Assembly (NCBI RefSeq): GCF_028641065.1
Contig: NW_026576105.1
Coordinates: 124,001 to 188,000, forward strand
Direction: 5' to 3'
Source: Leucoraja erinacea
Lineage: Eukaryota
DNA: 64,000 nucleotides
Shown here: positions 1-64,000 of the stretch, piece after piece
How positions within the stretch are numbered: position 1 is the stretch's first letter
Layout of the letters: each line of letters starts with the position of its first letter
Notes under the pieces: model-generated
Databases searched by the model: none
Seen by the model: only the letters and a program-made list of their open reading frames with translations
What the model was told of the DNA's origin: nothing
Program-made: the position numbers and the translations under genes

Positions 1-339
1 GATTGGTCATAGAGCAAATTGGTCTGGCATTTATCTCCCAAGCCATTACCCCAGCGCAGACGCTGCAGTTCTGCTGATGCAAAGTGTTGAGAATGAAAAC
101 AAGGGGAAACAGCTTGAAAGGATGATTCTCAGACTCGTGTGCATCGTCCGTAGAACTCCGCAGTTGGGAAGACATTGAGAATGATAGAGGATGCTTCCAA
201 TTAAATTGTAACTGATTACGAAAAATAAAGAATCTTTCTGCTGTTAGTGCCAGCTAAGATATTTATGAGGATTATGGTTTGACTTTTGACTTGGCGGAAA
301 ATTCTGCACAATCTTTCCATAACATTATTTACAATCAAC

Positions 340-1290
340 CTACCTTGTAAACCTGCGCTGCACTCCCTCAGTTGCAAGAATGTCATTCCTCAAATTAGGG
401 GACCAAAACTGCACACAATACTCCAGGTGTGCTCTCGCTAGGGCTCTGCACAACTGCAGAAGGACCTGTTTGCTCCTATATTTGATTCCTCTTGTTATAA
501 AGGCCAACATGCCATTCGCTTTCTTCACTGTCTGCTGTTCCTGCATGCTTACTTTCATAGACTGATGTACAAGGACCCCCAGATCCCGTTGCACTTGACG
601 CAATTTAGATAATAATTTGCCTTCCTGTTTTTGCTACCAAATTGGATAACCTCACATTTATCCGCATTAAACTTCATCTGCCATGCATCTGCCCACTCCC
701 CCAACCTGTCCAAGTCACCCTGCATTCTCGTAGCATCTTCCTCACAGTTCACACTGCCATCCAGCTTTGTGTCATCTGTAAATTTGCTAATGTTACTTTG
801 AATCCCTGCATCTAAATCATTGATGTATATTGTAAATAGCTGCGGTCCCAGCACCGAGCCTTGCGGTATCCCACTAGTCACTGCCTGCCATTCAGAAAGG
901 GACCCGTTAATCCCTACTCTTTGTATCCTGTCTGCCAAAAAAATATATATCCATGTCAGTGCTCTACCGCCAATACAATGTGCCCTAATTCTGCCCACTA
1001 ATCTCCTATGTGGAACTTTATCAAATGCTTTCTGAATGGCCAGGTACATTACATCCAGTGGCTCTCCCGAGTCCATTTTCCTAAGTCCATCCTTTAAAAA
1101 ATTCCAGAAGATTAGTCAAGATTTATTTCCCCTTCGTAAGTCCATGCTGACACGGACAATCCTGTTACTACTATCCAAATACGCCGCTATTTCATCTTTT
1201 GTAATAGCTTTCGGAAGTCCAGGTACACTACATCCACTGGCTCTGCCTTCTCCATTTTCCTAGTTACATCTTCAAAAAAATTCCAGCTGA
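340..1290 (-). mobile_element. CR1/HER1-type LINE fragment (RT domain, frameshifted)
   Basis: Minus-strand ORFs with KAFDKVPH, SGIPQGSVLGPQLF, KFTDDTKL and HLEYCVQFWSP, all typical CR1 ORF2 motifs. Confidence 0.9.
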
Positions 1291-3929
1291 TTAATGAAGC
1301 ATGATTCCCCCTCGGTACCCGGACGTGGCGCCTACAGACAAGAAGCCGAAGCAAAGAAGTCGAACCCAATGAACCGAATGGAAACGAGGCCGAAACGCCA
1401 ATAAACTGCAAGAGTCCGAAGACGAAACGTCTATTAACAGAAAGGATGGGACGCCTAAATGGAAACTAACCGAAAGGGCGGGACGCCTAAAAGCCAACGA
1501 ACCGAAAAGCTGCGTCGCCTTACCGGCCCTCTGTCGGCCTCCTCCCATTGTGTGCGGGCGAGCCGGGACTACAGGCTGAGTTCCCGCGCGAGGCGCTTGT
1601 CCTCCGTCCTCGGTCTGCAGCGGGCGAACCAGGCATACTGGGCTGGTCACCAGTGATAGGCGATTGAGTTCTGGCCTAGCCGGTGATACTCTGTCGGCGG
1701 TGCGCTGCCTATGTCACATTTGGCCGCGCTTTAGCCACATTCGAAACACACGCAGGTTTGCCGTTTAATTGGTATCTGTAACTGTTCTTGTGTGCAGGAG
1801 AGAGGCTGTGTGCGGGTACTTGCTGGTCGGCGCGGACGTGATGGAGCGAATGGACAGTTTTCACTCTGTAAACTAAACTTAAGGAAACGCAATTAATGTA
1901 TTATAGTTCACTTTATAATTCGCTCTCTTCTGAAACGACTCGAGGTTAGATTGTTTTCCTTACAAAGTCATTATCGTGTAACTGAAATGTAACTAGCAGA
2001 TGGAAGAGTTGTCACCGGAAGTAAAGATAATGATATGTTTCTGTCTTCCTCTTCACACTTCTTTATTCTTCCAAGTACTTTTTAGTAAGAAAGAACAACC
2101 GATGAAAAACTATTTTGGTCTCAACATGAATCCTATTAAATCGCAGACAAAAATATATGCGGGATTGATTCGAGTTGATCAAGAGCACCTTGGTTCGCAT
2201 TGAATAATTAAAATTATTGCAACAGAATCTCTTGCTTGTTTCATATTGCTCGTGTTGACAGTGGTTCAACAACGAAGAAATATTCACCTGGTGAACTTGG
2301 ATAACACATTCCTAAGTATTAATAATTTGAGTGTTAATAATAAATAGATCTTGGACTAAATCGACTAAACCTGGTGTTTTGATTCCTGTATTGAAAGAAG
2401 TTGCGCAACTTGTAGGGGCGGGTGACGCCTCGGTAATCCGTCATGGTCAATGTGTATCTGCAACAACAGAGGTGCAGCTGTAGAAACGCTGCAGAATATG
2501 ACGGTGCCCCAATGCCTTATTTCATCGAATCTGCTTTTTAACATTAGGACCGAACTCTCTCTGCAGTACATGAATGTATGTGTATTGCTAATATTATGCC
2601 AATCTCTGTTCAGTCACCATTCAAATACACTCTACTGATTGCACCTGGCGAATTCCGTTTTGTAGAAAAATCAATAGCCTTGAACATTAAACTTATTTTT
2701 CGCCTTAAAACTGCTGCCTTGCCGCTGGAGATTTATTTTATTTTCCGTGCAATTGTACATGTTCAGTATCTGCGGTATTTTGTATTTTATTAAACTACGC
2801 CCTATTGCAGCTGGTCCAAATTCGGCGCATGTTCTGCTGTATAAGCCAAACATGCAGGGTTCAGCCATTGCCTGAAAATAAAAACTTCGTTTAAGAGCAG
2901 GCACAATCACTATTCACAATCACTGCACCTCTTCGGACTTCCTGTTAGCCATTGCGAAGTTAATATCAAACTTCCTAAACCTGGTCCAGACTCTGTCAGT
3001 TTTAGAACTTAGAACATCGAACATACAGCAAAAAACTGTTCAGTTTAGTTCATGGCCACGTGTACCAAGGTACATTGAAAAACGTGCTATCCTGTCAGGA
3101 GAAAGACAACACATGATTATAATCGAACCATTCGCAGTATTATAGATACATGATAAGGGAACATGGTTTAATGCAAGGTGAAACCAGCATAGCCCGATCA
3201 AACATTGTGCTAGGGTCAGCATTTAGATGGATCAGTTGAAGAACAGATTCTTAGTTCACAATGGTCGTGTCTACCCGATACCAAGAGCAGCTCCGATATA
3301 CCTGCGCGTGACCAATATCCTTCCATTCCCTGCAGATTCATATATCCATCCAAAACTATTTTACATTCTACTATCGTATCCGCCTTAACCAGCAGCGCGT
3401 TATAAACACTCGCCACACTCTGTCTAAAATGTTGCGCCGCACATTTTCTTTAAATGTTGCCCTTCTATAGCATAAAGCTGTGCCCTCTTCGATACATTGT
3501 TTCCATTCTGGGAAAATCAAAGTTCTGACAATCTACCGTGTCTCATAAGTTTACATAACTCAACCAGGTCTCCCCGCAATCTCCGACGTTCCAGAGGGAT
3601 AAAAATCCAAATATGACCAATCTCTCCCTGTATCTAATACCCGCTAATCCAGCCACCATGCGCAACTGAGCAACTGCGGCTGTAAAACTCGCTGTTCTTA
3701 TTAATTTCTCCATCTTGCTGAATTGGCAAAGTCATTCACTAATGGCCTTGTTGCCGGTCACCAGTTTGTGCAGCGTTGTAGTTTAGTTAATTTACATAAG
3801 TTTGGTGGAGTTAAAGTAACCTAAACAAATACAATTACAAAAACAATACTAAACAAAAAAAAAAAAAGAATGACCAGTTGCACTACACCCACTGACTCTC
3901 CCTTGTCCATTTTCCGACTACCATCCTTA

Positions 3930-4445
3930 AACAAAATCCAGAAGATTAGTCAAGTATTATGTCCCCTTCGTAAACCCATGCTGACTCGGACCGATCCTGT
4001 TACTGCTATCCAAATGTGCCGCTAGTTCGTCTTTTATAATTGATTCCAGCATCTTCCCCACCACCGATGTCAGGCTAACTGGTCTATAATTCTCTGTTTT
4101 ATCTCTCCCGCCTTTCTTAAACAGTGGGAAAACATTAACTACCCTCCAATCCACAGGAACCGATCCTGAATCTATAGAACATTGGAAAATTATCGCCAAT
4201 GCAACCACGATTTCTAGAGCCATTTCCTTAAGTACCCTGGGATGCAGACTATCAGACCTTAGGGATTTATCAGCCTTCAGTCCCATCAGTCAACCCAACA
4301 CCATTTCATGCCTGATGTGGATTTCCTTCAGTTCCTCCGTTAACCCAGATCCTCTGGCCACTAGTGATGACAGATCCAAAGTAACTGTTCAACTAGTCTG
4401 CCATTTTCTTGTTCCCCGTAATAAATTCACTTTTTTCAGTCTTCT
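3930..4445 (-). mobile_element. CR1-type LINE ORF2 fragment
   Basis: ORF with PLFKKGGRDKTENYRPVSLTSVVGKMLESII. Confidence 0.85.
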
Positions 4446-4464
4446 AGGACCCAGTCTTCAAGGA

Positions 4465-6857
4465 TGTAGTTGCGGCAGGTACTGTCGCAACGTTTAAGAA
4501 ATAATGCGACAGGTACATGGATAAGATATGTTAAGATGAATGTGGGCCACTCGTAGGCAGGCGTGGTGTGCAGATGGGGTGCATTGGTCATCGTGGGCAG
4601 GTTGTGCCGGAGGACTATTTTTCACGCTGTATGACACTAGAACACTATGCCAAGATCGAAGAACAACAAATCACCTTCCGCTTGTGCAAGGCACAAGTTT
4701 CGGGATTAACATCCGAGTCTTCAACTTTACTAAATCTCTCTTCCGGCCCATTTGGAAGAAAATTCGGCATATCGACGCCTGTCTTGATTATATTGCCTCT
4801 CGGTGTAGGGGGCACAACTTGGCATGTCTACTCACGACATCGTTCGCTCTAGTGAATTGAAAAATCCTGACCTATACAGTCTCTCTCGGAATTGAACATC
4901 TCCAGTCCTGGCAAACACTTTGTCATTAATACTCTGCCACTCCCCAGATTCATGGTAATATCGCTAACATATTGCGATCTGGGGAACATCGCACGTGCAG
5001 TCTCGCCAACGTTCCAGACCAGATTGTTAAACTCCACTTATACCCAACTGCGTGCGACTCCTGCAGTGAAATAAGTCCACACCTCCAGCTGGCTGAGGGA
5101 AACAAATCCTACCATCCACATTCAAATTGACTCGTTGCATTCGTTGCAAGGAAATTGTTCATGAACAAGATGGAGAAAAGGCCATGTCTCTGTGCTCCGT
5201 AACATGCAACTACCACTTACAGTGAGAGTTGGTTCAATATACCTGCCCCTCCCGCGAGGGAGAGTTGGCGCTATGTCCCTTTAAATATTTACAGTCTCAT
5301 TTTAGACTCTTGCTCTCTTTTAGAGACCTACATCAGAGGAACAAAATAAAATACCTCAACTGATCACTTTGTCATATTTTAACCCTCCACAACTACTCAG
5401 GATTTTGTTCGCAGCAGAGGGATAAGGCTTCTGCATTAGCCAGTCCATCTCACAATTCACACTCTCCAATATTAGTACCATTCTTATGAATAGAGTTGCA
5501 TACTTAAATGGATCCTAAATACATTATTTCGAAAAATAATATCCCTCCTCCTGTGGTGTACTGCTCTGAAGTTGTTGTCAGTGAATTGCTTAGGTCGAGT
5601 GCAGCAAACATGACATTTGTTTCTTTGGTCAAGACTTTCTTCAGGATGATCTATCCCCAAACATTTACAGCCGGTGCGATTCTCCTTAACCGATTCAATC
5701 ACCTTGTACATCAACATTCTTGATATCTCCAACGGATCATTGAATTGGGAAGATTTCGCCCTAATATCTGGAATAACATCAAATGCTGTTCACCTCTGTG
5801 TTTTATGAATTAACACATTTCTTTAAAGATAATCTGTTGATCAAGAATATTTCTAGCCGTTGTATATTTACAGCCAGTTATCACATTACACATTATATTC
5901 GCTTATTCTTTACTTCATGTAGTGGCAACAGTTGAAATACATTAATGCTGCTGTTGTAGCTGAATTGTATACGATGGCGTCTAGAAGGTTCCCTGTGGTT
6001 TACATTATTTAGACCCTGCCAAAAAACGATTATCTTTCCGTTTGAAAGGCAGCTCCACGTATAATGCAAGATGAAATTATTAATGGGTGCATATTAAATG
6101 ATGGGAACGGTGTCTGGAAAATGCATTGCAAATTCGACAAATCATATACTGTATTACATCGTAGCTTGTGTGGATAAATGATACATGACACGAATTTTGC
6201 TGCATCTGTGTGCCACGCGTTAAAAGTTAAAAATAGAATGTTCACTCGTATTTTACAGTTCCTTAGTTCTGTTGGTGCTCAGCTGGTGCCTGAGTAGTGA
6301 GCGGTCGCATAATGAGTTTGATCGCTTTGCATCACCTGGGAGCAAACTACTTGTTCAACGGTCCACAATAAATGTCCGCGGGGAGGTGAACGCACGCAGT
6401 CCTTAAGTTTTTTCTAAGAATATAAATATAGCGCTGTTTGACTTCTCACTTTGACTCCTATAAGTTTTGCACTGCATAACTGCGGACGGCTTGAAGGAAA
6501 AATGAGTTGGAAGCGGCATTTGGAAGTTGAATATTATTATTATCCAATTCTAGCAGCTATCGGAGTACCTGGTAGGTCAAGGGAACGCTGTAAGTGGGAC
6601 TGAGATGTGGGATGATGTGTTGATATAGACAATGTCAAAGGTAAAGTGTAAATAGTGTGCGAAACACGGGAATGCTAGACTGCATTCTTCAGGTTAGGGC
6701 GGTATTAACTAGAAAATGTTTGTTTAAGAAATTACTGCAGTTGCTGGCGATAATCGAATCTAGACAAACATGCTGGAGAATTAGACAGCGGGTGAAGCGG
6801 CATCTAGGAAGCGAAAGAATAGGTGACGTTTCGGGTCGAGACTGATCAGTCTGAAGA
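4465..6857. repeat. Segmental duplication copy A (upstream region, exon 1 and start of intron of GPCR-1)
   Basis: Colinear high similarity by eye to 19936-21931; copy B lacks roughly 4725-5085. Confidence 0.9.
6421..6428 (+). promoter_or_regulatory. Putative TATA box of GPCR-1
   Basis: TATAAATA about 80 bp upstream of the ATG. The same motif sits upstream of the orphan exon (21496) and GPCR-4 (49974); CATAAATA at 35460 for GPCR-3. Confidence 0.5.
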
Positions 6858-9668
6858 AGGGTCTCGACCCGAAACGTCACCTATTCCTTTGTTAAGCTAA
6901 TTCATCGTTGGTCGTTCATTGGATCTGGCACAGGTTAATTCTCTTCAGATTCAGGTTTAGGTGCATTGTTGTCATGTCTCTCCGGGAGCTGCAAAAAGCT
7001 ATGGTTTGCAAGAAATCAAAATTAGATCAAATAATATTGAATAACAGTACAAACAATTCAATCTCAGTAACAGGTTGTGTAAAAGGGGAAATCGGAGTGC
7101 AGAGCGTAGTTCAAGTTTGGGAGCGCTCTGCAGCGTATCACATCCACAAAGCCCAATTTCCGCAAGGGGATATAGGTGAAACGGCAATGCCCTGGCATAT
7201 GGAAGAGCGGCTCAGAAGCCTGAGAACAGAGGGGAAAGAGCTGTTCTGGAGTCTGGTGGAGCGAGCTTTAAGCCTTCTCCATTTTCTGCCCGACGAGAGC
7301 AGGAAGTAGAAGGAATGAGCGGGGTGAAACATGTCTCCGTGTCCAAGGGATTGTGAAGTGCGAACGCAGTCAACAGTGCGGAGTCCATTTCGTGATATGG
7401 ACCCGGCGTCTTCCAGAACCCTGTGCAATTTATTCTTTATAGGGCACAAGCTTTGTGCGGCACCGTTGTTGAGAATTATTGTGGTAGGGTGTTACCACTA
7501 ATTCTCTCGGTTTATCCTTTAGGAAGTTGAGTATCCATTCGCAAGCTGGTGCACTGATCGCTGGGCTCTGGGGTTTATCAATGGGTTTGGATGGGAGTAG
7601 TGTTGAAGGCAAGTTCTCCAGCGGAGATTGGGAATCCGACTTTCGACTCCTTGTTGCCCGGCTGTTCCCGGGAAGGGTTTAGGTCCAGGACGATGGCGTC
7701 TGATGCGGACATGTTGCTGCAATATGCAGTCTGCGGTGCAACAAGTGTGGCTGGGAGACAGCTCACGCTGCCTGCGTAGACCGCTGCTAATTAATCCGCA
7801 CAGCTCCTTGGCAAGCACCCAGGTTTGCATGTGGGCAGTTGTTTTCGAACAAATAAGCAAAGCGTAACCCAAGGTTACACAAAAAAAGCTGGAGAAACTC
7901 AGCGGGTGCAGCAGCATCTAAGGAGCGAAGGAAATAGGCAACGTTTCGGGCCGAAACCCTTCTTCAGACTGATCGGGGGCGCGGGTGGGTGGGGACAAGA
8001 AAGGGAAAATTCTTCCCTTCCCTCTCGGTCCACCCCCTCCCCGGGCACTTTCCCTTGCAACCGCAAGAGATGCAACACTTGTCCCTTTACCTCCCCCCTC
8101 GACTCCGTTCAAGGACCCAATCAATCGTTCCAGGTGCGACCGCTGCTCTAGATGTCAGCAGATCTATATCGGCGAGACCAAGCGGAGGTTGGGCGATCGT
8201 TTCGCCGAACACCTCCGCTCGGTCCGCAATAACCAAGCTGACCTCCCGGTGGCTCAGCACTTCAACTCCCCCTCCCACTCCGCCTCCGACCTCTCTGTCC
8301 TGGGTCTCCTCCATGGCCACAGCGAGCAGCACCGGAAATTGGAGGAACAGCACCTCATATTCCGTTTGGGGAGTCTGCACCCCGGGGGCATGAACATCGA
8401 ATTCTCCCAATTTTGTTAGTCCTTGCTGTCTCCTCCCCTTCCTCAGCCCCCCTGCTGTCTCCTCCCATCCCCCAGCCTTCTGGCTACTCCTCCTTTTCCC
8501 TTTCTTGTCCCCACCCACCCCCGCCCCCGATCAGTCTGAAGAAGGGTTTCGGCCCGAAAAGTTGCCTATTTCCTTCGCTCCATAGATGCTGCTGCACCCG
8601 CTGAGTTTCTTCAGCTTTTTTGTGTAACCTTCGATTCTCCAGCATCTGCAGTTCCCTCTGAAACAAAGCGTAACCCAAGTTTGAACCCCGCCTCCAAAAT
8701 TGCATCACGTGTCCCTTACATGTAACTACAGTTTCCTCTTTTCTACACCCGCAGTGAACTTGCTGGCAATTGTGATCCTGTCGCGCAGAAATTGTGGTCT
8801 CTCCAAATGCACCACTCGGTACCTGGTGGCCATGGCGACTGTGGACCTCACGGTGATCGTCTGCGAAGTGATATTACATCGGATTGCCGACCTTTACTGG
8901 GTGAACACATTCCTCTTACACAATACTGTGTGCAGGTCCATTATGTTCCTCGCTCCCGCGGCCGTTGCCTGTTCTGTTTGGCTCACGGTCGCTTTCACAT
9001 TTGATCGCTTTGTGGCCATTTCCACTCAGAATCTGAGAACCAGATACTGCACCGAGAGAACCGCGCTGGTGGTTATAGTGACCCTAACTGCGTTCTTCTG
9101 TTTACAGAACGTCCCCTGGCCTTTTGCGTACATTTATTATCTCAGGGATCAGCAGGGTATACAGTGGGGTTGCCAAATACGATATCAGTTTTATAGCCTA
9201 TCCTCGTGGATAGCATTTTCCTGGACTCAACAGCTGGTAGTCCCAGTCATTCCATTTTGTTTGATTATGATGATGAACGTGCTCACAGTCAGACGCATTT
9301 TAGTGGCCAGTCGTGTCCGCAGAAAACTCCGTGATCTCAGTGGTGAGGACCCCGAGATCGCAAACCGTAGACGGTCCGTAATTTTACTCCTTGCAATCTC
9401 CAGCAGTTTTATGCTGCTCTGGGGCACAACTGTAGTATATTTCGTTTTCTATCGAATTACGAATGCATTTATGTTCAGGGGGTTGAGGAACCGATTTGCA
9501 ACATTTGAACAAACTGGAATTCTGCTACAACTGTTGAACACCTGCACAAACACACTCATTTACACCGTGACCCAGGGGAGGTTCAGAGAGCATCTGTTCC
9601 AGGTACTCATGTACCCCTTCACCCTAACTGTAAGTTTAATAAAATCGAGAAACCCGGGGGTAAAATAA
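6502..9668 (+). CDS. GPCR-1: GPR139-like class A 7TM receptor, 2 exons (6502-6571, 8755-9668), about 327 aa
   Basis: Exon 1 MSWKRHLEVEYYYYPILAAIGVP-G|gtaggt, acceptor cccgcag|TG, in frame. Family motifs NLLAIVILSRRNCGLSKCTTRYLVAMA, SVWLTVAFTFDRFVAI, DPEIANRRRSVILL, NTLIY. Confidence 0.92.
6720..6890. mobile_element. Penelope-derived palindromic terminal-repeat remnant with hammerhead-like core
   Basis: Inverted arms aggtgacgtttcgggtcgagac / gtctcgacccgaaacgtcacct; CTGAAGA...GAAACGTC at 6851-6878. Confidence 0.7.
7874..8663 (+). mobile_element. Penelope-like element fragment (GIY-YIG endonuclease) with inverted terminal repeat and 16-bp TSD, in the GPCR-1 intron
   Basis: ORF CSRCQQIYIGETKRRLGDRFAEH...VAQHFN...EEQHLIFRLGSLHPGGMNIEF. 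About 135-bp inverted repeat (7872-8009 vs 8494-8629). Flanking direct repeat CAAAGCGTAACCCAAG at 7858-7873 and 8664-8679. Confidence 0.9.
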
Positions 9669-10105
9669 CATTACATTACTAATCCCACCGTGAGTCAGTG
9701 CAGAAACTAGGTAATGAAGGAGTTTTGTCTGAAGGCTTTCCGCATCAATTTTCAAAAACAGAGCTGAGAAATACATTCTGAACGCGTCCCCTGCACGGGA
9801 ATGCACATTTAGCCATCTATTTAACATGCAACACGTGCGCGTTGTTCAAAGTGCCCAGTGGGAAGGGCGGCCATGTGGAACCGAGTGCTATGCTGTACTG
9901 TAGCAGACCTCCAATGACTCCGGAATTGAGCCTCGCCGTTAAATGTTTCCACCTTCCTTTGAATCCAGCGGCAACGTCTCCAGCACGCAATGAAAACAGA
10001 CATAGAGTTATGGTCCTAAACATTGCATGCTCCATTATTCTACAATTCTTTGAGCCGTTCAATGGATACGTATGTAAATGCCCGGTGCACCAATGTGTTT
10101 AATAA

Positions 10106-11125
10106 AATTCTTGCTGCAACATTTACGTTAATGAGAGTTCAATTTTATATTTGTTTCTCGCACTGAATGTAATGCCTCATTGCTTCTTACAGGTCCTTCG
10201 GCTTTCAGTATAATTAGTAATTCTGCACCAGATGCAGCCAAAGGTAGTGGGTGCCGTTGAAACAAGTTGGCATTACTAACTATATTTTTTTAATGGAAGC
10301 AGAGTGTCACAAGCTAGTGTCTAGTAGAGGGCTGTAAGGTGAGTAAGTACAATTCTTCCTGCAACATTTCAATTCAATTCAATTCAATTCAATTCAACTT
10401 TATTGTCATTGCACAGATACAAGTACGGGTACAACGAAATGCAGTTTAGCGTCAGTCCGTAGTAATAGTGCAATATAGAAATAAAAATACAGAATAAGCA
10501 AACAATGTGGACGGAGAGACTGGAGAAATCTATCGGCGGGACTCCGAGTTCAGCAATGTGATAGTGTTGTTGTAGAAGCTGTTCCTCATCCTACTAGTAC
10601 GAGACCCGAGGCTCCTGTACCGCCTCCCTGATGGGAGGAGGTGAAACAGTCCATGGTTAGGGTGGGATGGGGTCTTTGATGAACTTCCCGGTCCGTCTCA
10701 GACACCGTTTTCGGTGCAGGGCATCCATGGCAGGGAGCGGGGCACCGATGATGTACTGAGCGGTTTTCACCACCCGTTGTAGTGCCTTCCTGTCCGCTAT
10801 GGTGCAACTGCTGTACCATACCGTGAAGCAGGTGGTCAGGATGCTTTCGATAGTACAGCGGTAAAAGTTGGTCAGGATCTGACCAACTTTACATTACGTT
10901 AATGAGAGTTCCATTTTATATTTGTTTCTCGCACTGAATGTAATGCCTCGTCGCTTCTTACAGAGGCTTTCGGTTTTCAGTACAATTAGTATTTCAGTAT
11001 CAGATGCAGCCAAAGGTCGTGAGTGGGTGTTATTCATACAAGTTGGCATTACTAATTATATTTTTAATGCAAGCAATGAGTAACAAGTGAGTGTCCAGTA
11101 GAGGGCGGTAAAGTGAGTAAGTTCA
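10106..11125. repeat. Tandem duplication of about 245 bp interrupted by a LINE
   Basis: 10106-10350 is similar to 10351-10368 plus 10891-11125. Confidence 0.85.
10369..10890 (-). mobile_element. Rex1/Babar-type LINE 3' fragment with (TTGAA)n tail
   Basis: Microsatellite tail at 10368-10396; degenerate C-terminal RT-associated coding sequence like 59630-61440; flanked by ACATT direct repeat. Confidence 0.75.
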
Positions 11126-11974
11126 CCTGTGTGGTAAAGATATGCTGAATCGATTTGCATTAATGTCCCACCTCCATTGATGCAGCGCCGACGCTGGAGC
11201 TCTGCCTATTGGAGATTCGAGTGTGTGCTCACAGTCGGATTTATGTGCTCCTGCAGGGCAAGGAAATGTGAGAAATTCATTAATTTATTTTCTTCACCGA
11301 TGGCGGCTGAGATTTGTATAGCTCCAAATTTGAGTTGAGTACTCTCTCTCCAAATCCTCCGCTCCCGACGCGGTAACGATTACATTTTTACATATGCTGA
11401 TTGACATTTTCCCTCTCGAGGCCGAAAATACCTTCGCTGAACATGTTATGCTTTATTTCTCGACATTACTGATTAAAGTAAAAAAAAAAAATCAAAAGAC
11501 TGAATTGAAAACGACTAGCTTCTACTGATGACGTCACAATGGCTCGGCTAGCAGTGATCAGCTTCACTTACGTTCGGGAACGGCTTGAGTTGGGGGACCA
11601 CGCCTCCTGTGGGGGCTACGGGTAGGGAACGGGTGCGTTGGGGGAGCAGACCCTATCGTAGCCTCTCATAACGTTATATACTTCAACCAGATCTTCCTGC
11701 AATCTCCGACATTCCAGAGGGAAAGGATCCAAAAATGACCAATCTCTCCCTGCACCGCTAATCCAGCACCATTCCGGTAAATGAGCAACTGCGACTCTAA
11801 AACACGATGTTCTCATTAAAGGTGTCCATCTTGCATAGTTGGCAAATACATTCACTAATGGCTGTATTACTGGTCACCAATTCGTACAGCGTGCTAGTTT
11901 AGTTAGTTTACATTAGTTCATGATAGGTGTCTACAGGGTAGACTGTCCAAACTTTGATTTTCCCAACGGTCGGT

Positions 11975-12375
11975 TCTACCCGGGACGGCTGGTCTGGCAG
12001 ATGTTGAAACAATGGAGTGACTGGGCTTGTATATATTGGAATTATTGAGGGTTTGGACACGCTCGATGCAGGAAACATGTTCCCGATGTTGGGGGAAGTC
12101 CAGAACCAGGTCCACGGTTTAATAATAAGGGGTAAGCCATTTAGATGGAGATGCCGAAACAAATGTTCACACATAGAGTACTGAGTCTGTGGAGGCCGGT
12201 TCTCTGGATACTGTCAAGAGAGAGCTAGATAGGTCTCTTAAAGATAGTGGAGTCAGGGGAAAAGGGGAGAAGACAGGAACGGGGTACTGATTGTGGATGA
12301 TCAACCTTGATCACATTGAATGGCGGTGGTGGCTCGAAGGGCCGAATGGCCTACTCCTGCACTTATTGTCTATTG
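11975..12375 (+). mobile_element. CR1/HER1 LINE 3' end
   Basis: Same 3' UTR (ggctcgaagggccgaatggcctactcctgc) as the many other copies. Confidence 0.8.
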
Positions 12376-12609
12376 AAAAGAAGCTTATCAGCTAATTTCC
12401 AACTGTATCATATCTGCAGGACCTTCTCTCTCCGCTTCCAGACCCATACACTAATTTATTGCACAAACACATGTGTTACTTTTTAAGCTAGGGTGCTCAA
12501 CATTTGCAAGTAAATTAACAGGCACAACCCTCGGTAACGTGCAGGAATGTTTCGCGGAACACCTCCGCTAAATTCGCATAAAACTGCATGATCTCCCCTT
12601 GCTAAATAG

Positions 12610-13050
12610 CCTACAACTTATTCTTAAACTGTGGTCCCTAGGCCTGGACCCTCTCATATCGGGAACATGGTTCCTGCCTCCAACCTGTCCAATCCTTTAA
12701 TAATCTTTTATGTTTCAAAAAGACCCCCTCTCATCCTACTAAATTCCAGTGTACACAAGACCAGCCGCTCCATTATATCCGCATATGATAGTCCCGCCGT
12801 CCCGGGAATTAACCTCGTGAACCTACGGTGCACTCCTTCAATAGCAAGAATGTCGCTCCTCAAATCTGGAGACCAAAACTGCACACGATACTCGTGGTGT
12901 GGCCTCACTAGGGCCCTGTACAACTGCAGAATGGCCTCTTTACTCCAATACCCAATTCCTCTTGGTATGAAGGCCAACGTGCAATTAGATTTCTTCCCTG
13001 CCTGCTGTACCCGCATGCTTATTTTCAGTGAGTGATGAACAAGGACACCA
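12610..13050 (-). mobile_element. CR1 LINE fragment
   Basis: ORF LYRALVRPHHEYRVQFWSP. Confidence 0.85.
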
Positions 13051-14544
13051 AGTGATACCCATCACCTTCTCAAGTGCAAAAGTTTCCATCCCGTTCCTGT
13101 TAAATATTTCCCCTCTCACCTGTAACCTAATTCCTCTGGTTCTTGATTCTCCAACTCTGGTAAAGGACAAGATACAATATACATTTATTTGTCACATCTA
13201 CCAACTACATGTGTGGTCAACATACAACCATACAATAAAATAAAGAACACAACACACGATAGAGTCCAACATAAAACATCCCCACACAGCAGAATAAAGT
13301 TTCCCACTGTGATTCACGTGTGATTCACGTTGTCCAATCCGCTAATGACTTCATACACTCTGCCTCGTGCGCCCAAGGAACATAGGCTCAAGATATCAGA
13401 GATCCGCTGTGGACACAGGCCCTTCGTCCCACACAATCTGCGCTTACCATCGATCACCCCATACAGTAGCACTCTACTACAAGCTGGAAACAATTGACTA
13501 TTTATAGATATTAAAAATAAACTATATTTCTGTACATACTTCGAGTCTGGGAGGAAAGCGGAGCACGCGGGGAAAACCCAGGCAGTCATCAGAATCAGAA
13601 TCGGAATCAGAATAATGTGTATTGTCATTTTAAAGTAGGTTCAAACGAAATTACGTTCCTGCAGACAGAACAACAATTAGAAAAAACACACAATTAGCAC
13701 AATTCCACACAAACATACATCACATTGAATCTCCAAACACCTCCTCATTGTGATGGAAGGCAAAGGTCTTATCTCTTCCCTATTCTCTGTTCTTTATTCT
13801 TGTCCCGCAGTCAAGCAGTCAAACTGCTGCATCAAGCTGATCGAAGCTTTTGATGTTCGAGACCCCGGCGGACGATGGTAAGTCCCGCATTCGTTCACGC
13901 GGTGCCGGGCGATATAAGGCCCTGCTACCGGTCGATTTAAACCCCTTTATTCGGACGGGAGAAGTTGCCGTTGCGGGAGCTCCGAAAAGTGGTCCCCCAC
14001 AAGGGACCCGCGAGCTCCCGATGTTACCGTCCACGGGGCCTGCAGCCGGAGCCTCCGAAGCGCCGTAGTCGGGTCGCAGCCGCGCGCCACCGCAGCGCTC
14101 CGCGCACCGATGTCGGCCAGCTCCGCGATAGTGAGTCCGCAGGCTGTGCGACTGGAGCCCCAGGTCGATTCCGGTTGGAGGCCGCCGGCTGCACGATGTT
14201 AGGCCCCAACAACAACGGAGACTCGAGAGGGAAAAGGTCGAGTCCCAGAACGGGGAAGAGATTTAAAAATCCCATCTGCCCCCCCCCCCCTCCCGCCCAC
14301 ATATACACAGCTAAAAATAATATAAAACTAAACCAAAACATACATCTAACAAGACAAAAAGAAATAAAAGAGAGACAGACTGCGGAGGCCATTGCCGCGA
14401 GGCGCCGCCTTCTTGTCCAACCGTGAGAACTTGCAAAATCGTTACCGACAGCTACGACACTACGCCGCCTAATTTATTCCTAGCCTGTTCAACCTGTCCT
14501 TTCAGCGAAGTCTCTGGAGGTAGTATAGTAGAGCTGTGATCTGG

Positions 14545-14960
14545 AACATAGAAACATAGAAACATAGAAAATAGGTGCTGGAGGCCCTTCGAGCCTGCAC
14601 CGCCATTCGATATGATCATGGCTGATCATCCAACTCAGTATCCTGTACCTGCCTCCTCTCTATACCCCCTGATCCCTTTAGCCACAAGGGCCACATCTGA
14701 CTGCATCTTAAATATAGCCAATGAACTGGCCTCAACTACCTTATCTGGCAGAGAATTCCACAGATTCACCACTATTTGTGTAAAAAATTATTTTCTCATC
14801 TCGGTCCTAAAATACTTCCGTCCTATCCTTAAACTGTGACCCCTTGTTCAGGACTTCCCCAACATCGGGAATAATCTTCCTGCATCTAGCCTGTCCAACC
14901 CCTTAAGAATTTTGTAAGTTTCCATAAGATCCCCCCTCAATCTACTAAATTCCAGCGAAG
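14545..14960 (-). mobile_element. CR1/HER1 LINE 3' end with 8-bp repeat tail
   Basis: (catagaaa)n tail plus the conserved 3' end. Confidence 0.85.
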
Positions 14961-15796
14961 GAACAACCTTCTAGTGAAGGTGTTTTCATGTTCCTGTTGT
15001 GGAGAAATTCCCAGGCTATAGCGATGTCGAGAAGTAATTCAGTACCGGATCATTGAGCAAAAACAGTAATTACGGCCTTAAGGTATTTGCACATTTGTGC
15101 AGTCGCCCATTGGGAAAGGCGCCATGCGTATTTAAAGTGTTTAATTTTAATGCCCTCACGTGAATATCCATCAGGGGATTTATTTCAGCAGTTGCTGTAG
15201 CTATGTATCTGGTGTCCAGTGATATATCCTGCGACACATATGTGGATTACTCAGTAGGGCCCAATGGTGAAATATCCATCTGCATTACAGCTAATCCGCC
15301 ATTGCGGTAAATAGTTTGTTTTATTGACTTCCTATTCTTCCCGCGTCCGGGTCGATTTTGCTGCTGTTAGTGAAGGCCAATCACCACCTGAAATTGGAAA
15401 GTCTGTCAGGGTGTCGGTGAAGTGGAATTGGGTAACGTAATTGTGACAATTCAGGGCCAGCCCATCCTCCATCCAGAGACACCCTCGTTTTAATAACTAA
15501 AATTGTAAATTCTGCAGTTATTAACCAGGTTATCCAGGACTGAGAGAGAATGAAACAGAACACACGTTTCAGATCTCTGGTCACATGTTCTATCCCCCTG
15601 TCATAAGAGCTCTTGTAATTCTCTGCAGCTAGCGGCTAATGTTATGGAAACGGATTCCGGAGAAGCAGCTCGCAGTTGGAAACAATAAAACCACCAGGAC
15701 ACCTGCACACAATGAAAGCAAACCGACAACTGAGAGAGAACAGGAAAGCAGGCACATCCAACCGCATCAGCGGAGCAGAGAGCAAGACAAAGGCGA

Positions 15797-15834
15797 TGTT
15801 TTTGTAAGGGGCTTAACTTGTTTCCATCACTGTG
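15797..15834 (-). promoter_or_regulatory. V-RSS of V1 (22-bp spacer)
   Basis: Minus strand CACAGTG - atggaaacaagttaagcccctt (22) - ACAAAAACA directly after YYCALRR. Confidence 0.92.
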
Positions 15835-16305
15835 CGCCTCAGTGCGCAGTAATAGACTGCAGAGTCGCTGAGATCCAGCCCTGAGATACTCAAGCTGGTG
15901 AACTTAGTCGCGGTATTGAGCTCAATACGGAAACGAGTATCAGCGTATTGGGCCTTATCTTCATTGTTGTAGGTGTTTCTCCCCATAGTAAACTCGGGCT
16001 GCATGCCTGGATATTGTCGGTACCAGTATAAAGTATATGCTGTCCATGTGGTATCATAGTTACAGGTTAAAGTCACCGCTTCTCCTTTTGTCTTCGTCGC
16101 CGAGGGCAGTGGCTGTGTGACAGATTCTCCGTGAATGGTGACTGTAAAATAAATATATTGAGATAGTAACAGACACCGGAGTGCCATGAGATTGCACTTC
16201 TCAAGCCAAAATCTCACCGAGGAGGGCGAGGGGAACTGAAAATATTGATCCCGAATTACCTGTCAGAAACGCTCCCCACACCACACAGATGCCGAGGAAA
16301 CGCAT
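15835..16305 (-). CDS. V1: T-cell receptor alpha/delta-type variable segment (leader 16305-16260, V exon 16141-15835)
   Basis: Leader MRFLGICVVWGAFLT-G|gtaatt, 118-nt intron, acceptor tttacag. V domain ESVTQ...VTLTCNY...LYWYRQYPG...LSISGLDLSDSAVYYCALR followed by RSS. Confidence 0.92.
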
Positions 16306-16579
16306 TTTACTCGTTCACTATGTACTAGCTGAGTTCGAAACTAGAAGAGACAAAAACTGGATCGTTTTGTCATTCAAAGGGCGTCTGCTGGTCTCCGGAT
16401 GTTCGCTGTCACTGCCCTGTGCCCCCAGCGATGGAGTCAGAGATGTGGGTGGGCAGCGGGGTCTCAGCCAATTGAAATACACGTAGCCGGAATCCAGCTT
16501 TCCCCCCGAGAGTAGTCGCATCCGCTTGAACAAACCTTGGTTGAGGAAGGCATATTTGTTCTTGTAACCGGTGGTGAAG

Positions 16580-16975
16580 GTGCGAAGCCTGAGATTGTTA
16601 AGCGAAACAATAATAAGGTGCATATTCACAAATGGAATAGATCGGGTAAACTCACAGAGTCTCTTGGCCAGATTGGGGGCATCGAGAAACAGAGAACATA
16701 GATTGAAGTTGAGTGGGGAGGAAGATTTAATAGAGACCAGAAGGGTAACTTTTTCATGCAAAGGGGCGGCGCATGGAACGCGCTGGCGGAGGTAGTAGTT
16801 AAGGCAGGTAAAATCGCAAAGTTTAAGAAGAATATTGACATGTACATGAATAGAACTGATGTTGAGGGATATGGGCGAAACGCTTGCGGGTAGGACTGGT
16901 GTGGATGGAACATGATGGCCGGTGTGGGCAAGCTGGGCCGAAGGGTATGTTTCCACGCTGTAAGACTCTATGATG
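16580..16975 (+). mobile_element. CR1 LINE 3' fragment
   Basis: Degenerate GIDRVNSQSL...HRLK coding sequence and CR1 3' UTR. Confidence 0.7.
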
Positions 16976-19009
16976 TCTTGATTCTAAAAAAACCCACCAC
17001 AGAATTATCGGCATCCGTCTAAAGGCGACAGGCAGTGGTCAGATCTACAGTCGATTCGGCCCTGTCGAGAAAATGGGAGTTATTACGATGTTTTGATGTT
17101 TTCATTGAGAAATGCACGTGGTTTCTATATGAAGTAAATTACACGCAAAGCCGGAAGAATGTGCAAGGAGCCATTTTCAATCAGTTTTCAGTTCCACTCC
17201 CCTCCATCTGCCACGTTTTGACCAATGAAATTAATTCCTGAGGACCTCAACCCACCGAGTCCACGCCGCCCATCGATGACCCGATCACATTCGTTCCATG
17301 TTATTCCACTTTTCCATCTATTCCTCACACACTTGATGCATGTTTACACAGGCCAATTCGCCTAAAATAACCTCACGTATTTTGGATACGGGAGGAAATC
17401 AGAGCACCTGGTCGATACCGACACGGTCACAGCGAGACGGGAAAGCTCCACTCAGACATTACCCGAGGACAGGATTGATCCCGGATCTCTGAAGCTTTGA
17501 GGCAGCAGCTGCGCCACTGAACCGACAAAATGTGTGATTTGTTTTTATAAAGATTGCAGCTGGGTGATTGTTGAACTTTAACCACAGCTAGCCGGCAAAA
17601 TAGGTTTGGCATTTCCATGAGTTTCAGCATTATATCGAGTGGTCTAGTGATCTGCATTCTGCGCACCGACCGCTGCTGCCTGGATTCGGTTCGTGGTCAG
17701 GGAGTAGGGCGGTTTATTTCTGCCTCCAGTGGAAACATTATTAGACCGCGCATCGTTCACTCTGTGTAGTTTCAGCGTCGCCTCCACCACGTGAACAGTT
17801 AGCAGATGATTAACATTAAAATGATGCACTTATGCAAAATACACAAACATTATTGCTACCAACGGCTAACAACACCATAATCCCGACAGGATCAGGCGGC
17901 CAGGGCTTTCAGATACAAATTAATATTGAGATTCACATTCAAAATATATCTCCAAAATCGAAGAAAATATATGCCAACAATGGCCCACAAATCATCTTTT
18001 CGAATATGCTAACTATACAACGTGTTGTGCATCATGTAAACTACATGTAACACTTGCTCGCGGAATGGCGTGGATATCAGTGCAGTTGGGGAGGAGCAGC
18101 CATACATTGAGAAATCGTAACATTTGGCTGGGTCTTTACATGGAAATGGTTCCGCCTTCACAGACCTCGACTATGGGAAAACAACTGCGATTATTGTGAA
18201 TTGTGGAATTATAGTACGTCACGTTTTTGAATTTCAAAATATACTTTATTCGTGAAATTAATATGTCCAGTACATGATCCTTACAAAACCCCATCCGAAA
18301 TTCACGGAGGCTAAGCATACATCCAATACTGTTTACATAAATTACACAATTTTACCTCCCACCTAAGAGGTCACAAGTAACATTAGCAAATTTGCAGATG
18401 ACACAAAGCTGGGTGACAGTGTGAACAGTGAGGAGGATGCGGTGAGAATGACTTCGACAGGTGGGATCAGTGGGCAGGTGCATGGCAGCAATTTAATGTG
18501 GGTACATGTGAGGTTAGCCACTTAATTAATGTGAGGTTAGCCAAGTAATTCCACATCAATGCATTATCAACGCATTCCAATGCTTTCGCCCTAATATCTG
18601 GAATAACGGCACATGCGGTCCCCCTGTCTGTTTTATTGATTTAAAAAATCGCTCAAAATATAACTATTTGATAAAGGACATTCCTTGCTGACATTTATTT
18701 CTGGCCATTTGGCACGTTATGCGTTGTATTTTCTTATCCTTTTCCTCATGAAGTGCCAACAGGTCAAATATATTAATGCCGCTGCTGTCTACAATTGTAT
18801 TCACACCAAACTAGAAAAGGCCACATGATTGACATCATTTAGACCGCTGCACGGGGACCATTCTCGTTTGTTTGAAGAGGAGCTCCAAGCGAAATCCAGG
18901 GAAATATTATTACTGGGTATATGTCAAGTGAATTCAACAGTGTCTGAGAAGAGCAGTAGAAAGGTTGCAAATACAATATTACATCGCAGCATGTGTTGAT
19001 AAGTGATCA

Positions 19010-19890
19010 CAAGGTCATAAGTGATAGGTGCAGAATTAGGACACTAGCCCCATCAAATCTACTCCGCCATTTAATAATGGATGGTCCATCCCCCCCCCCC
19101 CCCCCCCCCCCCCCCCCAAACACTATTCTCCTACCTTCTCCCCATAACCCCTCGTACTATTCAAGAATTCATCTACCTCTCCCTCAAATATATACATTGA
19201 CGTCTTCCACAGACTGGTGTGGCAAAGAACTCCACATATTCACCATCCTTTATTTAAAGACCTTCGGCTTCCTTCTCCCCAACGGAACGTCATTCCATTT
19301 TGAGGCTATGGCCTATGGTCGTAGGCTCCACCTCCAGTGGAATCATCCTCTCCACGTCCACTCTATGCAAACCTATCACTATTCGGTAAGTTTCAATTTG
19401 GACCCCCATGATGCTTCCAAACTCCCGCGAGTGTCGACAAACGCTCATCATATTTTAACCGACTCATTTGCTGGGATCGTTGTTGTCAACGTCCTCTGGA
19501 CCCTCTCCGGAGCTGGCACATCTTTCCTCAGGCATGGTACCCACAATTGCTCACAATATTCCAAAAGCGACGAGACCGGTGCCTGATAGTGTCTCAGTAT
19601 TGCATACAGTACCTGTTTCTGTATTATTTCCCTATTGAAATAAATGCTAGCATTGCGTTTGCATTCCCTAATACCAATTCGATTTGCAAATTACCTGGTT
19701 TGGGAATCCTGCACCAACACTCTCAAGTCCCATTGCATCTTCGATTTCTGGACTCTCTCCCCAATTTGGAAATAGTCTACTCCTGTATTCCTACTACCAA
19801 AATTATCTACTCCACACTTTGCTTCTCAATATTCCACCTACCACTTTTCTGCCTACTCCCCCAACCTATCCAAGTCTTTATGTAAAGACC
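19010..19890 (-). mobile_element. Degenerate CR1 LINE fragment
   Basis: Reverse complement resembles the CR1 ORF2 C-terminus and 3' UTR. Confidence 0.65.
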
Positions 19891-19935
19891 CAGCTTTCTC
19901 TACACTACCTGTGTATGGAGCATGCTGCCGGAGGA

Positions 19936-21931
19936 GGTAGTTGAGGGAGGTACTGTCGCAACGTTTAAGAAATATTGCGACAGGGACATGGATAAGATGT
20001 GTTAAGAGGATTATGGGCTACACGTAGGCAGGTGGGGTGTGCAGAATGGGTACGTTGGTCATCGTGGGCAATTTGGGCCGGAGGACTATTTTTCACGCTA
20101 GATACTTGACTTCTATGCCAAGATCGAAGAACAACAAGTCACCTTCCGCTTGTGCAAGGTACACGTTTCTGGAATTAACATCCGAGTCTTCAATCCCACG
20201 CCTCAAGCGGGCTAAGGGGAAAAAATCCTACCATCCACATTCAAATTTACTCGCATTGGTTGCAAGCAAATTGTTCATGAACAAGATGGAGACATTGCCC
20301 TCTTTCCGTGTTGTATAACATGCAACGACCATTTGCAGTGAGAGTTCGTTCAATATACCCGCCCCACTCGTGAGGAAAAGTTGGCGCTGCGCCCTTTTAA
20401 ATGTTTACCGTCTCATTTTAACGCCTGCCTCTGGTAGAGACCTATATCCGAGGAACCAAATAAAATACCTCAACTGATCATCACCTTGTCTTATTTTAAT
20501 ACACCATAACTCCTCCTTGTTTTGTTCGCTGCAGAGGGATAAGGCTTCTGCATTAGCCAGTCCATGTCACAATTCACACTGTCCAATATTAGTACCATTT
20601 GTGTGAATAGAGTTGCATACTCCTGTGTTCATGTGCTGTACAGCTCATGAAGTTTTTTGTCTGTGAATAGCTTAGGTCGAGTGCAGCAAACATGAAACTT
20701 ATTTCTTAGGTAAAGGCTTTCTTCAGAATGATCTATCCCCAAACATGTCTCCTTAACCCATTCAATTAGTTCTATCATCTTGCACATCAACATTCGTGAT
20801 ATCTCCAACGGAATAATGCATTGAGAAGATGTCGCCCTAATATCTGGAGTAACATCAAAAGCTGTTCACCTCTGTGTTTTATGAATTAACACATTTCTTT
20901 AAAGGTAACCTGTTGATCAAGAATATTTCCAGCCGCTGTTTATTTCCAGTCAGTTGTCACGTTACACATTATATTCGCCTATTATTTACTTAATGAAGTG
21001 CCAACAGTTGAAATACATTAATGCTGCTCTTGTATCTGAATTGTATACGATGTCGTCTAGAAGGTTCCCTGTGGTTTACATCATTTAGACCCTGCCAAAA
21101 AATGATTATCTTTCCTTTTGAAAGGCAGCTCCACGGATATTGCAAGATTAAATTATTAATGGGTGCATGTTAAATGAAGGGAACGGTGTCTGGAAAATGC
21201 ATTGCAAATGCGACAAGTAATATACTGTATTACATCGTAGCATGTGTGGATAAATGCTACAATACACGAATTTTGCTGCATCTGTGTGCCATGCGTTAAA
21301 ATCTAAAAATAGAATGTTCACTCGTATTTTACAGTTCCTTAGTTCTGTTGGTGCTCAGCTGGTGCCTGAGTAGTGCGCGGTCGCATAATGAGTTTGATCG
21401 CTTTGCATCACCTGCGAGCAAACTATTTGTTCAACGGTCCACAATAAATGTCCGCGGGGAGGTGAACGCACGCAGTCCTTAAGTTTTTCAAAGAATATAA
21501 ATATAGCGCTGTTTGACTTCTCACTTTGACTCATATAAGTTTTGCACTGCATAACTGCGGACGGCTTGAAGGAAAAATGAGTTGGAAGTGGCACTTGGAA
21601 GTGGAATATTATTATTATCCAATTCTGGCAGCAATCGGAGTACCCGGTAGGTGAAGGGAACGCAGTAATTGGGACTGAGATGTGGGATGATGTGTTGATA
21701 AAGACAATGTCAAAGGTAAAGTGAAAATAGTGTGCGAAACACGGGAATGCTAGACTGCATTCTTCAGGTTAGGGCGGTATTAACTAGAACATGTTTGTTT
21801 AAGAAATTACTGCAGTTGCTGGAGACATCGAATCTAGACAAAAATGCTGGATAATTATACAGCGGCTGAAGCGCCATCTATGAAGCGAAGGAATAGGTGA
21901 CGTTTCGGGTCGAGACTGATCAGTCTGAAGA
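19936..21931. repeat. Segmental duplication copy B, ending abruptly at a CR1 LINE
   Basis: Colinear with 4465-6857; similarity stops after ...gatcagtctgaaga, where CR1 sequence begins. Confidence 0.9.
21577..21646 (+). other. Orphan GPR139-like exon 1 (no cognate exon 2 downstream)
   Basis: MSWKWHLEVEYYYYPILAAIGVP-G|gtaggt, 64/70 nt identical to GPCR-1 exon 1, TATAAATA at 21496. The next GPCR exon 2 (36697) has its own exon 1. Confidence 0.9.
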
Positions 21932-23085
21932 TTGTATATATGGACTTCAGCAAAGCATTCGACAAGATTCCGCACAGATAGGCTACTCTGGAAGGTAAGA
22001 TCGCATGGGATCCAAGGAGAGGCAGCTGAATGCAAAGAAAATTGGCTTCATCGAAGGAAGCAGAGGGTGGTGGCACAAGGACGCTTCTCGGACTGGATGC
22101 CTGTGACCAGTGGTGTGCCTCAGGATTCCGAACTCGGCCCGTTACTGTTTCTCATCTATATCACTGATTTGGATGAGAACATACACGGCAAGATTGGCAG
22201 GTTTGCTGATAATACATAAATGGGTAGTTTTACATACAGTGAGATGGTTGTGCAAATTTGCAGTAGGATATTGATCGATTGGCCAGGTGGGCTGAGGAAT
22301 GGTTGGTGGAATTTAATACAGAGACATGTGTGGTGTTACATTTTGGGACGTCGAACATGGGCGGGTCCTGCTCAATGAATGCTAGGGACCAGGGAATGTT
22401 GTATAGCAGAGGGATCATACAGGTGCATGGTTCAATGATTGTGGAGTCGCGCAAGGCGTGTGGCATATTGGCCTTCATAAGTCAGAGTATTAAGTATAGA
22501 CGTTGGGAGTTCATGTTGCAGTTGTATAAGACGTGGATAAGGCCGCACATAGAGTATTGTGTTCAGTTCCGGGCAACATGTTATAGGAAAGGTGTTGTCA
22601 AGCTGAAAAGGGCTCAGAGAAGATTGACAACGATATTTCCAGGGTTAGATTGTCTGAACTGTCGGGGGAGATTGAGTATTTTGTGACTCCGTTGTTTGGA
22701 GCGCAATAGAATGAGGGCTAATATTGTTGACTTGCGTAAAATCACAAAATTAATAGACAAGGTAGATACACAGAGTCTCTTGCCCAGAGTAGGTGAATCG
22801 AGGGCCATAGGATATGGATTTCGGTCAAGGGGAAAAGATTTAACAGGAGGTAACTTTTACACACAAAGAGTGATGGGTGTATGGAACAAGCTGGCAGAGG
22901 AGGTAGTTAAGGCAAGGACGATAACAACATTTAAGAAACAGTTAGAAAGGTACATGGTTAGGTCATGTTTGGAGGGATATGGACAAAACGCGGCCAGGTG
23001 GAACGAATGTAGCTGGGACTTGTAGGCCGATGTGGGCAAATTGGGCCGAAGGGTTGTTTCCACACTGTATCACTCTATGTCTCTA
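21931..23085 (+). mobile_element. CR1 LINE, 5'-truncated, about 1.15 kb, degenerate RT to 3' tail
   Basis: YMDFSKAFDKI, SGVPQDSELGPLLF, RFADNT, RPHIEYCVQF; ends with a ctctatgtctctat tail. Confidence 0.9.
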
Positions 23086-23089
23086 TAAT

Positions 23090-23140
23090 CGCCATTAGAT
23101 TATTACCACCAGAATGAATGCGGTATTATTCTCCAGTAAG
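23090..23140 (+). pseudogene. Probable decayed leader exon of V2
   Basis: ...acc aga ATG aat GCG gta tta ttc tcc A|GTAAG aligns with the V3 leader end act gcc ATG tgg GCG aca ttc att atc A|GTAAG. In-frame TAG at 23096 and no initiator ATG; abuts the CR1 tail. Confidence 0.5.
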
Positions 23141-23899
23141 CAAACAGCTAATCAAGGTGTTGCATAGAGGAAAAGGGTCCAGCTCAGTATCAATTTACCA
23201 ACATGCTGCATGGATTAGCAATAAGGAGAAGTTGAAAAAAACTTGCAATGTTTTCTCGGGAATGTCGAAAGCTGGAGACATTGTAGGAGTACATCAAATT
23301 ACGAGGCGCATAGCCTGCCGGAAAATTTTTTCCCAGGGTGGAAATCCCGAGATTAAGAGGGGGTTGCGTTAAGGTGAGTGGGACGAAATTTCAAGCAGTG
23401 GTGTAGTGTAGGTATTGTTTTTACACAGAGTGTGCTGTGTACCTGAAACAGGTACGGTGGTCGAGCCGTGTAAGATAGTGGCATTTAAGGATTTACGGAG
23501 AGGCACGTGGCTAGGCAGGGAACGGTACAAGCGGCAAATTAGATTCGTTTATCTACGTCATCCTCGAAACGGATATTGTGCGCTGAAGGATCTATTTATG
23601 TGCTACACTATTCTCTGTTCTGTGTTGTAATTTCAACTTATGGTCTTATATATCTCATAACTGATAAACCCAGCGGGATATAGAGGAGAACAATATTATG
23701 TGGAATGCTTGGGTGGCTTTTTGTAGTGTTACAAACTCATGCAACTAGTGTATCAGGCACAGTATAAATAGGTGGTCACTGCGAGTGAAATGTGGGAATG
23801 TAAGTTGAGTATGTCAAAGGGAGGTGTGGAGGTATGTCCTGGGATTGATGCTCGCGCATTCCTATTTACCCATGAATCACAATTCTACTCTGTACGTTC

Positions 23900-24210
23900 A
23901 GTTTAATTTAGTTTAGAGACACAGCGCGGATACAGACCATTCGGCCCACCGAGGTCTCACAGACTAACCATCCACGCACATTAATACCATCCTGCACGAG
24001 GGCCATTTAATTTTTGTTTATACCAAGCCAATTAACTTACAAACCTGTACGTCTTAGACTGTGGGTGGAAACGGAAGTGCTCGGAGAGACCCCACCCAGG
24101 TCACGGGAAAAAATCGTACCAACTCCGTACAGACAAGCACCCGTAGCCAGTATCGAACCCAGGTAAGTGCTGTAAGGCGGCAACTCTACCGCTGCACCAC
24201 TGTGCCGCCC
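23900..24210 (-). mobile_element. tRNA-derived SINE (HE1/V-SINE-like)
   Basis: Minus strand ggcggcacagtggtgcagcggtagag...gggttcgatac (A/B boxes) with (taaac)n tail. Confidence 0.75.
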
Positions 24211-24461
24211 TATATTTATTCCACAGCTATTGGCCCTCCGAATCCTGCTACTTCTTATTCTTGCGTATGGCGTGCACAGTCTAAAGTTGTAGGCTAACGT
24301 GTTCTATTTGATCTTATTTGATTGTGGCACGCCAGGTTCATTGCACTCGTTGAAACAGGGCGGACCACGTGAAGGTTGCAATCTGCCACACCCAAATCCT
24401 GCAAGCATTATTTAAATCCAATCTAATGATCCATGTCACGCTTTTTTCAACTGTGTTCCAG

Positions 24462-24765
24462 GTCAGAGCAATGGAAACGTTGTGTCTCAGAGGGATCCCA
24501 CGCTGACAAGGGCAGAAGGAGAAACTGCAACTTTAGTCTGCACATACACCAGCGATATGTCTTCCTTATTCTGGTACCGCCAGTACCCAAGCAAGCGACC
24601 GGAAGTTGCGGTCGGGCGTTTCATCGAAGGCAATTTAGATTTCAAGGCAGAATTCGCTCGGACCCGCTTTTCTGATTCCGTTCAGCGTTCAAGCAAAACG
24701 TATTATTTGGCAATCTCGGATTTGCAGCTGTCTGACACGGCGGTATATCTTTGTGCACTGAGGCT
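24462..24765 (+). CDS. V2: TCR alpha/delta-type V exon, open, without an intact native leader
   Basis: Acceptor tgttccag|GT; QSNGNVVSQ...ATLVCTY...LFWYRQYP...AISDLQLSDTAVYLCALR; same family as V3. Confidence 0.9.
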
Positions 24766-24804
24766 CACAATGATGGGAGTGGGCTGGGGCCTCGTACAAT
24801 AACT
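24766..24804 (+). promoter_or_regulatory. V-RSS of V2 (23-bp spacer)
   Basis: CACAATG - 23 nt - ACAATAACT. Confidence 0.88.
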
Positions 24805-26439
24805 GCCGGCGATTTCCAATACATGCAGCATGTGCGCTGCTTACAACAGAGGCCGAGACACTCACGCAGGAACATTACAATATTGTACTTGATAAGTGGA
24901 ATAACGGGAACGGCCAAATAGTGTATTTGTCGCTATTAAGAAGGCTTCCAGCATGGACATGGGGATTTGTATTATCCGCATTTAATGGCGGCCACATGCC
25001 GGATAAGGAAAGCGGCTGCTGAAAATGAAATGACTGGCTGTGTTATTTCTGCACAAGACAGCGGAATCAGTACATCGGTAGATTGCAAACAGCTAAAAAC
25101 GATTGTGTCGAAATATAGATATGGTGGGGAAGGAAAGGTGGGAATGCAACTTCCGCTGTAAACTATTGGAAAATGATCATACATGCACCTTGTTGGTTCG
25201 ATGGATTGCTTTATTGCTCCACCGCGTGGCGCCAGCAATGGCTGCCTCGCCTACAGTCTGTTTGTCCTTTCTTTCCTTTGTGTTTGATAGTATGTGTTAA
25301 TTGTACGTTTTTAGTGTTCTTTAGCCTGTTTTATGTGGGAGGGGGGGGGGGGGGTGCGTGGATGGGGCGGGGTGGGGGTGGAGGGGGGGGGGGGCGGCGG
25401 TGGAGGAAACTTTGGAGGAGGAGAGGGATGGTGGCTGTGCCTTGGTTTTTACCCTATTAGTGACACGCCGTTTGTAACGGCGCCACCTGCCTTGTCTGCT
25501 GCTCTGATCCCTGTCACTGACTGATCGATCTGAGATTGGTCACAGCTGGGTCCAATTAGTTGATATTCGTTGAGCACTTGAATCATTTGAATCACTTGAA
25601 CCAATCCCAGCGTCGTCGCACATGCGCCTTGATGGCGAGGGACAGTGCCCCCATGCGGTTGATACTTATGTAAGTAAAACATATCACGTAATTTCACTCT
25701 ACTGCATGTGTCGGTGTGGTTATTGACGAAGGCTGCCGTCATCACCGCCCGTACAACTTTCTTTGAACTAAATCACAAAGAGGGACTTCGTTGGTCAGGC
25801 AGCATCTGTGGAAGGCATGGACAGACTACTTTCTTGGCCAGGACCGTTCTTCAGACCCTATCGTTTCGCTCCCCAGATGATGTTCAGTCTGCTGAGTTGC
25901 TCCAGCACATTCAGTTTTGCACAATATTCCAGAATCTGCCGTTTCTTGTGTATTTACTCTTCTGGCCACCTTTGGATTGGATTCAATTTATTGTCATTGT
26001 CTCATTAGAGACAACGAAATGGATTTTACAGTCATAATTTGATTTGTTTTTTAAAGCACAAACACAGAAGTCCACGACACAACATTCCCACAGCGGCACC
26101 AAAGTTAGGGAAGGAACAAAACTCCAGTCAGCCTCCTCGCTGATCTTCCCAGATGTTCACCCGTGGTCGGGGCCTCCCGCGCACCCCGTAGTCGCCGCCT
26201 CGGGCGGCCCGATGCTCAGGCCATCTCGCCGGGAATGATAGCACCCCGACGTCGAACCCCGACGAAGAACATTCTTAGCGGCCCCGGCCTCCAAATCAGC
26301 CACCTCCCAGCGGAGTACGCAGCTCAAGGCGCGTGCCTTCTCTCCTTTCCGGTTTGACGTAAACGTTTACATGTGTCTATCAGCACACGGATGCGGCCTG
26401 ACCTGCTAAGTATTTCCATCGTTTTCTGTTTTATTATGA

Positions 26440-26775
26440 AACATAGACATTAGGTGCAGGAGTTGGCCATTCGAGCCTGTACCGCCATTCAATATGACAA
26501 TGGATGATCATCCAACTCAACATCCCGTCCCTGCCTTCTCTCCATATCCCCTGATCCCTTTAGCCACCAGGGCCACATCCAAATCCCTCTTAAATATAGC
26601 CAATGAACTGGCCTCAACTACCTTCTGTGGCAGAGAATTCCACAGATTCACCACTCTCTGTGTAAAAAATGATTTTCTCATCCCGGTCCTAAAAGATTTC
26701 CCCCTTATCCTTAAACTGTGACCCCCCAGTTGGGACTTCCCCAACATCGGGAATCATCTTCCTGCATCTAGCCTG
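26440..26775 (-). mobile_element. CR1/HER1 LINE 3' end
   Basis: ORF ...FFTQRVVNLWNSLPQKVVEA... Confidence 0.85.
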
Positions 26776-26969
26776 TCCATACACGGGTGATAGCAGAAAG
26801 CCACTTTGCCTCCACAGGCCATTGCCATTCGTGAATAGGGTACCGCTCAGTGACATAGAGATGGGGAAAACATAAGTTCATTAAAGTAAGATTAAATTAT
26901 GATTCATTCCACGGATGGCAATGGCTTGCGGAGGCCAAGTGGCTTTCTGCTATCATCCGTGCATGGACA
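26774..26969. mobile_element. MITE-like element with about 62-bp terminal inverted repeats
   Basis: tgtccatacacgggtgatagcagaaagccact... vs ...agtggctttctgctatcatccgtgcatggaca, with a loop of about 70 nt. Confidence 0.6.
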
Positions 26970-27514
26970 AATGATTGTGTATACGTGCACACAGATATTG
27001 AGAAATTCCAGACGTTGATGGGGACATGTTAAGCGATCGACTGTTGTGGAGTTGATTATCGACAGTCTCCTGGCGTCCGTTATTCAGGCGCTCTCAGACT
27101 CGCCTCAACTTGAACCCGCTGATCTTTAATTCAAGATATGTTTAACGGTTGGATCAGAGAGTCACTTTGCCATTTGCTGCATCGGTCACTCTGCAGTCCA
27201 AAACAACTGCTGGCCGGTTAGAGACACAAATTTCACAAAAGCACTTGCGTACAGTTCCAATACGTATCCGTGGCAGCAAACTGCTGCAGTAGGTAAGGCG
27301 GTTCACAGCCAGAGCAGAGGAAGGAAGGAAGTGAGGGCGGGGCGGATTGGCGCTGGTGCCAACTGTCGGAAACTGTTAGCTGCAGCTGGTGATTGTGCGC
27401 GGGGGGTTGGAAACGGAAGTTGTTGATTTGCAAGAGTGGTTGTGACCCAATTGTTGCCACCGGGCGACTGACAAATAGGAGACGGGGGAGGGGAAAGTTA
27501 AATAACCTGCAGCA

Positions 27515-27830
27515 CATTGGAGCGGCGGTCGAGTTTCTGCCCGCGAGCGCTCAAACCTCCAGAGACCCGGGTTCGATCCCGACTACGGGTGTTAGCTGTG
27601 GGGAGTTTGTACGTCGTCCCCGTGACAACGTGGGTCTTCTCCGAGATCGTCGGCTTCCTTCCACACTCCATATATAGGACGTATTGGTTTGTATGTTAAT
27701 AGGCTTGGTATAGATTTAAATGTGTCCCTAGTATGTGTAGGATAGTGTTAGTGTGAAGGGGTTCAAGGTCGCCGCGGACACGGTGGGACAAAATACCCCT
27801 TTTCCGCGGTGTATCTGTAAACTAAAAACT
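27515..27830 (+). mobile_element. tRNA-derived SINE (HE1/V-SINE-like)
   Basis: B box GGTTCGATCC; same body as 23900-24210. Confidence 0.7.
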
Positions 27831-28014
27831 ATCCTCAGCTAATAAACATAGAAAACATAGAAAATAAATGCAGGAGTAGGCCATTCGGCCCAATAGCAGG
27901 AATAGCGCCCGGTGTCGCTCCTCTCTACATGAAATGTATATCCACACGATTACATACAACGCAGGCAGACGTTGCCTGTGTTACTGCTCGGCCAGCAACG
28001 CAGTGTTTTGGTAG

Positions 28015-28605
28015 AGAAACTCCAGTTGTATAGGGATCTGGCGAGACCACAAATGGAGTATTGTGTACAGTTTTGGTATCCTAATTTGATGAAGGACATC
28101 CTTGTGATTGAGGCAGTGCAGTCTAGGTTCGCGAGATTGATCCCTGGGATGGCGGGACGGTCATATGAGGGACGATTGAAAAGACTAGGCTTATATTCAC
28201 TGCAGTTTAGAAGGATGAGGGGCAGAATTATAGAAACATATAAAATTATAAAAGGACTGGACAAGCTAGATGCAGGAAAAATGTTCCCAATGTGGGGCGA
28301 GTCCAGAACCAGGGGCCATGGTTTTAGAATCAAAGGGAGGCCATTTAAGACTGAGGTGGGAATAAACTTTTCATCCAGAGGGTTGTGAATTTATGGAATT
28401 CCATGCCACAGATGGTGTCCAAGTCACTGGTTGAATTTAAGAGAGAGTTAGATATAGCTCTAGGGGCTAGTGGAGTCAAGGGATATGGGGAGAAGGCAGG
28501 TACGGGTTATTGATAGGGGACGATCACCCATGACCACAATGAATGGCGGTGCTGGCTCGAAGGGCCGAATGGCTTCCTCCTGCACATATTCTCTATGTTT
28601 CTATC
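28015..28605 (+). mobile_element. CR1 LINE 3' fragment
   Basis: ORF RPQMEYCVQFWYPNL... Confidence 0.85.
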
Positions 28606-28654
28606 ATGTTCCGACATCATGGCATAATAGTGTCCGACTGACGATGGCGACTTA

Positions 28655-29290
28655 CACATAGAAACATACAATGTAGATGCAGGAGTAGGCCATTCGGCCC
28701 TTCGAGCCTGCACCGCCATTCAATATGACCATGGCTGATCATCCAACTCAGTATCCTGTACCTGCCTTCTCTCCATACCCCTTGATCCCTTTAGCCACAA
28801 GGGCCACATCTAACTCCCTCTTAAATATAGCCAATGAACTGGCCTCAACTACCTTCTGCGGCAGAGAATTCCAGAGATTCACCACTCCCTGTGTGAAAAA
28901 AGCTTTCCTCATCTCGGTCCTAAAAGATTTCCTTCTTATCCTTAAACTGTGACCCCTTGTTCTGGACTTCCCCAACATCGGGAACAACCTTTCTGCATCT
29001 AGCCTGTCCAACCCATTAAGAATTTTGTAAGTTTCTATAAGATCCCCCCACAATCTTCTAAATTCTAGCGAGTACAAACCGAGTCTATCCAGTCTTCCTT
29101 CATATGAAAATCTTGACATCCCAGGAATCAGTCTGGTGAACCTTCTCTGTACTCCCTCTATGGCAAGAATGTCTTTCCTCAGATTAGGAGACCAAAACTG
29201 TAAGCAATACTCCAGGTGTGGTCTCACCATGACCCTGTACAACTGCAGTAGAACCTCCCTGCTCCTATACTCAAATCCTTTTGCTATGAA
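28655..29290 (-). mobile_element. CR1 LINE 3' fragment (young, open ORF)
   Basis: 185-aa ORF LYRVMVRPHLEYCLQFWSP...WNSLP. Confidence 0.9.
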
Positions 29291-29869
29291 TCCACATTTG
29301 CTCACAGAATAAATAACTGTCCACTAACATCCTTCAAATGCAGTGTAAAGTCCAACACCTGGTCCGCACGGGCCCTACATTATGGGCACAAACAATCTCT
29401 TGAATAAATATGACGCCTGCAGAGAAAGTGCAGGTTAACTAAAAGTGCAAGAGTCGCAGCAAGGTAGACTGGGAAATCGGAAATAAATCCTTGGCTTACG
29501 CGAGGTCCACTCAAGAGTCTTACAATTGCAGGGAAGAAGCTGTCCTTGAATCTAGTAGTTTTAATCATTTGTCTCTTCTGTCGGAGAGGAGGAGGGAGGG
29601 GAGAAAAGATCTAACGTTTGACGAGAGCTTTGATTGTGTCAGGTGCTCTCCTGCTGCTGATGCCTTCTTGTAGATTTTCCTCTATCAGAGCACTTCCGCA
29701 CACATTTCGTTTGCGTGAGATGGAGATGACAATATAACCACCGTTTTATTGGTGGCCTGCACAAAGTGACGTGAGGCTAGCTCCCACCAGCGCTCTCAAT
29801 TCTGCCTGACGGACGCACTGAAGGTATTCAGGAGAGTCAGCAAAGTTGGTGCCGCCACGGGGATCGAAG

Positions 29870-31473
29870 ATGCGCCTCATGGTACAAACTGCCATGTGGG
29901 CGACATTCATTATCAGTAAGAATTTTCATTGTATTAAACAGCGGCGTTTTTGCAGAAAGATGGCTTCGGTCAACTGCTGTAGCTCATTTGTTGGACCAGA
30001 CCTACAATCCAACACGTATTCTGCGTCTCCAGTAACACAAATATGTTTAAGAGTTTAATGGTTGAAAGAGCAATGCAATCGACATTGGAAGAGTTGCAGC
30101 TCCGTAGCATTGAAATTCCGTGTTCAAAATGTATCATGGGTGATTAAGCCGCATTCCGTGCACTGTGTTCTGTTTGGGAAGAATGCTACGGGAAGGGTGT
30201 CATTCTGCTGGACTCCGTCTATAGATGGTTTACCCATTCCCTGAACGCGTGTATAGATGGTTTACAACGACTTTGCCCGAATTTGATCGCGAGATATATC
30301 GAGCGGTTGGACAGTGTGGGATTGTATTCCTTGAAGCGCAGAGCTGAACGTATGGAGGTGCATGAAATTATAAGGAAAATAGATAGGATGAATGCACCGT
30401 TTTCCTTCACCAAGAGAAAGAGGTTCAATATGATTTAGATCTAGATACAGATCTAAGCGGAGTCATTTTAGAGTAATCTGAGGGGCATTTTATTACTCAA
30501 AGGGTGGTCACTAGATTGAACTTGAGCTGCCGGGTAGTTGAGGCAGGTTCTATAATTGCAGGAATTGGCAGGACAATAATTGTTCGGCACGGTCTTGTAG
30601 CGCCGAGATGGCCTGTTTCCGTGCTGTGATTATTATATGGTTATATGGTTATATAATGGGCATCTGAAAAACACTTGGACAGGTACATCGAGGGGGGAAG
30701 ATATAAAGAGACGCCCGCCTATCGCGGTAACTGGGGCCAACGTAGATGGGGCACCATAGTTGTCAAGGACGAGTTGGGTCGAAAGGTCTCTTTAATGGCA
30801 ACCTCTTTCATGGTCTCTTTTATGTCTATTTGATTCTATGGACGCCGGTAAATCATGCAGGAACGGACAGAATGTTCTTTGTCAAGGAAATATGTAACGG
30901 CTCCACACCACGGGAATATAGAGCTAAATATTATAAATAAATCAAACAGATTCCAGAATAGAACACGAGGGGAGAGTGGTGTGTGATCGATGGCGGTGCA
31001 CTGGGACGAAAGAGGAAGTGAGCGTCAGGATACACTTGCCCGTCTGTGAGATATGCAAGGACTGACTATCTGCCGTAAATACAATTGTTGTTGTCACATA
31101 TTCGTTCCACGGTCTTTTGAGGTCAGTTTTTGATGATTTAAGTCAAATAATCGCTCCGCTTAACGCGTTGCAGGTCGGGGTGATGCTGATTCCGTGACCC
31201 AAGAGAAGACTTCTCTGACGCATACAGAGGGGGAAAACGCCATTTTAACATGCACCTTTGCCAAGGATGGTTACTACTTGTTCTGGTACCGCCAGTACCC
31301 CGACGGTCACCCGGAGTTTCTGCTCCGGAGATACACTGACGGACAGTATAACGACAAGGCGGATTTCGCTCGTGAGCGGTTTTCTGACGAAGTTCAGCAG
31401 TCAACGAAAACATATCAGATGACTATTTCGGAGCTACTGCTGTCTGACACGGCGATGTATTACTGTGCAATCG
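29870..31473 (+). CDS. V3: TCR alpha/delta-type V segment (leader 29870-29915, V exon 31174-31473)
   Basis: Leader MRLMVQTAMWATFII-A|gtaaga, acceptor gttgcag|GT; RGDADSVTQ...AILTCTF...LFWYRQYP...TISELLLSDTAMYYCAI. Confidence 0.9.
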
Positions 31474-31512
31474 CACAGTGTTGGGAACGGCGTGCAGACT
31501 CGTACAATAACT
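31474..31512 (+). promoter_or_regulatory. V-RSS of V3 (23-bp spacer)
   Basis: CACAGTG - 23 nt - ACAATAACT. Confidence 0.92.
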
Positions 31513-31779
31513 GCTGCAGGTTTCTGAGGCACATCTGCTGCAGATGTTCAGCTATGTAGCTTATTGTGGCGCAGGCAGTGGCGCCGGAAACCATTTGCTG
31601 TAAGCGGAAACGCCACTCGCTCCACATGATATCTCCATTCCGTCAAAATATTGCACTAACAGCAAACTTTAACATGTGTACCACGAAATTTCACGACTTA
31701 ATAGCAAAAAGCAACGTTGTACGTAGTTGTTGATTTAACAGAGCGGCGCAGCTTTCGAAATACCTCACGCCTATTTAGA

Positions 31780-32516
31780 CTTTTGGAGAGGTCCCCCTCC
31801 CCTCACCCCACTCACCATCAACAACAGCACAGTCACATATGTGGAGTATTGTAAGTTCCTGTGAACCATCATCTCCAAGGACTTTAAATGGGGGGCTACC
31901 ATCGACTCCACGGTCAAAAATGCACAACACAGTATGTACTTCCTACGGCACTGATGAAGCACAATCTGCCACCGGTAATGATGGTCCAATTCTATACGGA
32001 CATCGTAGAGTCTGTCCTCACCTTAACCATCATGGTCTGGTTTGGCGCGACATCTGGAGGCCGCAGCGAATCGTCCGATCAGCTGAGAAGGCTATTGGCA
32101 GCAACCGTCCCTCCATTGATGAACTGTACACTGCAGGGGCAGGGAAGCGAGCGGGTAAGATCATTTCTGACCCCTCTCACCCTGGCCACAACCACAACCT
32201 CTTCGGATCACTTCTCTCTGGAAGGCGACTCCGGACTGTCAAAGCTGCCACAGCCAGACATAAAAACAACTTTTTTTCCACGAGTAGTAGCTCTACTCAA
32301 TAACCAAAAACCTGTAGCCTCCTTTTGCTCTGATGTTTTATTTAATTAACATATTTAATCAATAATGTGTTGTTATTATTAATGTTTAATGTTTTATGTG
32401 TCATTCCTAACTGTCACTGTATGTCGTTGTCACTTGCGGGCGGAGCACCAATATAAATTCCTTGTATGTGAATACTTGGCCAATAAACCTATTCATTCAT
32501 TCATTCATTCATTCAT
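31780..32516 (+). mobile_element. Rex1/Babar-type LINE 3' fragment with (ATTC)n tail
   Basis: FYTDIVESVLT...VWFG and DPSHPGH...LLSGRRLRT motifs; microsatellite tail. Confidence 0.8.
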
Positions 32517-32899
32517 AATGAAGTTTGTATGTTTTTATTCAAACAGAGCTATGGAGAACAAATTATATATATTTACGAACAACCTCCTTGGGCTGTCACC
32601 TTTGCTACCCTATTGCTGATCCCTCTTGAATAGATGGCCATTTCCAAACTCAGTTAAGGTGGATGATGATATAATTTGTACAATAGTCGAGTGCCGAAGA
32701 CAAGAGGTGAGAGATAACGGTGGGAAGGGAAATATGTACAATGTATCGGAGGGCAACCTTTGCAAACAGCGGGCTATGGGTTCATGGAACCAGCTCACAC
32801 GTGTTGCTGGGCGAACTAGAGCAACTACAGCCGTTAAAAAAACTTGAACAAAGAATACTTGGAGTTGACTGGAGCATGTTATTTGAGGGACAGGAACAT

Positions 32900-34995
32900 C
32901 GGCCAAGTGGGATGTTTTTAAAAGTGTGCGGGTCTGTGCGGATTTAAAAGCTCAGGATCTGTACGTCCCCGTTAGAGTGAAGGGAAAATCAGGAAAATGT
33001 AAGGAAGCTTGGCTGACGAGGGAAATTTAGGCGTTGTTCAAGAACAAGGAGGATGCATGGCACATGTATAGACAACAGGGATCAAGTGGAACCTTGGAGG
33101 ACATTCGGGAACTAAGGAGTAAACTGAAAAAAGGAGATCAGAAGGGCAGAAATGGGCGAGGAGATAGCTCTGGCGTTAAGCATTAAGGACAATCCCAAAA
33201 TATTTTATAAACGCATACGGGGGAAAGGGTAACTAGAGAGAGAGTGGGACCTCTCAGAAATCAAAGCGGTCACCTCTGTGTGGAGCCACAGGAGATGGAC
33301 ACAGTCCTCAATAAATATTTCTCCTCTGTATTGACCGAGGAGAAATGCAATAGGCCGAGATACTTGGTGGCAGTCACTGGGAGGGTCTAGAGAGCAGCCA
33401 GTGTCACCGTGGAAGCAGTACTGAAGGTACTGTCGTGTATGAAGGTAGCCAACCCTCCAGGGCCTTACCAGATATATCCGTGGAAATTGCAGGAAACTAC
33501 AGAGCAAATTGCGGGAGCCCTGGTTGAAATTGATGTCATCTTTAAATGCAAGAGAGGTGCCGGAGGACTGGAGGGTGGCAAATGTTGTGGCTCTTTTCAA
33601 GAAGGGCTGCAGGGGAAATGCTGCGAACTCTAGACCAGTGAGCTGAACATCTGTAGTTGGAATGTTACGAGAGAGTATTCTGATGAATATGTTATAAAAG
33701 CATTTGGATGGGCAAGGGTTGAGTAGGGATAGTCAACATGGTTTGTACGTGGGAGATCGTGTCTCACAAATCTGAGTGATGTTTTGAAGACGTGACCAAA
33801 AAGGCCGACAAGGGTAGTGCTATCGAGGTTGTGTACATGGATTTCAGTAAAGCATTGGACCAGGGTCCGCATGGTCGGCTGCTCTGAAATGTTAGATCCA
33901 AGGAGAGCTAGCTATATGGACAATACATTGGCTCAATGGACAGAAGCAGAGGGTGAAGGTGGAAGATTGCTTCTCAGACTGGAGGCCTGTGACTAGTATG
34001 TGCCTCAGGGTTCGGTGCTGGGCCCGTTACTGTTTGTCATCAACATCAATGATTTGGATGAGAACATACAGGGAAATATTAGCAAGTTTGCTGATTATAC
34101 AAAAGTGAGTGGTTTTGCAGATGGTGAAGATGGCTGTGAAGTATTGTAGCAGGATCTGGATCGATTGGCAAGGTGGGCGGAGGAAAGGTTGATGGAATTT
34201 AATACAGAGAAGTGTGAAGTGTTTTGGGACGTCCAACAGGGACAGGGCCTATACAGCAAATGGTCGGCCTCTGGGTAGTGTGGTAGAGCAGTGGGATCAA
34301 GGAGTACAGGTGCATGGTTCCTTGAAGGTCAAGTGGCAGGTTGATAAGGTGGTCAAGAAGAATTGTGCCACTTTAGCCTACATCAGTCAGAATATTGAGT
34401 ATGGAAGTTGGGCGGTCATGTTGCAGTTCTATAAGACGTTGATGAAACCGCATTTAGAATATTGTGTTCAGTTCTGGGCACCGTGTTATAGCAAAGATAT
34501 TTTCAAGCTTGAAACGGTTCAAAAAAGATTTACGAGGATTTTGCCAAGATGAGAGGGTGCGAGTTATAGAGAGAGGTTGAGTAGACTAGGTCCCTATTTC
34601 ATGTAGAGTAGGAGGATGTGGATGATCTTATTGAGGTGTACAAAATCATGAGATGAATAGATCGGGTAGATGTACAGAGTCCCTTGTCCAGACTGGGGGA
34701 ATCGAGGACTAGAGGACATTGGACCAAGGTGAACGGGAAAAGATTTAGTAGGAATCCGAGCGGTAACTTTTTCAAGCAGTGGGTGTTGGATGTTTGCAGC
34801 AAGCTGCCAGATGAGACAGTTGAGGCTTGGACTACCCCGTCGATTAAGAAATAGTTGGACAGGTACATGCCTAGGACAGGTTTGAAGTGATACGGACCAA
34901 GCGGTGGCAAGTGGGACTAGTTTAGCTGGGGATGTGATGGCCTGTGTGGGCAAGTTGTGACGAAGGGCCTGTTTCCACGCTGTATCACTTTATGA
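32900..34995 (+). mobile_element. Degenerate CR1 LINE, about 2.1 kb
   Basis: KDNPKIFYK, YMDFSKA, VPQGSVLGPLLF, KFAD, PHLEYCVQFWAP across frames with stops. Confidence 0.9.
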
Positions 34996-35523
34996 CGGTC
35001 TGACAGTGACTTGATCGGAATTGGTGCGTTGGGCCGGCGGTCCCGTTTCCGTGTAACTCGCCTTAATTACTATTTATACCTTATATACCTTACATTTTAT
35101 TTACATTGCATCGAGCGGCGACGTCCATTCAACCCGGGGCTAGAATGCTCGTCGAATTAGGTGTATTTAATTGCATTCATTATCGTAAAAATGGAGTCAA
35201 TGAAAGGGCGTTCACGTCGCGCCCCTGTTTCCACCAACCTTTCCACCACCACGCACAAGAAGCGCAAGAAACGCAAGACAGACACCATTGTGTGCAGATT
35301 CCGAGAAGCGTGTGCAGCCCTGGCTTACACTTTCTAATCTTGTGATGCGGACTCGATAAGAAGAAGTCTGTAAACACGATTGTTTCGTCTTCAACCGGAA
35401 TATCAAAAGAAGTAATGACGATGTTGCAATCTAATTGCTCCCCAGAGGATGATATAAGACATAAATATTCGTGTGCTCGTGTTTATTTTAGCTGATGCAG
35501 CTCCGCAATCGAAATCAGGGAAG

Positions 35524-37604
35524 ATGCACGCGCCTGGAAACGGACCAATCTTCGCGACTTATTACACAATCCTTGCAGTCGTCGGTGTTCCAGGTAAAGC
35601 TTCGCCAAAGTTGATAAATACGTAACCGTGTCCATGATGATCCGATATGTTCCGCTCCGGCCGCCTTACTCTTCGGTTCTACACCACAATTTTCCACAAT
35701 TTGTCCCTTATCGTTGCTCTTAAAACTGCGAATTTTACACGCGGCAGCTTTGGTAAGGGCGTTACTTATTATATCCAGTCTTTACATTATTAAAATAATT
35801 TATTTTATGGCATAACCTATTTTCATAGTTGATTCGAAGTTCCCCTTATGTCTTAGTTTTGTTGCAAATATACTTTACTGGCGCTTTCAGATTCGTCCAT
35901 AAAACTCCACATATCCTGTTCCAATATGTCTACCCTGCCTTGCTTAAAATTGTCCTGTCCATGTTAATCTGTAAGTCATTTCAGTTATTAATTAACCTTG
36001 TCCTGTTTGAAGATAGACAAGTCAAGTGTGACGCGGCACATGTACCAAGCATATGTGGACAAGCTTTTCCCTTTGAGAATAGGGAAGATTCAAACGAGAG
36101 GACATGACTTCAGCATTAAGGGACAGAAGTTTAGGGATAATATGAGGGGGAACTTCTTTACTCAGAGAGTGGTAGCGGTGTGGAATGAACTTCCAGTGGA
36201 AGTGGTGGAGGCAGGTTCATTGGTATCATTTAAAAATAAATTGGATAGGCATATGGATGAGAAGGGAATGGAGGGTTATGGTATGAGTGCAGGCAGGTGG
36301 GACTAAGGGAAAAAAAGTTGTTCGGCACGGACTTGTAGGGCCGAGATGGCCTGTTTCCGTGCTGTAATTGTTATATGGTTTATATGGTTACCATAAAAAT
36401 CGTGCTTGCAACAGCATGACAGGCAACACGCACAAATATACATACCACGTAAATTATACCAGGCAGTGAAATTCATAAGACTGCGCAATTATGTCCATCG
36501 TAGTGCACGCGATAGGCCGTAGAGCTCGGTTTCGCGTGGCCATTTGATATCAGAAACAAGTAACCATCAAACCAATAACCGCTTCACGCTCTGCATTCAT
36601 TGCAACGATATGGGATTGCACGTCTGCTCCCAAAAGCCAGTTATGAAGAGATCACCGATAGATATTATTTACATAATCCCACTCTTTTCCTTGCAGCTAA
36701 CGTCCTGACGATTGCCATTCTGTCCCAGGGAAAGTGCGGCCTCTCGAAATGCATCACTCGGTACCTGGTATTCATGGCGGTGACGGATTTCCTGGTCATC
36801 GTCACGGCTGTGATATTCAGCCGCCTTCGGGCGATATATTTTCCAGTTAGTATCTTGTCCACCACGCCGGGTTGCAGTCTAATCATTGCGCTCAGCTCCG
36901 CTGCTAAAGATGCTTCCGTTTGGTTAACGGTGGCTTTCACCTTCGATCGGTGTGTGGCGATCTGCTGCCAAAAGCTGAAACTGAGGTATTGCACAGAGAA
37001 AACCGCGGCTGTTGTTATTGGAACCGTTTGCTTCCTCGCCTGTTTGAGAAACGTCCCGTTTTATTTTGAATTTGAACCGATGTACATTATCGATACAGTG
37101 CCCTGGTTCTGCAGCATAAAAGAAATATTTTATATTTCCGTCGCTTGGAGAGTGTATGAATGGTCGCACCGGATGTTAAACCCATGCGTTCCTTTCCTAC
37201 TGATTTTGATGCTCAATGTGCTGACGGTCAGATATATCCTGGCCGCCAACAGAGCACGCGGTAGACTTCTGGCCCAGAACAACGGAGAGAAACAGAGGGA
37301 CCCAGAGATGCAGAGCAGGAGAAAGTCCATCATTTTGCTCTTCGCCATCTCGGGCTGTTTTATTCTGCTCTGGGCCACGGACGTTGCAAATTTTCTATTT
37401 GTGCGAATCACAGCGAATAACTATGTCAGCGCCTCTAATTCCAATGACCCGAAGTTCATCTTTCAAGAAGGCGGATATATGTTGCAGTTTCTCAGTTCCT
37501 GCGCCAACACATTTATCTATGCGGGGACTCAGACTAAATTCAGACAGCAGCTGAAGACAACTATCCTATACCCTTTCAACATAATTAGACAACGGTTCAA
37601 ATAA
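35524..37604 (+). CDS. GPCR-3: GPR139-like receptor, 2 exons (35524-35593, 36697-37604), about 325 aa
   Basis: Exon 1 MHAPGNGPIFATYYTILAVVGVP-G|gtaaag, acceptor ccttgcag|CT; SVWLTVAFTFDRCVAICC, DPEMQSRRKSIILL, NTFIY. Confidence 0.92.
36053..36390 (+). mobile_element. Young CR1 3' end in the GPCR-3 intron
   Basis: Near-identical to 44480-44815 and the reverse complement of 63365-63740. Confidence 0.85.
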
Positions 37605-37931
37605 TAGTCAAGCCAAATAAAATTGTACGAAGGGTTCATAAAGGAAATAATATTTTCAGTCTACATTAGAATTAAAAATGGTCGGGTCAATTGCGCTTCA
37701 GGGTTTGTAATATTATTGTCACATTATTGGAAGTAATTGTTGAAACTTTGTGGACACAGATAAAAGTGTATATCTTAGCGGAAGGAAATTGCAAAATAAA
37801 ATTCCGTCAACTCGACTTTCTATGTTTATAGTTTTGACAAATATGAGCGTGGTTGGTCAGAGGAGCATTTACTCAACACCTTTATTTGGCTTTGACGCAA
37901 CGAGTTTCTGATACATTTCAAAGTATAAGGC

Positions 37932-38118
37932 NNNNNNNNNNNNNNNNNNNNNNNNNNNNNNNNNNNNNNNNNNNNNNNNNNNNNNNNNNNNNNNNNNNNN
38001 NNNNNNNNNNNNNNNNNNNNNNNNNNNNNNNNNNNNNNNNNNNNNNNNNNNNNNNNNNNNNNNNNNNNNNNNNNNNNNNNNNNNNNNNNNNNNNNNNNNN
38101 NNNNNNNNNNNNNNNNNN
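37932..38118. other. Assembly gap (187 N)
   Basis: Run of N. Confidence 1.
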
Positions 38119-41100
38119 GAGTATTTGAGAGTGTGTATGTGTGTGTGTAGGTGTGTCTTGAGCATGTAAGTAAGTGTTGACGTCGTGGTCTGAGGGTAGC
38201 AGAAGCGTGCGTGAGCTGCGCGCGCTGTAGGATCGAGTGGAAAGAGGTGATGTGTGATGGGTGATGTGTGTGAGTGTGGTGTGTGTGTTGTGTGTGTGTG
38301 GTGAGTGTGAGGTGTGGTCGGCGTATGTGTGTGGTTGTGGTGTGCCCCCCCCCGTTTCCCTGCCCCTTGTGCTGCTATAGACGTGTTGTTATAAATAGAC
38401 CATATAACCTGTACTCTTGCGCCCCGACGTAAAACGTGTCTACTGGTATTCTATCACCTATTACACAGAGAATCGGATATTAGTCAGCCATTTCTTACTT
38501 TATTCTACAACACCCAATTAAACACGAACTATAAAATACCCACATGAATTCCCACTACGTCCACTCAATACTATAATACATGAAGTTAATCAATATTCTA
38601 TAAAGATTAATAGTCGCATAACCGCCACACACACGCTCACCCCCTGACGCGACTGGTGGCGCCAGGAGGTCCCTGTTGATGATTATACTTTTGTCCGGCG
38701 TGGGTACGTGCTGAACGTACGTACCTCAGCAGATACTTTTACCGCAACGCCACCGTCACAGCCGTTGCCATATTGACGAGGTTATGTTATAATCTTTTCG
38801 CTGCGAATTTTGTGCAGTTTCTCTGTCTGCTCGTGTCTGTGAGAGACGAGTTTCGGTCCGCCTGTGCTTCACAATTATTACCTTGTCACACAATGGTGCT
38901 GCTCCCATATCACTCTAAATCTTATCTATCCATTTCTTCTTTTTACGCACTCTACCCCTGACTTTCATGCTCTTCTGCGCCATCCCCCTTTAACCTTCCA
39001 CCTGTTTTCCCTATTGCACCTGTGCCCCCGGTGTTTTTTCGATAATTATTTTACATTTGAGGCCCCTCGATTCTTGATCTTTGCCCGGCAGCAGATTATC
39101 CTAATTCTGACTCTTTCGGCCAACGGACTGTCTCGCTTCTTTTATTTCCCTGTCCAATGCAATTCTATACACCATCTCTTCCGATTGTGTATGTAGACGG
39201 TTGTATAGTCCCCGTGTCCATTTCACGAACTCCTAACACCAGATGTTCTGGAACAATTCGGGACCCACACCTACAGGCCTGTTTCGCCACCGACCAATTA
39301 ACATATATTGCGTTTTTTAACTCTACTAATTGCCCATTGTCTTCTCTGCTTTTTTTGCCGTGCATCATCTTTGTTACAAGCGGACGACGGACCCTTCTAT
39401 AATGATGCCTGAGTTCGACACACATATTAAAGGGATATTTCAAACATGTTTCAACTTAAATCTAACTTACAGCTGGGTTGTCCAAGGCCATTACAATTCT
39501 TCCACAGGAAATTACTCAATACCAACTAGCATAGGCAAGCACCTTGATAATATCAAGCATAATATCTAGGCGGAGTCAGCACTAACAAGTCTAATATCAA
39601 TGGCTAGTAGGACAATAACCCCATCTACATTTCGCCTTTATTAGATATTACCTCAAATTAGATCGCACCCAGTGGCCTAAGCAAAGCGGGGGACTCATTA
39701 ATAAAACACATCGGTTGTACTTCAACTTTTTTCCACACATCGACGCACATTATGATAGTATATCTGTGTTCCTTCACGTCGTCTGTGGGTGCCCCCACCT
39801 CTTAACGTGGCATGACTCTTCACTTTCCCTTCTAATCCGCCATTAAATTCATAGCGCCATGCCATCTGCTCACTACCCAAACCTGTTACAAGTAACCCTG
39901 AATTGCCTCAGCACCGTCCATACTCAACCTCACATAGTACCATACCCCTGTACCATCCATCCTCTTACGACGCCCATCTTGTCATATGCTCAACGTGTGA
40001 ATGCGAACTGTTTGAACGCCCCACTTCATCACAATCTTCACTCTGTGTATGTGTTGTAACACTATCCGTTTGCACGGGTCCTTCCCAGCACCGAGCCCCT
40101 TCGCGCATCTCCACTAGTCACCATGCCACTCTCAATTTTGGAAGGGTACCCCCGTTAATCCTACTCCTCGTGTTGCACCCGGCTCTGCCGACTCCAATCT
40201 CTGATCCCATTTTGTTAACCAAACTTTGTACCACCCCCATATACCCCATGTCCTCGTCTTTTCTCTCACTCCGGGCTCCCCACTAATCATGTCGGTACGC
40301 AGCATGCCGAATCTGCTTTCCCCGCTGTCTTCACCCTTTTTGTCACAGCCACCCCCCATCACTAATTTTAGTCTTCATTCTTCTCCTCCGCCGAAGCATA
40401 GCTCTCTCTCTTGCACACGATCCCTCGTGGCGTCGGTGATAAGGCGTACTGCCTAGAGCTCTGCCCAGCAGGTCGAGTATGTCCTTAGCTACATTCCGTA
40501 TGTTGTGTAGCCCCTATGTTGTGTAATGATGTGTGCTAGGCTTCGACCCTTATGTTCACTTTCGGTCTAATCAGACGTGTGGGCGCATGTCCCGGCCCGA
40601 GCACGAGCGATTCCCACAGACTTGATAGTGGGTATTGACACTTCGACGCGATTTAGCTATAGCATCTAGCGCAGTGTTAGGCTGTTTCGATCATCACTAC
40701 GACATTCCACATTCACATGAAGTATGAAGACCCTGTTAGCCACTGCGCATATATCTAGTCCCGTGCTACACCTTTGATATACCGCACATCACCCTTGTCA
40801 CTATTTTTGAGACAATACGTGCAGTGACCTTACACCCCGTACTGCCACTAGCAGCTGTTGAAGTTGCATTACCTCTCTTGGATAGTCTAGCAATTGCTTA
40901 CCATCATGTCTTTCGCAGAGCCTCTAGGGTCACTTACTATTTCTCCAAAATGTTCTCCGTTAGGTTCTAGAGCGCGCCGCGTCGAGGCGACAGATCTGGG
41001 GGGATAAGCTTACTTTGAGCTGCGTGGTTTCCGCCGATGTTATGTTAGCCTGTCAGCGGAGTGCAGGCACCCTTGACTGTGTTTTAATCACATGTGTGCT

Positions 41101-44100
41101 GTTGCCCATGGTTCCCTCGCTCTGTACCCCAGGTACAGTGCTTGTGTTGCCACATCTACGACACTAATCGGGGCGCCTTGATGCTTGTATCTCGGTTGAC
41201 TATGCTTGGTCATGTCTCTAATGATAGTTCTTTATTGTAATACGAAGACCCGACCGCCACCGTCCACCGATCGGTTGACCATGCCCTTGTGTGGCCCTTT
41301 GAAACACAATCTTAACGACCGCGTACCGAATTCTTCCAGTGAAGCACGGTAGGGTTCCCGGAGTACTCGTTCCCCGATTGCTCGTGGCGTCCTGTGCGAT
41401 TTCTTGTACCAGCTCCTGAAACAATACATTGGATGTGGTAGTCATATAGCGACGCTCTCTGTTCAAGCACAGATCGCTAGGGCCTCTGTAGCAACATTCC
41501 CCGTTTGCTCTCTTTTCAGCCACGTCAATTGATTATCTGCTATCGGATGTTGATGCACCATGTATGGGTGTGCCTGCTGTGCAATATAAGAGACACCCCT
41601 ACTTCACCCAGTCCACCAAATTGTTTTTATTATCGTGCACTCACCCCCCCCCCCCCCCCTCCTTTGGACACATCGCTTCATGCCTCGGCATTTGCTCGTG
41701 TCATGTCCTATGCCGCGAATATTGGCATCTACATCCTCACTAATTGTACAAAATCGTATGTTGTCAAGAAACGTACATTGGACCCAGATAGCATTTTTAC
41801 GGGCAAGAATATAGTACTGAGAAGTGAAATGGAATGAAAAGCAGGGCACCCCGGCAGGGTACGCCTCTCTCCAATTGTTATCAAGAGCCCGGAGCCCTTT
41901 CGCGTGGTCGAACCACCACCCCCTTCCGTTTCTTTTATCGCTTGCTCTCCTCTTTGCCTTCCTCCCCCCTTCCAGTTTCGTGTCCCCCTTTCAGCCCGCT
42001 TTCTCCCGCTCTCTTCTCTTCTCTCCTCGCTTCCCGTGCTCGCTTTCCGGCTAGGACAATTCGATTCACTGCGGAAGAGCGCCCACAGTAGCACTATTCT
42101 GCACCACAGGGCAATTCCAAGTACGGGGGCAGCCTGAACAAATGGCGGCTCCTAGCCGAGTGGTTTCCCCCTTGTCCTGCTGGAGGAACTGGGATGTCCG
42201 CTGATGGGATCATCGAAGCGCTCATTGGCATTAAGGCATATTAATTGTTTCACTTGTACCGTCCTGGACACCCACGAGCCATAGTCCTATCCCCCACGCA
42301 CACCCCCCCCGCTTTTCTTCCTCCCCTTCCTTCGACCTTGCTCCCACGACGCGTTTGTACTTCCGCTTTCAGCTCCTTTGAATCTCCCCCGCGTCTTTCC
42401 TTTCCTTCTTTTGTTGTTCCCTTTTACTCCCATATTGTCTTTTTTTCCCCTTTTTTTTTTCTTTCCCTTCTCCTCCCCCCCCCCTTATTCCCCTTTTTTC
42501 TTTCTTTCTCCCATTGTATTTTCCCCCCGCTCCCGACCCCTTTGATCTTTTCCTCCACCCTTGACTTTTCAGTCTTTTCCCCCTCTTCTCCCCTTCCTCC
42601 TCCCTTTGTGTGTTTTTTTGTCCCTCCCCCCTTTCTGTTTTTCTTTTTCTATCTCCTTTCTGCTTTTCTAGACCTCTTCTCTTCCTCTTCTATCCCCCCT
42701 TCTCTCCTTCCTCCCTCTATTTTTATCCCTCCTTTTTTTTCCTCGTTCCCTTTCCTCCTTGTTTTTTCCCTTCGCCCCTTCCTCCTCCAGAGACTCTCCT
42801 CTCTTGAACATTCTGCTCCTTTGTTTGCATCCCGTAATAACTTTTCATTCTCTCTTTTCTCCTTTTCCCCCCCCCCCACTTTTTATTTCTTCTTTTTTGC
42901 GTGTTCTGACGCAGCGGCGAGTTAGCTGTATACACACGGGTTATTATCCTGTTCGTTTTCTGTACTAATAGCTGTTGCACGGAGCGTTTGTACTTTCCGT
43001 GACCTGTGTGGTTTTCTCTGGGACTCTTTTTTGCCACACCCTATATGTCTCTATTTTCTGTCATGCCTGGCCATGTATTGTAACGGTCCCTAATATGTGT
43101 GGATGTTGCCCCCTGCTGGACGAAGGGTGTATCTTCATATGGGTTTAAGGTATCTCTAAACGACTTTGTATCTCTAACCCTCCACTAAAAAATAACTCTC
43201 AACTCACTAACTGACAAGATTCATACTAACCACTCGCACCTACTAACCATATAACCCTATCCGCAGCCTGAGCCACGCTAGCCCTTCCTTTACCGTCCCA
43301 TTTTCCCTATTTTACTCCCCCAACATTTCCCCTTGTCCCATCTGATTGCCCACTCGTACAATAATACCTCTCCATTCCTTACTATCATATGCTCTGCAGC
43401 CAATATTTTAGATGATACCAATGACCTGCCTCCACCACCTCCCTGGTAAGCATCATTCTCCTGACCGTATTCCACTCTCTGCTGTAAAGACTAGTTCCCT
43501 GTCAATTATCCCTAAGACTTCTGTCCCTTAATATTGAAGTAAGGACCCTTAGTAGAAGTCATCTTCGCCTATTAATCAAAGGGAAAACGACTTTTTCCTC
43601 CCACGCCTCAGTTCCTTCTCCTTCTCATTTTATTACCTCCCTCTAGATCAATTCCTCTCTCCCTTCCTCCGCCTTAACCCTTCCCTCTTCCTCCGGCTAT
43701 ACCCCCGTGCCCTTCCCTGGCCCCTTTTTACCTCTTCCTTCCTCTGGCCATTTCCATGTCATAGTGGCATCCATTTTCTTCTACGTACGTTACCCCCCCC
43801 CTCTCGTACCCCGCCTCCTCGTGTTTCGAACATTGTTTTCTATCTCCCTGCCTTTTTTTGGTATGTAGTACGATATTTCCGAGTCTTTTCTCAGAAATCC
43901 CATTGAACGACTTCCATCGATAGGCACTTTCCTGCAGCGTAGTTGCGGTCTGTAAAGGCCATTTTTTTTTTTTTTTTTTTTTGTCGTCCCTTGCTATGCT
44001 CGCCCTGAGTGTGGCCCTTCCATGTGCATTTAGGTACACCCATCTCAGCCTGGACCATACAAGTCACTGTTGCACGCTGTCTATCATTGACACGCAGATA

Positions 44101-44370
44101 CGGCGAGTGCGAAGATGACAACACTTGCTTATAGAGCCAATCCGACCATGCCTTATAATCCACACTTGCCTTTCATCCGCACACAGCTGAAGGAAATGAC
44201 CCGATGTAAGTCGTTTCAATGGGGATTTCTGAGAAAAGACATCTGAAATTCGTTACCATACCGAATTTATAATCGGCAATTTCACCGATTTGATTTGTGA
44301 TCATACTGATACTCTCGAATGCGCCGACAGACAGCGTCAGTTCCTATGATCGAGGGAGAACCATGTTACA
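38119..44370. other. Probable low-quality or unpolished sequence after the gap
   Basis: Degenerate (GT)n start, long pyrimidine tract 42300-42900, no recognisable repeats or genes; grades with indels into a CR1 at about 44370. Confidence 0.6.
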
Positions 44371-44820
44371 GAGTTACAGAGATAGGTTGAATAATAGGTC
44401 TTTATTCTCTGGAGCGCAGAAGGTTAAGGGAGGACTTGATAGAGGTCTTTAAAATGATGAGAGGGATAGACAGAGTTGATGTGGACAAGCTTTTCCCTTT
44501 GAGAATAGGGAAGATTCAAACAAGAGGTCATGACTTCAGAATTAAGGGACAGAAGTTTAGGGATAATATGAGGGGGAACTTCTTTACTCAGAGAGTGGTA
44601 GCGGTGTGGAATGAGCTTCCAGTGGAAGTGGTGGAGGCAGGTTCATTGGTATCATTTAAAAATAAATTGGACAGGCATATGGATGAGAAGGGAATGGAGG
44701 GTTATGGTATGAGTGCAAGCAGGTGGGACTAAGGGGGGAAAAGTTGTTCGGCACGGACTTGTAGGGCCGAGATGGCCTGTTTCCGTGCTGTAATTGTTAT
44801 ATGGTTATATGGTTATATGT
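44370..44820 (+). mobile_element. Young CR1 3' end
   Basis: ORF IEVFKMMRGIDRVDVDKLFP...WNELP; (atatggtt)n tail. Confidence 0.9.
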
Positions 44821-45644
44821 TTAGTTTTTAATTTAGTTTAGTTTAGTTTAGTGTAGTTTAGTTTAGAGATACAGCGTTTAGAGATACTTTAACTTGAAGA
44901 TACAGGCCCTTCGATCCAGCAGGGGGCAGATATCCACACATATTAGGGACAACTTTACAATCATGCCAAGGCAATTAACCTACAAATCTATACATCTTTA
45001 GGGTGTGGGAGGAAACTATAGCTCCCAGAGAAAACACACACAGGTCACGGAGAACGTACAAACGTCGTGCAACAGCTTGTACATGGCCAGGATAGAACCC
45101 GGGTGTATAGCAGCAACTCAGCCGCTGCGCAGGCACGCGCCCAACGACTGTCAATCACAGTTTTTGTGTGGTCACAATTGATCGTATCTTCCAAATTTAT
45201 TCGTGGAGCACACAGTACAATATCCCTCTATAGATATCATTTCAGTGCTTCAGGCAGACGGGATTTTTAAATACAGGAGGCCGTGCTTTTCAATAAATAA
45301 ATTGAATAAATATCACCAAGCGATACCAGGTCGATGCGAAGGGAATTATGAGACGGTTAGATTTTTCAAAAAATCTGAATATCTCTGTGTTGATCAACAG
45401 ACTAAACTGTTCTGAATTATTCACATCCGAAAACAACCCGACTTTCCCGATTGTTTGTTGCAGTTTACCTCCAGACGAATAAGGGCACAATAGCGCAGCG
45501 GTAGAGCTGCTGCCTTGGAGCTCCAGGTTCGATCCTGACCACGGGTACCGTCTGCACGGGGTTTGTACCATATCCCTGTGATTGCGTGGGTTTTCACCGG
45601 GTGCTCTGCTTACCTCCCACACACAAGGTAGAGGGTTGTAGATT

Positions 45645-45832
45645 GTTTAAGAAGGAACTGCAGATGCTGGAAAATCAAAGGTACACAAAAATGCAGGAGA
45701 AACTTAGCGGATGCAGCAGCATCTATGGAGCGAAGGAAATAGGCCACGTTTCGGCCCGTAACGTTGCCTATTTCCTTCGCTCCATAGATGCTGCTGCACC
45801 CGCTGAGTTTTTCCGACATTTTTGTGTACCAC
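45645..45832. mobile_element. Palindromic Penelope terminal-repeat insertion with 13-bp TSD inside a SINE
   Basis: Arms of about 70 bp (45680-45751 / 45760-45830); AGGGTTGTAGATT at 45632-45644 and 45833-45845; host SINE starts at about 45485. Confidence 0.8.
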
Positions 45833-46239
45833 AGGGTTGTAGATTAATTGGCTTCGCTAAACATTTTAAATTGGTGTGGTATGGTATTTACTTGTCACGT
45901 GTGCCGAGGTACAGTGAAATCCATTTTAATATGCCGTTCAATGCACATGAGCGCTTAGATACATATCAGAGAACCATCTCAGATGCAGGCCAAGTGTGAA
46001 CCAGTCGTATAAGGAGCGCCATTGTTCAGTCCCAGTAGTTGGAATTGTCCCTGGTGTGCAGAATAGTGCTACTGTGTGGGATGATCCGCGGGTAATCGGT
46101 GTTCGTAAGGATCCATTTCCGCGTAGTATCTCTAAGGTCTAAAATCTAATGTCTAAAGCTATCTTTTATTGAGGCAGCCCTTTCTGTTTTATGACTAAGT
46201 GCGCCCTCTAGCGATCGATTATGACAAAGACCGAAGGTG

Positions 46240-46278
46240 GGATTTTGTTCGAGCCCGCGGCACATTTGCACCAGTGTG
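46240..46278 (-). promoter_or_regulatory. V-RSS of V4 (23-bp spacer)
   Basis: Minus strand CACACTG - 23 nt - ACAAAATCC. Confidence 0.85.
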
Positions 46279-46755
46279 TATCGCATAGCACATATGTACA
46301 GAGCGGAATCGGAGAACAAGCCGTCACGTATCACGAACTCGCCCGTCTTTGTAGTTGTATTGAATGTAGCAGAGTATCGATCTGTGATGCCCTTCGCCCT
46401 GTATACGTTATATCCTATAACCTGAATCAGGTACTGCGGAGAATGTTCAAGGCACTGCTTGTACCAGTAAACAAATGGGAGGGAATCGCTGGTTTTCAGC
46501 AGGCACTTGAGTGTTACATCCGTTCCCTCTGCAAACGTGGTTTCTGCTTCGGTCTGTTCCACCGCATTTTGATGGCTCCAGTCTAAGAGAAAATAGAAAT
46601 TGTCAGAATCACCATGATTGAAGCGGCATCAGCATTATCTTTACAGCGGCAGAAATCAGGCGACAACATTCGTGGGAAGTCAGGATTTTTACTGGGTGAA
46701 AATCCTTACTGAGAAGAGACACGAGAACAAAGATCGGGAGGCGATGTTCACACAT
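46279..46755 (-). CDS. V4: TCR alpha/delta-type V segment (leader 46755-46710, V exon 46582-46279)
   Basis: Leader MCEHRLPIFVLVSLL-A|gtaagg, 127-nt intron, acceptor ctcttag; NAVEQTE...VTLKCLL...VYWYKQ...FSDSALYICAMR. Confidence 0.9.
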
Positions 46756-48254
46756 AATGGGCACGATTCTGTAAGTAAACAATCTGTGAAACGCACGGTC
46801 GGACCAAATATGCTAACTGTAGAACCAGCTAACTCAACCAGCTCCGACCGGCTGCAGCCGGCTCGCAAAGATGAATGGAAGCAATGCTGCCAATACGAAT
46901 GAATCAAACGCGAAGTGGGCGGGGCGGTCACAACATGAAACGGATTGGAGAAGGGCCACGCTACTCAGCTGCGTGGGCCTATGACTCGTAATAATGACAT
47001 GGCCATTGAGTTGTGTCGGAAAAAAACTGCAGATGCTAGTTTAAATCGAAGGTAGACACAAAATGGAATAGCTCAGCGGGACAGGCAGCATCTCTGGAGA
47101 GAAGGAATGAGATTTGCTGTCTCGCAACACGAGAGACCCATGTTCCAGCCTGATATCAGGCGCTGGCTGTGTGGAGTTTGTACATTATACCTGTAACCAC
47201 GTGGGTTTCCTTCGGGTTCTCCGGTTTCTTCCCACATCCCAAAGACGTACCGGTTTGTAGGTTAATTGGCATCTGTAAATTGCTCAATGTGCGCTGGAGT
47301 GGACACCAAAGTAGAGGGGCATGGAACCAGTGTGAACGTGCGTTCGGGGATCGGCATGGACTCGGTGGACCGAAGTGCCCGTTTCCTTGCTGTATCTTCC
47401 AATCAATCAATCGCACTGAATCCTCAGTCTGATTCGATAATTTATAGACATACGCTTAATGATACCGAAGAGCGAACGTGGCAATATCAATTGATGATAT
47501 ATAAGTTATTGTTAACTGGTACGCGGAGCGTTGTCGTAAATGGTAATGATCAGCAATAAAATGTGCGTTGATTAGGGCTAAGATCAGGTGAATAGATAAG
47601 GGATATTGTTCAACAGTCACTCAAACAGGATCTATTATAACGCGTAAATGGCATTTTTTTAAACATTCGGGGTGAGAATACGTCCGTTATACGATGCTGC
47701 AAGTCACGACAATGCCTAACTTTGTATAATAGCTCACAATCAGGGCGTGCGAAGAACTCAGCGGGCCACAAAACAAGCGCGGAAGCAAAACATGTATTGC
47801 GGTAGAGTTATTGAGTCACAGAATGAAACAGCGAGGAAATAGGCCCTTCGGGCCTTCTTGCCCACAAAGACCAGCATGTCCCAACATGTCCCAGCTACAC
47901 GAGTACCACCTGCCCGCATTTGGTTTATATCCCAATCCAAATCTGTCCTGTCCGTATACCAGTCTAACTGTTTCTTAAACATTCGCATTGTCCCAACCTC
48001 AACTACCTCCTGTGACAATGGAACAGGTTCAATGATCTGTGTAGTAGAACAGAAAAAGGCAAATTCGTCCGTTAAGTTATACATCAGTTTTATTCGCAAG
48101 AGAGAGAACAAAAACCGTCTTACAGCACAGCAGCGCACCTCTCTCTCTATCTGCTTCCGTCTGCGGCGCTGATTGCAACCCAGCCCGTCGGTGAACCCTT
48201 TTCGTCAAGAACTACCTTATAGCTTACCGGCGCCTGACTTTATACAGGCCGAGA

Positions 48255-48480
48255 TCATAGACACATAGAAGATACAAAATAGGTGCAGGAGTAGGCCATT
48301 CGGCCCTTCGAGCCTGCACCGCCATTCAGTATGATCATGGCTGATCATCCAACTCAGTATCCTGTACCTGCCTTCTCTCCATACCCCCTGATCCCTTTAG
48401 CCACAAGGGCCACATCTAACCCTCTCTTAAATATATACAATGAACTGGCTTCAACTACCTTCTGTGGCAGAGAATTCCAG
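48255..48480 (-). mobile_element. CR1/HER1 3' end
   Basis: Same conserved 3' end as the other copies. Confidence 0.8.
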
Positions 48481-48612
48481 AGCGAACCAGACGTTGACAT
48501 AACCGCCGGTAGGTCCTGGCCGATAGCGCTGCTCTAAAATTTAAATTACAACCAATGACAGGGGACTACATCCGAGCAAGCTCCCCCTTTGGAAACAAAT
48601 CGCTATCAGCCG

Positions 48613-48740
48613 CAGACTTGGCGCGCCAAGGTAATACACACTGCCCCACAGACTTGGCGCGCCAAGGTAATACAAACTGCGCTACAGACTTGGCGTGCAA
48701 CGTTTTAAACAGAGCGCTGTCAGCTTAGCGCGCGAGTCTT
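48613..48740. repeat. 36-bp tandem repeat (about 3.5 units) with palindromic core
   Basis: Units start at 48613, 48649, 48685, 48721; CTTGGCGCGCCAAG in the first two. Confidence 0.85.
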
Positions 48741-49479
48741 TAAACAAAACTCTGTTCCTAGATTCACCTAATCTGGGAAAGAGACTCTATGCATCTACCC
48801 GATCTATTCGTCTCATGGTTTGATACACCTCGAAAAGATCACCCTCGTCCTGCTGCACCCCAAGGAAATAGTTCCAGCCTACTCAACACGCCCCGATAAA
48901 TTCCGATTAAAGTGCAATGGTCTCCTACTAAGCAGGTGGGAGGTCATAACCGTAGTCGAGCTGACAGAATTGTTCAGTTGCCTAATAACAGCTGGGATGA
49001 ATCTGTCCCTGAATCTGGAGGTATGCGTTTTCAAACTGCTGTACTTCGTGCGTGATCAAATTGGGGAGAAAGGGGTGAGATTGGTCCTTGATTGTGTCCT
49101 TGGTCCTTGCCGGCGCATCCCGAAGTGTAGATGGGGTCAATGGAAGAGAGGCTGATTTAAATGATGGCCTGCTTGGTTAGAGCCGCTCGCAAACCAGGCT
49201 GCGATGCACCTCGATAAGATGCTTTCAGTGGCGCAGCCCTCTGGGTTATTTATAAATGTTTTCTTTCCACATAACATAATGCAAAATAACCAATCCCTGA
49301 AAATCCCTTTTCAGCCGCGTTCTGCCTAACCACTCCAACACGTTGTCAATCATTTTATTTTCCCTATGTCTATCCTTGGCAAAACCACACATCCGCCACT
49401 TTTCTGTAAGTCTATAAATTGTGTTTCCGTCCTCTGTCTAACAAAACCGGTCATTTCTGCATGGATCTCCGTATATCCG

Positions 49480-49612
49480 CAGTCTGAAGAAGGGTTTCGG
49501 CCCGAAACGTCACCTATTTCCTTCGCTCCATAGATGCTGCTGCACCCGCTGAGTTTCTCCAGAATTTGTGTGTACCTTCGATCTTCCAGCATCTGCGGTT
49601 CCTTCTTGAACA
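49480..49612 (+). mobile_element. Penelope terminal-repeat remnant with hammerhead-like core
   Basis: CTGAAGA-A-GGGT(TTCG)GCCC-GAAACGTC at 49484-49511. Confidence 0.7.
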
Positions 49613-50039
49613 CAACAACTATTATGTCTCTTTGCCAAAATGTCATACAACCCGGTTTCCAAATCTCAATTCCGAATCTCAATGTCTTCAGTTTTGCTCC
49701 TCATGAAATATATTTTGTCAATCTCCTTCGACGGTGTTCTATTTCGTAATCAGTTAAGAGACACGAACCTTAATCTCTTATCTCACAAGGGACAATAGTT
49801 CTACCTTGTCCGAAACGAGATTTCCATCACAAATGAGAGCCGTGTCACGTTTTTAATCATGCTGCTGGATTAAGTCACACGTGCGTGAAACGACTTAATT
49901 TGTTTGTTCAGAAAATGTCAATTAACAATTCTGATGATGCAAGTTACTTACAGCCGTTGAGATTGGTGCCTGGTATAAATAGAAGTACATCATATGTGTT
50001 TCAGTAGTTATTGGTTATCAGCACGTCTTTCCAAAGAAA

Positions 50040-52918
50040 ATGCACGCGCCAGGAAATGCACCAATCTTTGCCGTTTACTACACTACTCTTGCGGCGTTTG
50101 GCTTGCCAGGTAAATCTTCCCAGTAAACGCATAGCGGAAACCGAAGTTAAACCGTGTTACATCCAGTTCAGGTCCCTCGTTAGAACGGTTAGAATGGCTA
50201 AGGGGATCAGGGAGTATGGAGAGAAGGCAGGTACGGGATACTGAGTTGGATGATCAGCCATGATCACATTGAATGACGGTGCAGGCTCGAATGGCCGAAT
50301 GGCCTACTCCTGCAACTTTTTTCTATGTTTCTATGTTTTTCTAAGTTTATTTATTGGCACGTACAGTTAAAAGCTTTGTTAATTTGAACGTTTATTTTCC
50401 TTGCACCTGCCTTACTTTGTAATCGACGCCCAGATTCCCCAATCTTTGCTCGCTTTGACATTTAATTTGCTACAATTTAGTGTCTCAATACGGAGAAGGC
50501 ATTCAATTATACTATTCAGTTTTCAGATTGACATTCGTTCGGTTCGTTCTGCAGGTGACAAATGCAGGCAATGCAATATGCACTTATTTGAGTGGCAAAA
50601 CATTGCCTATTCCATTCGCTTCATAGATGCTGCTGCACCCGCTGAGTTTCTCCAGCGTTTTTGTGTATCGCCATCGTATGCGGTCATCGTGCTTTAAACG
50701 AATGTTCTGTATCAGACTTCGCAAGTCCACGAAGGGAGGAAATGCAGATGCTGGTTTAAACCAAAGACTGGTACAAAAGGTTGGAGTATGTAAGCCGGTC
50801 AGGCAACATCTCTGGAGAAAGGGAATATGTGACTTTTCCGGTCGAGACCCTTCTTCACATGTTTAAAATAACAGTTTGTATTTGTTTTTGACAAAGCAGC
50901 TTCCATATGTTCCTTTTCCTGTATGGCGTTACAATGAAGCCGGTCCGCTTATTTACGGCCAGAATCCGATGAGGTCATTACAAACCAAACGGGATAATTC
51001 TCTCCGGCAAAGCCAACCTCTCCCCACATCGAAAGGAAAGTAGCTTAATCGGTATCAGTATTTGAGTTTACCGAGATGCAGTGAAACATTTACTGCTATT
51101 GATATATTATAGGTATATGTATATTATTGCCGTGTATGGAGATACAGTGGAATAATTTGTGATGCAATGATATGCAGGCAACTCATATCGTTCAAGTGTA
51201 CAATAAATAGTTAGTGCTCAGGAAAACAAAATAGCAGAGTGCAGAATATAGTGTTGCATAGACAGAGAAAGTGCAAATAGAAAAGTGTCAGGATGACAAT
51301 GGAGCCGCTTCAATGTTTCGGCGCTGTTTGTAAGATCCCGGAGGTTGCAGGTAGTGGAAGCAGGTAGACTGACAAAAACCTCCGGAAACCTCCGGGAACC
51401 GCAGGGAAACATTGGGTGGGGCGCAATGTCTCCAGATGTTTCTGTTCAGGTTTCCTAAGTGGGACAGGGGCATCGGTTTTAATCTTGTGCCTCGATAGGT
51501 CATGGCAAATGTAGGCAACTATTAGGTAGGTCTATTATCACCAGAGAATGTTATTCATGTTTGTCATTGGTCACCTGAGCCAGGTTCCACTGTTTGCTTT
51601 GGAATGTATGCATTTTCCTAATTTAATATTAATTACATGTTTTCTGCATTTCTTCCGTTCTAAACCATAAACATTTAAAACCAAATACTACTAAGTTAAG
51701 CTATGTGGCAACGTTTCCATTCGGTGTGGTCATTTTAACCGATAAACGGGTCAGGCAGTGTCTATGAAGGACGTGGAGGGGCGAATGTTTCGTGTCAGGA
51801 CTCTTCTTTCATCTGATTGTCGGGGGAAGAGGAAGCTGAAAAAGAGATGGGGGGGGGGGGGGGGGGGGGGGGGGCAAATAGCCTCGCGAGTATTATTTTT
51901 CAACCACAGCAAATTTCACCTGGACCGCATTTCGTTTCTACGTTCAGATAAAAACTGGGGACGCGGCCGGAATTATGATGAATAACTCCATCGTATTTTT
52001 GTTTGTTTCACAGCCAATATGGTGACGATCGTGATTCTCTCCCAGGGAAGATGCGGCCTTTCCAAATGCATAACTCGCTACCTGGTGTTCATGGCGGTGA
52101 CGGATCTCCTGGTCATTCTCGCAGCCGTGATATTGACCCGGCTGCGGCCAATTTATTTCCCGCTCAGTTTCTTGGCAACAAATCCCGCCTGCAGTGTCGT
52201 TATTGCAGTCAGCTGGGCTTGCAAAGGCACGTCCGTCTGGCTAACTGTCGCGTTCACCTTCGATCGGTTCATCGCCATTTGCTGCCAGCGACTGAAACAC
52301 GGTTATTGTACGGAGAAAACGGCGGCTGCAGTCATTGGAGTAATCTGTGCCCTTGTCTGTGTCAAAAACATACCGCTCTACTTTGTTTATGAGCCCGTGT
52401 ATATTATCGATAAGGTGCCCTGGTATTGCAGCATAAAAGAAATCTATTATACTTCAACTTCCTGGCGAGTTTATGACTGGTTGCATCGTATATTAAACCC
52501 ATGTCTCCCTTTCCTTCTGATTTTGTTACTTAACGCTGTGACAGTGAGACACATCTTGGCGGCCAGTGGAGCCCGCAAGAGGCTCCGGGCCCAGAGCAAT
52601 GGAGACAACCAGAGAGATCCAGAGATGGAGAGCAGGAGGAAGTCCATCATTTTACTCTTCGCCATCTCGGGTAGTTTCCTGTTGCTGCGCCTGACGTTCG
52701 TTGTCAACTTCCTGTTTGTGCAGTTTTCGAGCAACAACTATGCGAACAGTTCAAATTCCACTGACCCGAGGTTTATTCTTCAAGAAAGCGGATATATGCT
52801 AGAGCTTCTCAATTCCTGCACCAATTCGGGCATTTATGCGGGGACGCAGACCAAATTCAGAGAGCAGTTGAAAAATGCGGTCACATACCCCTTCAACTTG
52901 ATTAAGAAAATCAAGTAA
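50040..52918 (+). CDS. GPCR-4: GPR139-like receptor, 2 exons (50040-50109, 52014-52918), about 324 aa
   Basis: Exon 1 MHAPGNAPIFAVYYTTLAAFGLP-G|gtaaat, acceptor tttcacag|CC; TFDRFIAICC, DPEMESRRKSIILL, NSGIY; TATAAATA at 49974. Confidence 0.92.
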
Positions 52919-53108
52919 GTAGCAAGAAAATCAATGCCCGCCCCTACATCACATGGTAATTGTAAACGTAAAAAATAAAGAGTTTACTTCCTTGTAACCG
53001 TATGCAGGCTGTTCATTCATAGACACATAGAAAATACGTGCAGTCGGCCATTCAGCCCTTCGAGTCTGCACCACCATTCAATATGATCATGGCTGATCAT
53101 CCAACTCA

Positions 53109-55415
53109 TTATACAAGGTACTCCAAAAATTTAATATGGGAGAGAATTTTATCAGATGGATTAAACTACTTTATGACAGACCTACGGCAAGAATATTAAC
53201 TAACAATACACTATCTCCAAAATTTTACTTATCAAGGGGTAATAGGCAAGGGTGTGCCTTATCACCATTGCTATTTGCCCTTATGATAGAACCGTTGGCC
53301 GAAAGGATTAGAAATCACCCGAATATTCACGGATATAACAGCAAGGACTCAAAGAATAAAATTTCATTATACGCGGATGATATCCTTTTATATATTACTA
53401 ATACACAAACGAGTATACCCACCTTATTAACACTAATTGAGGAATTCGGCTCTTTTTCAGGATACAGAATAAATTGGAATAAAAGCGAAATTATGTCTTT
53501 AAAACCACAGGATTCGAGACACTTACTAAAATTCCCCTTCAAAATTGCAACAGAAAAATTTAAGTACCTGGGTATTCAAATTACGAGAAGACACAAATCA
53601 TTATTTAGTGCCAACTTTATACCACTATTAAATAAACTGAATGATACGATTAAATTTTGGAAAACGCTTCCACTCTCATTGATAGGCAGAATTAACGCTA
53701 TAAAAATGACTTTCCTACCACAATTAATATATTTGTTTCAAGCAATTCCAATATATATTCCAAAATATTTTTTCAAAAAATTAGATTCCACTATCACTAA
53801 TTTTATATGGGACTACAGAACACATATAATTCAACGAAAGCATTTGTGCAAATCCAAAGAAGTGGGGCGTTTATCATTACCTAACTTTATATATTACTAC
53901 TGGGCAGTGCATATTAAGAATATGATTTATTGGTTGGATAGTTCTACCCAACAGACAGAATGGATAAAAGTGGAGAAGGAGGATTGCCATCCTTGTAATA
54001 TAGGAACGATCCTCTTCTCCCCCCAAAACCTGAATAACACCATATATAAGAAGAACCCAATTATTCACAATATAATAAGAAATTTGGAAACAAATAAAAG
54101 CATCCTTGAAATTAAATAATTTATCAGTACTAACCCCACTACTGAACAACCCCGCATTCAAACCTTCTCTCATCGACATCACATATCAGCAATGGGATAG
54201 ACTGGGGATTAGGAAAGTAGGGGACATGTATGAAGTGGGCAAACTGTTATCATTTCAACAATTAAAATTTAAATTTAAATTGAAGGATAATCAATATTTT
54301 AAATATATACAGGTATGTGACTTTATGAAGAAACATACACATAGATTTCAAACTATATTTTTAGATCCTTTAGAAGAAGCAATGAATATTAAGGCTGATT
54401 CACAAAAATTAATATCATACTTTTATAATAATATATTAAATAGAGAATCACCCTCAACAGAAGCATTAAGGGAAGATTGGGAACAAGAGCTAATGACAAA
54501 GATCTCGAAGGATAGATGGGAAAAATATTTGATGAACACACATAACTGTTCTATTAATGCAAGACACAATTTAATCCAATTCAAATTATTACTAGACTAT
54601 ATTATTCAAAAATGAGGTTGAATAAATTTTATCCAAACGTCTCTCCCAGATGCGATAAATGTTTGTTTCAAAACGCTAATATAACACACTCATTTGTTGG
54701 ATGTACAAAGTTGAATAAATTTTGGAGTGATATATTTGATATATTTACAAAGATTTTCAAGTCAAGAATAGAACCCAAAACGGAATGGATTATATTTGGA
54801 ATAATAGGAGAAGCTACCAATTTAAATAAAGATCAAAATGTTTTTTTTAATTATGGGTTAATAATTGGAAAGAAATTGATACTTAAATTTTGGAAAAGTA
54901 CAACCACACCAACTGTTAAAATGTGGATTAGGAATATGATGGACATAGCACGCCTTGAAGAAATGAGACTCCGACTAATAGATAAATATGACCAATTCTT
55001 AAAGAGTTGGTCTCCTTTCATCGACTTTTTGGAATCATGTGATGCAGCGGTACCGTAAGGATTGCCGATTTCAGTTCATGACGTGGATAGATCTACATCT
55101 CCGAATACAGATTTGAAAAATTCTCTTTTTAGGGGCCTTCTCTTCTATTTCTACTCTCCTCTTTCTCTCTTCCTTTTTTTATTTTTTATATACACACTTC
55201 ACGTTTTTCTACTCTCTGCCATCTATTTTTCTACTTTTTCCCCTTTCTATTGCTTTCTTTTTCTTGATCTGCTTACTTTTTTCTTATAACATAAAACTAG
55301 AGGTTGTACATAGAATGGATTACGGTATTACATAGTTGGCACCTAAAATTAGGCGCCACTGTACTGTTTTGTGCTGTATTAACTTCTAATAAAATAAACA
55401 AAAAAAAAAAAAAAA
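53109..55415 (+). mobile_element. 5'-truncated L1-clade LINE (ORF2 RT to Cys/His domain, frameshifted), poly(A) tail, 10-bp TSD, nested in a CR1
   Basis: RGNRQGCALSPLLF, LYADD, FKYLG, CDKC...H...C; AATAAA plus A-tail; ATCCAACTCA at 53099-53108 and 55416-55425; host CR1 53018-53108 plus 55416-55628. Confidence 0.92.
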
Positions 55416-57599
55416 ATCCAACTCAGTATCCTCTACCTGCCTTCTCCCCATACCCCCTGATCCCTTTAGCCACAACTCCCTCTAAAATATAGCCAATGAA
55501 CCTCAACTACCTACTGTGGCAGAGAATTCCTGAGATTCAACACTCCCTGTGTGAAAAATATTTTTCTCATCTCGGTCCTAAAAGATTTCCCTCTTATCCT
55601 TAAACTGTGACCCCTTGTTCTGGACTTCGTATATGATTGTCCGCTTTAGGTTAATGTGTGCTATCTGCAGTAAGCCTAATGATGATATAGCCGTGTGGCA
55701 ATAATGCCGGGTACGAAATAAGCGTTAGACGCTGACAGTACACAATTCCAAAATAGAGTCGTCCTCGATTTCAGATTTGCCTGTGTGTTATTTGAGTATT
55801 ATTCGTAAGAACCCATCTGTTGTCCATTGATAAGTTCCCTGAATTGACAGGTTCACTGACTCAGGGGGAAACTAAAGTTCCGCCGAATTGCTCGCGTTTG
55901 AGTTGCGTATTAAGATAAACGTAGCAAGCCAGTAGGTTTCCCCGTTGGGAACTTTATTCGTCCAGGCTATGCTGGCATGGATCCGATGAACAGCATAGAG
56001 CCAACGCTGAACATTGACATCCGCGCCACCGCAAAGGCTCGCGTCAGGCAGAAACCCAGCATTAAATATAAGGCATTGACAATTTGGTTTGTAGAACGGG
56101 CTGGATGCATTCCATATCCTCTTCACCAGCGTGACTGGGTTATGCAGATTTATGCTCGGCGACACTAAAATGTTTAACAGCCTCTTTATAAAATAATGTC
56201 CAACGGTGTTGTGAAATAATGAACATCAAAGTAACTAATTTTCATCACGTCGCCCTGTTGACAAGTGTACGGTGTTAATACCGAAAATATTTGTAAATAC
56301 GGTACACTGTCACAACGTTGATAGAATCGTATATCCAAAAATAAAATGAACTCAGACTGAAACTCAATGATAAACGCGACCGAGACTCGAATCCTGGGCA
56401 GGTAGCGGTATCAATGCAGGTGTCCTAACCTCCCCTGCCCCTCAATCTCCGTCGGCATGGCAAAAAGGACTGGAAACTGATTTGGTCCGAGGGACTTTAA
56501 AAACCTAAACAACCTCGAGGCGAAATGGGTAATACGACAATTAATTCCCGGCACAACGGTTAATTTTGTATTTAGCTGCGAAATTAGGTAAATAACTAAT
56601 TATATACTTTAATTTCAGGCCATCCAAGTAAGATGTATCATATTTGTTTTCGAATGCTTCAGTCTATCATAACTGAACATTTCAATCATTTCTCTTAATT
56701 TTTAAGAAAGTGATTGGCTTTTATGTCAATTGACTGTCCTCGATCACAGATTCTGTGTTAAGTCAATGGAAAAGCAATAGGGAACAAGATGCTAATTTCC
56801 TAGTATGAAAGTGACCTCGACTTTGTTAATACTGGAGATATGAAAGTGGATTGGGTATCAAATTAAAGTGATTTTTAAGCTTTATCTGATGGGATAAATT
56901 ATAGGCTTGAGGTTTGAGAACTGAAAATGGTGTAACATCCTACAAATAGTCATTCGCCATCACTCAGTAAAATAGTCGTAATCCTCCTCTTTGTTTCTCT
57001 TTGTTTCCCCTCTGCACATAACTACATTGTAGGTGTAATTACGCCTAAGTCAGGATATTATAGTGATGTCTAACAATTTTAATATTTTAGTTTTTATTTG
57101 GCTGTATGTTTGTAGGTGGGATTTGATACGTTGTAGGAGTGTGTCTATTTCTAGAAGAGACTAGTGCAATGAGTATTGATTATGAGTCAGTTGGGTCTCG
57201 GAAGGATGGTGAGAATACAGTTGTTTTACCACACACACATGACATGCTCACGACACGTACAGGTGGATGAGACGACATATTTTTATAGGAAGAAATTTCA
57301 TATGATTTATGTGACATGAATGGAACAGCGATTAAGAACGGGAAGTGACGGATTATTTATTTGCTATGTACTACTTCAATAAAAGTCTAATTAATCAAGA
57401 AACAACGTTTGGAAGATTCGTTTTTACTATCTTAAGTGTGTCGTGAGTGCGTAAAGTATACCTCCCAACTATTGCCGAGGAGTAATGGCTATCGAAGTTT
57501 GAGAATGTCGTAAAACTGCCATTATATGCATTATTGTCGATCTCATGTGTTTACTCTTGCACAATAATATCCCGCGAGTAGCATGGTTAAAACATTTCG

Positions 57600-58075
57600 T
57601 AGGCGCAAATGCATCAGAGCCACACCACCCGGTATAATCACTTCGGCCCAGTTAGCCCAAGTCGATAAAGATACCCCTTGTAAGATAGTCACATTTGCCT
57701 GTTTTCCCCCGTATCCTTCCCTGTGCACCCCATTGTCCAAATCCGTTTGAAATTTTGTAGTCGTTGCCTCCACGACCTCCTCCCCTGGCAGGTCGGTCCA
57801 TAAGCCCACCACAATCTGGATGCAAAAATGCCGCTCAACTTCCTACTAAACCTCACCCTAAAACTATCCCTCCTTGTTTTGATTCCCCTACCCCGTGAAG
57901 CTTTGTCGATTCTCCCTGTCCCTTCCACTCGTGATTTTGTACATCACTTTTGGATCAACATTCAGCCGCCTGCACTGCATCGTGTAAAGTCGCAGTCTCC
58001 CCAATCTCTCCCTGTCCCTCATGCCCTCGAGTCCTTGCAACATCCTCGTAAATCTATTCCACTCTCTTTCCATTG
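57600..58075 (-). mobile_element. Old CR1 3' fragment
   Basis: RFTRMLQGLEGMRDRERLGRLRLY. Confidence 0.7.
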
Positions 58076-58554
58076 GGACATATTCAAGCTGCTCTTTCCC
58101 CTGTACTACACTGGTAATATTCTCAAATCAAAAATATAATTTTTTCTCTGCAGAGATGCTGCATGTCCTGGTGAGGTACTCCGGCATTTTGTTTCTACCT
58201 TCGATTTAAACCAGCATCTGCAGTTCCTTCCTACACATCAAATCATTTTAAAGGAAGCCTGAATTTTACGGATGTGTGCAATGTTTTCCAAACGCTGCGC
58301 GGATAGATATTCAACAAAGCTCTCTGACGTTTCTCCTGGGATCGTAGATCATGCTATTTACATTTCCGTTCCTTTTATTTGAATGATTGAATCGATCAAT
58401 CGACCAATCAATCGACGATCGATCACTCAATCAATACTTTGTTGTCATGTGACAAGTCACTGTGAAAAGGTATGCAATAGTCGCCACGTAAAGAGACGCC
58501 GACAAAGTTACATCTACGCCAGGTCCTCTTTTGTTCTCCTACAACCCCCCCCCC

Positions 58555-58557
<3 letters not shown>

Positions 58558-58587
<30 letters not shown>

Positions 58588-58590
58588 ACA
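58558..58590. repeat. (CA)n microsatellite flanked by poly-C runs
   Basis: Direct reading. Confidence 0.9.
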
Positions 58591-59629
58591 CGCCGGGTCC
58601 TTCAATGTTCTCCCCCCTCCCCCCCCCCCCCCCCGCTTCACGGCGGTCCTGCCACGCCGGTCCTCCTTCGTCATCCCCCAAGCAACATCGTCCACATTCC
58701 CACGTGGTCCATCCTCGTGCACAGGCCGGCGCCCTCGTCGAACGTCGCACCGACCTCTCGACTGTTGCTACTGGGTCTCCTCCTGACGCCTCCGTGGCGC
58801 CGACCCAGGCCCCAGCCGCGGGTTCCGTCGACCCAGGGACCGGCCGCGTGTTCTGCCGACCCAGGCGGAGCAGGTCAGATTATTATTATAATGAACGATT
58901 TCATCACTTACAATGTTATGTCAAACGTGTGGTTACATGTCTCCAGTCCCATGCCCAGCCCTGTGGGCTACGACTCGACGTATGTTATGTTGTACACTTC
59001 CAGTGTAAGTTGCACATTAAATTATGACTTGGAGGAAATTTATCAGGTTTGAATGCTGAGGTAAATGCGAACGGGTCGATCTCACTTTCTGCAGTAGTAG
59101 ACGTTGACAGAGTGCATATTACACTGGGTAATGTCTCACACAATACATATTGCTCACGCACTCTACACAATCATTTTTCGCGTTATAAAGCGAATAACCA
59201 CAGATTCAGAAAATAACAAATTCAAATAGAAAATCAGATATAACCAGCAGGTTAATTTATGACTATTACAAGCAGAGCATGAATTCCTTCAACGGTCTGG
59301 GCATTGAGTGTAAAAAAATTGCAAGTCACGTCTGAAGAAGGGTCTCGAAACATCACCCATTCCTTCTCTCCAGAGTTGCTGCTTGTGCCGCTTGTTGTGT
59401 CTATGTTGGGGTATTGCGTGCAGGCCGCCCCATTTCAGGAAAGAGAGGGAGGCTTAAGAGTGGGTGCGGTGAGGTTTGCCAGAATGGACTAGAGGGTTTT
59501 AGCTACAAGAGTAGATTGGACCAATTTGGATTGGCATCTCTTGAACATCGGTGGCTCGGGAGAGACCTGATAGGAGTAGAAAGGGCTGACAGTCAGAACC
59601 TTTTTCCCCGGGTGTAAATGTTAAAGGCT

Positions 59630-61440
59630 ATCAATCAATCAACCTTTATTGTCATCTTGCAAGCAACAAGTACAGTGCAAAATGAAAAGACGTTTCCCAG
59701 TGAATAGCGGAGCCTCGCACATGAAATTTAAAACACTTCTCACATAATAACACTAAAAAAAACAATCCAGTCCCTGATGGAACAGAATAAATAGTTAAAA
59801 TCAGGTAAAAAACACAATGTTAAAAACAGTAAACCAATCATAAAAAAATGTCCGGGGCCGCTGATTTGAGTGGCCAGTGCCAGTTATTAAAGTGTCCGTG
59901 CCAGCCGCAGAGTCAAGTCAAGTGACTGTGAGTGCAGAGTGACTGTTTAGCAGCCTCACAGCCTGTGGTAGGAAGCTGTTTAGCAGCCTCGTAGTCCGGG
60001 CTTTGATGCTTCGATATCTCTTGCCTGATGGCAAGAGATCCAGGTGTGTGTGGAGGGGGTGCAGTTTGTCCTTGGCAATTCTCTGTGCTTTCTTCAGACA
60101 GCGGCTCTGGAACAGTTCTTGTACCGAGGGTAGGGAGACGCCAATAATCCTCTCTGCTCCCCTCACTACCCTCTGCAGAGCCTTCCTGTCCGAGCAGTTG
60201 CAGGTGCAGTACCACGTATTGATGCAGTACGTGAGTACAGACTCCACCGTGCCCCTGTAGAAAGTCCTGAGGATGTTGGTGGGGAGTGAGGCCTGTTTTA
60301 GTTTCCTCAGGAAGTGCAGTCGCTGATGGGCCCGTTTGACGGTCCCAGTGGTGTTCCTGGACCAGGTGAGGTTGTCCGTTATCTGCACACCGAGGAACTT
60401 TTATGCTCTCCACTCTCTCCACTGCAGTGCCACTAATGTTGAGCGGTGTATGCTCTGGCTGCGCCGTCCTGAAGTCGACAACCATCTCCTTAGTTTTTTC
60501 GACATTCAATTCCAGGTTATTTTTGCCGCACCAGTCCACCAGTTGTTCTACTTCCTCCCTGTACCTTGTTTCGTCATCTCCACTGATGAGTCCCACCACT
60601 GTAGTGTCGTCCGCGAACTTTATGATTTTATTGTCCCTGAATCTGGCAGCACAGTCATGTGTGAGCAGTGTGAACAACAGCGGGCTGAGCACACAGCCTT
60701 GAGGGGAGCCGGTGCTCAGCGTGATCGAGCCTGAAGTGTTCTTGCCAACACGGACTGACTGCGGTCTCTCTGTGAGAAAGTCCAAGATCCAGTGACACAG
60801 GGTGGTGTTGAGGCCCAGCAGGGTTAGTTTCTCCACAAGTCTCTGTGGGAAGATGGTATTAAACGCTGAGCTAAAGTCAATGTACAGGATTCTGGCGTAT
60901 GTGTTCTTGTGTTCCAGATGCGCGATTACTGTGTGCAGCGTGGTGGAGATGGCATCCTCTGTAGAGCGGTTGGGGCGATAGGCAAACTGTAGGGGATCTA
61001 ACGATGAGGGGAGGCTGGCAGTAATGTGGGGTTTCACCAGGCGTTCAAAACACTTCATTATTATTGGGGTCAAGGCGACAGGGCGGTAGTCATTTAGGCA
61101 GGCAACCACTGGTTTCTTCGCTATGGGGATTATCGTGGAAGTTTTGAGGCATGTGGGGACAATGGCCTGACTAAGGGAGATGTTGAAGATGTCTGTTAGC
61201 ACATCTGCTAACTCCTCAGCACATTCCTTTAGCACACGTCCTGGGATGTTGTCGGGTCCGACTGCTTTCCACGGGTTGACCTTAGACAGGATTCTCCGTG
61301 TGTCCATTGTGTCTATGGTCAGGACTGGCTGGTCGGTTTGTAGGCAGGGGCTGGCTCTCCTCTTGGGTGTGGTGTTTGCTGCATCAAAACGAGCAAAGAA
61401 GTTGTTTAATTTATCTGGGAGAGAAGTGTCCGTGTGCAGC
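59630..61440 (-). mobile_element. Rex1/Babar-type LINE (RT nearly intact, one frameshift), nested in an older CR1
   Basis: [48 protein letters not shown]; (TTGA)n tail; CR1 sequence on both sides (59400-59630, 61441-61606). Confidence 0.92.
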
Positions 61441-61606
61441 ACAGCTTGAGGATGGGAGGGGCAATATTTATCAGAGATGGGGGGTTTTAACACAGAGGAC
61501 GGCGGGTGCCTGGAACGCGTTGCTAAGGGGCTGTTGGAGGCAAATCGGATAGTGACGTACAAGATGGTTGCAAATAGACACGTGGATATGCAAGGAAATG
61601 GATATG

Positions 61607-62138
61607 GTCTCCAAATCTGAGGAAGGACATTATTGCCATAGAGGGCGTGCAGAGAAGGTTCACCAGACTGATTCCTGGGATTTCAGGACTTTCTTATGAA
61701 GAAAGACTGGATAGACTCGGCTTGTACTCGCTAAAATTTAGGAGATTGAGGGGGGATCTTATAGAAAGTTACAACATTCTTAAGGGATTGGACAGGCTAG
61801 ATGCAGGAAGATTGTTCCCGATGTTGGGGAAGTCCAGGACAAGGGGTCACAGCTTAAGGATAGAGGGGGAATCCTTTAGAACCGAGATGAGAAAAACATT
61901 TTTCACACAGAGAGTGGTGAATCTCTGGAACTCTCTGCCACAGAAGGTAGTTTATCGGCTATATTTAAGAAGGAGTTAGATGTGGCCCTTGTGGCTAGAG
62001 GGATCAGGGGATGTGGGGAGAAGGCAGGTACGGGATACTGAGTCGGATGATCAGCCATGATCATATTGAATGGCGGTGTAGGCTCGAACTACCGAATAGC
62101 ATACTCCTGCACCTATTTTCTATGTTTCTATGTTTCTA
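61607..62138 (+). mobile_element. Young CR1/HER1 3' fragment
   Basis: [28 protein letters not shown]; (tttctatg)n tail. Confidence 0.9.
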
Positions 62139-62425
62139 GGAAAGTAGGGATATGAATCACACGGAGAGAGAGGATATGACTTTAACTTGGCATCTGAATA
62201 CCCTCGTAACACCATGAACAGGAAAGAAACTTCGAATTGTATATACTTTTATTTCAGATGTTTAGACCCGGAGATGTAAACTTGCATTGGTGTGCCCGCG
62301 AGGGCGAGTTACATAGCATACATCAGCAGCTCACATTAACAGTAAGGACGGAAAATAGAATACAACTCTCAAGCTCCGTTTCACTGACAATCCGCATTGT
62401 TGTTGTAGAGAAAAATGTGTTCAGT

Positions 62426-63333
62426 CTATTTGAACCGCTTGCGAATTAGATAGAACGGATACTTAACCACTTCCTGCAGCTGCTCTCTAAACTTAGTCTG
62501 TGTCCCCCCGTAAATGCACGAGTTGGTGCAAGAACTTAGTATCTCCAGCATGTATCCACTTTCTTGGAGAATAAACCTGGGGTCGTTGGAATTGGAACGG
62601 GTTGCATAACCGCTGCTTGTAATTTGCACAAAGAGGAAGTTTGCGACGTAGGTCAATCGCAACAGCATAAAACTGCCCGAGATCGCCATGAGTAGAATGA
62701 TCGACTTCCGCCGACTCTCCATTTCCGGGTCACTTTGTTTTCCACCGTTGGTCTGGGCCCGGAGCCTCTTGCGGGCTGCACTGGCAGCTAGAATGTGTCT
62801 GACCGTCACAACATTGAGCAACAGAATTAGTAGGAACGGGAGGCATGGGTTCAAAACGCGGTGTAGACAATCGTACACTATCCATGCAATTGAAGTGTAG
62901 TATGAATCTTTTATGGTGCAAAACCAGGGTATATTATCAATTATGTAGACTGGCTCATATATAAAATAAAATGGGGCGTTCTTCAAACAGCCTAACGCGC
63001 AGACCGTTGCAATAACACCCGCCGCGATTTTCTCAGTGCAATATATTAGTTTCAGTTTCTGACAGCAAATGGCGATGAACCGATCGAACGTGAAAGCGAC
63101 CGTCAACCAGACGGAAGCATCTTTTGAAATCCAGCTGAGGACAATAAGGACCTTGCAGGTCGGAATGGTAGACAGGACTGTGTTCGGGAAATAAATAGCC
63201 CGAAGCCGGCTTAGGATCACGGCGGTGATGATGACCAGGAAGTCCATCACCGCCATGGATACCAGGTAGCGAGTGATACAGTTGGAGAGGCCGCATCTTC
63301 CTCTGGATAGAATCGCAATCGTCACCAAATTCG
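62426..63333 (-). CDS. GPCR-5: GPR139-like receptor exon 2 (exon 1 beyond the window end)
   Basis: Acceptor ttctgcag|CG AAT TTG; open 7TM frame with TFDRFIAICC, DPEMESRRKSIILL, NSCIY; closest to GPCR-4. Confidence 0.9.
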
Positions 63334-63364
63334 CTGCAGAACAGAGGGAGAGACCGGGATATTA

Positions 63365-63745
63365 ATATACCATATAACATATAACATGTAACATATAACA
63401 ATTACAGCACGGAAACAGGCCATCTCGTCCCTTCTAGCCCGTCCCGAACACTTATTTTGCCCTAGTCCCATCTACCTGCACTCAGACCATAACCCTCCAT
63501 TCCTTTACCGTCCATATACCTATCCAATTAATTTGTAAATGATAAAATCGAAACTGCCTCCACCACTTCCACTGGAAGCTCATTCCTCACAGCTACCACT
63601 CTCTGAGTAAAGAGGTTCCCCCTCATGTCACCCCTTAAACTTCTATCCCTTATTTCTCAAGTCATGTCCTCTTGTTTGAATCTTCCCTACTCTCAATGGG
63701 AAAAGCTTATCCACGTCAACTTTGTCTATCCTTCTCATCATGTTA
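63365..63745 (-). mobile_element. CR1 3' end in the GPCR-5 intron
   Basis: Reverse complement of the 36053/44480 family. Confidence 0.85.
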
Positions 63746-64000
63746 AAGACCTTTATCAAGTCAAGATACAAGATACAAGATACAAGATACATTTAATTGT
63801 CATTTGGATCCCTTGAGGTCCAAACGAAATGCCGTTTTTGCAGCCATACATTACAAACAAATAGACCCAAGACACAACATAATTTACATAAACATCCATC
63901 ACATTGCTGTGGTGGAAGGCCAAATAAACTTATCTCTCCCCTGCACCCCCCCCCCCCCCCCGATGTCAGAGTCTAAGGTTAAGTCCTCCCTTAACCTCCT

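What the first reader, a model, noticed from the sequence alone, without database searches (positions are those of the whole stretch)
6502..63333. TCR V segments interdigitated with an expanded GPR139-like receptor family
Seen order: GPCR(+), V(-), GPCR exon 1(+), V(+), V(+), GPCR(+), gap, V(-), GPCR(+), GPCR(-). Established: olfactory receptor genes flank and partly intermingle with TRAV segments at the 5' end of the mammalian TRA/TRD locus. Inference: here a different 7TM family, with very short N-termini and two exons, occupies that niche. This points to convergent or ancestral co-housing and co-duplication of a large receptor family with TCR V arrays, possibly with shared enhancers or lymphocyte expression.
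Basis: partly seen in the sequence, partly recalled or inferred. Interest (0 to 1): 0.78.

Follow-up and report, generated by a model that had tools for sequence, protein, structure and literature searches.

The report
Orphan receptor genes among skate TCR-V
In little skate DNA, four intact genes of a large shark-and-ray family of orphan receptors sit between four rearranging T-cell-receptor V segments, much as smell-receptor genes sit among mammalian TCR alpha V genes, and nothing found here shows that the two gene kinds work or duplicate together.

Summary
The window holds four RSS-bearing alpha/delta-type V segments. The N gap lies between genes, and each side of it carries both gene kinds. 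The window is Leucoraja erinacea, from an unplaced 208,695-base scaffold. The receptors are labelled "probable GPR139" by NCBI but are about 25% identical to human GPR139. They belong to a very large elasmobranch family whose nearest outside relatives are orphan GPR139-like genes of salamanders and coelacanth. Three of the genes (G2-G4) fall in a ray-and-skate-only clade, are under purifying selection, and two have 97% orthologues in Amblyraja. Co-duplication is not supported: the four V segments are 28-54% identical, and no duplicated block holds both a V and a GPCR. Four RNA runs showed essentially no reads on V3 or G2. This scan had already noted the same interleaving on at least six other pieces of this genome. 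It is a new variant of a known kind, comparable to OR genes among mammalian TRAV, and most likely passive co-residence.

The parts
6502..6571 (+). G1 exon 1 (23 codons plus 1 nt, GT donor)
   Evidence: It encodes a short N-terminus and the first half of TM1.
8755..9668 (+). G1 exon 2, a divergent family member with an intact ORF
   Evidence: Pfam 7tm_1 E 7.6e-16. Best identity is about 49% to any of the top 120 relatives.
15797..16305 (-). V1: leader exon 16305-16260, V exon 16141-15835, RSS 15834-15797 (CACAGTG, 22 nt spacer, ACAAAAACA)
19932..21931 (+). Segmental duplicate of 4461-6857 (84-92% identity). It carries the orphan copy of G1 exon 1 at 21577-21646 and ends at a LINE fragment.
24462..24804 (+). 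V2: V exon 24462-24765 and 23-RSS 24766-24804. No canonical leader lies nearby.
31174..31512 (+). V3: V exon 31174-31473 and 23-RSS 31474-31512. There is no convincing leader within 600 nt.
35524..35593 (+). G2 exon 1
36697..37604 (+). G2 exon 2. Its 301 residues are 100% identical to XP_055522139.1 (L. erinacea, 208,695-b scaffold).
37932..38118 (.). Assembly gap. It is intergenic and is followed by GT-rich low-complexity sequence.
46240..46755 (-). V4: leader exon 46755-46710, V exon 46582-46279, 23-RSS 46278-46240 (CACACTG ... ACAAAATCC)
50040..50109 (+). G3 exon 1
52014..52918 (+). G3 exon 2. It is 98.3% identical to XP_055486182 (L. erinacea, 169,644-b scaffold) and 97.3% to Amblyraja radiata XP_032890430.
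62426..63333 (-). G4 exon 2. It is 97.1% identical to A. radiata XP_032890429. Its exon 1 was not found in 63335-64000 and probably lies beyond the window.

Best explanation
This is part of a little skate TCR alpha/delta-type V-segment array that also holds independent, functional genes of a lineage-expanded orphan class-A GPCR family. Databases label that family GPR139, but it is a separate family. Both families are multigene families that grow by local duplication in a transposon-rich, duplication-prone region, so their members end up interleaved. The GPCR genes are separate two-exon transcription units kept by purifying selection, and the V segments carry their own RSS. The closeness is most likely passive. 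It resembles OR genes among the outermost mammalian TRAV genes and, as I recall it, trypsinogen genes inside the TRB locus. By inference, V-to-J joining from distal V segments would delete or invert the GPCR genes lying between them in T cells, as a harmless side effect. What is shown here: the anatomy, the intactness and selection of the GPCR genes, the family assignment and the skate orthology. What is inferred: passive co-residence, independent regulation and a ligand-sensing role.
For: The anatomy and the RSS are. The V segments are alpha/delta-like. For V4, TCR alpha or V-delta-1 chains fill nearly all of the top 40 PDB hits. For V1 and V3, the best single-domain matches are TRA and V-delta-1. 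The hits that carry a TCR name in the profile search are all TCR alpha or alpha/delta variable. All four GPCR exon-2 ORFs are intact. dN/dS is 0.10-0.15 among G2-G4 and 0.26-0.29 against G1, with dS of 1.2 or more. The family is very large: 1681 proteins at E<=1e-5, and 118 of the 120 listed carry elasmobranch names. There are 108 representatives at 50% clustering with E<=1e-30. G2-G4 sit in a 23-row clade of rays and skates only (SH-aLRT 95), inside a 26-row clade that includes sharks (SH-aLRT 100). G1 lies outside the 53-row core clade. Orthologues at 97% identity in Amblyraja carry consecutive accession numbers. No duplicated block contains both a V and a GPCR. The V segments are 28-54% identical to each other, whereas G2-G4 are 69-74% identical. 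Reverse-transcriptase fragments occur throughout the window. The OR precedent is in PMC4574546.
Against: Several points remain open. The interleaving recurs on at least six other pieces of this genome according to unchecked scan notes, which could mean more than chance co-residence. No tissue-labelled RNA was available, so co-expression in lymphocytes is untested rather than refuted. V3 itself had no reads, so the four runs may not include lymphoid tissue. Linkage to J or C segments is not shown. V2 and V3 lack a nearby leader exon.
Confidence: 0.7

Rival explanations
1. The two families are functionally coupled. The GPCR genes would share enhancers or chromatin control with the V array, or be expressed in lymphocytes, and the co-housing would be kept by selection.
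For: Scan notes report the same interleaving on several scaffolds. The GPCR intron and the V leader introns are both phase 1. An orphan GPCR exon 1 lies 2.8 kb upstream of the leader-less V2.
Against: No RNA supports it. Depth on V3 was 0, G2 exon 2 had at most about one read pair in 1 of 4 runs, and no exon1-exon2 or exon1-V joint was listed. Orientations are mixed with no fixed V-GPCR unit. In the horn shark the family sits on four chromosome-size contigs.
Confidence: 0.1
2. V and GPCR genes were duplicated together as cassettes, so the interleaving reflects unit duplication.
For: One earlier scan note (s1-878299) claims a V copied together with a GPCR on another piece. I did not check it. 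Here a 2.4-kb duplication did copy a GPCR exon 1.
Against: In this window no duplicated block holds both kinds of gene. The V segments next to the closely related G2 and G3 are only 28% identical (V3 against V4). The four V segments are 28-54% identical, whereas G2-G4 are 69-74% identical. There is no GPCR between V2 and V3.
Confidence: 0.12
3. The interleaving is an assembly artefact, either a chimeric scaffold or a wrong join at the gap.
For: The scaffold is unplaced (208,695 b) and contains a gap.
Against: Each contig on either side of the gap holds both kinds of gene. A second scaffold (169,644 b) carries 98.3% copies of G3 and G2 with consecutive accession numbers. The Amblyraja orthologues of G3 and G4 are also consecutive. 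That consecutive numbers mean adjacent genes is my inference.
Confidence: 0.04

Closest known systems
Olfactory receptor genes among the 5' TRAV genes of mammals (human OR10G2 and OR4E2; mouse Olfr1507-1509)
   Same: An unrelated class-A 7TM multigene family lies between TCR alpha/delta V segments (PMC4574546 Background passages). IMGT lists OR10G3 as the 5' bordering gene in 6 of 9 species (PMC8945572 table).
   Different: This is a different 7TM family: Pfam 7tm_1 only, and OR51E2 scores E 0.28. It has two coding exons instead of one. Four genes are spread among four V segments over 57 kb, and by the scan notes the pattern recurs on several scaffolds rather than at one edge of the locus. Chemosensory expression is not shown.
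GPR139 (human, PDB 7VUG)
   Same: It is the nearest solved structure and the only PDB hit below E 1e-3 for G2. Both are class A receptors.
   Different: E is only 2.7e-8 and 1.8e-6, with about 25% identity over the aligned stretch. A true orthologue would be far closer; that expectation is recalled, not tested. The family is hugely expanded, whereas GPR139 is a single gene.
GPR139-like orphans of salamanders, coelacanth and teleosts, possibly the 'GPR210' group named in PMC6504862
   Same: These are the nearest non-elasmobranch relatives: Pleurodeles/Ambystoma/Lissotriton at 35%, Latimeria at 33% and Odontesthes at 27%. They too are far from human GPR139 (E 1e-13, 1e-18 and 1e-12). PMC6504862 describes a coelacanth/fish orphan next to GPR139/142 (passage).
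   Different: They appear to be low in copy number. I could not match them to the paper's Ensembl identifiers. Their position relative to TCR loci is unknown, and the newt TCR paper PMC12698447 does not mention GPR139 (find).
Trypsinogen genes inside the mammalian TRB locus (recalled; no call)
   Same: An unrelated multigene family is embedded in a TCR locus with no known functional link.
   Different: It involves a different locus and a different gene family.

Membership tests
TCR alpha/delta V gene segment (TRAV/TRDV) | V-set Ig domain with the conserved Cys23, Trp41 and YxC104 | tested here: met
   Pfam V-set for 4 of 4. The invariant columns C26, W39, D92, A94, Y96 and C98 appear in the 13-row alignment.
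TCR alpha/delta V gene segment (TRAV/TRDV) | RSS with a 23-bp spacer directly after the V exon | tested here: met
   4 of 4 V segments have one, with spacers of 22-23 nt. These are the only 4 hits in the window, against a shuffle mean of 0.66. The consensus motifs were recalled.
TCR alpha/delta V gene segment (TRAV/TRDV) | Split leader: a short hydrophobic exon followed by an intron of about 100-250 nt | tested here: inconclusive
   V1 and V4 have one, with introns of about 118 and 127 nt. V2 and V3 have only weak candidates 0.5-1.3 kb upstream.
TCR alpha/delta V gene segment (TRAV/TRDV) | Closer to TCR alpha/delta V than to Ig, TCR beta or TCR gamma V | tested here: met
   For V4, TCR alpha/delta chains come first in the PDB list and beta chains only from E 5e-7. 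For V1 and V3 the best single-domain hits are TRA and V-delta-1. The hits that carry a TCR name are alpha or alpha/delta variable. No tree with labelled beta, gamma or Ig references was built.
TCR alpha/delta V gene segment (TRAV/TRDV) | Linkage to TRAJ/TRAC or TRDD/TRDJ/TRDC, and use in rearranged transcripts | not testable with these tools
   The window has no 12-spacer RSS and no C exon was identified. The scaffold flanks could not be fetched. V3 had 0 reads in 4 RNA runs.
GPR139 proper (orthologue) | High sequence identity to vertebrate GPR139 | tested here: not met
   E 2.7e-8 for G2 and 1.8e-6 for G3 against human GPR139, with about 25% identity in the printed alignment.
Elasmobranch-expanded GPR139-like orphan family (NCBI 'probable GPR139') | Sequence and tree placement within the family | tested here: met
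   G2 is 100%, G3 98% and G4 97-100% identical to named or stored members, and G1 is about 49%. All four fall inside the elasmobranch ingroup, with the outgroups separated at SH-aLRT 95.
Elasmobranch-expanded GPR139-like orphan family (NCBI 'probable GPR139') | Two coding exons with a 70-nt phase-1 first exon that encodes the N-terminus and half of TM1 | tested here: met
   G1, G2, G3 and the orphan copy all show it. The G4 exon 1 is outside the window. No RNA joint was seen, so the splice is inferred from GT/AG sites, reading frame and the N-termini of homologues.
Vertebrate olfactory receptor (OR) family | OR-type 7TM sequence and a single coding exon | tested here: not met
   Only Pfam 7tm_1 is matched. 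OR51E2 scores E 0.28. There are two coding exons.
Chemosensory receptor repertoire (functional class) | Expression in sensory neurons of the olfactory epithelium | not tested
   The tissues of the RNA runs are coded. The catshark paper reports no GPCR among the top 50 brain-and-olfactory-specific genes (PMC11979771 passage). I did not open its supplement.

The most novel reading that the evidence does not exclude
The GPR139-like family is the missing large chemoreceptor (or other ligand-diversified sensor) repertoire of sharks and rays, animals with only a handful of ORs. One of its subfamilies has grown inside the TCR alpha/delta V array since before the split of sharks and rays. If so, co-housing of a stochastically chosen 7TM repertoire with TCR V arrays would be an ancient, possibly regulated, feature of jawed vertebrates (ORs in mammals, this family in elasmobranchs).
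Probability: 0.07. Interest if true: 0.85.

Novelty: new variant of a known kind. Interest (0 to 1): 0.42.

Why it matters
Elasmobranchs have very few classical olfactory receptors. The catshark has 2 OR, 6 OR-like, 3 ORA and 3 TAAR genes (PMC11979771 passage). A class-A family with hundreds of members under purifying selection, which I could not find described in print, is therefore a candidate sensory or immune receptor repertoire worth deorphanising. For immunogenetics, the finding shows that elasmobranch TCR V arrays also hold an unrelated 7TM family. That gives a second, independent case beside the mammalian OR/TRAV arrangement for asking whether such co-housing is chance, a property of duplication-prone chromatin, or regulated. 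On a practical level, the NCBI name 'probable GPR139' is misleading for these genes, and some of the NCBI models carry transposon-derived extensions.

Tried and rejected
- **First substitute: fused gene models.** I scanned 10 long GPCR gene models from other elasmobranchs for a fused V-set domain. 0 of 10 had one.
- **Second substitute: chromosome fingerprints.** I ran a V-profile word search hoping to find elasmobranch V proteins on the same chromosome-size contigs as the GPCRs. The 120 listed hits were almost all teleost multi-V models. The single elasmobranch hit (Chiloscyllium punctatum, contig 333,820) shares no contig with a listed GPCR, so this was uninformative.
- **Single-V search.** It gave 31 hits and no chromosome information for elasmobranchs.
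- **Possible fifth V.** A weak V-like tblastn hit at 49,758-49,965 (E 0.4) just upstream of G3 exon 1 was read in all three frames and rejected as chance.
- **J segments.** The RSS scan found no 12-spacer RSS.
- **G4 exon 1.** It was not found in 63,335-64,000.
- **Expression.** No listed holder of the stretch is on record as RNA. The four raw-read RNA runs gave no support. Their tissues are coded and V3 was also silent, so this is no test of thymus against olfactory expression.
- **Other tools.** The protein-atlas search could not take a new sequence.
- **Literature.** Searches for GPR139 with shark, cartilaginous, skate, elasmobranch, catshark or chondrichthyan, and for 'coupled receptor 139' with shark, plus orphan/GPCR/elasmobranch, found no paper on this family or arrangement. 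PMC12227049 (elasmobranch antigen-receptor cluster) has 0 occurrences of GPR139 or GPCR, and PMC12698447 has 0 of GPR139. I did not open supplementary files, and the locus maps or expression tables in them could bear on this.
- **Spliced models.** All searches, dN/dS values and trees used exon 2 or whole ORFs alone.
Full report
**Observation.**
- Four ORFs of 299-334 aa hit Pfam 7tm_1 (E 6e-17 to 2.4e-15), and four ORFs hit the V-set Ig domain (E 2e-14 to 4e-12).
- tblastn with family members and with the V segments themselves found no further copies. The exceptions were two canonical first exons and two divergent first exons of the GPCR genes.
- A weak V-like hit at 49,758-49,965 (E 0.4) was read in three frames and rejected.
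- An RSS scan of both strands gave exactly four hits, each directly after a V exon: CACAGTG/22/ACAAAAACA, CACAATG/23/ACAATAACT, CACAGTG/23/ACAATAACT and CACACTG/23/ACAAAATCC. Fifty shuffles gave a mean of 0.66 hits. There was no 12-spacer hit, so the window holds no J-type signal.
- V1 and V4 have a hydrophobic leader exon about 118 and 127 nt upstream. V2 and V3 have none at a usual distance.

**The gap.** The Ns (37,932-38,118) begin 327 nt after the G2 stop codon, in no ORF, and are followed by GT-rich simple sequence.
- The left contig holds G1, V1, V2, V3 and G2. The right contig holds V4, G3 and G4. The finding therefore does not rest on the join.
- I could not test continuity directly.
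- Indirect support comes from a second little-skate scaffold, where 98.3% copies of G3 and G2 have consecutive accession numbers. That consecutive numbers mean neighbouring genes is my inference.

**Gene structure of the receptors.** In G1, G2, G3 and the orphan copy, exon 1 is ATG plus 69 nt plus one base, followed by GT. Exon 2 follows an AG and completes the codon.
- Full-length homologues start with the same 23 residues.
- By eye, the extracellular N-terminus is only about eight residues long.
- The G4 first exon is not in the 665 bases left before the window ends.
- No RNA joint was seen, so the splice is inferred. I built and searched no joined model.

**Source.** G2 exon 2 is 301/301 identical to XP_055522139.1 of Leucoraja erinacea, on a record of 208,695 bases. 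That model's N-terminal extension matches a window ORF at 31,888-32,349.
- A scaffold of 169,644 bases carries XP_055486183 (98.3% to G2) and XP_055486182 (98.3% to G3). It is either a haplotig or a recent duplicate.
- In Amblyraja radiata, XP_032890430 (97.3% to G3) and XP_032890429 (97.1% to G4) lie on a chromosome of 59,888,763 bases.
- XP_032890427 and XP_032890431 lie on that same chromosome. They cluster at 90% identity with little-skate proteins on the window's own scaffold.
- A Rhinoraja protein is 90% identical to G3.
- The GPCR block is therefore conserved among skate genera. Whether V segments lie between the genes there is unknown.

**What the receptors are.** Human GPR139 is the only PDB hit below E 1e-3 for G2 (E 2.7e-8). 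It is also the best hit for G3 (E 1.8e-6, about 25% identity); the next hit is 5-HT1A at E 6e-4. They are not GPR139 orthologues.
- The word search gave 1681 proteins at E<=1e-5. Of the 120 listed, 118 carry names from 18 shark, ray and skate species, and none from a chimaera.
- The exhaustive search gave 734 representatives at E<=1e-3 and 108 at E<=1e-30.
- Of nine sampled representatives at 39-47% identity, eight are named elasmobranch proteins and one is unnamed.
- The next nearest are salamander (35%) and coelacanth (33%) 'probable GPR139' proteins, then a teleost and amphioxus.
- Those proteins are themselves far from human GPR139 (E 1e-13, 1e-18 and 1e-12). They may be the orphan that PMC6504862 calls GPR210 (passage). 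I did not verify that match.
- In a quick maximum-likelihood tree of 64 rows, G2-G4 fall in a 23-row clade made only of rays and skates (SH-aLRT 95). That clade sits inside a 26-row clade with horn shark and zebra shark sequences (SH-aLRT 100).
- G1 is a long branch outside the 53-row core clade. Long-branch warnings apply to G1.
- dN/dS is 0.10-0.15 among G2-G4 and 0.26-0.29 against G1, with saturated dS. The genes are old and constrained.

**What the V segments are.** V4 matches TCR alpha and V-delta-1 chains first, and beta chains only from E 5e-7. For V1 and V3 the best single-domain matches are TRA and V-delta-1; antibodies with two domains score higher by summation.
- The hits that carry a TCR name in both word searches are TCR alpha or alpha/delta variable genes of bony fishes. 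Callorhinchus Ig-like proteins also appear.
- The four V segments are 28-54% identical to each other, which makes four different families.

**Co-duplication.** Self-comparison found one relevant block: 4,461-6,857 is copied at 19,932-21,931 (84-92% identity). That copy made the orphan G1-type first exon and ends at a LINE fragment.
- No block holds both a V and a GPCR.
- G2, G3 and G4 match only over exon 2 (74-76% at nucleotide level).
- V3 and V4, the V segments nearest the related G2 and G3, are 28% identical.
- Orientations are mixed.
- This does not support cassette duplication here, though very old events cannot be excluded.

**Is the family tied to TCR loci?** The evidence points both ways.
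- For a tie: scan notes, which are unchecked AI notes, list six other pieces of this genome with the same interleaving.
- Against a strict tie: other notes describe clusters with no V segment mentioned. The 40 horn-shark proteins among the top 120 lie on four chromosome-size contigs (26, 8, 5 and 1).
- In batoids the listed hits mostly share one chromosome per species.

**Expression.** No listed holder of 31,100-37,700 is on record as RNA. I laid four raw-read RNA runs with the same species label, from three studies, with 5-32% of each run read, on 31,150-37,149.
- Depth was 0 over V3 in all four runs.
- Depth was below 1 over G2 exon 1.
- Over G2 exon 2, depth was 0.3-0.7 in one run (about one read pair) and 0 in the other three.
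- No exon1-exon2 joint was listed.
- Depth reached thousands only on a repeat at 36,053-36,380, and those reads carry fixed differences, so they come from other copies.
- The tissues are coded and V3 is also silent. This says nothing about thymus against olfactory expression.

**Comparison with what is known.** In human, OR10G2 and OR4E2 lie between TRAV1-1, TRAV1-2 and TRAV2. In mouse, three Olfr genes lie between TRAV1 and TRAV2 (PMC4574546, Background passages). IMGT lists OR10G3 as the 5' border (PMC8945572 table).
- The skate arrangement is the same kind of thing with a different 7TM family, two coding exons and deeper interspersion.
- I found no paper describing it. I did not see supplementary files.

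**Verdict.**
- The arrangement is most likely passive co-residence of two expanding gene families.
- It is a new variant of a known kind.
- The scan had already found it on other DNA of this genome.

Noticed in passing
21577-24804: The orphan duplicate of G1 exon 1 (phase 1) lies 2.8 kb upstream of the leader-less V2 exon, whose acceptor is also phase 1. A splice between them would therefore stay in frame. A LINE fragment lies between the two, and no RNA was examined here. This is the subject of a sibling note (s1-877755).
   Followed up: partly
36053-36380 (copies at 44479-44815 and 63392-63714): A repeat inside the G2 intron draws RNA depth of hundreds to thousands in all four runs. The reads carry fixed differences from the window, so they come from other, highly expressed copies. 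The ORF across it has no Pfam hit.
   Followed up: partly
31888-32349 and 58531-59052: The NCBI models XP_055522139 (G2) and XP_055486182 (G3-like) carry N- or C-terminal extensions that match ORFs far from the receptor exons, in repeat-like sequence. These are probably annotation chimeras.
   Followed up: partly
8755-9668, 36697-37604, 52014-52918, 62426-63333: By eye in the alignment, the family departs from the usual class-A motifs (the motifs themselves are recalled). It has DRF or DRC where DRY is usual. It has N-T/S-x-I-Y where NPxxY is usual, so the proline is missing. G3 and G4 have LLRL where G1 and G2 have LLW in TM6.
   Followed up: no
59913-61562 (-), 53136-55058 (+), 555-1076 (-): There are several reverse-transcriptase ORFs (Pfam RVT_1, E 4e-33, 2e-21 and 1e-17). 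One is a 549-aa open frame, and another lies in an AT-rich element (GC 0.35) between G3 and G4.
   Followed up: partly
42000-43200: This is a strongly pyrimidine-rich tract on the + strand (GC skew -0.43, AT skew -0.41) with a 226-aa Pro/Ser/Phe-rich ORF. It looks like low-complexity sequence rather than a gene.
   Followed up: no
L. erinacea scaffolds of 208,695 b and 169,644 b (from accession data, not DNA): Two unplaced scaffolds carry G2/G3 copies that are 98.3% identical to each other. They are either haplotigs of one locus or a very recent large duplication of a V-plus-GPCR block.
   Followed up: no
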